Shown here one piece after another: positions 1 to 64,000 of a stretch of 64,000 nucleotides of DNA (its first letter is position 1; each line of letters opens with the position of its first letter). Where the stretch lies: positions 11,656,001-11,720,000 of the forward strand of contig JBHGNT010000004.1 of the NCBI GenBank assembly GCA_043228905.1. The letters run 5' to 3'. The notes under the pieces are model-generated. The model was given only the letters and a program-made list of their open reading frames with translations, did no database searches and was not told the origin of the DNA. The translations under genes and the position numbers were made by a program. The DNA is from Azolla caroliniana. Its lineage: Eukaryota > Plantae > Polypodiophyta.

Positions 1-1365
1 ATTGGTGTTAAGCAAGGATGCCCACTCTCACCAACACTATTTGGTCTATGCATTGATGAATTGGAGGAAATGGTTACCAAGTTTGCAAAGGAAGAATGTG
101 TTGAAGAAGTTGCCATTGGGAATGTTGTGATTATGCTTTTGCTATATGCAGATGATGTAGTGCTTTTTGCAAATACTTTAGGAGATGCACAAAAGCTTAT
201 GAAGGCATTGGAAAAATTTTGCATGCATACTAAATTAAGTGTCAATAGCTCTAAAACAAAGATTATGCTTGTGAAGAGCCAAAAAAGAGATAAACCATGC
301 ATTATGTACAACAATGAGCCACTTGAATGTGTGGAAAGCTTCAAATATCTTGGCCTTGAAGTTCCTTCAAATCATAGATGGAATGAATGTGCTACACACC
401 GCTTAGAGGCGGGTAAGCGAGCATACTATGCATTTGAGAACACATGCAATCTTGGAGATATTAAGTGTTGGGTCCTCAAGAAATATCTTTTCGACACTTT
501 GGTGACACCGGTTCTTCTCTATGGGGTGGAAGTATGGGGCGGTAACATCCCTAAATCTATGTGGAAAGAGTTTGAAAATGTGCAAAAGCATTTTCTTACC
601 AAGTTTCTACAAGTTAAGAAACAAACGCCCTACACCCTCCTCCTTGAGACGGGATCGCTTCCCATTGAGATCATGGCCATGGAAAGGGTTGTTGAATACA
701 TGCTTAAGGTTCAAAAAAGTCCCTCACATCGACTTCCTAGAATTGCGTGGGAAGCAAGCAAAAAGATCCAAAAGACGCATAAAAGCAAAATTTTGTGTTC
801 CAGTTGGATGCAAGATATAGAAAAATGGTTTGGTAGATGGGACGCGAGACACTTGCTTCATGATGCATCATTAGATTCCTCTGTAAATGAGGCATTTTTG
901 CAACGCCAATGTATCATGACATGGGACAAATGTGGAGGCTCACGCTTCACACATTATACTACACATGTTGCACCTAACTACAAAACCATATTCTTTGCGG
1001 AACGGGGAAATCGTACACATCCATACATGTTAGAGCCCATACCGTTATCTGCCATTCGAACCATTGCTTCGATGTGACTCAGCTCACATGCATTGCGATG
1101 TGAAACAGGGCGTTGGGGTACAAGTGATGAGAGTGGTCGACTATGCACACTTTGCCCTAAACAAGTTCGCGAGTCTGAGTATCACACTTTGATACAATGC
1201 TCTGCCTTTGATCATATTCGACCATGCTTTCCACATCTCTTCGATCGAGCCCAATCTTTGCATGAATTCCTCTCACAACCACAATGTGCACTCTCGATTG
1301 CAACATTCATTGGTAAAGTTCTTGAACATCGAGAGTCACTACTCACTTTCACACGTATCACGTGA
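1..1365 (+). pseudogene. LINE ORF2 (reverse transcriptase plus C-terminal Cys/His domain) with one premature stop
   Basis: ORFs 61..1077 and 1093..1365 are in the same frame, separated by TGA at 1075-1077 (probably CGA>TGA). Confidence 0.88.
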
Positions 1366-1420
1366 AATGTAATATTTTTGGTCTCATAGGTCATATTTGA
1401 CCTCCGAAGACGATAATATA

Positions 1421-1440
1421 ATCTATCTATCTATCTATCT
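1421..1440 (+). repeat. (ATCT)5 microsatellite tail of the LINE
   Basis: atctatctatctatctatct lies 55 nt after the ORF2 stop. Confidence 0.85.
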
Positions 1441-1846
1441 CTGTCGGAGGATTTGCGTAGTTCTGCTCGAAGACGGTCAATTTCGGATTCCGCTAGCTGC
1501 ACGGCCCTTTTTGCTTTTGAGGCGATGGCGGTCTGAGCCTCGATTTCTTCTTTGAGAGTGTTGATAATGTGGTTCGGTGGCGGGGTTTTGTGTTGAGACG
1601 TAGTCGTGTGAGCTTCCAACTCCGCGATGCGTGCGTTGGCCTTTTGTAGTTTAGCTTCGGTCAGTTTCACCTTCTTCCAGACATTCTTATTTTTTATGGC
1701 CATCTCCTTGGCGCCCGTGCTGACCTTTGCCAGTTCCCGATGGACTTCGACTAGGGTTGTGTTTAAGGGTGGTATTTCCATCCCTACTCGCTGTACCCCG
1801 GCGTTCCTCTATCTGCCGACCCTGGCTAGCCGGTCCTCATCGTCGT

Positions 1847-3234
1847 TGTTGCGAAAATACGACGAGGATACGTGAACTTTGAGGCAGGAGCCCGGGGCCT
1901 CCCACCGGAAGATATCAGATTCGTATGATTATATTAAACAATTAATACAAAATGATAAAGATTCACAAATTTCATTAATAACGGAAAAGAAAGATTACAA
2001 TCAATCTCAAGATTGAGATTACAAAAGTTTTATCTTAAGGAGATTGCTAGAATAATAGATTAGAAGAAACTAAGATATGGATTCCATAGAGATTTAGGGT
2101 TCTTGGCTTTCATAAGAGATTATGGTTATATGAGTATTATGGCTTCCATAGGGAAGATTAACGTTTTTGAGTGTTATGGCTTCCGTAGGGAAGATTAGGG
2201 TTTATGAGAGATATGACTTTCCTAAGATAAGGGAGTTGAGAAGGAAAAGAAAATTAAGATAATAGGGCGAGTCCTAGTATAGGAAAAAAATAGAATATAT
2301 ATGGTGTTCCCCGTTGATCATATGCATGTCTACTTTTTGTTGCATGGCCTCTACTTTTAGTTGCAAGGCTTTTTCTTTTAGTTGCATGGCTTTTTCTTTT
2401 TGTTGCATGCGACCGTCCACATGAGCTTTACTTTTTGCATGCACTCCAACTTTAGTTGCTTGCGTCCACATGGCCTTTACTTTAGTTCTCTTCTCTTTAC
2501 TTTAGTTTGTTGCATGATCCAATCTTCCGTCCGTCCGCATCCAACCTCGTCCGGTAGCCGGTTCCGCTCGATCGCCGAATCCCTCGCCGACCGGTTCTGT
2601 TTTGCTTGCCGGCCGGTTTCGGTTTCGGTTTTGCATACCAGCCAATTTCCGGTTTGCATACCAGTTCCGGTTCAGGTTTTGCTTACTAGCCGGTTCCGGT
2701 TTTGCATACCGTCCGGTTCCGGTTTTGCATACCGGCCAGTTTCCGATTTGCAAACCGGTTCCGGTTCCGGTTTTGCATACCGGCTAGTTTCCGATTTGCA
2801 TACCAGTTCCGGTTCCGGTTTTGCTTGCCGGCCGGTTCCGGTTCCGGTTTTGCTTACCGACCGGTTTCCGATTTGCATACCGGCCAGTTTCCAGATTTGT
2901 TTACCGGCCGGTTTCCGGTTTTAGGGAATTTGGCCACCATCATCCATCAAGACAAAGTGGCCAAAGTGCTCTTAGCACAAATGAAAAATGATGGAGCTCA
3001 AGGGGCTTATATAGCCAGGGCCTTAACTTTCCTATTTATGTGGGATAGTTCTAATTTCCCTATCTTCTCAAACTTTATTTTCACATAACTTGATATGTAT
3101 TTCTCCATTTTGTATATAGTAAAATACGTTTTGAAGCTCTTGATTATATCCATCTTTCTATAGTAAGATACTAATCTAATCTATAATAATTATTTCATTA
3201 TTTTTTTACATAGTGTGTGAAGATTCACACGACA
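1847..3234 (-). mobile_element. Solo LTR of a Ty3/gypsy element (C-like lineage), about 1.39 kb
   Basis: Minus-strand termini TGTCG...CAACA; both ends resemble LTRs 19716-20434 and 29735-30435; minus-strand TATA near 3008-3013; flanks TCGT/TCGC. Confidence 0.75.
2550..2920. repeat. Degenerate CCGG-rich tandem array inside the solo LTR
   Basis: Repeated ccggtt/ccggttttgcatac/ccggccagtttccgatttgca units. Other short arrays lie at about 2090-2230 and 2320-2520. Confidence 0.9.
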
Positions 3235-3707
3235 TCGCTCTCTGTTGTTTGTGTTAGGGCGCGCTCTATCATCTGACGTTCCGCATGCTCCTCGGCCATT
3301 CGTTGGGCGGCTTTGACCTGTTGTGTTGCCAGGAACTCCATGAGCTCGAAAGAGGTACCGAACTGCAAGAGGGCGCTGAATTCGTGGGCCGTATCCGGAA
3401 TATCCGGATATGCCAAAACCTCGCTTTTCGCCGTCAATACGGCTTTCCCTCGTTGGGACTGAGTCGTAATAATCGGCCGCGGCTCCCGGATGATTTCGAA
3501 GGTGGTATTCGGCTCTGCTGTTGCGGGGCCTTCGCCTGCGGTTGGTTCCTCCGGATCCGTGGGGGCGGTTTTTACCAACCCCAGCTCATCTTTTCTGTCC
3601 AATCTACGCCGTTTTGGTCTAAGGCTTTCCCGCCGTGCTTTGGTGTCTAGTTCTAGGGCCTGCTTCCATGGGGTGTCTCGAGTGGCTAGGCCACCTCCAC
3701 TCTTAGT

Positions 3708-4590
3708 TCAAGTTACCTTGAACTCTCTATGCTCCACACATAGACATAAAGATAATAACTTTTGCTCTACCTTATATATGGTGAGAACCTTATTCGTCCT
3801 ATCTATGTGGGATATCTAACAATTTTCTCTTTTTCTTTCGCAACTTCTTACCCACATAAGTTGACACTTAGATGTTCGTTTTTTATGTAGTAAAGTGCAT
3901 CTCTTCAAGATCTTCGTCTTTTGTACTAAGATATTAAACTTACTTAGAATTAGTATATTCACTATTATTGTTTTATATGATTAACACTTGATTTCGTATG
4001 TCTTATGTGATTTTCACACCATTGCCGAAAATCTTCACGAAATTCACCCCACCAAACCGCACGTCCTCCGGTACGTGCCAAGAAGAGAGAAAGTGAGATT
4101 TCGGCTACGGTGTTTAATCAGATTCGTCCATGTCTTCATTTATATCCGCCCTATTATGTTCATCGTCGAGGTGATCAAGGTCAAGATCCTCGTCTTGTCT
4201 TTTCTTGAAAATCTTTACTCTTTTCCTCGCAATGGGTACGACCAACCTTGATCCGTCTAGCTCCGCAAGGTGGTATGTGGCATTATCGTTGGCACTTGTC
4301 ACCACATACGGCCCGAACTATCTTCTTGAGAACTTTCTTGTTGTACTGTGTTGATTGTCAAGGCTGCTGTCGTAAACCAAAACCCAATCTCCTTCTTCAA
4401 TCTTCTTGGGACGATGTCGATGCGTGTTGTCGTACCGAACTTTGTTCTTTACTCAGGCTGCCTCCATCATCTTTTGCGCTTTTTCTAGATCTTCAGGTCT
4501 TCTTTCAAGTTGCCTTATCCGCGCCGCTAATAACTCTTCTCGGCTCATCTCGTTCTCCCATGGTATCGCTACCCATGAGGCGATCGTCCA
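3708..4590 (-). mobile_element. 3' fragment of a C-like Ty3/gypsy element (integrase tail, PPT, truncated 3' LTR)
   Basis: WENEMSREELLAARIRQLERRPEDL and YHLAELDG match element C at 19100-19500; PPT-like TTTGGTGGGGTGAA; LTR starts at 4042 and resembles the start of LTR 29735. Confidence 0.75.
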
Positions 4591-6178
4591 GTGAAAACGG
4601 TCCCACGAAATCGAGTCCCCATTTCTGAAATGGATCCAACGGCAACACTGGTTGATGTGGCATCCTTGCGACCTCCGTGGGCTGACCCATCCGTTGACAC
4701 AAATCACATTGTTTGCAATATTCATACGCATCCCTTTGCGTAGTCCGCCACCATAGGCTGGCTTGCTAGACTTTACGAGCCGTAACATCACCCGCGTAGT
4801 GTCCTAATGCCGTACCACAGTGAGCTTCACGTAAAACCACTTCCTTCTCATCCTAGCATATTCTGCGTCGCCAGATTCCGTCGCTGCCTTTGTGATATAG
4901 GACCCCTTCAACCAGACAGAAGTTACGACTTCGGATAACCAATCGTTTCTTTTCATCCGTCCTTAATTGTGGTGGTGGTAATCCTATGGTCTGAAAGAAT
5001 GTCATCTCCATCAACCAATGATCGGGAAAAGATTTTTCCGTATGTGTCGCTATAGTTGCGATCCGCAAGATGTCTGCATTAGGAAAGTCGTCGTCATCCT
5101 TTCGCACCATTCTCCATTATCTATCCTGCTTAAGAAATCCGTTACGGCGTGTTGCGTACCCGGTCGATGTTGTATAACAAAGTCGAACTCTTGAAGCAAC
5201 AACATCCATCTAGCCAATTTTCCTGTTAGTGCCTGCTTCCCTACCAGGTATAACAACGTCATGTGTTCCATGTGAAACGTAAATTTCCGCCCCAGTAGAT
5301 AATGTCGGAATTTATTGATGTTGTATATCATCCCCAACGCTTCTCGTTCTGTTGTGGAGTAGTTACGCTCCTTCTTTGATATCTTCCTACTAGCGTAATA
5401 TACTGGTCTGTACCAAGTCGGCTCCGCAAGCTGCATCAATGCACACTACCTATTGTTATGTCTGAGGCGTCTACAAAAACGTGAAATGGTTTCCTCCAAT
5501 CGGGTGGTTGTACGACTGATGCTTGAGTCAGCATTATTTTAAGCACATTGTACTCCTTTTCTTCCATTCGTCCAGTTGAAAGGTGTAAGGTGGACAGCGG
5601 CATGTAACGGTGTGGCGAAATCCGCCAGATATCGTAACATCCAACTATGCCAACGTATTTGTCCTAGGAAACGGTTGAGTGCTTTGGCCGTTGTCGATGT
5701 TTTTGCTTGAATGATCGCGGAAATTTTATTAGGATCCACCACTATCCCCTCCTTGTTGACGATGTGGCCGAGGAGGGCTCCGCTTGTGACGCCGAACGCG
5801 CATTTGGCTGGATTCAGGCTTAAGCGTGCAGCCTGGCAGCGCTCCAAACACAGTCGTAAATGACTCAGATGGTTGGCTGTTGTGCCATACACCGCAAAAT
5901 CGTCTAGAAAGACTTGCATGAAGGCGGGTATGTAATCCCCAAAAATTTCCGTAATTGTCCGTTGGAATGTCGCGGGCGTCGTCTTTAACCCAAACATCAT
6001 GACTACTGCGACATAAACTCCGTCTTCTCTTGGTCGTCAGGATGCATGCGTACTTGATTGTATCCACTAAAGCCATCTAGAAAACTGTACATGTCATGCC
6101 CTGCGACTGCGTCCAATATGCTGTCGGTGAAAGGTAAGGGAAACGCATCTGTAATGGTTACGGCGTTCAACTTCCAAT

Positions 6179-6601
6179 TGTCAGGAATAGTACTAAAGCA
6201 GAGATGGAATTAGTACTAAGAAGAGCAATACTATTAGTACTAAGAGGACGGGATTGCGTAAGATTCCCGAGAGAGAGATAGCGAGGATGAGAGAGAGAGA
6301 AAGATGATGACAACAACTAATATATTATGTGAAAAAGATAAGTACAAGCGGCTAAGAGGCTTAAGACTGGCGTTGAACCAATTTGGTTCAACATAATGCC
6401 TAGTGCCTTCTTTTATAGTGTTGTCAGGAGTAATCCTGAAACTTCTAGAATGTTCCAGAGAAATCTAGAATATACATTAATTTCTTATAATAAAACATAA
6501 ATGAAAATAATATCTTATGAATTACAATAGATGGTGTGATGGTTAAGAGCTCGACCCATATACCATAAGGTCATGGGTTCGAGTCTTTCCATATCATGAC
6601 A
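6179..6601 (-). repeat. 3' LTR of element B
   Basis: TGTCA...TGACA; near-identical to 11304-11750 apart from a 24-bp indel and a few substitutions. Confidence 0.95.
6525..6598 (+). promoter_or_regulatory. tRNA-like Pol III A/B-box cassette in the 3' LTR of B
   Basis: A box TGGTGTGATGG at 6532-6542 and B box GGTTCGAGTCT at 6576-6586, with tRNA-like 44-nt spacing. Confidence 0.7.
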
Positions 6602-6639
6602 CTACCTCCCCCTTAAAGACGACGAGTGGAACGAGTCAG

Positions 6640-9600
6640 CGTTGATTGCGGACCGGGTTTGTTCGGATACTTTCGGTGGAAATCAGCAAGCAGATCCTGA
6701 GCATTGGCAACATGCTCGATGGGTTCCCAAGTGCGTATTGGCAACATGCTCGACGGGTTCCCAAGTGCGTTCGCTCGGACTATAACCAAGCCAATCGACT
6801 AAATAATAAAGTTTGTTGCGAATAAGTTTGGAATCGAGGATGGCAGCAACTTCATACTCCGGGCCGGCGTCCAACTCCAGCGGGGGCGGCGGTGGTGTAA
6901 CACGATCGGGAATGGTGTTTGCTTTATAAGGTTCAAGAAGAGAACAATGGAAAACCGGATGTATCTGAAGCTGCGGAGGGAGATCAAGGCGGAATGTGAC
7001 ATCATTAACCTTACCCGTAATACAGAAAGGACCGAGTCGTCGATAATCCAACTTGTCGCACGGTCGAGTAGTCTTGATGTGACGACGTAAGAGCCATACT
7101 TGATCTCCGATGGCAAAAGAGGAGGGAAGCCGATGATGATCCGCGTAAGTCTTCTGTGTCTGTTGAGCATGATGAAGATGAGTCGAGAGATCTGTCTAGA
7201 TCTTGTGTAGTCTCTCCAAATGATCCCCGGCACGAGGATTGGTAGGTAGCTCCGGGGTGTCGATCACCGACCAACGAGGATGAGAACCGGTATAAGCGTA
7301 GAATGGGGAGACTCGAGTCGAGGAGTGAACAACATTATTATACGCAAACTCCGCAAAGTGGAAAATCTCGGCCCAATCGTCCTGTTGATAACTCAGGAAA
7401 CACCGGAGATATTGCTCTAGCGTTTGGTTTGTTCGTTCTGCCTGCCCATCGGTCTGAGGATGGTAGCCGGAGGAGAGGTTGCAAGAGACCTTGAGCATCT
7501 TGAAGAGATGCTGCCAAAATTTGGAGACAAATTGCGGTCCTCGGTCACTAATGATACTGTCTGGGAGGCCATGATGCCGAAATACCTCACGCATGACTAG
7601 GGCGGTGGTTTCCTCGCTAGTGATGGCCTTAGTACACGGGACAAAATGTGCCATCTTCGTATATCGATCGACGACGGTTAAGATAACATCGAACCCCTGC
7701 GAGACCGGCAAATCTGTGATAAAATCAAGACAAATAGACTGCCACGGCTTACTTGGAATCGGTAAGGGTTCCAAGAAGCCATATGGATGGTGTTGTGGCA
7801 TTTTTGCTCGACAGCAAGCATCATAGGTCCGAACGTAGTCGTCGACAAAACGGCGCATGTGGGGCCACCAAAAAGATCGTTGCACTAGCTCCAACGTCTT
7901 AGTACTACCGAAATGTCCCGCCGTACGGGAGTCGTGACAATACTGGACGATTTGAAGGCGACAGGAGCAATCGGGGACATATACACGCTTTTTAAAGAAT
8001 AACAAACCATCATGATATTCGAATTGTCGGTAGTCAATACCTGGTTGTTGAGACTGAGAACAGGATGCCCGAGAAGTATCAATGTGTGCCAGGATGCCCG
8101 AGAAGTATCAAGTTTGCACGTATGTCATCGGTAATCCGTGAATCCATCGGGGTGTGAAAAATCCGCGTCGTGTGCAATCGTGTTGGTCCCAAGATTACTT
8201 GCTTTTGATTATCAAATGTTGGATCACCAGGATGAGGTGCAAGATATGAACGCCGTGATAGTGCATCTGCTTTTCCTTGCTGCTTCCCCGGTCGATATGT
8301 GATTTTGAAGTCGAAACGCGTGAGGAATTGCGCCCACCGAGCTTGTCGTCGATTTAGTACGCGAGCGTTCCGGAAATAAGCAAGATTTTTATGATCACTA
8401 AAGACAATGACCTGATGTGGAGAGCCCTCTAAGAAATGCCACCATTGCACAAATGAATCCACAATGGCTAATAACTCCTTGTCATGTATTTCGTAGTTGA
8501 TTTCCGCGACATCGAATTTGCGCGAGTGGAAAGCCACCGGATGCAACTCTTCTTTATCTCCTTGTTGAGAAAGGATGCTACCAAGGGCGAAATCTGAAGC
8601 GTCGGCCTCCATGATGAATGGATTGTTGGTATCCACATGAGCTAGAATCGGTGCTGATGTAAAGGCTTTCTTAAGATGCCGAAAAGCCATATCTGAAGCA
8701 AAACCTAGAAAACATTGTACATCTCGTACCAACCGTGGAATTTGCCATTCTAGTACAGTTTGGACTTTAGCTGGATCCATGGCGATGCCCTTTGAGGAGA
8801 TGACATAGCCTAGAAATTCCACTTGCTTGCAGTCAAAGCTACATTTTTCTAGCTTGGCATAAAGACCATTCTCGCGGAGTCGCTTTAGTACTAATAGTAC
8901 ATGAGAATCGTGCTCTTGCTGGGTCTTCGAATAAATCAATAGATCAAACAGATATCCAAGAGGTCTCTGAATATATTATTTGCCATGTGTTGGAAGACGG
9001 CCGAACGGCATAATAGTATACTCGAAATGCCCATACTGCGTGCGAAAGGCGGTCTTTCATTCATCTCCCAGTCGGATCCGCACGAGGTTATACGCTCCTC
9101 GTAGATCAATTTTGGTAAAAAACTTGGCACCATTAACTCGCTCTAAAAGACTTGATATAAGAGGAAGTGCATACCTATTCTGGGTGGTGACCTTATTCAA
9201 TCCGTGGTAATCAACAACGAGACGAAGTGAGCCATCTTTCTTCTTGACAAAGAAGATGGGTGCACCGGCCGGAGATTTCGAATGACGGATGAACCCGCTT
9301 GCCAAGTTCTCCTCTATGTAGGCTCGAAGGACTTCTAACTCGGTGGGTGACAAGTTGTAAATTGGTCCCCATGGTGGCTCAGTTCCTGGTTGTAAATCGA
9401 TGGGATAGTCATAGGGACGGTGATGAGGAAGGGTACCGGCTTTTACCTTGTCAAATACATCGGCATAAGGATGATATTTTGCCGGAAGTTGTACTAAGGA
9501 GTCCTTCTTAATAGTGCTGGAAGGATGTATTGATATTGCAAATAGGAACATTGCCTCCTTGTGTCCTTCGCGTAATTGATGGAGTGAAATGGTCAAAACT

Positions 9601-10084
9601 CGGTGAGTAGATTCTTGGGGTGGTTGATATCGGACTTCTCTTGTTCTCTAATCTATGGCTGGATTATGGAATTCAAACCAAGGTAATCCTAGGACAATGG
9701 GATGCTCTAGACTAGAAATTATATTAAATGATATTACACACACAAAACTACCTAGGACAACTTGAATGGGTTCTGATTCTTCTACAATATTCCCGGAAGC
9801 AATGGGACGACCATCAATGACTACTACAGATGCGGGACAAGGAAGTTTTCTTAGGGATATCTGAGAAGCTTGGGCAACATTTCGATCCATGAAACAGGAA
9901 TTAGTTCCAGAATCTAAGAGTGCTAGGACGGGTACTGGGGAGTACTTTTAGTACTAACAATGACTTGGGCTAGGAACACATTGCTAACTTGCTTGGAAGG
10001 AATGGAACCACTAATGGGCTGTACAGATCTAGGGCTGATGTCCAACCAAACGACTCCTATTTTGGCTAGACTCAATCGTTTAAC
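6640..10084 (-). pseudogene. pol: pol of element B (PR-RT-RH-IN-chromodomain), disrupted
   Basis: ORF pieces 9648..9890, 9057..9596, 8079..8939, 7196..8005 and 6683..7051. Confidence 0.92.
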
Positions 10085-11229
10085 TCTTCATCTAATTGAC
10101 TAAGGATTTCAAATTTGTTTGAGATACTTGGGCTATTAGTACTATGAATACTATCTGACACTCTATTAGTACTATTAATACTATCAGACACTCCGAAGGG
10201 AAGAATTGACTCGGGTTTAGTACAGGCGACGATTTGATTTACCTGTCTTCTAGGCCTATGGGGACAATTGATGGCGATATGTCCTGGTCCACCGCAATAA
10301 AGACATAATCGATTGGCACATCGTCGTTGCTTTTCTTCTTCCGATAACGGGCCGCGTCGACGCATGGTGTCGATCTCCATCGGGGTCGGAATATTGACTT
10401 GAGGTACATCGCATGCAAACGGTCTAGCCGTGACTGAGGCGTATGTGGGTTCCGGCCGAGAGCGTGGTATTTGTAATTGACGTTCTGAACGCCGTTCGAA
10501 AAGGCGGTTGTCGCATCGGACCGCTCAACTGATTGCCTCTGTAAGAGACTTTGGTTCTTCGGGGAAGGTTAAAAGCAAATCTTTGACATCATTGTGCAAG
10601 CCGTAGCAAAACTGCTCCATGAGGGCTTGATCATCCCTGGAGATATCTGAGGCGAGTAGACGGAAAGCCGCCGCGTAGGCAGAGGCTGGACGATCGCCTT
10701 GACGCAATCTTCAGATCTTGTTGATCGCCGTCCTGATGTTGTTGGTATCTCCAAAGCAGGCTTTAAACTCACCAATAAAATCTTCAAAGTTATTAAGCAA
10801 GGGTGATTGTTTTTCTAGAAGCGGAGCGAACCATGCCAAGGCTGAGCCGCTAAGTAACGTGCCTATTAGGCCGACTCGAGATGCATTAGTGGGATATCGG
10901 GAAGGATGCATCTGGATGACTAAGCGTACCTGATTAAGGAATCCCCGGAATTGCGATCGCGTTCCATCAAATTTCACAGGAAGTCCAATCTTGGGCTCTT
11001 TATGAAATCCTTGGGGACTTGGTCCTTGTTGTTGCAACGCTGCTTCAAGTTGTTGTACCCGTAACACTAACTCCCCATGTTGTTGTTGCGTTTGTTGTTT
11101 TTCGAGAGCGATTTGTTGCAGATCCCCTATCAACCGTTGGTTTTCTTGTTCCAGGGCAACAAACTTTTCTTTTAGGCACTGTAACTCGGAGAAAACGGAT
11201 TGATATTCTTGGGCGATAATAGTAGCCAT
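10072..11229 (-). pseudogene. gag: gag of element B, disrupted
   Basis: KFDGTRSQFRGFLNQVRL, RQGDRPASAYA, MEID and a CCHC knuckle spread over ORF pieces. Confidence 0.9.
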
Positions 11230-11303
11230 AGTAGAGGGAAAAGGGTAGGAGGATGAGGGAGAACGACAAGTAGGCTGGAGGAAAGAAAAAAATTGGTTCA
11301 AAC

Positions 11304-11750
11304 TGTCAGGAATAGTACTAAAGCAGAGATAGAATTAGTACTAAGAAGAGCAGTACTATTAGTACTAAGAGGACGGGACTGCGTAAGATTCCCGAGAGAG
11401 AGGAAGTGAGAAGAGGAGAGAGAGAGATAGCGAGGATGAGAGAGAGAGAAAGATGATGACAACAGCTAATATATTATGTGAAAAAGATAAGTACAAGCGG
11501 CTAAGAGGCTTAAGACTGGCGTTGAACCAATTTGGTTCAACATAATGCCTAGTGCCTTCTTTTATAGTGTTGTCAGGAGTAATCCTAAAACTTCTAGAAT
11601 GTTCCAGAGAAATCTGGAATATACATTATTTTCTTATAATAAAATATAAATGAAAATAATATCTTATGAATTACAATAGATGGTGTGATGGTTAAGAGCT
11701 CGACCCATATACCATAAGGTCATGGGTTCGAGTCTTGCCATATCATGACA
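11304..11750 (-). repeat. 5' LTR of element B
   Basis: Pair of 6179-6601. Confidence 0.95.
11674..11747 (+). promoter_or_regulatory. tRNA-like Pol III A/B-box cassette in the 5' LTR of B
   Basis: A box at 11681-11691 and B box at 11725-11735. Confidence 0.7.
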
Positions 11751-14612
11751 CTAATAGTCTATGCAAACGCAGATTTTTCCATTTTTCTTCAGAACCACGA
11801 TTATCGGGCTCAGCCACGTAGCTTCCTTGACTGGTCGAATGAATCCAGCTTTGAGAAGTTTGTCAATTTCTTCTTTTACGCGAGCGGCAAAGTTCGGATT
11901 TGATTCAGTATCGAGGCTGCTGAACATGTTTCACGTCAGTAGCTAAATGGATCTTATGCTGGTAAAATTTTGGATCTAATCCCTTCATGTCTTCGTGGGA
12001 CCACACAAATACCTCTTTATATTCCTTGAGTAGAGCTAACATCGCCTCTTTTTTATCTGGTGGTAATTCTTTCGTGATGGAGGGTAATCGGGGATCCGTT
12101 GTCGTTCCTAAGTTAACTTCTTCCAATGTGGAGGCAGTGACTCGTCGTGAAATTTCCATTTCTTTCTCGAATGCGGCTCATGCTCGGTTTAATTCCAGTA
12201 TCGACTCTAGGTCCGGTTCATAAGCCTCTTCGTGAAGTGTAGTGGGGGTAGCGTACTCCGCCGCAATTTCTATTACATCAATTTTGAATAGTGGGATGAT
12301 TCGCGGTTGCTCATCCAAGTATGCTTCCAGCTCCGTATCATCTACTCCTTCCAGCATATTTATGACTTCCGTGTACAATGGTGTCATTCCTTTGGGTTGC
12401 GCCGTCATTTCTTTTGTGGGTACACGAACTTTGTTGCGTCCTCGTCGGAAACTAATGCAATTATGTTGCCAGCTCTGTTTGATGTTTGCCAAACAAAGCC
12501 AAGGTCTGCCCAATAGTATTGGGTACGCTCCCGGAGCGTCGAGTGTGAGTACTACCGCCGAGATGTCAAAGTGGTGATTGCTAATGACGATGCATAGTTT
12601 CCGGATTAACCCTAAGGGCCTGAAAAATCGGGTATCTGCCATGCGAAGCCAAAAGTGGCAAGCTTCCCATTCCGAAATTCCTAATTATTCACACGTCTTT
12701 GCACTTATCACATTAACGCCCGAGCCCCCGTCGATTATATAACCTGTTATTTCCTTCCCGTGTAGTACTAGCTTAATGCATGGATTGTGGTGATCCACCA
12801 CCGTTGGTCCGGCTGTAGTTGCGGCAAAATTTGTTGAGACATTTATACCAGGCATGCCTGTTATGCGATCTTTGACGGTTTACCGAAATCGTGGAACTAG
12901 TTGAAGGAGTTTTTCCATAGTTATGGTTATTTCGCAGCCCGTCAGTGCTTGCCATATGGGGTCCGGGGATATGATGTTTTCTTCTATCGGCCCATCCTTG
13001 TTTGCCGACTCCGGCCGCATATGCGTCGTATTGGCCACATTTGCTTTTTCTAGCCATGTTTGGGTTTCTTTGCGTACCTTATCTTTTGCAGCCCAATCCA
13101 CATTCTTTGTTTGTTGTCGTGTCATGACCTGCTGAACTTCTGTCATAATCATATTTACGGCCGATCCTTTGCCCTTGCGCAAGGGGAAATTGAGTTGCGT
13201 AATGTTCGGGCTATTGGCAGACAAAACAATGTACGTTGGACTCTCTTTCTCTATAGCTGGTGGCGGATTCCTATCCCCAAGCGTCGTTGGCTCCTCTTGG
13301 TATTGTTGCATTCTCCTGGGATTTCGGGGTGTTTGCGGTTGGTTCCTGCATGACTCCTGGCGCCGGTAATCCTTCGAACTTTCATCGTAATGTTGTTGGT
13401 CCCTATATTGTCGATGCTTTCCTTGTGAGTGCGGCCCATTGAATCCATCATGCTTATTCGTCGAACGGTGGTTGTCGTAACAACACCCTCCTTTATTATA
13501 CCGGTGGTTTCCCCGATATTCTTCTTCCTCCGGCTCCTCTTCATCGGAATTGTTGTTATTCCGGAGATTACGGTAGTACCGGTCATCGCGTGGATTCCAA
13601 TCCGTATATCGGGGTCGTTCCTCTTGGTGCCCCGGATCATTTCGGCGAGGTGGTCATTGTGGTTCTACACATCGTACTGTGGGCATAGGTTTGTTCAGCA
13701 TATTGTACTCACATTGCTCGACCGTATGTTCCTTTGAGTGGCAAATCGTGCATTGAATAGCCTGACGAAAGTGGCGTTCCACGTCCTAAGGCAACACCTG
13801 TCGTAATGAGGACAGAGAAAATTCTTCCTCCTCGTCCAACTCAAGCTGTAATGCTTGCTCGATGACCATGTCGCATGTTTCCCCTTTCAGATTACATGTG
13901 TTGAGCATCGTCCTAATAGGCCGCCACAGGGCTGCCAAAAACATCTCCCTAGCCTCGTCATCTATCGGCGCCCGTTCTAATTTCCACCGTAGATTCTGAA
14001 AGTGTAAGCTAAAGTTTGCGACTGATTCTACTGGCAGCTGCTTGATTGTATAGAATTGCCCGATGATTTCGCGTTGCGGTACCCTCCGATGAAAAAATCG
14101 CAGAAATGCTGACTGCAACTGGTCGAAGGTGTGGATTGCTGGTAGATTCGTCTGTGAATGCCAAAACGCGGCTCTACCATCCAAAGTTAAACCAAACTCT
14201 ATCATTTTTGACTGGTGCGCTTTCTCTTCTGGAAATCACTGCACCATGTGATTCATGTTCCAAACGTTCAGGAATAGCCAGATGTGGCTTGCGGCGTCTG
14301 TCTCGCCATTAAAGCATGGGTAGGACAAGGCCATTCCGGATGCGATGGTGGGCAGGGAAAGATCACGGTACTCGTGTGGGGATAGAACATCCCGCTTGAT
14401 GTCGCGGTGTTGGGTGAGTGTGGAGTCAACTGTGTGGTCCAGATAGATATCACTGAGGCGAAGTTTTTGCCTTGCACACTCCTCTGCCTGGCGTGTGATG
14501 GACCTCGTCAATGGTCAGACTTGCCTGGTTGGTTCTCTGGGCCGTCTACGCTAGACATCCATCCCTTGTTGTTCGTCTGCGAGAAGTCACAAATCACCAA
14601 GCATGCCAAAAG

Positions 14613-15069
14613 TGTTACTGATTAGGAACATTGTCTACGCTCAGTCCTTCGGCGTAGACCTCAAGGTGACCGTGTTACAAGGAATAGAACCGTCGTACCG
14701 TAAATCGTAATGGGATACTCCCTTGTATCCTAGTAGTGTATAAGGGGGAAGGAAGGCTACAACTAAACTCCTTAGAAAGTGCACTAGTATCCGCACTTAC
14801 ACCTACACCCTTACGATTAACAGTTTGCAACAGAGAAACAAAGAACGTAGCAGAGAAAAACCACAGATATGCACAGAGATTAGAGAAGATAGTATTCTAT
14901 TAGAAAAACGCTCTATACTCCCAAAATTACACGCACCTCTTACAGAGGATTTCTGCCCTTTATATACACAGGGCTTTTAGCCGTTCACGCTTCCCGCGTG
15001 AACCATTACATGTGTTTCTTAACGCTTTACTATATTATAATGTTTCTGCACTTCTATCGGTCGGTTACA
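14613..15069 (-). repeat. 5' LTR of element A
   Basis: Plus-strand termini TGTTAC...GTTACA; minus-strand TATA near 14960; followed on the minus strand by PBS-like TGGCATGCTTGG. Confidence 0.7.
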
Positions 15070-18000
15070 ATTCTATTGGTCCTAGAGGAGGAAATAGTGA
15101 CGAAAAGCAATAATGCGACAACCGCGGGGATATGTGTGGGTGAGTCATCTGGAGCAAAGGCGTCTTTTTGGCCGGAAGTGCTAGAAAACCCCGAGAAAAC
15201 TGAATCTAATGAGATCTGAAGCACCGTGGAAGGCATCCGAGAAGCTAAGGGATGGGAGTGCCCCGTCGATAAGAATAGCGTGTATGCCCTATGCCAATTA
15301 CATGAGGTGTATGTAGATGAGAAACGACGACACACGGATGATGCGGCCGGACCATCAAAGACGCCGGAGAGCTGGAACTCCGAAGGGAAGGGGAAAGGAA
15401 AAGCAATTCCGTCATTCAAACTCGCTTCGGACATCGAGCAACGAACGGACTTAAAAAAGGTGTTCGAGGAGAGAATCCTCGATAGCCGGGTAGATTTTTC
15501 GCTTCGGGAATTACTTGGAATAGCGAAGAAGGAGTTCAACGATCTTCTTGTGGATCTCGTGAAGAGAAAAAGACAAAATACGGAGAAAAATGCTTCAAGG
15601 GTGAATGCAAATACCGTTCTAATGATTGACACCGAAGTGGAGGATGAAATTCCGAACTCCCACTACACAAGGCCACATTGGGCACGCACAACTACGGAGA
15701 CTCCGGTCCGAATTGGAAACATCAGGGAGCCCGTAGTAGCATTGATTGATCACAGATCGTAGATCAATTTGATGTTCAAGGAGTTCTACCGAAAGGAGAA
15801 GTGGCCTATTAACACTAATCATGGATGGAAGATCCGGGCATCCACTAAAACAACGGAAGATTTACTTGCGGCTTGTCCGGATGTGACGGTGAAGATCGGA
15901 GATGTGGAGATTAACCAAAATTTCTTTGTGCAAGATGAGGTCTCACACTCCATGATCCTTGGACAACCCTTTATCACGGCTTCACGGATGGAGACAAAGG
16001 TGCTCGATAGCGGAGTGGCTTTTGCACGAATTCGGAGCCAAAGCGGAGGGAAAACCGTCCAATTCCTAACCGTGCCATCAAATCACGAAAGGAACAAGAG
16101 AGACCTCTTGTCCCAAACAAAAACGGAATTTTAAAGTAGACTGTTGTAGAGTGGGGAAGTGATAGTCCAAGAAGCCCTAATACCCCACACAGGAAGAAAA
16201 CTCTCGGAGCAAAACAAGTATGAATCGGTCTGGATGGGGCATCCACGTACACGGCCGTAACCGGAGTAATGAAGAAAGAATTCCAAAAGGTGCAAGATGA
16301 GTTACGGTCTGCATCAATAATAAAAGAAGACGAAGAAATCGTGGGAGTAGTCGAAGAAGTGTTCTATGGGAGCACGCTACAACGGCTTGAAGAGCTTGCC
16401 GAAGAGAATAACCAAGGAGACCGGGTAGTTCTGGTGGAATCAGTCAAGATGTATGAGATCATTGTGAAAATGGGGCCAGATACGCTCCGCAAAGAAGAAG
16501 CAATGGTATGTACGAAATATAAGACCGTGGAAAAGAAGGTGAAACCGGTCGTGGGACCGCTGCCTGCCGATAGCGAACAAAAGAGGAAAGAAGTCTAGGG
16601 AGATCCGACACTTCGGGAGATCTGACACTTCGGAAGTCCGTGGATATCGGACATGCCTTCACGGATGAGACCTGGAAGAATCTTCGGATCGGTGGAGGTG
16701 GTTTCCTCTCACAAAATGAAGAAGAATGGTTTCGTGAGATGTTGGAGCAGCATGGAAGAGCATTTGCATTCACATCGAAAGAGATAGGGTGTGCTGACCC
16801 AAAGATAGTGGAGCCGATGGTGATCTTCACAATTGATCATGTGTTGTGGAACCTGAAGCCGATTCCGGTGCAATGGGCGCATATTTCGAAAATCATTGAC
16901 TTGCTCAAGGAGAAGGTGACGATGAGGATTCTAGAGCCATCCAACACTCCGTACTCAAATCGATGGTTTACGGTTCCGAAGAAGAATGGGTCACTCCGAT
17001 TTATTAAAGATTTGCAACTGGTGAACAAGGTCATGATCCAGAACTCCAGAGTCGGTCCGATAGTGGACGTATTTGTGGAAGCGTTTTTCGGTCGCGCGAT
17101 ATACTCCATCGGCGACCTATACTTCGGGTATGACCAATTCCAACTAGTCGTGGAGAGCCGAAACATCACTACCATGCAAACACCGATAGGATTGGTTCGG
17201 ATGTGCCCACTACCACAAGGCGCAACGAACTCAATCGCGCATATGATGAATGCGATGAACAAGGTGCTCCGGGATTGCATTCCGGAGATAACGATGCCGT
17301 TCCTAGATGACATTCCGATAAAAGGATGTGCGGTGGAAGAAAAAGATGAGACTATGGATGATCGGGGATGCCGAAAGTTCATAGTCGACCATATTTGCAA
17401 TTGAGAGGAAGTGTTACGGAAGTTAGAAGATGTGCACCTAACACTCTCCGGAGAGAAATTGGCATTCGGACAAGAAGAGATATTGGTAGTCGGACATCTA
17501 TGTGGGCCCTACGGCCGAAGACCGTCGCCAGTCAAGATCGATGCGATTCAAGCTAAGAAAGAAATATGCGATTCTTGGGGTATGTGCATTCTATCACATA
17601 TGGATTCCGCACTATGCACACATTGCGGACCCACTCTATTACTTGTTGCGGAAGGGGAAAAAGTTTGAATGGAAACCAGAACATACCAAAGCCGTGAAGA
17701 AGCTCAAGAAATCACTACAGAGGGCAGAAGCACTTAATAAGCCGAACTACGACCGACCGATTATAGTAACGGTTGATACAAGTCCAACTGATCGGATAGG
17801 TCATCAATCATGCCGATTCGGATGGTTCACGATATCCGATCCGATTCGAAGAAAAGGTTCTCAACGAAAGGCAACACGGACATGCACAAGTTAAAAGAGA
17901 ATTATGGGGAGTTGTGTCTGCAATAAAATCAGATCGAGATTACTTAATTGGAGCTGAAGTAGTGATCAAAACGGATTGTCTTCCGATACTCGGGATGATG

Positions 18001-19715
18001 CGGTGTTGCACGATACCGGATGTGGATATGCTAAGATGGATTGCATATGTAAAGTCGCTTAATCCGGAGATACGACACATCTCCGGAAAAGATAACGTGG
18101 TAGCAGATATGCTATCAAGGGCACGGTTCAGAGGAAACATAGCTGAATCCGATAATGAAGAAGTTTCCCAAAACTACGTTACTTCGGAGAACATATGCCG
18201 GGTGAACGTAATCCGAGAATTCCGGGAAGAAGAATACGAGGGAGAAAGTTTGTTGATCGGGAAAGTGCTACAAGAAATTGAGGAATCATCGGACAATAAA
18301 GAAAAGAGAGACGAGATCCGAAGTAAGAAGCCGCAAATCCAAAAGTTTTTCTTCAACAATGGATAATTTAATCTGTAGGGAGCCGAAAAGACCGAATGGT
18401 ATACCACTACGGGTAGTCGAAACAAAAGAGCAACAAAACCGGATAATGTCTGAATTTCACGAATCCGATTGGGCTGGATATCGGGGAACATGGGCAACAT
18501 TTGCGAAGATCAAACAAAAATATTGGTGGAAGAATATGTACAAAGATGTAGCGGAGTTCATGGAAAGCTGTGAGAAATGTCAAATCTACTCCGGAGTTCG
18601 ACACTGAGATGAATTACATCCGACATTCTCACCAACAATCAACTTCAAATGGATGATCGACATTGTGGCCATGCCAACCGGGATTGGACAAAAGAAATAC
18701 TTGGTGTTAGCCCGGGAAGATCTAACAAACCAAGTAGAAGGACGGGCATTACGGAGGAAAACATGTTCCGTAGTATACCAATTTCTCTTGGAAAAAGTGT
18801 TCTGCAAGTACGGGTGCATAGGACAAGTGATTGCGGATCGGGGAGAACTTGACTCTAATAAAGCTAGGGAATTCTTCGTCAGACATGGAGTACGGTTAAC
18901 ACTAACCACGGCATACAATCCGGAAGCCAACGGAAAGATCGAGCGAGGACATAGTCCAATCGTTAAAGCACTTGCAAAAGCATGCGACAGAAGGGTGAAG
19001 GATTAGCCATAGGTGCTTTCGTATGCACTATGGGCGGATCGCACGACGCATAGTTCCGTGACTGGTTATATGCCAGCTGAACTTATGACGGACAAGCACC
19101 GGTAATGCCGACGGAAACCACAATTGCAACATGGAAAGTACTATCATGGAAGGAAGAAATGAGCCGGGAAGAACTTCTAGCGGTCCGGATATGACAACTA
19201 GAGGGAAGACCGGAAGACATAGCAGAAGCGACATGCTGACAACAAGAAGCACGATTCTGGAACAAAAGTCGATTCGACACAAAGCATCGACTATGACCAC
19301 GAAAGATTGAAAAAGGAGATTGGGTGATCGTCTATGACAGTAGTTTGGATCATCAACATACAACGATACGGAAGTTTGCTAAAAGGTGGTTCGGGCCATA
19401 TGAGGTTCGGAAAGTTTTCAACAACGGAACTTACCGACTATGTGAGTTGGATGGAACAGTACTACGGGTGCCTATACTGGGGAAACGGCTGAAGATATTC
19501 AAGAACCGGACTGACGACGAACCTTATGTAAGCTTAGACAAGACCAACAACGAGGAGCAATCGGACAAAGATCGCGGTGATGCGGAAAGCGAAGAAAGTG
19601 GACTACAATTGATAATCGACATAAGGGAATCGGAGACTGCTACGGATGAAGGCGAATAACAAGCATCGGGAACTTCCGCACATACCGGAGGATGTGCGGG
19701 TTTGGAGGGGGCGAG

Positions 19716-20434
19716 TGTCATAGTGTAATTCACACACTACATGAAATATGTAAAAAAATATATCCAATTTAAGTACGCATAAATAAATAAAAGAAAATAT
19801 TAAAAGTATTGTTACATGTATAGGGCAGGGTTTGAACCTTATACCTCCATGTAAACAAATCCAAACTTTATCGTTGTACTAAGTTATCATAAGTGATCTA
19901 AATAATAGGTATAAGAGTTAAGAGTTATATTTACGCCTATTTTTACAAAAAAGTAAATCATGCACTTTGAGAGTGCGTGAAAACTTTATTTGGAAGAAAA
20001 TTGCAAGCCAATTACTCATGCACATCTAGTGTGCATGAGCACTATATTTAGGAAATCAAAAAACATGGTTGAAGAAGGCAACTCTTGCACATCTAGTGTG
20101 CATGAACACTTTAGGAAAAAGCATATGATGCTATGATTAGCCTCTTCCATCACTATATAAGGAAGAGAGAAAAGATGTATATGGTTGTTGTTGATTTTTT
20201 ATAAGGGTTGATTAATATAAAATATTCATGGGAATTCACGATTTTGCCATCTATTTCTCTCTTACAATCTAAGTATCAATTAATACACTATACTCGTGGG
20301 ATTCACGAATTTCATATCTCCATCTTGCAATCTATTCGTAACAAACCTTATCTCATATTCATCTTTCTCCTAGTCCAAAACCCCAACGGTTCCCACCCGA
20401 CTCACACAACGATCCGGCTTCGAAAGGCACGACA
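19716..20434 (+). repeat. 3' LTR of element C
   Basis: Starts TGTCA directly after the PPT; TATA near 20153; ends CACGACA where copia gag sequence begins. Confidence 0.85.
19818..19890 (-). promoter_or_regulatory. tRNA-like A/B-box cassette in the LTR of C
   Basis: Minus strand TAGTACAACGA (19881-19871) and GGTTCAAACCC (19838-19828), 43-nt spacing. Confidence 0.55.
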
Positions 20435-21337
20435 ACGTTGATGCAGCCGAGCACGTCGCAGATCTCCTTGATCTCGGTGGTGTAGTCCGTGACCGACATG
20501 TCCCGTTGCCAGATATTGTTGAGCTCTTGCCGGATTTGCAACTTCCGAGCCATGGTACTTGCGACGAAAATCTTCCGAACATTTTCCCAAGCCTCCTTCA
20601 GTGACTTTGCATCTATGATGTAGTCGAGCATCTGGTCGTGGACACAGGACGCAAGGCAGTACAACACTCTATTCGCTCCTTGTTCCCATACCGGGAAGTC
20701 CTTGTGTGCCAAATCCGGCGCTGCTACATTTGCTCCTTCCACGTAGCTCTAGTATCCGTGCCCCAGCAAGTACTGGTGCATTTTATACGACCAAGACGCA
20801 TAGTTGCTCCGATCAAGCTTTTCCATAGGAAGCAAGCTCATCATGCTTCTATCCATATCTTTCTTCTTTTCGGTTCTCTACTGGGTGTTAGGGTTTGTCT
20901 TCAAAACTTGCTCGTCGGTTGCAGAGGTTCTCAACCCTCGCGCTCTAATACCATGTTAAAGTTAATATGCAGAAGCTTTGACAAACCGGTTTACTCGGAT
21001 AGCAACAAAAAATACACACAGATTCAATGGAAGCTTGTATCACACAGACAGAGAGCGGGAGAGACAGAGAGAGCAGAACAACATAAAGACAATTCAAAAT
21101 AATAACATTATGTACATACAATGTGCTCAGTGAGCATTTTTATACAAGCCCATAAAGGACTGACAAAAGTACTGATAAGTACTTCAATGCTCATACGAGC
21201 GACTGACACTAACTCCCAATAATCTGCCTACATACTAGGCTAAGATTGTAGACCTCTAACGGCCTACCGGTTACAAGTTGATCCCGCTCTTGGTTCCGGA
21301 CACCGATCTGGATCCAGTTTAGCTTGTCCATTCAACA
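20435..21337 (-). mobile_element. 5' fragment of Ty1/copia element D (5' LTR 20954-21337, iMet PBS, gag start)
   Basis: PBS TGGTATTAGAG at 20953-20943; gag MHQYLLGHGY..ARKLQIRQELNN; related to elements F and I. Confidence 0.9.
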
Positions 21338-21564
21338 AAGATTATAAAACGGGGGAAGAAGATTATAAGAACGGGGATGAAGGAGGCTAAGAGAGGGGGA
21401 AGTGATACCTTTGTAATAAGAGGAAGAGTCTTAGGAGGAAAGGAGTCTTAGTATAGGAGGAAAGGTCTTAGTAGTGGGAAGAAGGAAGCATAGTCGAAGA
21501 AAGAAAGAGATTAAGGTAGAATAGTAAAAGGCATTTGTATGTTTGAGTGATTGGAAGAAAGAAG

Positions 21565-24500
21565 TGTTAGGATCTCGGTCCGTCCGGATGGGATGATGAA
21601 GGCCCGGTGAGAACCGGATGATGAGTACCCGATAAGGAAGACCCGGTGAGAACCGGATGACGCAGACCCGGTGAGAACCTCTCACCGGATGAAGGGACAT
21701 AGATGTAAATATGTTTCTGTTAGCCCATTGTGGCTATATTTGTAAATAGCCCGAAAGTCATATTAGTATAAATATGACCTAGGGCAAACACGATTGTGAT
21801 GTTGGTCATTTTTGGTGTAACAACTGTACAGAGCATAGTAGAGGGAAAGAGAGAGAGACAGAGTGAGTCTCTGTTGTAACTGCCGCCAAGCAAAGATTGT
21901 GAGCACGAGGTCGTTGCCTCTGTGTTCCCTTGTTGTATTCTCCTTACATAGTGATAGTTCGGAGTCTATGGGCTCCTGTGGTTTTTCCCGTTTAGGGTTT
22001 CCATGTTAACATCATGTGCATTCTCTTCTGTTTGTGTACTTACTTCCATTTCTCATTTCTTCTATGTTTGATTATCATTAAGTGATCTAAGTCTCGGTTG
22101 TGGCTGAAGATTATTCCGCATATTTTCTACAATCTTGTATCAGAGCGAAACGACACAGAAAATGGAAGATTCGTTTGGAGGCATGTTCAAGCTCACCGGC
22201 TCCAACTACTCAGTGTGGAAGTCGAAGATGAGGGACATGCTCGTGGTCAAAGATCTTTGGTTTCCGGTTCAGTTAGGGACAAGAGACCGGACAAGATCGA
22301 TGCCACAGTGTGGGAGGTGATGCACATGTGTTAACATCCTGTGCATTCTCTTCTGTTTGTGTACTTACTTCCATTTCTCATTTCTTCTGTGTTTGATTAT
22401 CATTAAGTGATCTAAGTCTCGGTTGTGGCTGAAGATTATTCCGTATATTTTCTACAATCTTGTATCAGAGCGAAACGACACAGAAAATGGAAGATTCGTT
22501 TGGAGGCATGTTCAAGCTCACCGGCTCCAACTACTCAGTGTGGAAGTCGAAGATGAGGGACATGCTCGTGGTCAAAGATCTTTGGTTTCCGGTTCAGTTA
22601 GGGACAAGAGACCGGACAAGATCGATGCCACAGTGTGGGAGGTGATGCACATGAAGACAACGACATACATCCGGTGCTTCATCGACATGTGCTTGTACAA
22701 CAACTTCAATGAAGAGAGCAAGGCTCATGAACTTTGGGAGAAGATCGACATCATGTTCCAAAACAAGAATGCTGTTAACCGGGTTTCGGTATTCCGAAAG
22801 CTAGTGCGGCTCCGGTACCAAGACGGCTCCAGTATGGCAGAGCACATGAATGACTTCCAGGGGCTGATACACCAGGCAACCTCATTGGAAGTACCTCTTG
22901 CCGATGAGGTACTAGCACTACTCCTGCTCGGTTCCCTCCTGGATAGGTGGGAGACGTTAGTTGTCACGTTGGGCAATGCTGGGCCGGAAGGAAAACAACT
23001 ATCCCTAGCAAGAGTCAAGTTGAGCTTGCTAGATGAGGAGGCGCGTTGGAAAGACAAGGATACGATCTCCAACTCCAAAGCTCTCCTTACCGAATCAGAA
23101 CGCGAAAGACAAAGGAACTGTAGTCCCCAAAACAAGGAAAAGTCGAGGACACGGTCAAAGTCAAGGGGGAGGCCTACTTGCTTCTATTGTGGCAAGCCAT
23201 GACACTTCCAGAAGAACTGTAGGCACTTCCGAAAAGATAAGGAAACCGACAGTAACAATTCAAAGCAGTCACCGGACCGGAACGGTAAAGACCGGAGGGG
23301 ACTGGACCAGAAGTGAACGAAGGCAATCGTGGCAAGTGAAGAAGAGTTTATGCTCATCACCGAGTTGAACCTTGCCGGCGACGAGACAATGTGGGTAGTC
23401 AACTCCGGAGCGTCATTCCATCTCACCCCGAACCGGAAATGTTGCTCATCCTACATAGCCGGTGAGCACGGCTGTGTCCGGATGGGGAATGAAGGGGCAT
23501 GCCGAATTATTGGCATAGGAGATACATTATTCACAACATCAACCGGATGCAAGTTGCTATTGAAGGATGTCCGACACGTTCTGGAGGTTCGACTGAACTT
23601 GATATCAGCCGGTCTGCTAGATGATGAAGGCTACACAGGTAGCATCCCGAACGATGTCATGAAGTTCTGCAAAGGGAGCCTAATAGTGGCTCGGGAAAGT
23701 CAACACGTTGTATCTAATGAATGCCCGGTTATGTCGGGAAGACGTGAATGTGGCATCCAACACTGCCAGTGAGCTATGGCACAAGAGACTGTGTCACATG
23801 AGCGAGAAGGAGATGAGGAGGCTTGCCGATGACAACCTCATTCCGATGAAGGACGTGCATCTTGAGAGGTGCACCGACTACCTGGTCGGTAAGCAAAACC
23901 GGACCTCCTTCCGATCAAGGCCACCGATGAGACGTAATGCACCACTGGAGTTGGTGCATACTGATGTGTGTCAAGTGGACACGAAGTCACATGTTGGATC
24001 GCAGTACTTCGTGACGTTCATAGATGACCACAACCAGAAGTTGTGGGCCACACCGTTGAAGACGAAGGATCAAGTGTTATCCGACTTCAAGGCGGTTCGA
24101 GCAGATAATGGAGGAGAATACCGGGGGCAGTTCAAGGAGTACTGCCGCTCGAAGGGAATCCGGCTCGAATTTACCGTGCCGAAGACGCCAGAACTAAACG
24201 GGCTGGCTGAGAGGATGAACCGGACCATAATGGAGAAGGTCCAGAGTATGCTAGCACATGCCAAGTTACCCAAGACGTTTTGGGCTGAGGCGTTGTCGAC
24301 AACAACGTATGTGATAAACAGATCACCCTCAGTGCCCTTGGATGGAGACACGCCACAGAGAGTATGGACCGGTAAGGAAGTGTCTTACCGGTGCCCGAAG
24401 GTGTTTGGGTGTCTCTCTTACGTGCATGTGGCAATGGACTGGAGAGGAAAGTTGGATCCAAAGTCCCGACCTTGCATATTCCTCGGATACGGTGATGATG

Positions 24501-26974
24501 AGTTCGGCTAGAAGGCTTTCCAGAGTCGAGATATTATCTTCATGGAGAACAAGACTCTTGCCAACTAGGAGTTGGAGAAGAAGATAATGAACTCCGAGTC
24601 GACCGGTAAGGATCGGTTCGATGAGATTCGGACCTACCCGGCTAAGAGTCGGTTGACATTCGAAGAACCAGTTGGTTACGGTGAGGATACCGAACCGGCA
24701 GAAGAAGGAGAGGAAGCTGAAACCAGAATCGGACAAGACCCCGAATCGGATTCGGATGAAGAAAAGACACAGGAGCCGGTTACTGGAAACCGAGGATGGA
24801 GATATCCTCTCCAGGAAAGAAGAGCCCCCCGGAGATTTCTGGATACAAAGCATGTGTTGTTGACTGATGAGGGGGAGCTGGAAAGCTTCGAAGAAGTGAA
24901 GGATGACACCCATAGCCGCAAGTGGTTAAGTGCCATGCAAGACAAGATGGATTCCCTGCATGAGAACCACACGTATAATTGGTGGAGTTGCCAAAAGGAA
25001 AGAGGGCACTCTGAAACAAGTGGGTGTACAAGCTGAAACCGGGAGATGCCGGAAACCCCCCGAGATACAAAACCAGGATCGTGGTGAAGGGGTTCCAGCA
25101 AAAGAAGGGTGTGGACTTCGATGAGATATTTTCCCCAGTAGTAAAGATGACCTCCATCCAGACCGTGTTGAGCATAGAGGCAAGCATGGACCTCGAAGTA
25201 GAGCAGTTAGACGTGAAGACGGCGTTCCTCCATGGCGACCTCGAAGAGGAGATCTACATGCAGCAACCGGAGGGATTTGCGAAGAAAGGGAAGGAGCACC
25301 TGGTTTTCCAGTTGAAGAAGAGCCTCTACGGTTTGAAGTAGGCTCCCCAACAATGGTACCGGAAGTTCGAGTCCTTCATGACCGATCAAGGGTACCACAA
25401 GATGCAGGCTGATCATTGCGTATTTGTGAAGAAGTTCGAAGGTGGAGACTTCCTGATACTCCTCCTATACGTGGACGACATGTTGATCATCGGATGAGAC
25501 CAAGTCAAGATATGGATGCTGAAGAAGGCCCTGAACCGGACCTTCTCAATGAAAGACTTGGGTCCAGCAAGACAAATACTAGGGATGCATATAATCCAGG
25601 ACCGGTCAACATGTTAGATACGAACCCGGTCGGATCGACACTCCCGACAAACTACGGGTTATCCGGTAAGCAAAGCCCGAAGACGAAGGCAGAGAAGGTA
25701 GATATGATGAAGATATCATATGGCTCTACCGTCGGGAGCTTAATGTACGCAATGGTGTGTACCCGACCGGATATCGGATATGTAGTCGGAGTGGTGAGCC
25801 GGTTTATGAGCAATCCCGGCAAGGAGCACTGGAATGCGGTAAAATGGATACTCTGGTACTTGAAAGGCACCTCAAGTATGTGTCTCCGATTCGGCTCCGG
25901 TAAACCCCAACTTGACGGTTTCACCGATTCAAATATGTCGGCTGATGCAGATACCAGCCGGTCAACATCGGGATATGTTATGACATATGCAGGGGGAGCT
26001 ATTTCGTGGCAGTCGAGGCTGTAGAAGAAGGTTGCGTTGTCAACCACGGAAGCAGAGTACATGGTGGCTGTGGAAGCCGGCAAGGAAATATTATGGATGA
26101 AGGACTTCATCGAACAGCTATGGATCCATCAAGAGGAATATCGGCTCTATTGGGACAGTCAAAGTGGCATCCACCTTGCGAAGAACGCGGCGTATCATTC
26201 CAGGACGAAGCACATCTAGCGCAGGTACCACTAGATCCGGGAGTGAGTAGAAGATCAGGAGTATGTGTTGACGAAAATCCACACGGAGGAGAATGGATCA
26301 GATATGTTGACCAAGGTGTTGACGCCCGACAAGTTGGACGCATGCCGGAAGCGAATTGGACTAACCAGACATCCCATGCCAGAGTGAAGGTGGAGTTTGT
26401 TAGGATCTCGGTCCCTTTGGATGGGATGATGAAGTCCCGATGAGAACCAGATGATGCAAACCCGATGAGAACCAGATGACGAGTACCCGGTAAGGAAGAC
26501 CCGGTGAGAACCTCTCATCGGATGAAGGGACATAGATGTAAATATGTTTCTGTTCGCCCATTGTGGCTATATTTGTAAATAGCCCGAAAGTCATATTAGT
26601 ATAAATATGACCTAGGGCAAACATAATTGTGGTGTTGGTCATTTTTGGTGTAACAACTGTACAGAGCGTAATAGAGGGAAAGAGAGAGACAGAGACATGG
26701 ACAGAGTGAGTCTCTACTGTAACCGCCGCCAGGTGAAGATTGTGAGCACGAGGTCGTTGCCTCTGTGTTCCCTTGTTGTATTCTCCTTACATAGTGATAG
26801 TTCGGAGTCTGTGGGCTCCCGTGGTTTTTCCCGTTTAGGGTTTCCACGTTAACATCCTGTGCATTCTCTTCTGTTTGTGTACTTACTTCCATTTCTCATT
26901 TCTTCTGTGTTTGATTATCATTAAGTGATCTACGTCTCGGTTGTGGCCGAAGATTATTCCACATATTTTCTATA
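21565..26974 (+). mobile_element. Two-LTR degenerate Ty1/copia element E (Tnt1/Tork-like)
   Basis: LTRs 21565-22131 and 26398-26974; TSD AGAAG; PBS TTGTATCAGAGC; gag-PR-IN-RT-RH motifs (QLDVKTAFLHG, YVDD, STTEAEY). Confidence 0.96.
22004..22653 (+). repeat. 325-bp tandem duplication of U5-PBS-gag start in E
   Basis: Units 22004-22328 and 22329-22653; ORF track entries repeat at +325. Confidence 0.95.
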
Positions 26975-27214
26975 AGAAGTTCTTTGGTGTTTTAGTTCAA
27001 TTTGGAGTTTATCCCTTTTGTATTGACTTGATAGTGGAATATTATAACATTCTTATCTCTTTCTCATCTTCTCTACCTTTTGTCTTAAAATCTTCAATCT
27101 CCCTCTCTAATTCGTAGTTACCTTGATCTATAAAAATTATTATATTTCACAACTCCATCTAATCGGTTTGATCAAGCCGTCATATTGTGTACGACTATCA
27201 TTTGTCTTATACAC

Positions 27215-29562
27215 TCTATCAATCATTCCGACTCAGTCTTTCATTCAGCCCACTTAGCCGGAATGAGATCAGACTCTCCCCTAGAGCGTTGATATCCTCT
27301 TCATCTTCTTCTTCCCGAATCAAGTCGTTCACTGGCCTCATCCTCAAGGATCAGGTGGTCGGAGTTGTCGGAGGTCGGAGTCGAAGTCGGTAAAGAGTAC
27401 CATGATGCCGACTCATCGAATTCGACATCTCGATTCGCTCGGACTTCTTTTGTTCGGCGGTTATAACATTTATACCCCTTCTGCTCATGTGAGTAGCTGA
27501 CCAATATGCATTTCTCCGACTTCGGGTCCAGCGTCCTTCACTTCTCATCGGGAACATCACATAGGCTATACTACTGAATACCCTGAGGTGTCTTTAAGTT
27601 CGGCTTCCGCCCAAAATACAACTTGTGTGCCGACATCTTCTCCCCGATCTGATTTTGGATGTAGACTGCAGTTCAAACCGTGTTGGCCCAATAGAATTTG
27701 GGCATGCTCTTCTTCTCCAGCATCGCCCTTGCCGCTTCCAAAATTGATCGATTCGTCCTCTCGGCTACGCCGTTTTGCTCTGGCGTATATCTATAGTTGA
27801 ATTCTCTCTGAATTCCCATCTGCTACAAATAATAGTTGAATTGGCCGGAAAAGTATTCTTTTCCACCATCCAACCACGGGAACTTTATCTTCCTCTCCGT
27901 TTCTCTTTCAACAAGGCTTTTAAGGTTCCGGAAACAGTTGAAGACTTCACTCTTCTTTTCAATGTGGTAGATCCACGTGTGCCGGATGTAGTCTTCAATG
28001 AAGGAGATGAAACATTGACCCCCACCGAGAACTCACATTCTGTGTGAGTCCCCATACATCCGAATGTATCAAATCGAGCTTGTTTTGGCTCTAGTTTCGC
28101 TCGTTGGGGAATGGAAGTCGGCGTTGCTTCCAAGCTAGCAGGCTTCACAAATTTGGGCCTTCTGGTCACTGAATTTCTGCAATCCTAATACCACTTGTTT
28201 CGATTGCAGATCTTGAAGCCTCTGGTAGTTTACATCGTCGATTTTCTTGTGCCATAAGTCGATATCCAATTCGACTTTTTGTCCCTTTGCAAACAAAGTG
28301 GTGCCAACGTTTTTGGTGTCGAGGATGAACATCCTCCCTTCTTGGCACCCTTGCGCAATAATCTGGCCCTCTTCCTTGATGAAGCACCCGAGATGTGTGA
28401 ATCGAACTTGCTTTCCTTGGTCGACGATCTGGCTGACCGACACTAGGTTCTTTGTTATTGTTGAGATGTGTAGCATGTTCATCAATCTCCCCTTCTGTTC
28501 AACATGACTTAAGGGGACTTCACTGACATGTTCTTTGTTATTGTCGAGACGTGTAGCACGTTCATAAATCTCCCCTTCTGTTCGACATGACTTAAGGGAA
28601 TTTCACCGACATGTTCGATCAATTGCAGAGGTCGTCTCTGGTTTTGACCACTCTAGGTTGCTCCAGTTTCTGTAGATATGAGAACCATTCTTCATGGCTT
28701 GTCATATGATTTGATGCTCCGGAGTCAACGTACCACACCTAATCCGATCATGAGGTGGTCTTCTTCATCATGTTCGCCTTGTGTTTCATCACGAAGGTTG
28801 GCCCTTTTCCAATTTTTTCGGTTCCAGATCCTTTTGATCCTTCAGCTAGTGCGATTTTTGTTGATTTCCATGTTTGTCTTTGTCGGGCTGAATCGGCACA
28901 CTTCTTCCAGCACTCGCTCTATCGGTGGCCTTTCTTGTCGCAATACCAGCATTCCATTTCAGCCTTGACTCCCCCTGCTTATGGAGGGTTCGAAACTGCT
29001 ATCGGCACCATTTATGTACCTTCTTTCTTGCTTTTGTCGGCCGCCACTATTGCATGCCGATGCACCTCGTCCGCTACGCCCATGGTGCCGATCCACCTCC
29101 ATGTACAACATCCGTTGTCCAATTCACTGGTCCTCGCCCCACCCGCGTGGTTTTCTTCGACCATCAACATAGATCAAGTCGAAGAAGGATGATGGCTTCT
29201 CTTGGGTGCATATCATCGTCCGGATTGGCTCGTACCTCTACGCTAGACCACCGATGCAGATCTGCACCATCTCGTCTTCGTCCACCGTCACGTTGATGGA
29301 CCCTAGTGCATTGTAGATCTACTTTATATTGGTGGTGTAATTGGTGACTAACATGTCCCTTTGCCGGATGTTGTTGAGCTCTTGCCGGAGCCACAACTTT
29401 CGGGTCGTGGTACTGGCGGCGAAAATCCTTTTGAGATTTTCCTTGGCTTCCTTCAGCGTTTTCACATTGATAATATAACCGAGAATCTGATCGTGCACAC
29501 AAGTCGCGAGGCAATACAACAATCTATTTGTTGCTTGTTCCCATACCGGGAAGTCCTTGTTT
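27215..29562 (-). mobile_element. Degenerate Ty1/copia element F, gag-to-integrase part (5' part lies at 60386-60797)
   Basis: gag NKDFPVWEQ..RQELNN; GAG-pre-integrase LWHKK..ICEAC; integrase tail VSYSHEQKGYKCYN; 83-bp duplication at about 28447-28612. Confidence 0.88.
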
Positions 29563-30761
29563 ATCATTGTAATATTCTTTGTATTACAATGTATGGCTTA
29601 ATGGTAAGGCTTCAAGACTACTCGCCCATGCGATAAATTGGACTATCAACAATTCGGTCATTTCCATATTATCGGAAAAATAAATGATGTCGTTTTTCGT
29701 CTCGATCTAACTCCGCAACTACAGATACATCCGGTGTCGTGAAGATTTCCGACTACGGTGAGAAAACCGGGAGGGACAAATAAAATGGGGATGTGCAACA
29801 TTGCACATGCACTTGTAAATTTGTATAATGAGAATAAGATAACAAAGTGTAAAGTGAAGGGTAATAATGTAAGGTGCTAAAGGTGCACCACAAAGTTCAT
29901 TGAGGCATAAAGGTGATGTGTACTTTGTAGGCTAGAGAGAGGTACATGAAGAATGAGTGTAGGGAGTAGTGGGCATTGAGTATGATGGCAAGAGGGGAGG
30001 GAGTTAAGACCCATCAATTTCACCCCCCCCAAGATCGAGGTCAAATATTCTCCTTTGAAAGAAAGGGGATTTGACCACTCCCTTTGTATTGTGCCTCACC
30101 CCTTACTACTATAAAAGGGAGTGAGGGGTCACTTGTGAAGGGGTTGCCTATTTTTTAGTGTGAAAGGTATACCACACTTATCCGGTTAGGGTTTCTTGTA
30201 GTCGTTGGGTTTTGTCCTATGCCGCCATGGTTGTATTCGTTTGTGTTTTCTTAATATAACTTGTTGAGTATTTTGCCTCCATCCATCTCTTGTTCAATCT
30301 TCATGTCATATTCATTCTCCTCTCCTCTTGAGCTAAGCTTCTTTCTTGTGTCTTATTCCTTCTCCTCAACTCCCTAGTCCAAGGCCCCCATGGTCCCGCC
30401 TCGGATCCTACACGTACTTGCGGAATACCGCGACACCGGTTTTTCATAGTTCTCTTATCGAACCGTATCAAGACAACACTATTCCGAATCGTATTACACA
30501 ACCTCCTCCCCCGATCGAGCTTGAAGTAGGCCCAAAGTATGAAATAGTTTCCATCCTCGATTCCAAGATTGTTCGCAACAAGCTCTACTATTTGGTCAAT
30601 TGGCTTGGCTATGGTCCAAGCGAGCATACTTGGGAACCAGTCGAGAATGTGGTAAATGCTTGAGCTCTTGTTGAGAACTTTCATCAGCAATATCCCGACA
30701 AGCCAAGTCCTCCATCTAAGAAGACTCATAACACTCGTCGTCTTAAAGGGGGGGGGGGGGA
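29563..30761 (+). mobile_element. Chromovirus patchwork G, left part (inverted LTR bit, integrase tail, chromodomain, PPT)
   Basis: KTTRPCDKLDY..HPVFH..YEIVSILDSK..TWEPVENV, closely similar to element B; G-run PPT at 30748-30760. Confidence 0.85.
29735..30435 (+). mobile_element. Solo LTR of a C-like gypsy, 701 bp, with 4-bp TSD CCGG
   Basis: TGTCG...CGACA; TATA near 30110; removing the LTR plus one CCGG restores H-P-V-F-H. Confidence 0.92.
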
Positions 30762-33700
30762 GGTTGAATACGGGTTTCTAATGGACGTATTCACATTGTC
30801 TCCTTTTTTAACACACTACACTTAGGCTACTTATGTAAATAGTGAGGAGGGCAGTTGCCCTAAGTTGGTCAGTATATAAACTGACTTTGTAACCTAGTTA
30901 CTTTTTTGGTTGCTCATTTTGTAAAAGTTGTAATAAACTTCCTTGACGTTGGGCCTACCTGTCTTTGACTCTCTCTCTTGCGTACGAGTTGTTTTCTTTT
31001 CTGTCTTTCCTACTATCAAAGCTAGGATCTTGCATCCATTTACGATCTTATCCTAGAAGAGTGTTGATCTTGTTCTGCATTAGAAGACAGCGTTCCCAAC
31101 ATTTGGTATCAGAGCTTGGTCTTCTATTTGATTCGGTTGTCGCCTTCTATTTAGTCTCCATCAACAACTCTCCTTTGTGTATCTTGAAGATCTTAGCTGA
31201 TCTCGAAAGGCAACCTACAACAAGATTGTTCTTCACAAAGAGAAACGTGACAAAGTCGGCACTCCATTGTTCTAGATCACTATTGGTTCTGTGATCGTAG
31301 CCGCTCGAAGTGGGACTTCTATCTTGACTAGGCCAATTCGTTGCTTCGCTCAACCAGGCGGAAATCAAATAAGTCATCTGATACTACTCTCCTATACGTT
31401 GTAGTCACTTGAAGCAAACATGACTCCACGGGCAACCCCAATCTGTGTTTCATTCGACTGAACGACATTTGGGACGACCAGTCAGATCTGTCCCTCTCAT
31501 TGTTGCAGTTAACCGAAACAGGATCATCCTGGAGTATTGCATATAATCCGTGTTGAGAAATTTCAGAAAAATCGAATCATCAAATCCGGGTTCAGCTCGA
31601 CTAAGTCAGCTGACAGTAGTCACTCCAAACAGGATTCATCGATATTCATAATTGACACAACCTGTGTTCAACTTCGGCTAGATCGACATCGAGTGAGCTA
31701 GGCTGCTACACTCCACCACAGCTTGTAGCTAACTCCGAACAAAGTCTATTATACCAACACAGATGGCTTCAACATTCGGCTTGTCAGAGATGAGCCTACG
31801 AAAGTTCGACAGATCGAACTTCAACTTCTGGAAGGAGCAGATGCAAGACTATCTAATAGTCAAGGGGCAAATTGACCCCATTGAGAATGAAGATCCTCCA
31901 AAAGTATAGAAGTCGCTTGAATGAGAAAAGCTCAACAGAATCGTCCGAGCCACCATTCGGATGCACCTATCGGAGTCTGTGTACTTCACGGTGTGCAATC
32001 ATGTTCGACTACCTTCCAGCTATAGAAGACACTTTCGAACACTTACGAAAAGACGGTCACCACCATCAAGATATACCCTATTCGGTGCCTTTATAACCTT
32101 CGGATGAAAGAGTCCAACTCGGTGCAGGCACACCTGAATGAGTACAAAAGCTTAAGCCAAGGGACAATTATCGAGGATGAACTAAAAGCAATGTTGCTCA
32201 AGAGTAGTCTCCCTCCCTCGTGGGAAACTTTTGTTACAACCGTGTGCAATGTGTCGACAGCTGCAGTTAAGTACTCCTTAGTTGCGAGTGCAATTCTGAC
32301 TGAAGCAACTCAGAGAAAATAGTTTGCTAACAATTCAGCCAACAACGCTTACGTAGTACAAGGTTCGACCGACCGATCGAATAGCCATGGAAGAAGTTCT
32401 TCACGGCAGCTGAATAATCAACGAAGTCGGAGCAAGTCCCAGGATAATCAAGTCTACAACTACTCCAAGAAACCCGGACACATCAAAGCCGATTGTCGTG
32501 CACTCAAGGCCAAAAACAATAAGGCTCAGCAAGCCGAGCAGAAGAGTGGCTCACACGAGGAGATCAACCGCATCGGCTCTTCGGCTGAAGTATTGACAAA
32601 CGACCCGAATATACTATCAATTGAGAACTATCACAAGTTTTACGTACAATTGAAGAATCGAGCACGTGGCTCTTAGATTCGGGTGCACCCTTTCATGTGA
32701 CTCCTCATCGATCCCAATGTTGGCAATACACGGCCCAACATTCCGACTAAGTTTGGGTAGAAAATTCGCAACATTGCGACATAATTGGAATCAGCATGGT
32801 AGAGCTCAACCTTGCGGGTGGCTCTACATTAGTACTACACATGTCTGACATGTACCTGAGCTCTCATGACCATTGATCTCAGTCAGACAATTGCATGAAG
32901 ATGGCATCCGTGTTGGCTTCTCATCAGGAGGGTGGACGTTCCACAAAGGGAACCTCCTGGTTGCTCGAGGACCGAAGATACACTCATTGTATCCTTTGCA
33001 CGTCACACTCGGAGAGGGTGACCTATTTTTGGTTGACATTCCCGTGTCATCACTCTGGCACGGATAACTCGGACACCTCAGCAAGGCCAGCATCACGCAC
33101 TTATCCAGAGCTGGATACATCCCCAAATTCTCCTTCTCAGATCATCAATTCTGCGAGCATTGCCAATACGACAAACAGACTGCCGCGACACACCTGACAT
33201 TTGCCCCGAGAGAATTGAGTTCACTCGATTTGGTCCACTCAAATGTATCTGGTCCTATGCCACATCAATGCCTCGGCAACGCTCTGTATTTTGTCAGCTT
33301 CATTGATGACTTGACTCGGAAGGTGTGGGCCTATCCGGTCAAAACCAAAGATCGTGTTTTCTCGATCTTTTCCGATTGGCTCACCATGGTTGAGAATCAA
33401 TCCGGCCGAAAACTAAAAAGCTTTCGGTTCAATAACATGGGAGAGTTCAAATTAGAGGAATTCGTCAAATTTTGCCAACATCGTGGCATTAGACGTGAAT
33501 TTACGGCACCCCACAGTCCAGAGCAGAATGGATTTGCCGAGCGAATGAATCAAACACTTAAGAAAGGATAGTTTCCATGCTTCAACACTCTGGACTATCG
33601 GATGGCTTCTAGGCAGAGGCCCTACTTACAATAGTACACACAATCAATATGTCGCCGAGTAGGACTCTAGGACTTCGGATCCCTCAGGAACTATGGATCG

Positions 33701-35266
33701 GCAATAAGCCAAACTACGACAAGTTGAGGATTTTCGGATGTGAGGCGTACCCCCTCATCCTGAAAGATGATCACCGCAAACTGGCACCAAGGTCCAGGAA
33801 ATGTATTTTCCTCAGTTATGGAACAGATGGCAAAATGGGATACCGACTTGGGGACCCCGAACACAGATAGATCGTCCAAAGTTTAGACGTCGTTGTGTTC
33901 AATGAGTCAGCCATGCATCAATCGCTCGAAAAACCAATCGAAGTCCGAAGGGTAATTTTTTCTGATGTGCCAACCCTTCACGAAGGCCCACTGCACAACA
34001 CATGGTCAGCATCACGGGTAGCTAAACCATTTAACACCAACTCAGAGAATTTTGACTCAGCACAGCCAAACGATTCGGCTTTGGACAATCTGACCACGAC
34101 ACCCGATGTGACTAGTCCAGTCATACCTCGAAGATCCGAGAGACTGTTGCAACCCCCGGAGAGGAACTTTCCTGGCATCTTCTTTACGGATGCTGGAGAA
34201 TCGACATCATACGAAGAAGCATCAGCATCAGCCGATTTGGCCTCCTCGCATCTACCAATGGAGTTCGAAATGAACTCCATTCTTGCAAATAAGACTTGGG
34301 ACTTGGTCGAATTACCAAAAAATCGACGTGCTCTTCCGTGCAAGTGGGTCTATCGAATTAAGGAGACGTTCGATTTGGCCAACCCAAAATTCAAAGCCAG
34401 ATTAGTAGCAAAGGGTTTTAGACAGGAACACGGTGTCGATTTCAATGAAATCTTTTCGCCCGTGGTGAAGATGACAACCCTTCGATTCATGCTCGGCGTA
34501 GTGGCAACCAAAACTTTGGAGCTGATTCAACTAGATGTCAAAATGGCTTTCCTCCATGGTGATCTTGAGGAAATTTATATGGAGCAGCAGCTGAAAGGCT
34601 TTGTGGCATCCGGCCAAGAACATCTAGTCTGCCGACTCAGGAAGAGTCTTGACGGCCTAAAACAGGCACCATAACAGTGGTACAAGAAGTTCGACGACTT
34701 CATCCAATCGATCGGCTTCTCAAAGAGTGGTGAGGACCACTGTCTCTTCACAAAAACAGCTCGAGATGGGTCACCCATCTTCCTCATCATCTACGTAGAC
34801 GACATGCTAATCTCTGGACGCCATGCTGGTGAACTAGCCGAACTCATTCGGCAACTGCGGTTGAAGTTTGCCATGAAGGATCTCTCCGGCACGACACATT
34901 CTATCATGAACATTGACTCGAATGTGAACCTTAGGCCCTTGTATATATATTTCTCCTAGATAAACTTTAGACTTCAAACCTTTGTATAAAGAGTGGTATG
35001 TAAGACCTAGTATGTAAGACTCAGTATGTAAGACTTGGCATGCAAGAATTAGTATGCTTAATATTATAGTATGTAAGACTTGGCATGAGCATGCTTATCA
35101 TGCATCACTACATGTATAAAAAGGGTTGATCTCCCTTGTTAACATCAAGGAGATCAACACCAGTCATGGAATAGATAATTTCGTACTCATTGTCATCAAC
35201 TTATCCATCTCTCTATCTCATCAATTTACCCATCTCTTTGTCTTCCAATTGTTCATCCGTGACAGA

Positions 35267-35277
35267 TTGATCTCCTT
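35267..35277 (+). promoter_or_regulatory. Self-priming PBS of J (no tRNA PBS)
   Basis: TTGATCTCCTT is the exact complement of AAGGAGATCAA (35147-35157), 32 nt after the TATA at 35115. Confidence 0.8.
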
Positions 35278-35756
35278 CTTTCCTTCTTTCTTAATACACT
35301 ATCATGTCACAATGATCTAGTAATCTTGAGCAAATTTTGGCAGTCGTGCAACAACTCCAACATGAAAATGCAAACTTGCGAAACTCTATTCAAGAACTTC
35401 AGGCAGCCACATTGGTTATACCTCACTTAATTGTTGATCCTTATGTTGTAGAACCCAATGTCAGCTTGCTAGAAAAATTCGATGGAACAAGGTCATGGCT
35501 AAGAGGTTTCATCAACCAAATCCGCCTTATTATTCATCTTCAACCCCGGCGCTATTCTGATGACTTTCGACAAGTTGGGCTCATCGGCACGTTGCTGACA
35601 AGACAAGCACAAGCTTGGTTTGCCCCTCTAGTGGAGACCTCTTCACCTCTCTTGAATGACTTCCAAGAATTTCTTACCAAATTTGAGGCAACTTTTGGGG
35701 AGACCGACAAACGATGAGCCGCACTCAACAAATAATATGTTGGGAGACAGGTCCCT

Positions 35757-36185
35757 TTGGATGGTGTAGACCTCGTGAGAACCGGATGAGGAGTACCCGG
35801 CTACGGAGAGCCGGATGGTGCAGACCCGGTGAGAACCGGATGACGAGTACCTAGCTACGAAGAGCCGGATGGTGTAGACCCGGTGAGAACCGGATGAGGA
35901 GAACCCGGCTACAGAGAGCCGGATGGTGCAGACCCGGTGAGAACCGGATGAGGAGTACTCGGCTACGGAGAGCCCGATGGTGCAGACCCTGTGAGAACCG
36001 GATGACGAGTACCTGGCTACGAAGAGCCAGATGGTGTAGACCCGGTGAGAACTGGATGAGGAGAACCCGGCTACGGAGAGCCGGATGGTGCAGACCCGGT
36101 GAGAACCGGATGAGGAGAACCCGGCTACGGAGAGCCAGATGGTGCAGACCCAGTGAGAACCGGATGACGAGTACCCGGAAACGGA
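35757..36185 (+). repeat. 54-bp tandem array (about 8 units) in the 5' LTR of K
   Basis: Unit ccggatggtgcagacccggtgagaaccggatgaggagtacccggctacggagag. Confidence 0.95.
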
Positions 36186-39100
36186 AGACCCGACGAGAAC
36201 CGGATGGCCAGTACCCGGCAAGCACCGGATGATGCAGGCCCGGTGAGGAGTGCTCACCGGATGAAGAGACATATTCGTAAATATGTTTCTGAGAGTCCAT
36301 CGAGGCTATATTTGTAAATAGCCGAAAAGTCATATTATTAAAAATATGACATGGGGCAAACTGAGAAGGATATAGTTGTTGTCATTTCTTGTTGGCGCAA
36401 GAGATCAGAGCGCGTAACTGTGTACAGAGAGAGAGAGAGAGGACGAGGTCGTTGCCTCTGTTGTAACCGCCGCCTGTGGCGAAGATAGAAAGCTCGAGGT
36501 TGTTGCCTCGGTGCTTTACTGTTGTACACTGTAACATAGTGATAGTTTGCAGCCTGTGGGCTGCCGTGGTTTTTCCCTAGTTTGGGTTTTCCACGTAAAC
36601 ATCCTGTGTACTCTTCTCTTCATTGTGTCGTGCATTCATTCCTGTTTTTTGTGTATGATTCTAAGCTCGGTTGTGGCCAAGCGTTGCGCATAGGGGACGT
36701 ATAGTTCCCATCAAGTGGTATTAGAGCGAAACGACACAGAAAATGGATGATTCGTTGGGAGGCATGTTCAAGCTCACCGGCTCCAACTATTCGGTGTGGA
36801 AGTCGAAGATGAGGGACATGCTCGTGGTTAAAGATATTTGGTTGCCGGTTCAGTTTGGGGACAAGAGACCAGACAAAATCGACGCTACGATATGGGAGGT
36901 GATGCACATGAAGACAACGGCTTACATACGGTGCTTCATCGACATGAGCCTATACAACAACTTCAATGAAGAGAGCAAGGCTCATGACCTCTGGGAGAAG
37001 ATCGGCATTATGTTTCAGAACAAAAATGTTGTTAACTAGGTTTCGGTATTCCGGAAGCTAGTAAGACTCCGGTACCAAGATGGCTCTAGCATGGCGGAGC
37101 ACATGAATGCCTTCCAGGGGCTGATACACCAGGCAACATCATTGGAAGTACCTCTCGCCGATGAGGTACTAGCGCTACTCCTGCTCGGTTCCCTCCCGGA
37201 TAGTTGGGAGACGTTGGTTGTCACTTTGGGCAACGCCGGGCCGGAAGGGAAACGGTTATCCCTATCAAGAGTGAAGTCGAGCTTGCTAGATGAGGAGGCC
37301 CGTCGGAAAGATAAGGATACGACCTCCAACTCCAAAGCGCTCCTTACCAAATCGAAACGCGGAAGACAAAGAAACCATAGTCCCCAGAACCTGGAGAAGT
37401 CGGGGACACAGTCAAAGTCAAGGGGAAGACCTACTTGCTTCTATTGCGGCAAGCCGGGACACTTCCAAAAGAACTGTCGGCATTTCCGAAAAGACAAGGA
37501 AACCGACGGTACCGATTCGAAGCGGACCCCGGACCGGAACGGTAAAGACCGGAGGGGGCCGGACCGGAAGGGAACGACGGCAATCACGGCAAGTGAAGAA
37601 GAGTTGATGCTCATCACCGAGGAGAGTGAGATAAACCTTGCCGACGACGAGATGACCTGGGTGGTAGACTCCAGAGCGTCGTTCCACCTTACCCCAGACC
37701 GGAAATGCTTCTCATCCTACTCAACCGGTGATCACGACTGTGTCCGGATGGGGAATGAAGGTACATGCCGAATTGTCGGCATAGGAGACGTGTGGCTGAC
37801 AACACCAAGTGGATGCAAGTTGTTGTTGAAGGATGTCTGACACGTTCCGAAGGTTCGACTTAACCTGATATCAGCTGGTCGGCTAGATGATGAAGGCTAC
37901 ACGGGTAGCATCTAGAACGGTGTCATGAAGTTCTGCAAAGGGAGCCTCATTGTGGCTCGGGCCCGGAAGTTCAACACACTGTACCTGATGAATGCCCGGT
38001 TATGTCCGGAGGAAGTGAACGTGGCATTCGACACTGCAAGTGAGCTGTGTCACATGAGCGAGAAGGGGATGAAGAGGCTTGCAGACGACAACCTCATTCC
38101 AGTGAAAAACGTGCACTTGGAGAAGTGCACTGATTGTCTGGCTAGTAAGCAAAACCGGACCTCCTTCCGACCAAGGCCACCGACGAGATGTAATGCACCA
38201 CTGGAGTTGGTGCATACTGATGTGTGTCAAGTGGACACAAAGTCACATGCAGGATCGTAGTACTTCGTGACGTTCATAGATGACCACAGTCGGAAGCTGT
38301 GGGCCACACCGTTGAAGACGAAGGATCAGGTGCTATCCGTCTTCAAAGAGCTCCACGCGAGAGTGGAAAGAGAAACCGGCTGGAAGCTGAAGGCGGTTCG
38401 AGCATATAACGGAGGTGAATACCGGGGGCAGTTCGAGGAGTACTATCGCTCGAAGGGAATCCGGCTCAAATTTACCGTGCCGAAGACGCCGAAACTAAAC
38501 GGGCTAGCCGAGAGGATGAACCGGACCATAATGGAGAGGGTCCGGAGTATGCTAGCGCATGCAAAACTACCCAAGAAGTTTTGGGTTGAGGCACTGTCGA
38601 CGGCGACATATGTGATAAACAGATCACCCTCAGTACCCTTGGACGGAGACACGCCACAGAGAGTCTGGACCAGTAAGGAAGTGTCCTACCGGCATCTGAA
38701 AGTATTCGAGTGTCTTGCGTATGTGCATGTAGCTAAGGACCGGAGAGGAAAACTAGATCCGAAGACCCGGCCATGCATATTCCTCGGTTACGGCGACGAT
38801 GAGTTCGGCTACCGAGTGTGGGACCTGGTCGAGAAGAAGGTATTCCGGAGTCGAGATATTATCTTCATGGAGAACAAGACTCTTTCCAACTAGGAGTCGG
38901 AGAAGAAGATAATGAACTCCGAGTCGACCGGTAAGGATCGATTCTACGATGAGCAGACCCAACCGGCAAGAGACCGGTTAGCACTCGAGGGACCAGCCGG
39001 TTACGGTGAGGATACCGAACAGGCTGAAGAAGAAGTTGAGGAAGCTGAAACCGGAACCGGCCAAGACCCCGAATCGGATTCGAATGAAGAGCAAATGGAG

Positions 39101-40790
39101 GAGCCGGTTACCGAAGCCCAAAGACGGAGATATCCTCTCAAAGAGAGAAGGGCCCCCCGGAGATTTCCGGATGCAGAGCATGTTCTGCTGATCGATGAGG
39201 AGGAGCCGGAAAGCTTCGAAGAAGCGAAGGATGACACCCACAGCCGCAAATGGTTAAGTGCCATCCAGGATGAGATGGATTCCCTGCACGAGAACCATAC
39301 GTACGAATTGGTGGAGTTGCCGAAAGGAAAGCGGGCACTCCGAAACAAGTGGGTGTACAAGTTGAAACTGGGAGATGCCGGCAACCTCCCAAGATACAAA
39401 GCCAGGATCGTGGTGAAGGGGTTCCAGCAGAAGAAGGGCGTGGACTTCGACGAAATATTTGCCCCGGTAGTAAAGATGACCTCCATCCGGACGGTGCTGA
39501 GTATAGCAGCAAGCATGGACCTCAAGGTAGAGCAGCTGGACGTAAAGACGGCATTCCTTCACGGTGACCTCGAAGAGGAGATCTACATGCAGCAACCGGA
39601 AGGATTCGTGGAGAAAGGGAAGGAGCACTTGGTTTGCCGGTTGAAGAAGAGCCTGTACGGACTGAAGCAAGCTCCCCGACAATGCTACCGGAAGTTCGAC
39701 TCCTTCATGACCGATCAAGGGTACCACAAGACGCAGGCCGATCACTCTGTGTTTGTGAAGAAGTTTGAAGGAGGCGACTTCCTGATACTCCTTCTGTACG
39801 TGGACGACATGTTGATCGTCGGACGGGACCTTCTCAATGAAAGGCTCTCAACCGGACCTTCTCAATGAAAGACTTGGGTCCGGCAAGACAGATGTTGGGG
39901 ATGCATATCATCCGGAACCAGCCAATGAAGCAACTGTGGCTGTCACAGGAGAAATACATGACAAAGGTGCTTCAGCGGTTCAACATGTCAGATGTGAAAC
40001 CGATCGGATCGACACTTCCGGCAAACTGCAGGCTATCCGGTAAGCAAAGCCCAAAGACAAAAGCAGAGAAGATGGATATGATGAAGTTTCCAAATGCCTC
40101 TGCCGTCGGGAGCTTAATGTACGCAATGGTTTGTACCCGACCGGATATAGGATACACAGTCGGAGTGGTGAGCCGATTTATGAGCAATCCCGGCAAGGAG
40201 CACTGGAACGCAGTCAAATGGATACTCCGGTACTTCAAGGGCACTACCAATATGTGTCTCCGATTCGGCTCCGGAAAACCTCAACTTGACGGTTTCACCG
40301 ATTCGGACATGTCGGCTGATGTGGATACCAGCCGGTCTACATCCAGGTATGTAATGACATATGCAGGGGCAGTTGTATCGTGGCAGTCGAGGCTGCAGAA
40401 GACGGTTGCATTGTCAACCACGGAGGCGGAGTACATGGCGGCTGTGGAAGCCGGCAAGGAAATATTATGGATGAAGGACTTCATCGGAGAGCTCAGTATC
40501 CGGCAAGATGAATACCGGCTCTATTGCGACAGTCAAAGTGCCATCCACCTTGCTAAGAATGCGGCCTACCATTCCCGGATGAAGCATATCCAGCGAAGGT
40601 ATCACTGGATCCGGGAAAGAGTAGATGACCAGGAGTTCGCACTGACGAAGATCCACACGGCCGAGAACGGGTCAGATATGCTGACCAAAGTGTTGATACC
40701 CGACAAGCTGGATGCATGCCGGAAGCGGATCGGACTAGTAAGACACCCCATGCCGAAGTGAAGGGGGAGTTTGTTGGGAGACAAGTCCCT

Positions 40791-41056
40791 CCGGATGGTG
40801 TAGACCCGGTGAGAACCAGATGAGGATTACCCGGCTACGGAGAGCCGGATGGTGAAGACCCAGTGAGAACCGGATGAGGAGTACCCGGCTACGGAGAGCC
40901 GGATGGTGCAGACCCAGTGAGAACCGGATGACGAGTACCTAGCTACGGAGAGCCGGATGGTGTAGAACCGATGTGAACCGGATGAGGAGAACCCGGCTAC
41001 GGAGAGCCGGATGGTGCAGACCCGGTGAGAACCGGATGAGGAGTACCCGGAAACGG
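40791..41056 (+). repeat. 54-bp tandem array (about 5 units) in the 3' LTR of K
   Basis: Same unit as in the 5' LTR. Confidence 0.95.
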
Positions 41057-43225
41057 AAGACCCGACGAGAACCGGATGGCCAGTACCCGGCAAGCGCCGG
41101 ATGATGCAGGCCCGGTGAGGAGTGCTCACCGGATGAAGAGACATATTCGTAAATATGTTTCTGAGAGTCCATCGAGGCTATATTTGTAAATAGCCGAAAA
41201 GTCATATTAGTAAAAATATGACTTAGGGAAAACTGAGAAGGATATAGTTGTTGTCATTTCTTGTTGGCGCAAGAGATTAGAGCGCGTAACTGTGTACAGA
41301 GAGAGAGAGAGAGAGAGGAAGAGGTTGTTGCCTCTGTTGTAACCGCTGCCTATGGCGAAGATAGAAAGCTCGAGGTTGTTGCCTCGGCGCTTTACTGTTG
41401 TACACTGTAACATAGTGATAGTTTGCAGCCTGTGGGCTGACGTGGTTTTTCCCTAGTTTGGGTTTTCCACGTAAACATCCTGTGTACTCTTCTCTTCACT
41501 GTGTCGTGCATTCATTCCTATTTTTTGTGTATGATTCTAAGCTCGGTTGTGGCCGAGCGTTGCGCATAGGGGACGTATAGTTCCTGTCACAATATGTGTT
41601 ACAACAAGGCGATCGTGTAGCATCAATCTATGCATCCGAATTTCGTCAGCTCGCGTGTGATGTCGAGTGGGACGGACAAGCCCTCCTCGATCAATTCCGC
41701 CGAGGATTACGAGGTGAAATAAAAAATCTTTTACTTAATTTTCCTGAGCCCACATCTTTGAATGAGTCTATTTCCCCAGCTGTGCGCTACGATAACCGTC
41801 TCTTTGAGTTCCGGCAAGAGGAACGTCCTCACCGGATCCATCCACCTTGGCCAGCCGCTACCCGAAGTCACCAACCATGGTTGATGACACTGCCTCCTAT
41901 GTCATCCTCCACTTCATCTTCAACTCCCGTCATAGATTCTAGCTCGCCAATGGAGATCGATCAAATTCTCTATCGACCATTGACTAATGCGAAACGACAA
42001 CATCGACGGGCCAACAATTTATGGCTCTATTGTGGCGGCGCTGACCATTTCATCCGCTCTTGCCCAAAAAAGGGACCCCGTCAAACACCACATCGTGTGG
42101 ATGGGGTTGACATTTTGGGCCAACAGGAAAACTCCAATGTCCAGTTGCAGTAGGGGCTGTGCATCTGGGCCACAAGAGTCGACAATTATGTCAAGGGCCC
42201 AATCAACCGACTTCCTCAACAACAAGTTTCACGATTCCGATCACTCTTGAGTTTGGCTCAACCACTCTGAAGACAAAAGCTTTATTGGATTCTAGGGCTA
42301 CGTCATGCTTTATTGACATCATGTTTGCACGAAAACACAACATTCCAAGCAACAAATTAACCGTCCCAATTCCAGTTGAAGTGATCGACAGTCGAACACT
42401 CTCTTCTGGTGTCATCACAAATACAACAATTCCCTTGGGTCTCCACATAGGAACCCACCAGGAAGAAATCACTTTTAACCTCATCACATCACCTCGACAT
42501 CCTATCATCTTGGGGTTATCATGGCTCGAAACTCACAATCCAGTTGTGGATTGGCGATCTCGCTCCATCAATTTCACCACAAATTTTCACTCACAAGGTA
42601 TTACGTCCACCCTTCTTCGAACCAATGCTCCGCCATTTGTTTGGACGCCTACTCCAATGAGGATCGTCTCAACGGTTGCTCCCACTCATGTTTTGGGGAC
42701 AACTCCCATTTCTGCTCCAGTGAGAACCACATCAATGGTTGCTCCGATTCCAGTTTCTGTCCAATGAGGACCGCGTCAACGGTCGCTCCCACCCATTTTT
42801 CAAGGGCAACTCCCATTTCTGCTCCGGTGAGGACCAAGTTATCGGTCACTCCCATTTCCTCTTCAGCGAGAACCATGTTAGCGGTTGCTCCAATAGAAAC
42901 AACATCGATAGTTAGTCCCGTGTCAGCCTCAAAAACAGTTCCAACTCTTGCTCAAGTAAGCGATGCAATGCTGATTGCATCCATTTCTAATTCTAAGGAC
43001 ATGGCAGTCATGTCCACTCTAGATACTACCCTATGTACTAGCTCTTTTCCATTAAAATACAATGATTTCTCTAATGTATTTGAGAAGAAAAATGTTGATC
43101 GCCTACCCGAACATCACCCATACAATTGTCCGATTGACTTGAAAGATGGTGCTTGTCTTCCATTTGGCCCTATCTATGGCTTATTTGAACCTGAACTCAA
43201 GACCCTCAAAATATACATTGAAGAG

Positions 43226-46200
43226 TGAGAAAGAATACGTTGTGCGGAAGCAATAGAAAACCAAACACAGAAAATACGCAGGTTTAATGGAGAGCTTGAA
43301 TATACACAGTACGCGGGAGAGACAGAGAGAGAGTACACACGGAAACTCAATTCAAAATAATACTCAATCTGTACATCGTATGTGTTCAGTGAACACTTTT
43401 ATACAAGTCCATACGGGCTGACAGAACTATGGTGTACTTCAATGCTCACACGAGCGTCTGACACTAACTATGAGATATAAACTCCCTAGTAGACTAGTTG
43501 CTACTTGGCTTTCGGTTACTGCTTGATCCAGCTAACCGGCTCCCCAGTTCACCGATTCGGCTCATCCTTCCGGATGCCGATCCGGCTCAGGCTTATTCAG
43601 CTGATCCGGATCCGGTTGAGCTTGCCGCTCAACACTCCCCCTCAAGCTCAACTTGAGGTAGATCGTAGTGTTAGTCTCCAAGGTAGCCGGTCCTTCCACC
43701 CGACTCCTAGCGTCACTCCGCCTCGCTCGCACTCCTTGTCCGGTCCGGTCCCGTTTGCCGTGAACCTTCTGTTTTTGCGCATCTCGACCTCCTCTGACGG
43801 CTTGTCTGCTCAATAGGCCCAAATCAGCTCCCTCGTTGTTGTGAATTCGGCGCTTGTTGACTCGCCGATTCCTTCGTGTTGGCGTCAACTTTTGCTGCCA
43901 TCTCATCCTCGTGGCCTTGAATTGATCCGGATCTTCTGAATCCGTCTATTGAACCGAATCGGTTGTCTCCAATTCGTTCCAGCTCTTGTCCAAATCCGTT
44001 GCTCCCGATTCATCTTCTAGTTCCAAGCGCTTCACCACATCGGACCATGTTTGGGTCTTGGCCTTCTTCTTCCGGTCGGCTCTGTCCTTCTTGACTCTGT
44101 CGCCGCTGCCGCTTGTTGCAACTTGTTCGGATGTGTCAACTTCCTTTGTCGACTCGGCTCCTTTCTTCTTCTTGTCTCCCCCTTTGTCGATTTTTCCCTC
44201 ACTAGCGCAATCGGCAATTTCTTTGCCTTTACCCGTTCTCCTCCTCAAGTGTGGCACGTCGAGATGTTGAACACCAAGCATTTTGGTGAAGTGTTGCAAC
44301 TTGTCCAATCCGAGCGGTTTGGTGAAGATGTCGGCAACTTGCCGATCCGTATGAAGATACCGAAGTTCGCCTTTACCGCCTAGGACACGCTCACGCACGA
44401 AGTGGTAGTGCACTTCTATGTGCTTTGTGCAAGCATGGAATACGAGGTTCTTGGCGAGTTGCATGTTGCTTATGTTTTCGCAGTAGATCAAGATCGGGGT
44501 CGGCACCTCGATCGGCAGGTCTTGTAGCAGTCGCCAAAGCCAAATGGCTTCACAAGTGGCAACGGTAGCGCCCCGGTATTCAGCCTCAATGCTCGAAAGG
44601 GCCACTGTTGGCTACTTTTTGCTGCTCCACGCAACAGTCGCGCTACCAAGGGAAAACATATAGCTGGAGGTGGATCGGCAATCCGATGCATCATCGGCCC
44701 AATCGGCATTGGTATAGCCGACTAGCTCTTCGGTTATACCATGTCGGTATAACAGTTCCCGGTCCTTCATGCCGCTCACATATCACAAAATTCGATGAGC
44801 GCACAGAAGGTGCTCCACGGTCGGCTTCTACATATATTGGTTGATCACGCCGACTGGATAACTGATGTTGGGTCGGGTGATTGTCAAATATATGAGGCTT
44901 CCGACGATTTTTCAGAGCCGCTTCTCATCGCAGGCCGGTCTGGAGTCGGGACGGAGCTTCTGATTCCGGTCTAGGGGTGTAGAGATAGGTCGGCATTCCG
45001 TCATGCCGAACTTGTACAACATATTCAACACATAGTGTCTTTGTGAGAGCAATATGCCATTGGGGGTTCAGATCACCTCGATCCCAAGGAAATAGTGAAG
45101 GTCCCCCAGGTCCTTCATCTCAAATGCGTCCGACAGCTGGGACTTGACTTGGCTGATTTCATCGAGTCTGGGTCCGGTGATGACCAGATCATCAACATAC
45201 AACAAGATGCAAACCGGACCCTCCGGACCTTGCCGGATGAACAACGAAGAGTCAGACATGGAGGCCGCAAACCCCATCTTGCGCAATCGGTGCGTGATCT
45301 TCGCATTCCAAGCGCGGGGGGCTTGCTTCAAGCCATAAAGTGACTTCTTTAGCCGGCATACCGCCAACTTGTTCATCTCCGACTGGAAACCAGGGGGTTG
45401 GGTCATAAAGACCTCTTCTTCAAGATCTCCTTGAAGAAATGCATTCTTCACGTCCATTTGGAGAAGATGCCACCCCTTGCCGCAGCAACCACCAGCACCA
45501 CACGAACCGTCGTCATCTTCGCTACCGGAGCGAAGGTCTCATCGTAGTCGATTCCATGGGTCTGTGCGTATCCCTTCGCCACTAATCGGGCCTTGTACCG
45601 GTTAACCGAACCATCGACGTTGTACTTTACCTTGTACACCCACTTACATCCGATCAATTTACAGTGTCGGGGAGGGTCAACTAGGTCCCATGTGTCGTTG
45701 GCATCGAGTGCCCACATTTCTTCCTTCCTAGCGGCACGCCAATGTGCATCCTTTGCCGTTTCTGTGTAGCTCTCTGGCTCACGCACTTCCGCCACCTTGG
45801 TCATGTACGCATAGTGATGCGCCATGTACTCATTGTACTCGTATCGCTTCACGGGATACTTCTGGCGGGAAGACCGGTGTAATCTACCATTACCCGGTTT
45901 GAGGCCCTTCTTGGCCGGTTCGGACTTTGTTCCCGAAGATCCGCCTTCTTCCATACCGAAGTCGGATTCGCTCCGATCCGATTCATCGTTGCCGGTTTCG
46001 TATTATGGCATCTTCTTCTTCCCCTTCTCTTTGCGTGTGAACCGTCTCCTCGGTTCCTTGCACGGGGAAAGCACGGTAGAGTCTCCACTACTCGTCGGTT
46101 CCTCATCCGACTGGTCATCCCGACTCACCCACTCATTTGGTCCACTTAACCAAAATGAGATCGGACTCTCTTCTAGAGTGCCAAGGTCTTCATCTTCTAT

Positions 46201-49049
46201 CTGGGCCAGTTTAGGCTCACTAGCCTCATCCTCTAGTATCGGGTCGGGGTCAGAAGTCGGAGCCGGTAAGGCATACCATGATTTCGTCTCATCAAACTCA
46301 ACATCCCAGCTAACTCAGACCTGCTTCGTCCGGGGGTTATAACACTTATACCCCTTTTGCTCATGTAAGTAACCAACAAGGATGCATTTCTCCGACTTTG
46401 CATCCAACTTCCTCCACTTCTCATCCGACACATGCACATATGCAATGCTACCGAATATCCCAAGGTGTCTCAAATTCGGCTTGCACCCGAAATATAGCTC
46501 ATGCGCGGACACCTTGTCACCAATCCGGTTTTGGATGTAGACAGCCGTCCGGACCGCCTCCGCCCAGTAGAAATGGGGCATGCTCTTCTCTTCCAGCATT
46601 GCCCTTGCCGCATCGACAATCGACCGGTTCTTCCTCTCGGCCACACCGTTTTGCTCCGGTGTGTATCCGCAGCTGAACTCTCTCGGAATTCCTTTTTGCT
46701 ACAAATAACTGTTGAATTGGCTGGAAAAATATTCTTTTCCACCATCCGACCACAGGCATTTGATCTTCCTCTCTGTTTCCCATTCAACCAGGCTTTGCAG
46801 GTTCCAGAAACACTCGAAGACTTCGCTCTTCCGCTCAATGAGGTATATCCATGTGTGCCGGTTGTAGTTGTCTATGAAGGAGACGAAATACCGACTCCCG
46901 CCAAGACTAACATTTTGTGCAAATCCCCATACATCCGAATGAATAAAGTCGAGCTTGTTACCGCTACGGTTTCGTTCGGTGGGAAATGGAAGCCGGTGTT
47001 GCTTCCCGAGTTGGCAGGCTTCACATACTTGGGCCTTTCGGCCACTAAACTTCGGCAAACCGAAAACAACTTGTTTCGTTTGCAAGTCTTGAAGCCTCCG
47101 GTAATTGACGTGCCTAGTTCGCTTGTGCCAGAGATTGATGTCTGATTCAATCTTCTGTCCTTTGGTGAACAAAGCGGTGCCGACGTCATTGATGTCAAGG
47201 ATGAACATCCTCCCATCTTTGCGCCCTTGCGCAATAATCTGGCCCTCTTCCTCGATTAAGCACCCAAGGTGCATAAACCGCACCTGCATCCCCTCGTCAA
47301 CGATCTGATCGACTGACACCAGGTTCTTCGTGATAGTCGGAACGAGTAATACATTCATCAACTTCCCCCTCTGTCCGACGTGGCTCAAAGGGACTTTTCC
47401 GACATGCACGATTGGGTGAGGAGTGTCGTCTCCTGTTTCGACGACTCCCGGTTGTTCCGGTTTCTCCAAGAAGGAGAACCACTCTTTGTAGCTCTTCATG
47501 TGATTCAATGCACCGGAATCAACGTACCACACTTCCTCCGATTTGGAAGTGGTCTTCTTCATCGAGTTAGCCACGTGTTTCATCACCAAGGCTGGCCCTT
47601 TACCAGCTTGTCCGGTCTTGGATGCTACTAATCCTTCTGAGTAGTGTGAGTATTGTTGGTTCTCCCTACCGGCCTTGCCGTATCTGGATCTGTCCAAATC
47701 GACGCGCTTCTTCCAGCACTCGCTTTCTCTGTGGCCCTTTTGACCACATTACCAGCATTCCATGTCGGCCTTTGCTTGTCGGCCTCCAGCGCTGCCTTAA
47801 CTCCCCCTCTTTGTGGAGGGTTCGGAACTGCTGACAGCACGTTCTCTGTGCCTTTGGTCCTGCTCTTGCCGGCCGCTACCATTGCGAGCCGACCTGCCTC
47901 GTCCACCACGCCCATGGGGCCAACCCGCCTCTGTGTACAGCATCCGGCTGTCGGTGGGTGCACTTGTTGATGCACCGGCGTGGTTCTCCTCTACAAGGAG
48001 CATCGACTGTAAGTCGAAAAATGACGGCGTATTCTCCCTCGTACAGACCGTCGTTCGGAAAGCACCGAACCTAGACGTTAGCCCACCAAGGCACACTTGC
48101 ACCATCTCGTCCTCCTCGATGTTCACATTGATGGAGGTGAGTGAGTCACAAATTTCCTTGATTCGGGCTGTGTAATCAGCCACAAATAGATTTTTCTGTC
48201 GAACATTGTTGAGCTCCTGCCTGAGCTGCAACTTCCTGGCCGTGGTGCTTGCGGCAAAAATCTTCTTCAGATTTCCCCAAGCATCCTTTGGCATTTTCGC
48301 ATCCCGAATATACCTCAGAAGTTGTTCACCCACACAAGACACGAAGCAATACAATACTCTGCTCGTCGACTGTTCCCACACCAGGAAATCTCTGTGTGTC
48401 GATTCGGGTGTTGTGTCATTTGCTCTGTCGACATAGCTCCAATAACCGTGCCTGAGCAAGTACAGGTGCATCTTGTAGGACCAAGATGCGGTAGTTGTTT
48501 TCTGTCGAGCTTCTCGGTAGGAAGCAAGCTAGCCATACCTCTATCCATTTTGTTTTTCCTGTTCTTCTTGGTTGGTTTTCTTTTTAAGCTATGTCGGCTG
48601 CAGAGGTTCTCAACCCTCGCACTCTGATACCATGAGAAAGAATACATTGTGCGGAAGCAATAGAAAACTGAACACAGAAAATACGTAGGTTTAATGGAGA
48701 GCTTGAATATACACAGTACGCGGGAGAGACCAAGAGAGAGTACATGCGGAAACTCAATTCAAAATAATACTCAATTTGTACATCGTATGTGTTTAGTGAA
48801 CACTTTTATACAAGTCTATACGGATTGACAGAAGTACGGTGTACTTCAATGCTCACACGAGCGTCTGACACTAACTACGAGATATTAACTCCCTAGTAGA
48901 CTAGCTGCTACTTGGCTTCCAATTACTATTTGATCCATCTAAACGGCTCCCCAGCTCACCGGCTCACCGATCCGGCTCATCCTTCTGGATGCCAATCCGG
49001 CTCAGGCTTATTCAGCCAATCCGGATCCGGTTGAGCTTGCCGCTCAACA
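43226..49049 (-). mobile_element. Two-LTR degenerate Ty1/copia element I
   Basis: LTRs 43226-43634 and 48633-49049; TSD AAGAG; PBS at 48632-48622; PPT at 43645-43635; gag, [23 protein letters not shown] and RH motifs. Confidence 0.96.
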
Positions 49050-49960
49050 AAGAGAATCTCGCAAAGGGATTCATTCGACACTCAAAATCTCCAGTTGGCT
49101 CTCCTATTCTATTTGTCAAAAAGAAAGATGGAACGTTGCGCCTATGTATCGACTATCGCAGGCTCAATCGAGTCATCGTTTGAAACCGCTATCCACTACC
49201 TCTAATTCCCGAACTCCTCGACCGACTTCGGGTTGGGCGTATATTCTCCAAAATCGATCTCAGAGGCGCCTACAACTTGGTGCGTATCAAGCCTGGAGAT
49301 GAGTGGAAAACGACATTTCGAACCAGGTATGGGCATTTTGAATACATGGTAATGTCATTTGGTCTCACAAATGCTCTTGTCATTTTCTAGCATATTGACG
49401 GGAACTACAACGCTCCTTATACGCAACGCTCGGCCACAACCGAGCTTAGAATCATACATAGAAAACGGGAAATAAAGAATGCACGACACAAAGAAGAGAA
49501 GTGTACACAAGATGTTTACGTGGAAAACCCCAAACTAGGGAAAAAACCACGGCAACCCACATGCTGCAAACTATCACTATGTTTGAATGTACAACAGTGA
49601 GTTCACGGAGGCAACAACCTCGTGCTCACGGTCTTCGCCACATGCGGCGGTTACAACTGAGGCAATGACCTCTTCCTCTCTCTCTCTCTCTCTGTACACA
49701 ATTACGCGCTCTGATCTCACGCAGACAAGAATTACAACAAGCACAAAAGGTTTGCCCTAAGTCATATTTATACTAATATGACTTTTTGGCTATTTACAAA
49801 TACATCCATGATGGACTCTCAGAAACATATTTACGAATATGTCTCTTCATCCGGTGAGCACTCCTCACCGAGTCTGCACCATCCGGATTTCCATAGCCGG
49901 GTACTCCTCATCCGGTTCTCACCGGGTATGCACCATCCGGCTCTTCGTAGCCGGGTTCTC

Positions 49961-52900
49961 TGATGGAAATAAATCGACACTTTCCAAACTTCACCTCTCG
50001 GCCACAACCAAGGAAACACACGAATCGTTGTTGCAGAAAATGGGAAATGCGAAAAATAGAGTGGACACACGATTTAACGTGGAAAACCCTGTACGGGAAA
50101 AACCACGGGAGTACAAGACTCCAAACCAAAAACTATGCACAGAGAAATATACAATGGCGAGCTTCAAGGCGACGACCTTGAGCTCGCTGTCCTTGCCACA
50201 GGCGGCGGAAATACACAGAGGCGTCGACCTCTTCCTCTCTCACGCTCTATCTCTCTCACGGCTGCTCTCTCTTCACTCCTCTTGAGTGGAAAAACAGAAA
50301 AATGAGAAGCAACATAAAAACTGTTTGCCCTAAGTCATATTTATACACATATGACTTTGGGGCTATTTACAACTATAGCCTCAAGGGCCCTTGGCAAACA
50401 TATTCACGGATATGTCCCCGCATTCGGATCTCTCTCCGGGTACATTCGTCATCCGGCTCCGAAGCCGGGGTCTTCATCATCCGGTTCCGAAACCGAAACC
50501 GGGCTTGTCGGCATTCATCTCTGACATCCGACCATCCCATCCGAAGGGACCGTAATCCCAACAAACTCCCCCTTCACTTCGGCATGGGATGTCTTTCCAA
50601 TCCGATCCTCTTCCGGCATGCTTCCAGCTTGTCGGGTGTGAGCACCTTGGTCAGCATATCCGACCCGTTCACGTCCGTGTGGACCTTTGTCAGTACGAAC
50701 TCCTTGTCTTCTATCCTTTCCCGGATCCAGTGATATCTTCGCTGGATGTGCTTCGTCCGGGAGTGATAGGCCGCGTTCTTCGCAAGGTGGATTGCACTCT
50801 GACTGTCGCAGTAGAGTCGGTACTCCTCCTGCCGGATACCGAGCTCTCTAATGAAGTCCTTCATCCATATTATTTCCTTGCCGGCTTCAACAGCCGCCAT
50901 GTACTCCGCCTCCGTGGTTGACAACGCAACCGTCTTCTGCAGCCTCGACTGCCATGAAACAGCTCCCCCTGCATACGTCATCACATACCCTGATGTGGAC
51001 CGGCTGGTATCTGCATCAGCCGACATATCTGAATCGGTAAAGCCATCGAGTTCGGGCTTACCGGAGCCGAATCGGAGGCACACGTTTGCCGTGCCCTTCA
51101 GGTATCGGAGTATCCACTTGGCCGCGTTCCAATGCTCTTTGCCGGGATTGCTCATGTACCGGCTCACCACTCCGACTGCGTATCCAATGTCCGGTCTTGT
51201 ACACACCATTGCGTACATCAAGCTTCCGACGGCAGAGGCATATGGCACTTTCATCATGTCCTCCTTCTCAGCCTTTGTCTTGGGGCTTTGCTTGCTGGAC
51301 AGCTTGCAGTTTGCCGGGAGGGTCGATCCGACCGGTCTTGCTTCCGACATGTTGAACCGTTTAAGCACCTTTGTCACGTACTTTTCCTGTGACAGCCACA
51401 ACTGCTTCTTGCTCCGGTCCCGGATGATGTGCATCCCTAGTATTTGTCTCGCCGGACCCAAGTCCTTCATTGAGAAGGTTCGGTGAAGAGCCTTCTTCAG
51501 CATCCGTATCTTGACCTGGTCACGTCCGACGATCAACATGTCGTCCACGTACAGGAGGAGTATTAGAGAGTCTCCTCCTTCGAACTTCTTCACAAACACG
51601 CAGTGGTCGGACTGCGTTTTGAGGTACCCTTCGTCGGTCATGAAAGAGTCAAACTTCCGGTACCATTGCCGGGGAGCCTGCTTCAGTCCGTAAAGGCTCT
51701 TCTTCAACCGGCATACCAGGTGCTCCTTCCCTTTCTTCTCGAATCCTTCCGGTTGCTGCATGTAGATCTCTTCTTCGAGGTCGCCGTGAAGGAATGCCGT
51801 CTTCACGTCCATCTGTTCTACCTCGAGGTCCATGCTTGCCGCTATGCTCAGCACTGTCCGGATGGAGGTCATCTTCACTACCGGGGCAAATATCTCGTCG
51901 AAGTTGACGCCCTTCTTCTGCTAAAACCCCTTCACCACGATCCTGGCTTTGTATCTCGGGGGGTTTCCGGCATCTCCCGGTTTCAGCTTGAACACCCACT
52001 TGTTTCGAAGTGCCCGCTTTCCTTTCGGCAACTTCACAAGTTCATATGTGTGGTTCTCATGCAGGGAATCCATCTCGTCCTGCATGGCACTCAACCACCT
52101 GCGGCTCTGGGTGTCATGCTTTGCTTCTTCAAAGCTCTCCGGCTCCCCCTCGTCGGTTAGCAGCACGTGCTCTGGTTCCGGAAATCTCCGGGGGGCCCTT
52201 CTCTCTCTTAGAGGATATCTCCGTTCCGGAGCTTCGGTAACCGGTTCTTCCGATTCTTCTTCATCCGAATCCATTTTGGGATCGGGGCCGGTTCCGGTAT
52301 CATTTTCATCTACTTCGGCCGGTTCTGTTTCTTCACCGTCTTCGGCCGGATCCTCGAGTGCTAACCGGTCCCTTGCCGGTCGGGACTGCTCCTCGTAGTG
52401 TTGATCCTCACCGGTCGACTTGGAGCTCTTCATCTTCTTCTCCGACTCCCAGTCGGCGAGTGTCTTGTTCTCCATGAAGATGATATCACGACTCCGGAAT
52501 ATCTTCTTGTCGACCGGGTCCCATACTCGGTAGCCGAACTCGTCATCGCCGTAACCGAGGAATATGCATGGCCGGGTCTTTGGATCTAGCTTTCCTCTCC
52601 GGTCCTTTGCCACATGCACGTATGCGAGACACCCGAACACCTTCAGATGCCGGTAGGATACTTCCCTACCGGTCCACACTCTCTGCGGCGTGTCTCCGTC
52701 CAAAGGTACTGAGGGTGATCTGTTTATCACGTATGTCGCCGTCGACATCGCCTCAGCCCAAAACCCCTTGGGTAATTCCGCATGCGCCAGCATACTCCGG
52801 ACCCTCTCCATTATGGTCCGGTTCATCCTCTCGGCCAGCCCGTTCAGTTCCGGCGTCTTCGGCACAGTAAACTCGAGCCGGATTCCCTTCGAGCGACAGT

Positions 52901-55280
52901 ACTCCGCGAATTGCCCCCGGTATTCCCCTCCGTTATCCGCTCGTATCGCTTTCAGCTTCTTGCCGGATTCCCTTTCCACTCTCGCGTGGAGTTCTTTGAA
53001 GACGGACAACACTTGGTCCTTTGTCTTCAACGGTGCCGTCCACAGCTTCCGGTTGTGATCATCAATGAATGTCACGAAGTACTGGGCTCCGCCATGTGAC
53101 TTCGTTTCTACCTGACACACATCAGTGTGCACCAACTCCAATGGTGCGCTACGTCTCGTCGGTGGCCTTGAATGGAAGGAGGTTCGGTTCTGCTTACCGG
53201 CCAGGCAGTCGGTGCACTTCTCCAGGTGCACATGCTTCACTGGAATAAGGTTGTCTTCTGCAAGCCTCTTCATCCCCTTCTCACTCATGTGGCACAGTCT
53301 TTTGTGCCACAGCTCACCGGCAGTGTCGGCTGCCACATTCAGCTCTTCCGGACATAACCGGGCATTCATCAGGTACAGTGTGTTGACTTTCCGGGCCCGA
53401 GCCACTATCAGGCTCCCCTTGCTGAACTTCATTACGCCGTTCCGGATGCTACCTGTGTAGCCTTCATCGTCTAGCCTCCCGGCCGAAATCAGGTTCAATC
53501 GAACCTCCGGAACGTGTCGGACATCCTTCAGCAGCATTTTGCATCCGGTCGGGGTTATCAACCACACGTCTCCTATGCCGGAAATCCGGCACGTACCTTC
53601 ATTTCCCATCCGAACACAACCATGCTCACCGGCTGTGTAGGATGAGAAGTATCTTCTCTCCGAGGTCAGGTGGAACGATGCTCCGGAATCGACCACCCAG
53701 GTCGTCTCATCGCCGGCAATGTTTAGTTCACCTTCTTCGGTGATGAGCATGATTTCTTCCTCACTTGCCGCGAGTGCCGTCGTTCCTTTCCGGTCCTGCC
53801 CTCACCGATCCGAACCATTCCGGTCCGTGGCTCCCCGGTAAGCCACGTTTCGTTCCGAAGACTTCTTCGAATCGGTGTCGTCGGCTCCGTTGTCTTTTCG
53901 GTAATGCCGACAATTCTTTCGGAAGTGCCCCGGCTTCCCACAGTGGAAGCATGTGGGCCTTCCTCTTGACTGCGACCGGGTCCCCGACTTCTCCCGTCTT
54001 TGCGGACTCCGGTTCCGTTGTCTTCCCCGATCCGATTCGGTAAACAACATCTTCGGATCGGAGGCCGGTTCTTTATCTCTCCGACGCGCTTCTTCGTTCA
54101 AAATACTTGTCTTTACCGTTTGTAGGGACAAGTTATCTTCGGTGCAGGAGGTGCTGAGAGTCACCACCAAGTTCTCCCAGCTTTCCGGCAATGTACACAT
54201 CAGAATGATGGCTTGCATTGCATCCTCCAGCGGGAACTTGATTGCCGCAAGCTGGTTCACGAATCCCATGAACGTGCTTACGTGTTCCACCATACTCTCG
54301 CCGTCCCGGTACTTGAGGTTCACTATCTTCCTCATCAGGGAGGTCCGGTTCAACGCATTCTTCCTCTCATAGAGGCCCGACAGCTTCCGCCACATCTCAT
54401 ATGCGTTGGTGTCGTTCGCCACATGTTGTAGAACGCTCACGTCTACGTATTGCCGAATGGTTGCAACGGCTTTCCGGTTCAGAAGCCTCCATTCCGACTC
54501 AAGTACTCCCTTCGGTATTTCCGACCTGTCAATCGGTTCGTACAGGTCCCGAACAATCAGAAGATCCTCCATCTTGATCTTCCAGTCGGCGTAATTCTGC
54601 GCATTCAACACCATCATCCCCGGCTGCCCACTGCCGCCGCCTTCCATTTTCTGCAGCAACTCGCTCTGATACCAAATTGATGGAAATAAATCGACACTTT
54701 CCAAACTTCACCTCTCGGCCACAACCAAGGAAACACACGAATCGTTGTTGCAGAAAATGGGAAATGCGAAAAATAGAGTGGACACACAATTTAACGTGGA
54801 AAACCCTGTACGGGAAAAACCACGGGAGTACAAGACTCCAAACCAAAAACTATGCACAGAGAAATATACAATGGCGAGCTTCAAGGCGACGACCTTGAGC
54901 TCGCTGTCCTCGCCACAGGCGGCGGAAATACACAGAGGCGTCGACCTCTTCCTCTCTCACGCTCTATCTCTCTCACGGCTGCTCTCTCTTCACTCCTCTT
55001 GAGTGGAAAAACAGAAAAATGAGAAGCAACATAAAAACTGTTTGCCCTAAGTCATATTTATACACATATGACTTTGGGGCTATTTACAACTATAGCCTCA
55101 AGGGCCCTTGGCAAACATATTCACGGATATGTCCCCGCATCCGGATCTCTCTTCGGGTACATTCGTCATCCGGCTCCGAAGCCGGGGTCTTCATCATCCG
55201 GTTCCGAAACCGAAACCGGGCTTGTCGGCATTCATCTCTGACATCCGACCATCCCATCCGAAGGGACCGTAATCCCAACA
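49961..55280 (-). mobile_element. Young, nearly intact Ty1/copia element M (Tnt1/Tork-like)
   Basis: 603-bp LTRs 49961-50563 and 54678-55280 with about 4 transitions; TSD TTCTC; iMet PBS; PPT GAAGGGGGAG. Confidence 0.98.
50574..54647 (-). pseudogene. gag-pol polyprotein of M: one frame of 1358 codons with two premature stops
   Basis: ORFs 53802..54704, 51921..53750 and 50574..51878 share one frame; stops are TGA at 53804 and TAG at 51923. Confidence 0.95.
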
Positions 55281-58200
55281 TTCTCCTCATCCGGTTCTCA
55301 CCGGGTCTACACCATCCAGCTCTCCGTAGCCGGGTACTCCTCATACGGTTTCGGCCGAGGCCGAGTATGTTCATCAGCACTGTTCTTCTCTCTTCCCATC
55401 CAGAGGGACCTGTCTCCCAACACATATGATGAATGACATCTTCCGAGAATATCTAAACCAATTTGTGGTCATCTATCTCGACGACATACTTATCTTCTCA
55501 CAGGACTACATAGAGCACACCAAGCATGTTCGACTTATCTTGACCAAACTTCGGGAACATAAACTTTATGCGAAACCCAAAAAGTGTGAGTTTGATCGAA
55601 CCTCAGTTGAATTCCTCGGGTATGTCATTTCATCTTATGTTATCACTATGGACGAGAAGAAAGTCGAAACGGTTCAATAGTGGGAAGTCCCCACCAGGGT
55701 CAAGGATGTGCAATCATTTTTGGGTTTTGCCAACTTCTATTGTTGATTCATTCAAGGATTCTCTACTTTGGCGCAACCACTTATAGCACTCACTCAGAAG
55801 GATTCCCCTTTTTGCTGGACTCCCACAACCCAACTAGCATTCGAGACACTAAAAAAATCTTTTACCTCGGCTCCGGTACTTCTACACCCAGATCTGACCA
55901 AACCATTTACGATTAAAACTGATGCCTCTGACTTCGCCATCGGTGCCATTCTCTCTCAATCAGATAACAATGGGATTCTTCATCCTGTTGCCTTTTATTC
56001 TCGGAAGTTCACACCTCCCGAGATCAACTACCCAGTTTATGACAAAGAACTCTCTGCCATTATTGCAGTCTTTGAAGAATGGCGTCCTTACTTAGCAGGC
56101 ACCCAACACCGTGTCCAAGTGGTGACCGATCACAAGAACCTTGTCTACTTCACCACTACTCGCATTTTGAACCGGAGGCAAGCGCGTTGGTCGACCTTCC
56201 TGGCTGACTATGACTTTCAAATTGTTTTTCGTCTCGATGCCCAACATGGTAAAGCCGATGCCCTATATCGGCATTTGGAATTCGAAATTCGACCAGGAGA
56301 TGAGACCTACAATCAACAATCACGTTGTCTCCTACAGCCACATCAGATTCAGCTCTTTGCAGCTTATATGGGTGCAGATGAATCATTACTCAATGCAATA
56401 GTCATAGATACTGCCACCAACAAATTTGCAAAAGAAACTAAGGATAATCAAGTCAACAAATCAACCATAAAGGAGGTATGGAATAGTCAAGAAAAATTTA
56501 TGTTTCGAGATGGGTTTTTTTTCGGAACACCTTAATGTATGTCCCAGATGGTCCTTGTCGTATCCATATCATGAAGGAATGCCATGATGACGCCCTAGCT
56601 GGACATTTTGACATTGCAAAAACTTTGGAGTTAATCTCTAGAAGTTATTGGTGGCCACAACCTTGGAAACTTGTTAAACAATTTGTGAAAACATGTGATA
56701 CATGTGCCCGCGCCAAAGCAGTACATCATCATCCCTATGGTCTACTTCAACCTTTGCCAATTCCAAGTAGGCCATGAGCCTCCATCTCGATGGATTTTAT
56801 CACCGACCTTCCCGACATTGAGGGATTCAATTCAGTATTAGTGGTGGTGGATAGATTCACAAAGATGGCACATTTTATTCCATGTTCTAAAGCAATTTCA
56901 GGGATGGAAACAACAGATCTATTGTTAACAAATATTGTGCGCCTTCATGGTTTACCGGATGACATTATCTCTGATTGTGGTCCCCAATTTATGTCTCATT
57001 TCTAGAAGCGCCTCTTCCAGACTCTTGGAGCTTCCACAAAATTTTCAACAGCCTTCCATCCTGAGACTGATGGCCAAACGAACAAGTAAATCAGATCCTA
57101 GAGCAATATCTCCGATATATGATAAGTTATCAACAAGATGATTGGATCAAATTTCTTCCAATGGCTGAGTCCGCCTACGACAATACTTTCCACACATCAA
57201 CTAGTGTAACACCCTTCTTCGCAAATTATGGATTCCACCCACGCTTTAGTATAACTATCCCTGCTGGTTCTGTGAATCCATCTGCTAAAGAACGAGCTCA
57301 TCTAATGAAAGAAGTGCATCATGACCTATCCCTAGAACTCTCAATTGCTCAAGAATGACACAAAGAGAAGGTTGATCAACATCGACAGGTTGCGCCTGAT
57401 TTTAAAGTCGGTGACATGGTATGGCTTGGCATATTCCGACAACTCGCCCATGCAACAAACTTGATTACAAAAAGTTGGGGCCATTCCGCATCATTGATAA
57501 AGTTAACATTGTGGCTTTCCTTCTTGCTCTTCCATCACACTACCGAATTCACAATGTCTTCCATGCATCACTTCTTGAGCTCTATCATCCATCCTCAATT
57601 CCAGGAAGAAGCATCGAGCCACCTCCCCTTGGGGCTTTGGCGACCGGGGATGAGTATGAAATCGAGACCATTCTGGACTCGCACAAGAGCCGACGAAAGC
57701 TCCAGTATCTGGTATTGTGGAAAGGATATCCCATCTCTGAGGCTACATGGGAACCCACTAGAAATTTACTAAATGCCCCGGAAGTGGTTCATGATTTTCA
57801 TCTCCGATATCCTCACAAACCCGCACCTTCTTGAAGTCGGCACTTAAGGGGAAGATAATGTCATGAACATCAAGTTGAATGTGAACCTTAGGCCCTTGTA
57901 TATATATTTCTCCTAGATAAACTTTAGACTTCAAACCTTTGTATAAAGAGTGATATGTAAGACCTAGTATGTAAGACCCAATATGTAAGACCCAGTATGT
58001 AAGACTGAGTATGTAAGACTTGCATGCAAGAATTAGTATGCTTGATATTATATTATGTAAGACTTGGCATGAGCATGCTTATCATGCATCACTACATGTA
58101 TAAAAAGGGTTGATCTCCCTTGTTAACATCAAGGAGATCAACACCAGTCATGGAATAGATATTCGTACTCATTGTCATCAATTTATCCATCTCTCTATCT

Positions 58201-59620
58201 CATCAATTTACCCATCTCTTTGTCTTCCAATTGTTCATCCGTGACACATTCTTGGTATGAAGATAAGTTGGAATCATAATCAACGACAATTATTTCTATC
58301 TCAGTCCAACTACATTGGATGTGTCCTCGAACACTTCAACATGGAATCGGTGAAATCTGCCTCTACCCCGCTCCCTATTCATACTCGGCTATCTCAGTGA
58401 GACTGCCCGACATCCAGTCCGGAGGGGGAAATTATGAAGTCGGTACTGTATGCACCGACAGTTGGCTCCCTAATGTACGCAATGGTGGCGACACAGCCTG
58501 ATATCACTCATGATGTTGGAGTCATCAGCAGATTTATGCATAATCCTGGCCGATCGCACTAGAATGCAGTCAAGCATGTGTTTAGATGTTTGATGGGCAC
58601 AAAAGACCTTGGTATTCTATTTGGCCCGAACGACATCTCAGGCGTAGTTGGATACACTGACTCAAACTTTGCAAGTTGCATAGACAGTCATAAATCGACA
58701 ACTAGATATTGTTTTAAACTCGACAATGGAGCGATCTCGTGGAAATCGAAACTTCAGGAGTGCACCACCATATCAGCGATTGAGGCCGAATACGTAGCCA
58801 CGTCCGATGCGGCAAAATAGGCCTTATGGCTTGGTTGGTTGGCATGCATATTTCGACAAGCCGAAATCAGCTCGGCTCCAATTGTTTATAGTGACAATCA
58901 GGGTGTCATTGTTCTATCAAAAAATCTGGTTCATCACAATGCCTCCAACCATATCGACGTTCGATATCATTTCGTTCAGGACTGCGTCATTATAGGGAAA
59001 ATCGGTCTAGAGACAATATCGACAACCGATAATGTCGCGGACACATTAACCAAGTGTCTTTCGGCAGATCGATTTGGATCCCTTAGGCAACACATGGGCA
59101 TAATGAAGAATCAGTTTGATTAAATCGGACACTCGGGATGATCTTTGGACACCAAACTTTGGTTGTTCGGAACTTTGTATCAATCTGTATTATATACTCA
59201 TTCTGATTACAGATTTCGGATGTATACGCTCATTACGGGGGAGTGTTGGATACGGGTTTCTAATGGACATATTCACACTATCTCCTTTTTTTAACACACT
59301 ACACTTAGGCTACTTATGTAAATAGTGAGAAGAGCAGTTGCCCTAAGTTAGTCAGTATATAAACTAACTTTGTAACCTAGTTACTTTTTTGGTTGTTCAT
59401 TTTGTAAAAGTTGTAATAAACTTCCTTGACATAGGGCCTACTTGTCTTTGACTCTCTCTCTTAGAAGACGTTAATACATCTTTCTTTCTTTCTTTCTTGC
59501 ATATGAGTTGTTTTCTTTTCTGTCTTTGCTATTATCATAGTTGTGATCTTGCATCCATTTACGATCTTATCCTAGAAGAGTGTTGATCTTGTTCCGCATT
59601 AGAGGACAATGTTCCCAATA

Positions 59621-60385
59621 GGGGGGGGTAACGTCATGATATAGCATGATATGGCTTCAAAAGGATTTGAACCCATCACCTTGTGTCACATGGGTTGAAG
59701 CCTTACCATTAAGCTATACATTGTAATACCGAATGGCATAACCGTATACTCGAAGTGCCCATTTCTTGTGTGAAATGCGGTCTTCCATTCTTCTCCTGGT
59801 CAGATCCGTATGAGGTTATATGCTCCTCGCAAGTCAATCTTTGTGAAAAACTTTGCACCATTGATCCATTCTAAAAGACTTGAGATAAGGGGAAATGCAT
59901 ACCTATTCCTGATGGGGACCTTATTCAAGCCACCGTAATCTACGACAAGACGAAGTGATCCATCCTTTTTCTTGACAAAGAAAATGGGTGCGCCGGCTGG
60001 AGATTTTGAATGTTGAATGAAACCGTTTGCCAAATTCTACTCTATGTAGGCTCAAAGGACTTCTAGCTCGGTTAGTGACAAGTTGTAGATCGGTCCCCAT
60101 GGTGGCTCTTTTCCCAGTTGTAAATCAATGGGACAATCATATGGTCGGTGGTGAGGAAGTGTACTGACTTGTACCTTATCGAACACGTTGGCATAATGAC
60201 GATACTCCTCTGGAAGTTGAACTATGCATTCCTCTTTAATGGTGTTGGAAGGTTTTACTGATACTGTGAAGACAAACATTGCTTCCTTGCATCCTTCCTC
60301 ACACAATTGTTGTAGTGAAATGGTTGCAATCCTATGAGTAGGTCCTTGGGTTTGTCGATACCTGATTTCTCTTGTTCTCCAATCT
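59621..60385. mobile_element. Chromovirus patchwork G, right part (PPT remainder, LTR start 59632-59729 on +, PR-RT fragment on -)
   Basis: cgtcatgatat resembles the start of the B LTR; 59730-60385 encodes [35 protein letters not shown] on the minus strand. Confidence 0.85.
59652..59725 (-). promoter_or_regulatory. tRNA-like A/B-box cassette in the LTR of G
   Basis: Minus strand TAGCTTAATGG (59716-59706) and GGTTCAAATCC (59673-59663), 43-nt spacing; both boxes are close to consensus. Confidence 0.75.
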
Positions 60386-60797
60386 AGCCCTACTTCATTC
60401 CCTTCTTCGACATAACTCTAGTAGTCGTGCCCCAGCAGGTACTGGTGCATCTTGTACGATGAAGATGCTAGTTTTTCTGGTAAGGCTTTTCAGTGGGAAG
60501 TGAGCTTGCCATACTTCTGTCCGTTCCTCTCTTCTTTTCTGTTCTATGAGCTCTTTGTCGGTCGCAGAGGATTCTCAACCCTCGTGCTCTGATACCGTGT
60601 AAAACGTTACGTGTGGAAGCTTGTAGACACAACCGATTACAACCGGATAGCAACATAACACAGACAAAGGTTTAATGGAAAGCTTAGAAGATACACAAAG
60701 AATGTAGGAGACACAGAGAGAGCAGAACATAGAAAAACTATATTAAAAAATGATTCTCTATAAAAACACTCTGTACATACCATGTGCTCTATGAGGA
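60386..60797 (-). mobile_element. 5' part of copia F (partial LTR from 60598, PBS, gag start)
   Basis: PBS CGGTATCAGAG; MASSLPTEK..MHQYLLGHDY*SYVEEGNEVGL continues at 29562 with NKDFPVWEQ. Confidence 0.8.
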
Positions 60798-60800
60798 AAG

Positions 60801-61992
60801 TGTGAGTATGCACTTCCACGTCGGTTCCCTCGTTCTATGTAGGGTAGGGGTAGGGCATTGTGTCGATGTCAGGATCCTCCTGTACCACCGAAAAGAGTTT
60901 ATCGACGGGTTGGTCGACCTCTGAGGTGTTAACGCTGGTCAAGGCGGGAATGAGAACCGCAACTGATTAGGCATCCGATTCTGGACACGGTGATTGCTCT
61001 GTGAGAGCGGGGTCGGTGACGCTCTCTTCTTGTTCGGCACATCAGGACATTGTCCGAGTGCGTATTCCTTTGGGACGCGCTATTACAGCAACCTGGGTCT
61101 TCTCCTATGCGTGTTCACTATGAACTCACAATATGAGTTGGGTGTCCCAAATTGTGTTGCTCCCTCCTAGAGAACACCTTCAATTACCCCTCCAAAGTAA
61201 TCGGGTCAAGGTATTGTGGTGCGAAGGAGAGTTGAGGTCATGGCGTACTACCAAGATCGTTAATCGGGTCGTTACAAGGAATGTGACGTCCTGGGGCCTG
61301 TGATTGTTAGCTAGATTGTTCCATTTGGGGTAGGATCATGATCGAGGAATTAAGAAGGATACACTACGGGATCACCTACAACCGATCCGTATTTACGTCC
61401 TTTACACCGATCGAACATTATATAGATATAGGTGTATAATGAAATAGAGATGAGACAAAACACAGAAGTTACCCACAAGATATATATATATATATTCGGT
61501 TAAAGTGTAGGTTACAGATACAAGTACTGAGTATATTCGGTAAACACTCCCTCGCTCTCTATTAGTCTATTCCTATCATAGCCCTCTAGATCCCTTTGTC
61601 CCCTTCCGTGTTCGCTAATCCCGATATATATAGTTCCCTTCTACTTGGCGCTTTCCACCTGTTCCTTCCTTGATCTTCAACGCCCTTTGTTCGGCTGCTA
61701 GTACTCGGCTCTTTTTTATATGTTTCACAATTGTTATATCTATCCCACCAGGTAACACACACATGCACACAAATGTGCATGTGTTTACACACATATCAAT
61801 ATACTCATACTTAATCTTGTGCACATTTGCACATACACTTACAACATGACTTTTCATACAAAGACTTTACACTTATCCATCCATGTACCATCACACTTAT
61901 GCACTTATACAATTTTATGTATAACAATCATGTCTTCTAATCTGAGCAGGTCTCCTCCTGCACTTTTAGTCGTAGGGTTAATTCCGTCAACA
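60801..61992 (-). mobile_element. LTR-like fragment, possibly a gypsy 5' LTR at about 61155-61992 plus leader
   Basis: TGTTG...CAACA; minus-strand TATA near 61626; patches resembling LTR A (gttacaaggaat); no TSD found. Confidence 0.4.
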
Positions 61993-62340
61993 GCCCTTGG
62001 ACTCGACAAGTTACAACACTCTCTCAGAGATGCTTGGTTCACATCATCTTGAGGTGCCTCACTTCAGGGGGAGAGCTGGAAGAGTTGATAAGGGGATCTC
62101 GAACAAATGGAAGTGAATTGACTAGGGGAAGACTAGGGGAGTGGAAGAACTGTATCTGGAGCTAGCCGAAGGCAAGGGGAGAGCCGGGTGGACTAGTGAA
62201 TCGAAGACAACTTATTCGAATAAAGGAGATGATTCAGATGAGCTGAATCAAATAGACGTCAAACAAACGGGAGGGCAGTCGAAGCCGATGCCAATGTTGG
62301 TTCGGTTTGATCCTCGAAAATCTTCGATTCAGCTGAATTA
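61993..62340 (+). mobile_element. 3' end fragment of an I-like copia (RNase H end and extension)
   Basis: ALGLDKLQH..MLGSHHLEVPHFRG matches element I (PLGLDKLQHFTKMLGVQHLDVPHLR). Confidence 0.7.
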
Positions 62341-62477
62341 ATTTTCGGAAGGTTAGTCGACATGGCTTTGACTATTCGGGATCTTTGTGTTCCTTCTGCG
62401 GCTCAATTATCATCATACTTCGACTCCTCTAGTCGGCATCAATCGACTGATCGGCTATTGTTCAACTTTAGTTGTTG

Positions 62478-63321
62478 TACTCCCCCTCAAGCTCAACTGG
62501 TTGGTGATCGAGAGGCCAAGGTTCGTCACGAACTGCCCCAACTTGTCGATACCCAGGGATTTTGTGAAGATGTCGGCCACTTGAAGATTCTTGTTGATGT
62601 GTTGTAAATCGACATATCCAGCCTCAACACACTCTCAAATGAAGTGATAGTGCACTTCGATATGCTTAGTTCGCGTGTGGAATACAGGGTTCCGAGCTAG
62701 GTAGATATTACTCATGTTGTCACATTATAGGAGAATTGGATCCTTGATGGGAACGCCCAGATCCTTTAATAGGCGCTTTAACCAGACGACCTCGCATGCA
62801 GCGACTACTGCACCCTTGTATTCAGCCTCCGTGCTTGACAATGCGATTGACGGATGATTTTTGCTGCTCTAGGAGATTGCGCCGCAGCCGAGGGAGAAGA
62901 CGAATCCTAACATTGACCGTCTATTAGCCTTATAGCCAGCCCAGTCCGCATCTGTGTACCCTTCGAACCAAATTATTGTATCTGACTTGTACATGATGCC
63001 GAAATCCATTGTCCCACGAACATACCTAAGTAATATCTTAGCGCAATCGAGATGAACATTTCGAGGGTTCTTCATGAATTGGCTAAGTAGACCGACCAAA
63101 TAACTGAGATTGGATCGTGTGATGGTTAGGTAGATTAAGTTGTAATCAGTTGTTGATACTAAGTTGGCTCGCAACAGTCTTCCCGAATCGGCATCAAGTT
63201 TGAGGTTTCGATCGAGGGGGGTAGACATAGGTTTGCACTCAGTATCTCGAACTTGTAGACTAGGTTGAGAATGTAGTGTTGTTGAGAGATCAATATCCCG
63301 GCTTGTGTCTGAATTACTTTG
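62478..63321 (-). mobile_element. Copia RT/RNase H fragment
   Basis: LIYLTITR..GYTDADWAG..LSSTEAEY..TKHIEVHYHF; TTGAGGGGGAG at the end. Confidence 0.88.
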
Positions 63322-64000
63322 TGTTGGAAAATCGCTCCCTCCATACGAGATCCGGTTATGAATGAAGAGGACCCGGTGAGAACCGGATCAAAGGGACCCG
63401 GTGAGAACCGGAAGAGGAGACATATTTGTAAATATGTTTTGAGTAAGCCTATTGAGGTTATATTTGTAAATAGCCCTAAGTTCATATGAGTATAAATATG
63501 ACCTACGGAAATCACAGTTGAGAGAGTTTCCATATTGTTGTATGTGTATATTGTTGAAGAGAGAGTGAGATAGTAGCTACGAGCACTTTCTGTTGTAACC
63601 GTCGTCGGGCGAAGATCGCGAGCACGAGGTCATTGCCTCCGTGTTTCCACTTTGTATTTCCTCTCATATAGTGATAGTTCGGAGTCCGTGGGCTCCCATG
63701 GTTTTTCCCGATCAGGGTTTTCCACGTAAAGCTCCTATGTTTCTCTATCGTTGTTTTGTGTTCGTGCATCCATCATACCTATTTCCCATTTCTGTGTTTG
63801 GTCCTTCATAGAGTGATTGTGACTCGGTTGTGGCCGAGCAATACTTCCGCACTATTTCCTATCAATCTGGTATCAGAGCGAACAACACAGGAAATGGAAG
63901 ATTCATTCGGCGGCATGTTCAAGCTCACCGGCTCCAACTACTCAGTGTGTAAGTCGAAGATGAGGGACATGTTGGTGGTTAAAGATCTTTGGTTGCTGGT
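63322..64000 (+). mobile_element. Start of copia N (E/K family): 5' LTR 63322-63864, PBS 63868-63879, gag from 63894
   Basis: TGTTG...ATCA; TGGTATCAGAGC; MEDSFGGMFKLTGSNYSV. Confidence 0.92.

Follow-up and report, generated by a model that had tools for sequence, protein, structure and literature searches.

The window, a stretch of 64,000 nucleotides from Azolla caroliniana, includes a Tcn1-type chromovirus of 5.6 kb, here called element B (6179..11750, minus strand), with LTRs at 6179-6601 and 11304-11750 and a 5-bp target duplication in which 4/5 letters are alike. An earlier reading of this DNA, made from the sequence only, had described the LTRs of interest as belonging to coding gypsy elements. 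Indeed, B retains all gypsy domains (gag, RT, RNase H, integrase, SH3 and chromodomain), but its frames are broken into pieces of 150-303 aa. Its primer-binding site (11291..11303, minus strand) is complementary to an LTR arm at 11521..11532 (minus strand; twin at 6372-6383) and not to a tRNA 3′ end, so that this arm is predicted to act in Tf1-type self-priming. A TATA-like box at 11559..11567 (minus strand; twin at 6410-6418), about 115 nt inward of the A box described below, probably marks the sense (Pol II) promoter, judging from its position.

Three further elements are relevant. Element G is not intact: its 3′ LTR is a remnant of the first 95 nt (59632..59726, plus strand) that follows the polypurine tract (PPT), is broken by an inversion and is joined to an inverted RT piece. 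A 35-nt duplicate of its A-box region sits at the other inversion breakpoint (29581..29615, plus strand), and a copia element inserted in the PPT separates the LTR from the piece that codes for the G chromodomain (30436..30657, plus strand). Element C, a gypsy element without a chromodomain, contributes its 3′ LTR (19716..20434, plus strand), its 5′ LTR being outside the window. In element J the look-alike noted earlier, GGTTCACATTC, was recovered from both LTRs about 18 nt from the tip; this B-box remnant occupies 57877..57887 (minus strand) in the 3′ LTR, which starts at 57859, with a twin at 34920-34930, and no A box accompanies it. B, G and J fit the Tcn1 chromoviruses in having a chromodomain with an aromatic cage at the integrase end, self-priming complementarity and no tRNA primer site, and are assigned to them on these features, the trees being built from database loci. 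The cage residues of the chromodomain are present, and its best solved matches are HP1/CBX and SUV39H1.

A box search of the window returned the four A/B-box pairs that the sequence-only reading had reported, at the same positions and on the same strands. The cassette in the 3′ LTR of B (6525..6598, plus strand, antisense to B) comprises an A box (6532-6542), an AGGT block and a B box (6576-6585), while the cassette in the 5′ LTR (11674..11747, plus strand; A box 11681-11691, B box 11725-11734) points into the flank; the spacing is 44 nt in both. The G cassette (59651..59723, minus strand) has an A box (59716-59706) and a B box (59673-59664) with 0 mismatches each, spaced by 43 nt, and a T4 run directly after the B box. 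Similarly, the C cassette (19816..19888, minus strand) has its A box at 19881-19871 and its B box at 19838-19829, a spacing of 43 nt, with a T4 run 33 nt from the B-box start. All four pairs are antisense to their own element and point outward, and all lie near the LTR 5′ end as proposed, the A box starting 70 (B), 85 (G) or 166 (C) nt inside LTR starts set at 6601 and 11750 (B), 59632 (G) and 19716 (C). Four box pairs reach a score of <=1 in the window as compared to 0 in each of 20 Markov simulations; the B box alone is near chance level, with 5 matches against 2.4 expected. Eight copia and three further gypsy LTR starts in the window, some of them approximate, gave no pair (best score 6); these three gypsy LTRs are relatives of C's lineage. 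Upstream of the A box in the 3′ LTR of B, where a CAA starts 7 nt before the box, lies an AT-rich block (6472..6524, plus strand; 88% A+T) that is a predicted landing zone for TFIIIB, a role suggested by excerpts of PMC13578239.

The cassette is not a functional tRNA gene, since its cloverleaf is unrecognised by tRNA finders: ARAGORN returned 0 tRNAs in the window and 28 loci, and the best match to the Rfam tRNA model scored 11.6 bits (locus L037) against a cut-off of 29, with no match for B. What it does possess is the arrangement of a type-2 Pol III promoter, an A and a B box at tRNA-gene spacing.

We selected chromovirus loci by their SH3-chromodomain protein alone, independently of LTR content, and obtained 56 scorable LTR starts, 19 of them in the two clades to which B/G and J belong and 37 outside. 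An antisense pair at a score of <=5 occurred in 16/19 in-clade LTRs, as compared to 4/37 outside (the 19 in-clade loci all come from one assembly series and include several near copies, so that they represent about 11-12 independent families); at a score of <=3 the counts were 9/19 and 0/37. None of the four outside matches among the 37 LTRs combined a spacing of 43-46 nt with a position <=50 nt from the tip. In all carriers the pair is antisense and its spacing is 43-46 nt; the B box lies 17-50 nt from the LTR tip in the 16 in-clade carriers, and this distance ranges over 7-50 nt among the chromovirus LTRs as a whole. The carrier families are deeply split (pol 50-78% identical), and blastn gave no LTR match in the cassette region between distant families; a profile made from six distant families detects B (E 3e-7), G (4e-8) and L037 (4e-4). 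Within the pol coding sequence of L004 the profile gave weak matches that were discounted as chance. In six carriers the pol frame runs without a stop for 1,044-1,235 aa. The locus L016 is cassette-free and J/L021 hold a B-box remnant only; their pol frames are still long (965 and 1,075 aa), which indicates that the module is dispensable. A single origin for the B/G and J clades has a tree support of 0.25.

Presence in two distant gypsy lineages, one chromoviral and one the non-chromoviral lineage of C, was also borne out, and no relatives of C appeared among the viral contigs or the collected chromovirus loci. Across four runs, the two letters needed for a complete A box are present in 87-99% of the contig depth of the C family, and T at B-box position 60 in 97-99%, so that most contigs fit both boxes better than the window copy does; at C56 of the B box, 23-47% of the depth has T instead. 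In the B family the letter completing the A box is found in 48-75% of contig depth. An ordinary SINE insertion would find no room for a body and tail in the chromovirus LTRs, given the short distance from B box to tip, and the cassette is family-wide in both the B and C families; a T-rich stretch in C is a possible tail. Free-standing copies of the cassette were absent from the 382 kb of sequence searched. The in-clade LTRs and the contigs of the C and B families support the view that the boxes are integral to U3 throughout these lineages of coding gypsy elements, as opposed to stray insertions.

The boxes had been thought to stay near consensus between B and G while the rest diverged. Between these two alone the boxes do not exceed the linker (A box 7/11, linker 23/32 and B box 8/10 identical), and the excess over neighbouring U3 is seen only across more distant families. 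For 13 representatives, mean pairwise identity was 0.75 in the B box, 0.73 at tRNA positions 44-48 and 0.54 in the A box, the box values being inflated by anchoring the alignment rows on the boxes, as compared to 0.32 in the linker and 0.32-0.34 in the flanks, which is background. G53, T54, T55 and A58 are invariant in 13/13 representatives, and the AGGT block, which corresponds to variable-loop letters of a tRNA and lies outside the boxes, is conserved as strongly as the B box. There is no consensus fold across cassettes. Cloverleaf pairing is marginal (51% versus 48% in shuffled sequences, a level also reached by 25 and 35 of 500 shuffles), and one pair of the D stem covaries (CG 7, UA 7 and UG 4 of 19). 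The AGGT conservation and this co-varying pair hint at a possible role at the RNA level. B-family cassettes fold as a long hairpin with z of -3.9 and -4.1 (2/11 folded sequences); L006 has a z of -2.0, and the rest are above -1. With respect to promoter anatomy, the 90-140 bin is the most AT-rich of six LTR bins in 7/8 carriers, no TATA or CAA recurs at a fixed distance across families, and no T4 terminator is shared, the first T4 falling at +11 to +130 and being absent within 400 nt in 4/20.

Primer sites complementary to the element's own LTR were found in B, J, L004, L009, L016 and L021, and these Tf1-type self-priming sites imply that the cassette is not the primer of these chromoviruses. 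Cassette RNA as a reverse-transcription primer was ruled out, as the primer site changes together with the LTR arm and not with the cassette.

Pol III promoters or tRNA-like stretches are known from Drosophila mdg1 and from the U3-R region of HIV-1, respectively. A close likeness is to the Helenus/TRIMp3 elements, whose LTRs, as described in excerpts of PMC10886601, contain a tRNA-derived sequence that is conserved around boxes A and B and is not a working tRNA; one Helenus family is known from Selaginella (Kojima 2024). Both LTRs of B likewise hold conserved A and B boxes of tRNA origin. Helenus elements, however, are non-coding, 311-1,263 bp long and tRNA-primed, whereas the cassette carriers are coding, self-priming and keep a TATA box; moreover, the tRNA part is in sense orientation in three Helenus LTRs and is thought to transcribe the element, whereas here it is antisense and at the U3 tip. 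According to the same excerpts, a likeness to tRNA is seen in 'not a few' Repbase LTRs, with only short elements followed up. They also describe Cassandra/Ajax TRIMs, of which Cassandra is a plant element with a long-kept Pol III promoter in both LTRs, but these are non-autonomous elements whose promoters derive from 5S and transcribe the element itself. Foamy viruses, which are autonomous LTR retroelements, carry A/B-box Pol III units in U3 that demonstrably affect replication (excerpts of PMC3993851 and PMC7693620); their product has a conserved hairpin and terminator, whereas the cassettes share neither fold nor terminator and have tRNA-gene geometry. The Tcn1 clade of non-seed plants resembles our carriers in its cage-type chromodomain, missing tRNA primer site and predicted self-priming (excerpts of PMC6317226, PMC2864245 and PMC3350952), and no Pol III or tRNA-like component of Tcn1 LTRs is mentioned in the available text of the first two, where 'polymerase III' has 0 occurrences. 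Thus, Pol III cassettes in LTRs are already known from Helenus, Cassandra and foamy viruses, and the antisense layout at the U3 tip of coding gypsy elements is without precedent in the literature searched.

The sequence-only reading had offered two roles for the boxes, TFIIIC-bound barriers against spreading silencing or sources of antisense Pol III RNA, acquired in two gypsy lineages. The built-in U3 part, the two lineages and the fit to a promoter read at the DNA level have stood; the antisense-RNA branch is weakened by the lack of a shared fold and a shared terminator. That reading had left aside two systems treated here, the tRNA-pairing U3 segments of Ty3 and the Pol III cassettes in the U3 of foamy viruses. 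Our preferred reading, to which we give about an even chance, is that a tRNA-derived A/B module at the outer tip of U3, antisense in many coding gypsy families, is likely a TFIIIC site at the DNA level and likely helps to keep the element's promoter open. A promoter read as DNA fits both the lost cloverleaf and the AT-rich block just upstream; TFIIIC binding and the anti-silencing role are inferences. TFIIIC on the boxes would position TFIIIB over the AT-rich block that separates the cassette from the Pol II TATA box, and at the 5′ LTR the complex would face the flanking DNA. Elements with an HP1-like chromodomain are predicted to land in heterochromatin, and for this reason a barrier of the tRNA-gene type or a nucleosome-poor patch would favour their transcription, while any Pol III traffic, given the backward-facing cassette, would be directed away from the Pol II promoter. 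A single capture of a tRNA, a SINE head or a Helenus-like piece could spread through a lineage because U3 is copied to both LTRs in each cycle. Barriers of tRNA genes and TFIIIC, with A/B boxes bordering silent chromatin, are established in yeast and animals (excerpts of PMC9540200, in which no description of such action in plants was found), but those are host loci protecting host genes, whereas the module here would be carried by a mobile element for its own use.

An RNA-level alternative is that sense RNA downstream of the PPT pairs with the T arm, variable loop and D arm of host tRNAs and so aids dimerisation, packaging or strand transfer. Ty3 has a similar layout, in which U3 beside the PPT pairs with two arms, T and D, of the tRNA used as primer (excerpts of PMC5371799), and docking of this kind would account for the antisense orientation, the site beside the PPT and the conserved AGGT block. 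In Ty3, however, the same tRNA primes, whereas the self-priming chromoviruses listed above have no tRNA primer to bridge and match no single tRNA arm; the priming argument covers these chromoviruses and does not extend to C, whose primer site lies outside the window. Moreover, G53, T54 and T55 are invariant though G-U wobble would free them, the outer T-stem positions match no actual tRNA arm even if wobble is allowed (purine-pyrimidine 11 and 7 of 19), and the AT-rich block is left unexplained, so that we regard tRNA docking as unlikely. Production of an antisense Pol III RNA, as a small hairpin or read-through transcript that tunes the element or host genes in the manner of the foamy virus U3 miRNA cassettes, draws on the complete promoter anatomy, the B-family hairpin, the T4 directly after the B box in G-type copies and the viral precedent itself. 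Nonetheless, that hairpin is confined to one family, the transcribed letters outside the boxes are not conserved and, with no common terminator, transcripts from the 3′ LTR would run antisense into the integrase gene; we consider such an RNA source quite doubtful.

The boxes might also be a neutral relic of a tRNA, SINE head or Helenus-like LTR that inserted backwards into an ancestral U3 and was carried without function. The loss in L016, the partial loss in J/L021 and, in many C copies, the decay of a CpG within the B box agree with this, but boxes and 43-46 nt spacing persist across families with pol 50-78% identical while linker and flanks are at background, and the varying distance from B box to tip shows that indels are common next door. 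The relic explanation is thereby largely refuted and in our estimate very improbable. Equally improbable is a landing pad, in which the boxes would recruit TFIIIB/C and draw tRNA-gene-targeting elements, or the element's own integrase, to the LTRs. Ty3-type targeting of Pol III promoters is established, but no insertion lies upstream of the A box in either LTR of B or in that of C, and attraction of insertions would be a consequence of binding more than the carrier's reason to keep the boxes.

A broader form of the TFIIIC reading, which we advance tentatively and hold possible at best, is that heterochromatin-seeking retrotransposons carry their own TFIIIC-recruiting barrier to shield the promoter, gained at least twice in one plant host (in a chromovirus and in a non-chromovirus gypsy lineage), and would scatter thousands of TFIIIC sites. 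To the question of how chromoviruses stay transcribable after landing in heterochromatin, the B box offers one possible answer, and as a conserved 10-nt target for mutation at the LTR tip it lends itself to a direct test. The cassettes would extend Pol III promoters in LTRs from short non-coding to coding elements, which runs counter to the expectation, stated in the excerpts of PMC10886601, of little LTR sequence in common between such elements and their autonomous partners. If TFIIIC does bind, a high-copy family of this kind would supply TFIIIC sites in large number to a plant genome, a setting in which such barriers are little studied.

The window consists of nested gypsy and copia elements, its only named protein match being to the moss Ceratodon purpureus (57% identity), and no tRNA genes were found in it. 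From this match, and from leaf and plant samples among the metagenomes with matching sequence, the host is probably a non-seed land plant. The sequence-only reading had placed four tRNA-like A-box/B-box pairs in its gypsy LTRs. All four were confirmed, antisense and outward-facing, in both LTRs of B (6532/6576 and 11681/11725), in G (59716/59673) and in C (19881/19838). When pairs spaced 41-48 nt were scored against a consensus, with 2 per B-box mismatch and 1 per A-box mismatch, four in the window scored 1 or less versus none in 20 Markov simulations. B is a complete chromovirus (6179-11750) with broken reading frames, and its two LTRs are 9 substitutions apart. G, also a chromovirus, is disrupted by a copia insertion in its polypurine tract (PPT) and by an inversion that truncates its LTR at 95 nt. 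This 30-kb internal inversion has a 35-nt duplication at its breakpoints (29581-29615 and 59695-59729) and one junction at a few letters common to LTR and RT; the RT-to-integrase part of G is missing. C lacks a chromodomain, and only its 3′ LTR lies within the window. A small GC-rich hairpin directly upstream of the PPT is common to C (19675-19715) and element A (about 4045-4085). A 54-nt unit made up of 25+29 nt sub-units is arrayed in copia LTRs at 35649-36326 and 40683-41198, and LTRs related to these have it too (21565, 26398 and 49750-49960).

The boxes had also been held to stay conserved between B and G while the rest diverges; the linker proved equally alike, so this pair alone is no evidence of selection. 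Relatives were collected in a single scan of metagenomes using an SH3-chromodomain alignment, keeping the best 79 of 547, with two further loci from viral contigs. A script located 58 LTR starts, of which one was excluded as implausible (L047); two were added by eye (L002 and L054) and three with less than 85 nt were left out, so that 56 of 81 loci were scored. In chromodomain-region and pol trees 19 of the 56 fall into two clades, one with B/G and one with J, another chromovirus of the window; as they come from a single assembly series and include near copies, they count as about 11-12 families. All 13 B/G-clade loci, but just 3 of the 6 that group with J, reached an antisense score of 5 or less, and these carriers share a box spacing of 43-46 and a B box 17-50 nt from the LTR tip. 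L054 has a weaker cassette that scores 7 and whose B box lies 7 nt inside the tip, the family of J itself (L021) keeps only a B-box remnant, and the scored LTR of L016 has no cassette. Among the 37 LTRs outside both clades, four scored 4-5 and none 3 or better, and none had carrier-type spacing at the carrier-type place, a criterion chosen post hoc with the data already seen. An extra cassette, antisense to its own LTR and absent from the profile training set, lies in a solo LTR within L012; this LTR (3780-3860) is of the L017-type family and sits backwards in an integrase gene. A sister group without the cassette (L019, L020 and L040) has short U3 repeats in the first 200 nt of the LTR, which are antisense, B-box-like with two mismatches, present in multiple copies and possibly of chance origin.

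Thousands of contigs from four runs cover the 3′ end of B, and the A-box-completing letter appears in 48-75% of depth in the B family (among the matches listed, 40 of 291). For the C family (among the matches listed, 40 of 160), both A-box-completing letters appear in 87-99% of depth, T at position 60 in 97-99% and a CpG change at C56 in 23-47%, where contig depth is not copy number. The shares at the A box and position 60 make the box match a trait of C's family. Depth falls about twentyfold between LTR tip and cassette, and three C-related LTR starts in the window lack the cassette; it is therefore likely restricted to one subfamily of C's lineage.

Mean pairwise identity over 13 representatives, in rows anchored on the boxes and hence with inflated box figures, was 0.75 for the B box, 0.73 for tRNA positions 44-48, 0.54 for the A box, 0.52 for the six letters after it and 0.32-0.34 for linker and flanks. 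The AGGT block and the letters following the A box, both excluded from the search pattern, point to ancestry in a tRNA whose variable loop was short. Profiles built without their target recover B, G and L037, and C only weakly (E 0.017-0.24). Fold and pairing analysis found no cloverleaf retained across cassettes, and tRNA finders placed them below threshold. Some pairing persists, mostly intact, at the three inner positions of the T stem and at one position of the D stem. In the B/G subgroup the linker resembles an inverted copy of the B-box region (window 6547-6590; L001 5056-5129; L012, L023, L002); B thereby gains a long hairpin (z about -4), and G-type copies gain a further motif resembling the B box. 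What by eye is a decayed fragment of a non-LTR (LINE-type) reverse transcriptase lies at 1-700, and such elements could have provided a tRNA or SINE retrocopy.

Six carrier contigs hold stop-free pol frames of 1,044-1,235 aa. In B, J, L004, L009, L016 and L021 the site following the 5′ LTR is complementary to, and co-varies with, an LTR arm downstream of the TATA box. Therefore, the cassette is ruled out as primer, the predicted self-priming sites matching the arm, and it is unnecessary for producing the element's RNA. Pairs include 11291-11303 with 11521-11532 and 35265-35277 with 35147-35158 in the window, and others in L004, L009, L016, L021 and L022. Such complementarity is predicted for Tcn1 in PMC6317226, and PMC2864245 states that no priming signal had been found in SM-Tcn1; the co-change across families lends comparative support to Tf1-type self-priming in plant Tcn1-type elements.

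We consider it very probable that the cassette is a real, selected, tRNA-derived module within coding gypsy LTRs. As the strongest rival for its role, U3 may serve as a docking site for a tRNA, as in Ty3. The AGGT block fits this rival, but the carriers' predicted self-priming sites, the broken T stem and letters that are invariant both where wobble would be tolerated and where it would not argue against it. In its predicted working the cassette parallels the promoter segment of Helenus, but its carriers differ in coding capacity, orientation and primer and are not Helenus members. That a Pol III unit located in U3 can be of consequence to an autonomous element is shown by the foamy viruses (PMC3993851 and PMC7693620). 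Full-text, mostly non-subscription literature, with Tcn1 papers covered in their main text, yielded no report of antisense tRNA boxes in LTRs of Tcn1 or other coding plant gypsy elements; Repbase has further tRNA-like LTRs (PMC10886601).

For action on DNA through TFIIIC, to the benefit of the element's promoter, the sequences suggest roughly even chances. In plant tRNA genes TFIIIC binds the A and B boxes and an upstream AT-rich or TATA-like stretch serves TFIIIB (PMC13578239 and PMC3082873). The carriers possess an AT-rich stretch of this kind: in 7 of 8 carrier LTRs, A+T peaks in the 90-140 bin out of six. Its median there is 0.78 for 9 carriers and 0.56 for 30 other LTRs, but host base composition confounds the comparison. 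No TATA, CAA or terminator is common to the carrier families. The cassette is thus best described as a predicted TFIIIC-bound module whose transcript would be of little importance. A chromodomain that has the cage residues and is similar to HP1 and SUV39H1 predicts that these elements insert into heterochromatin. A specific barrier role, reasoned by analogy with yeast and animal barriers (PMC9540200), is a more tentative proposal that we hold rather doubtful; an element landing in heterochromatin would benefit if the outer edge of its 5′ LTR formed a barrier or an open patch.
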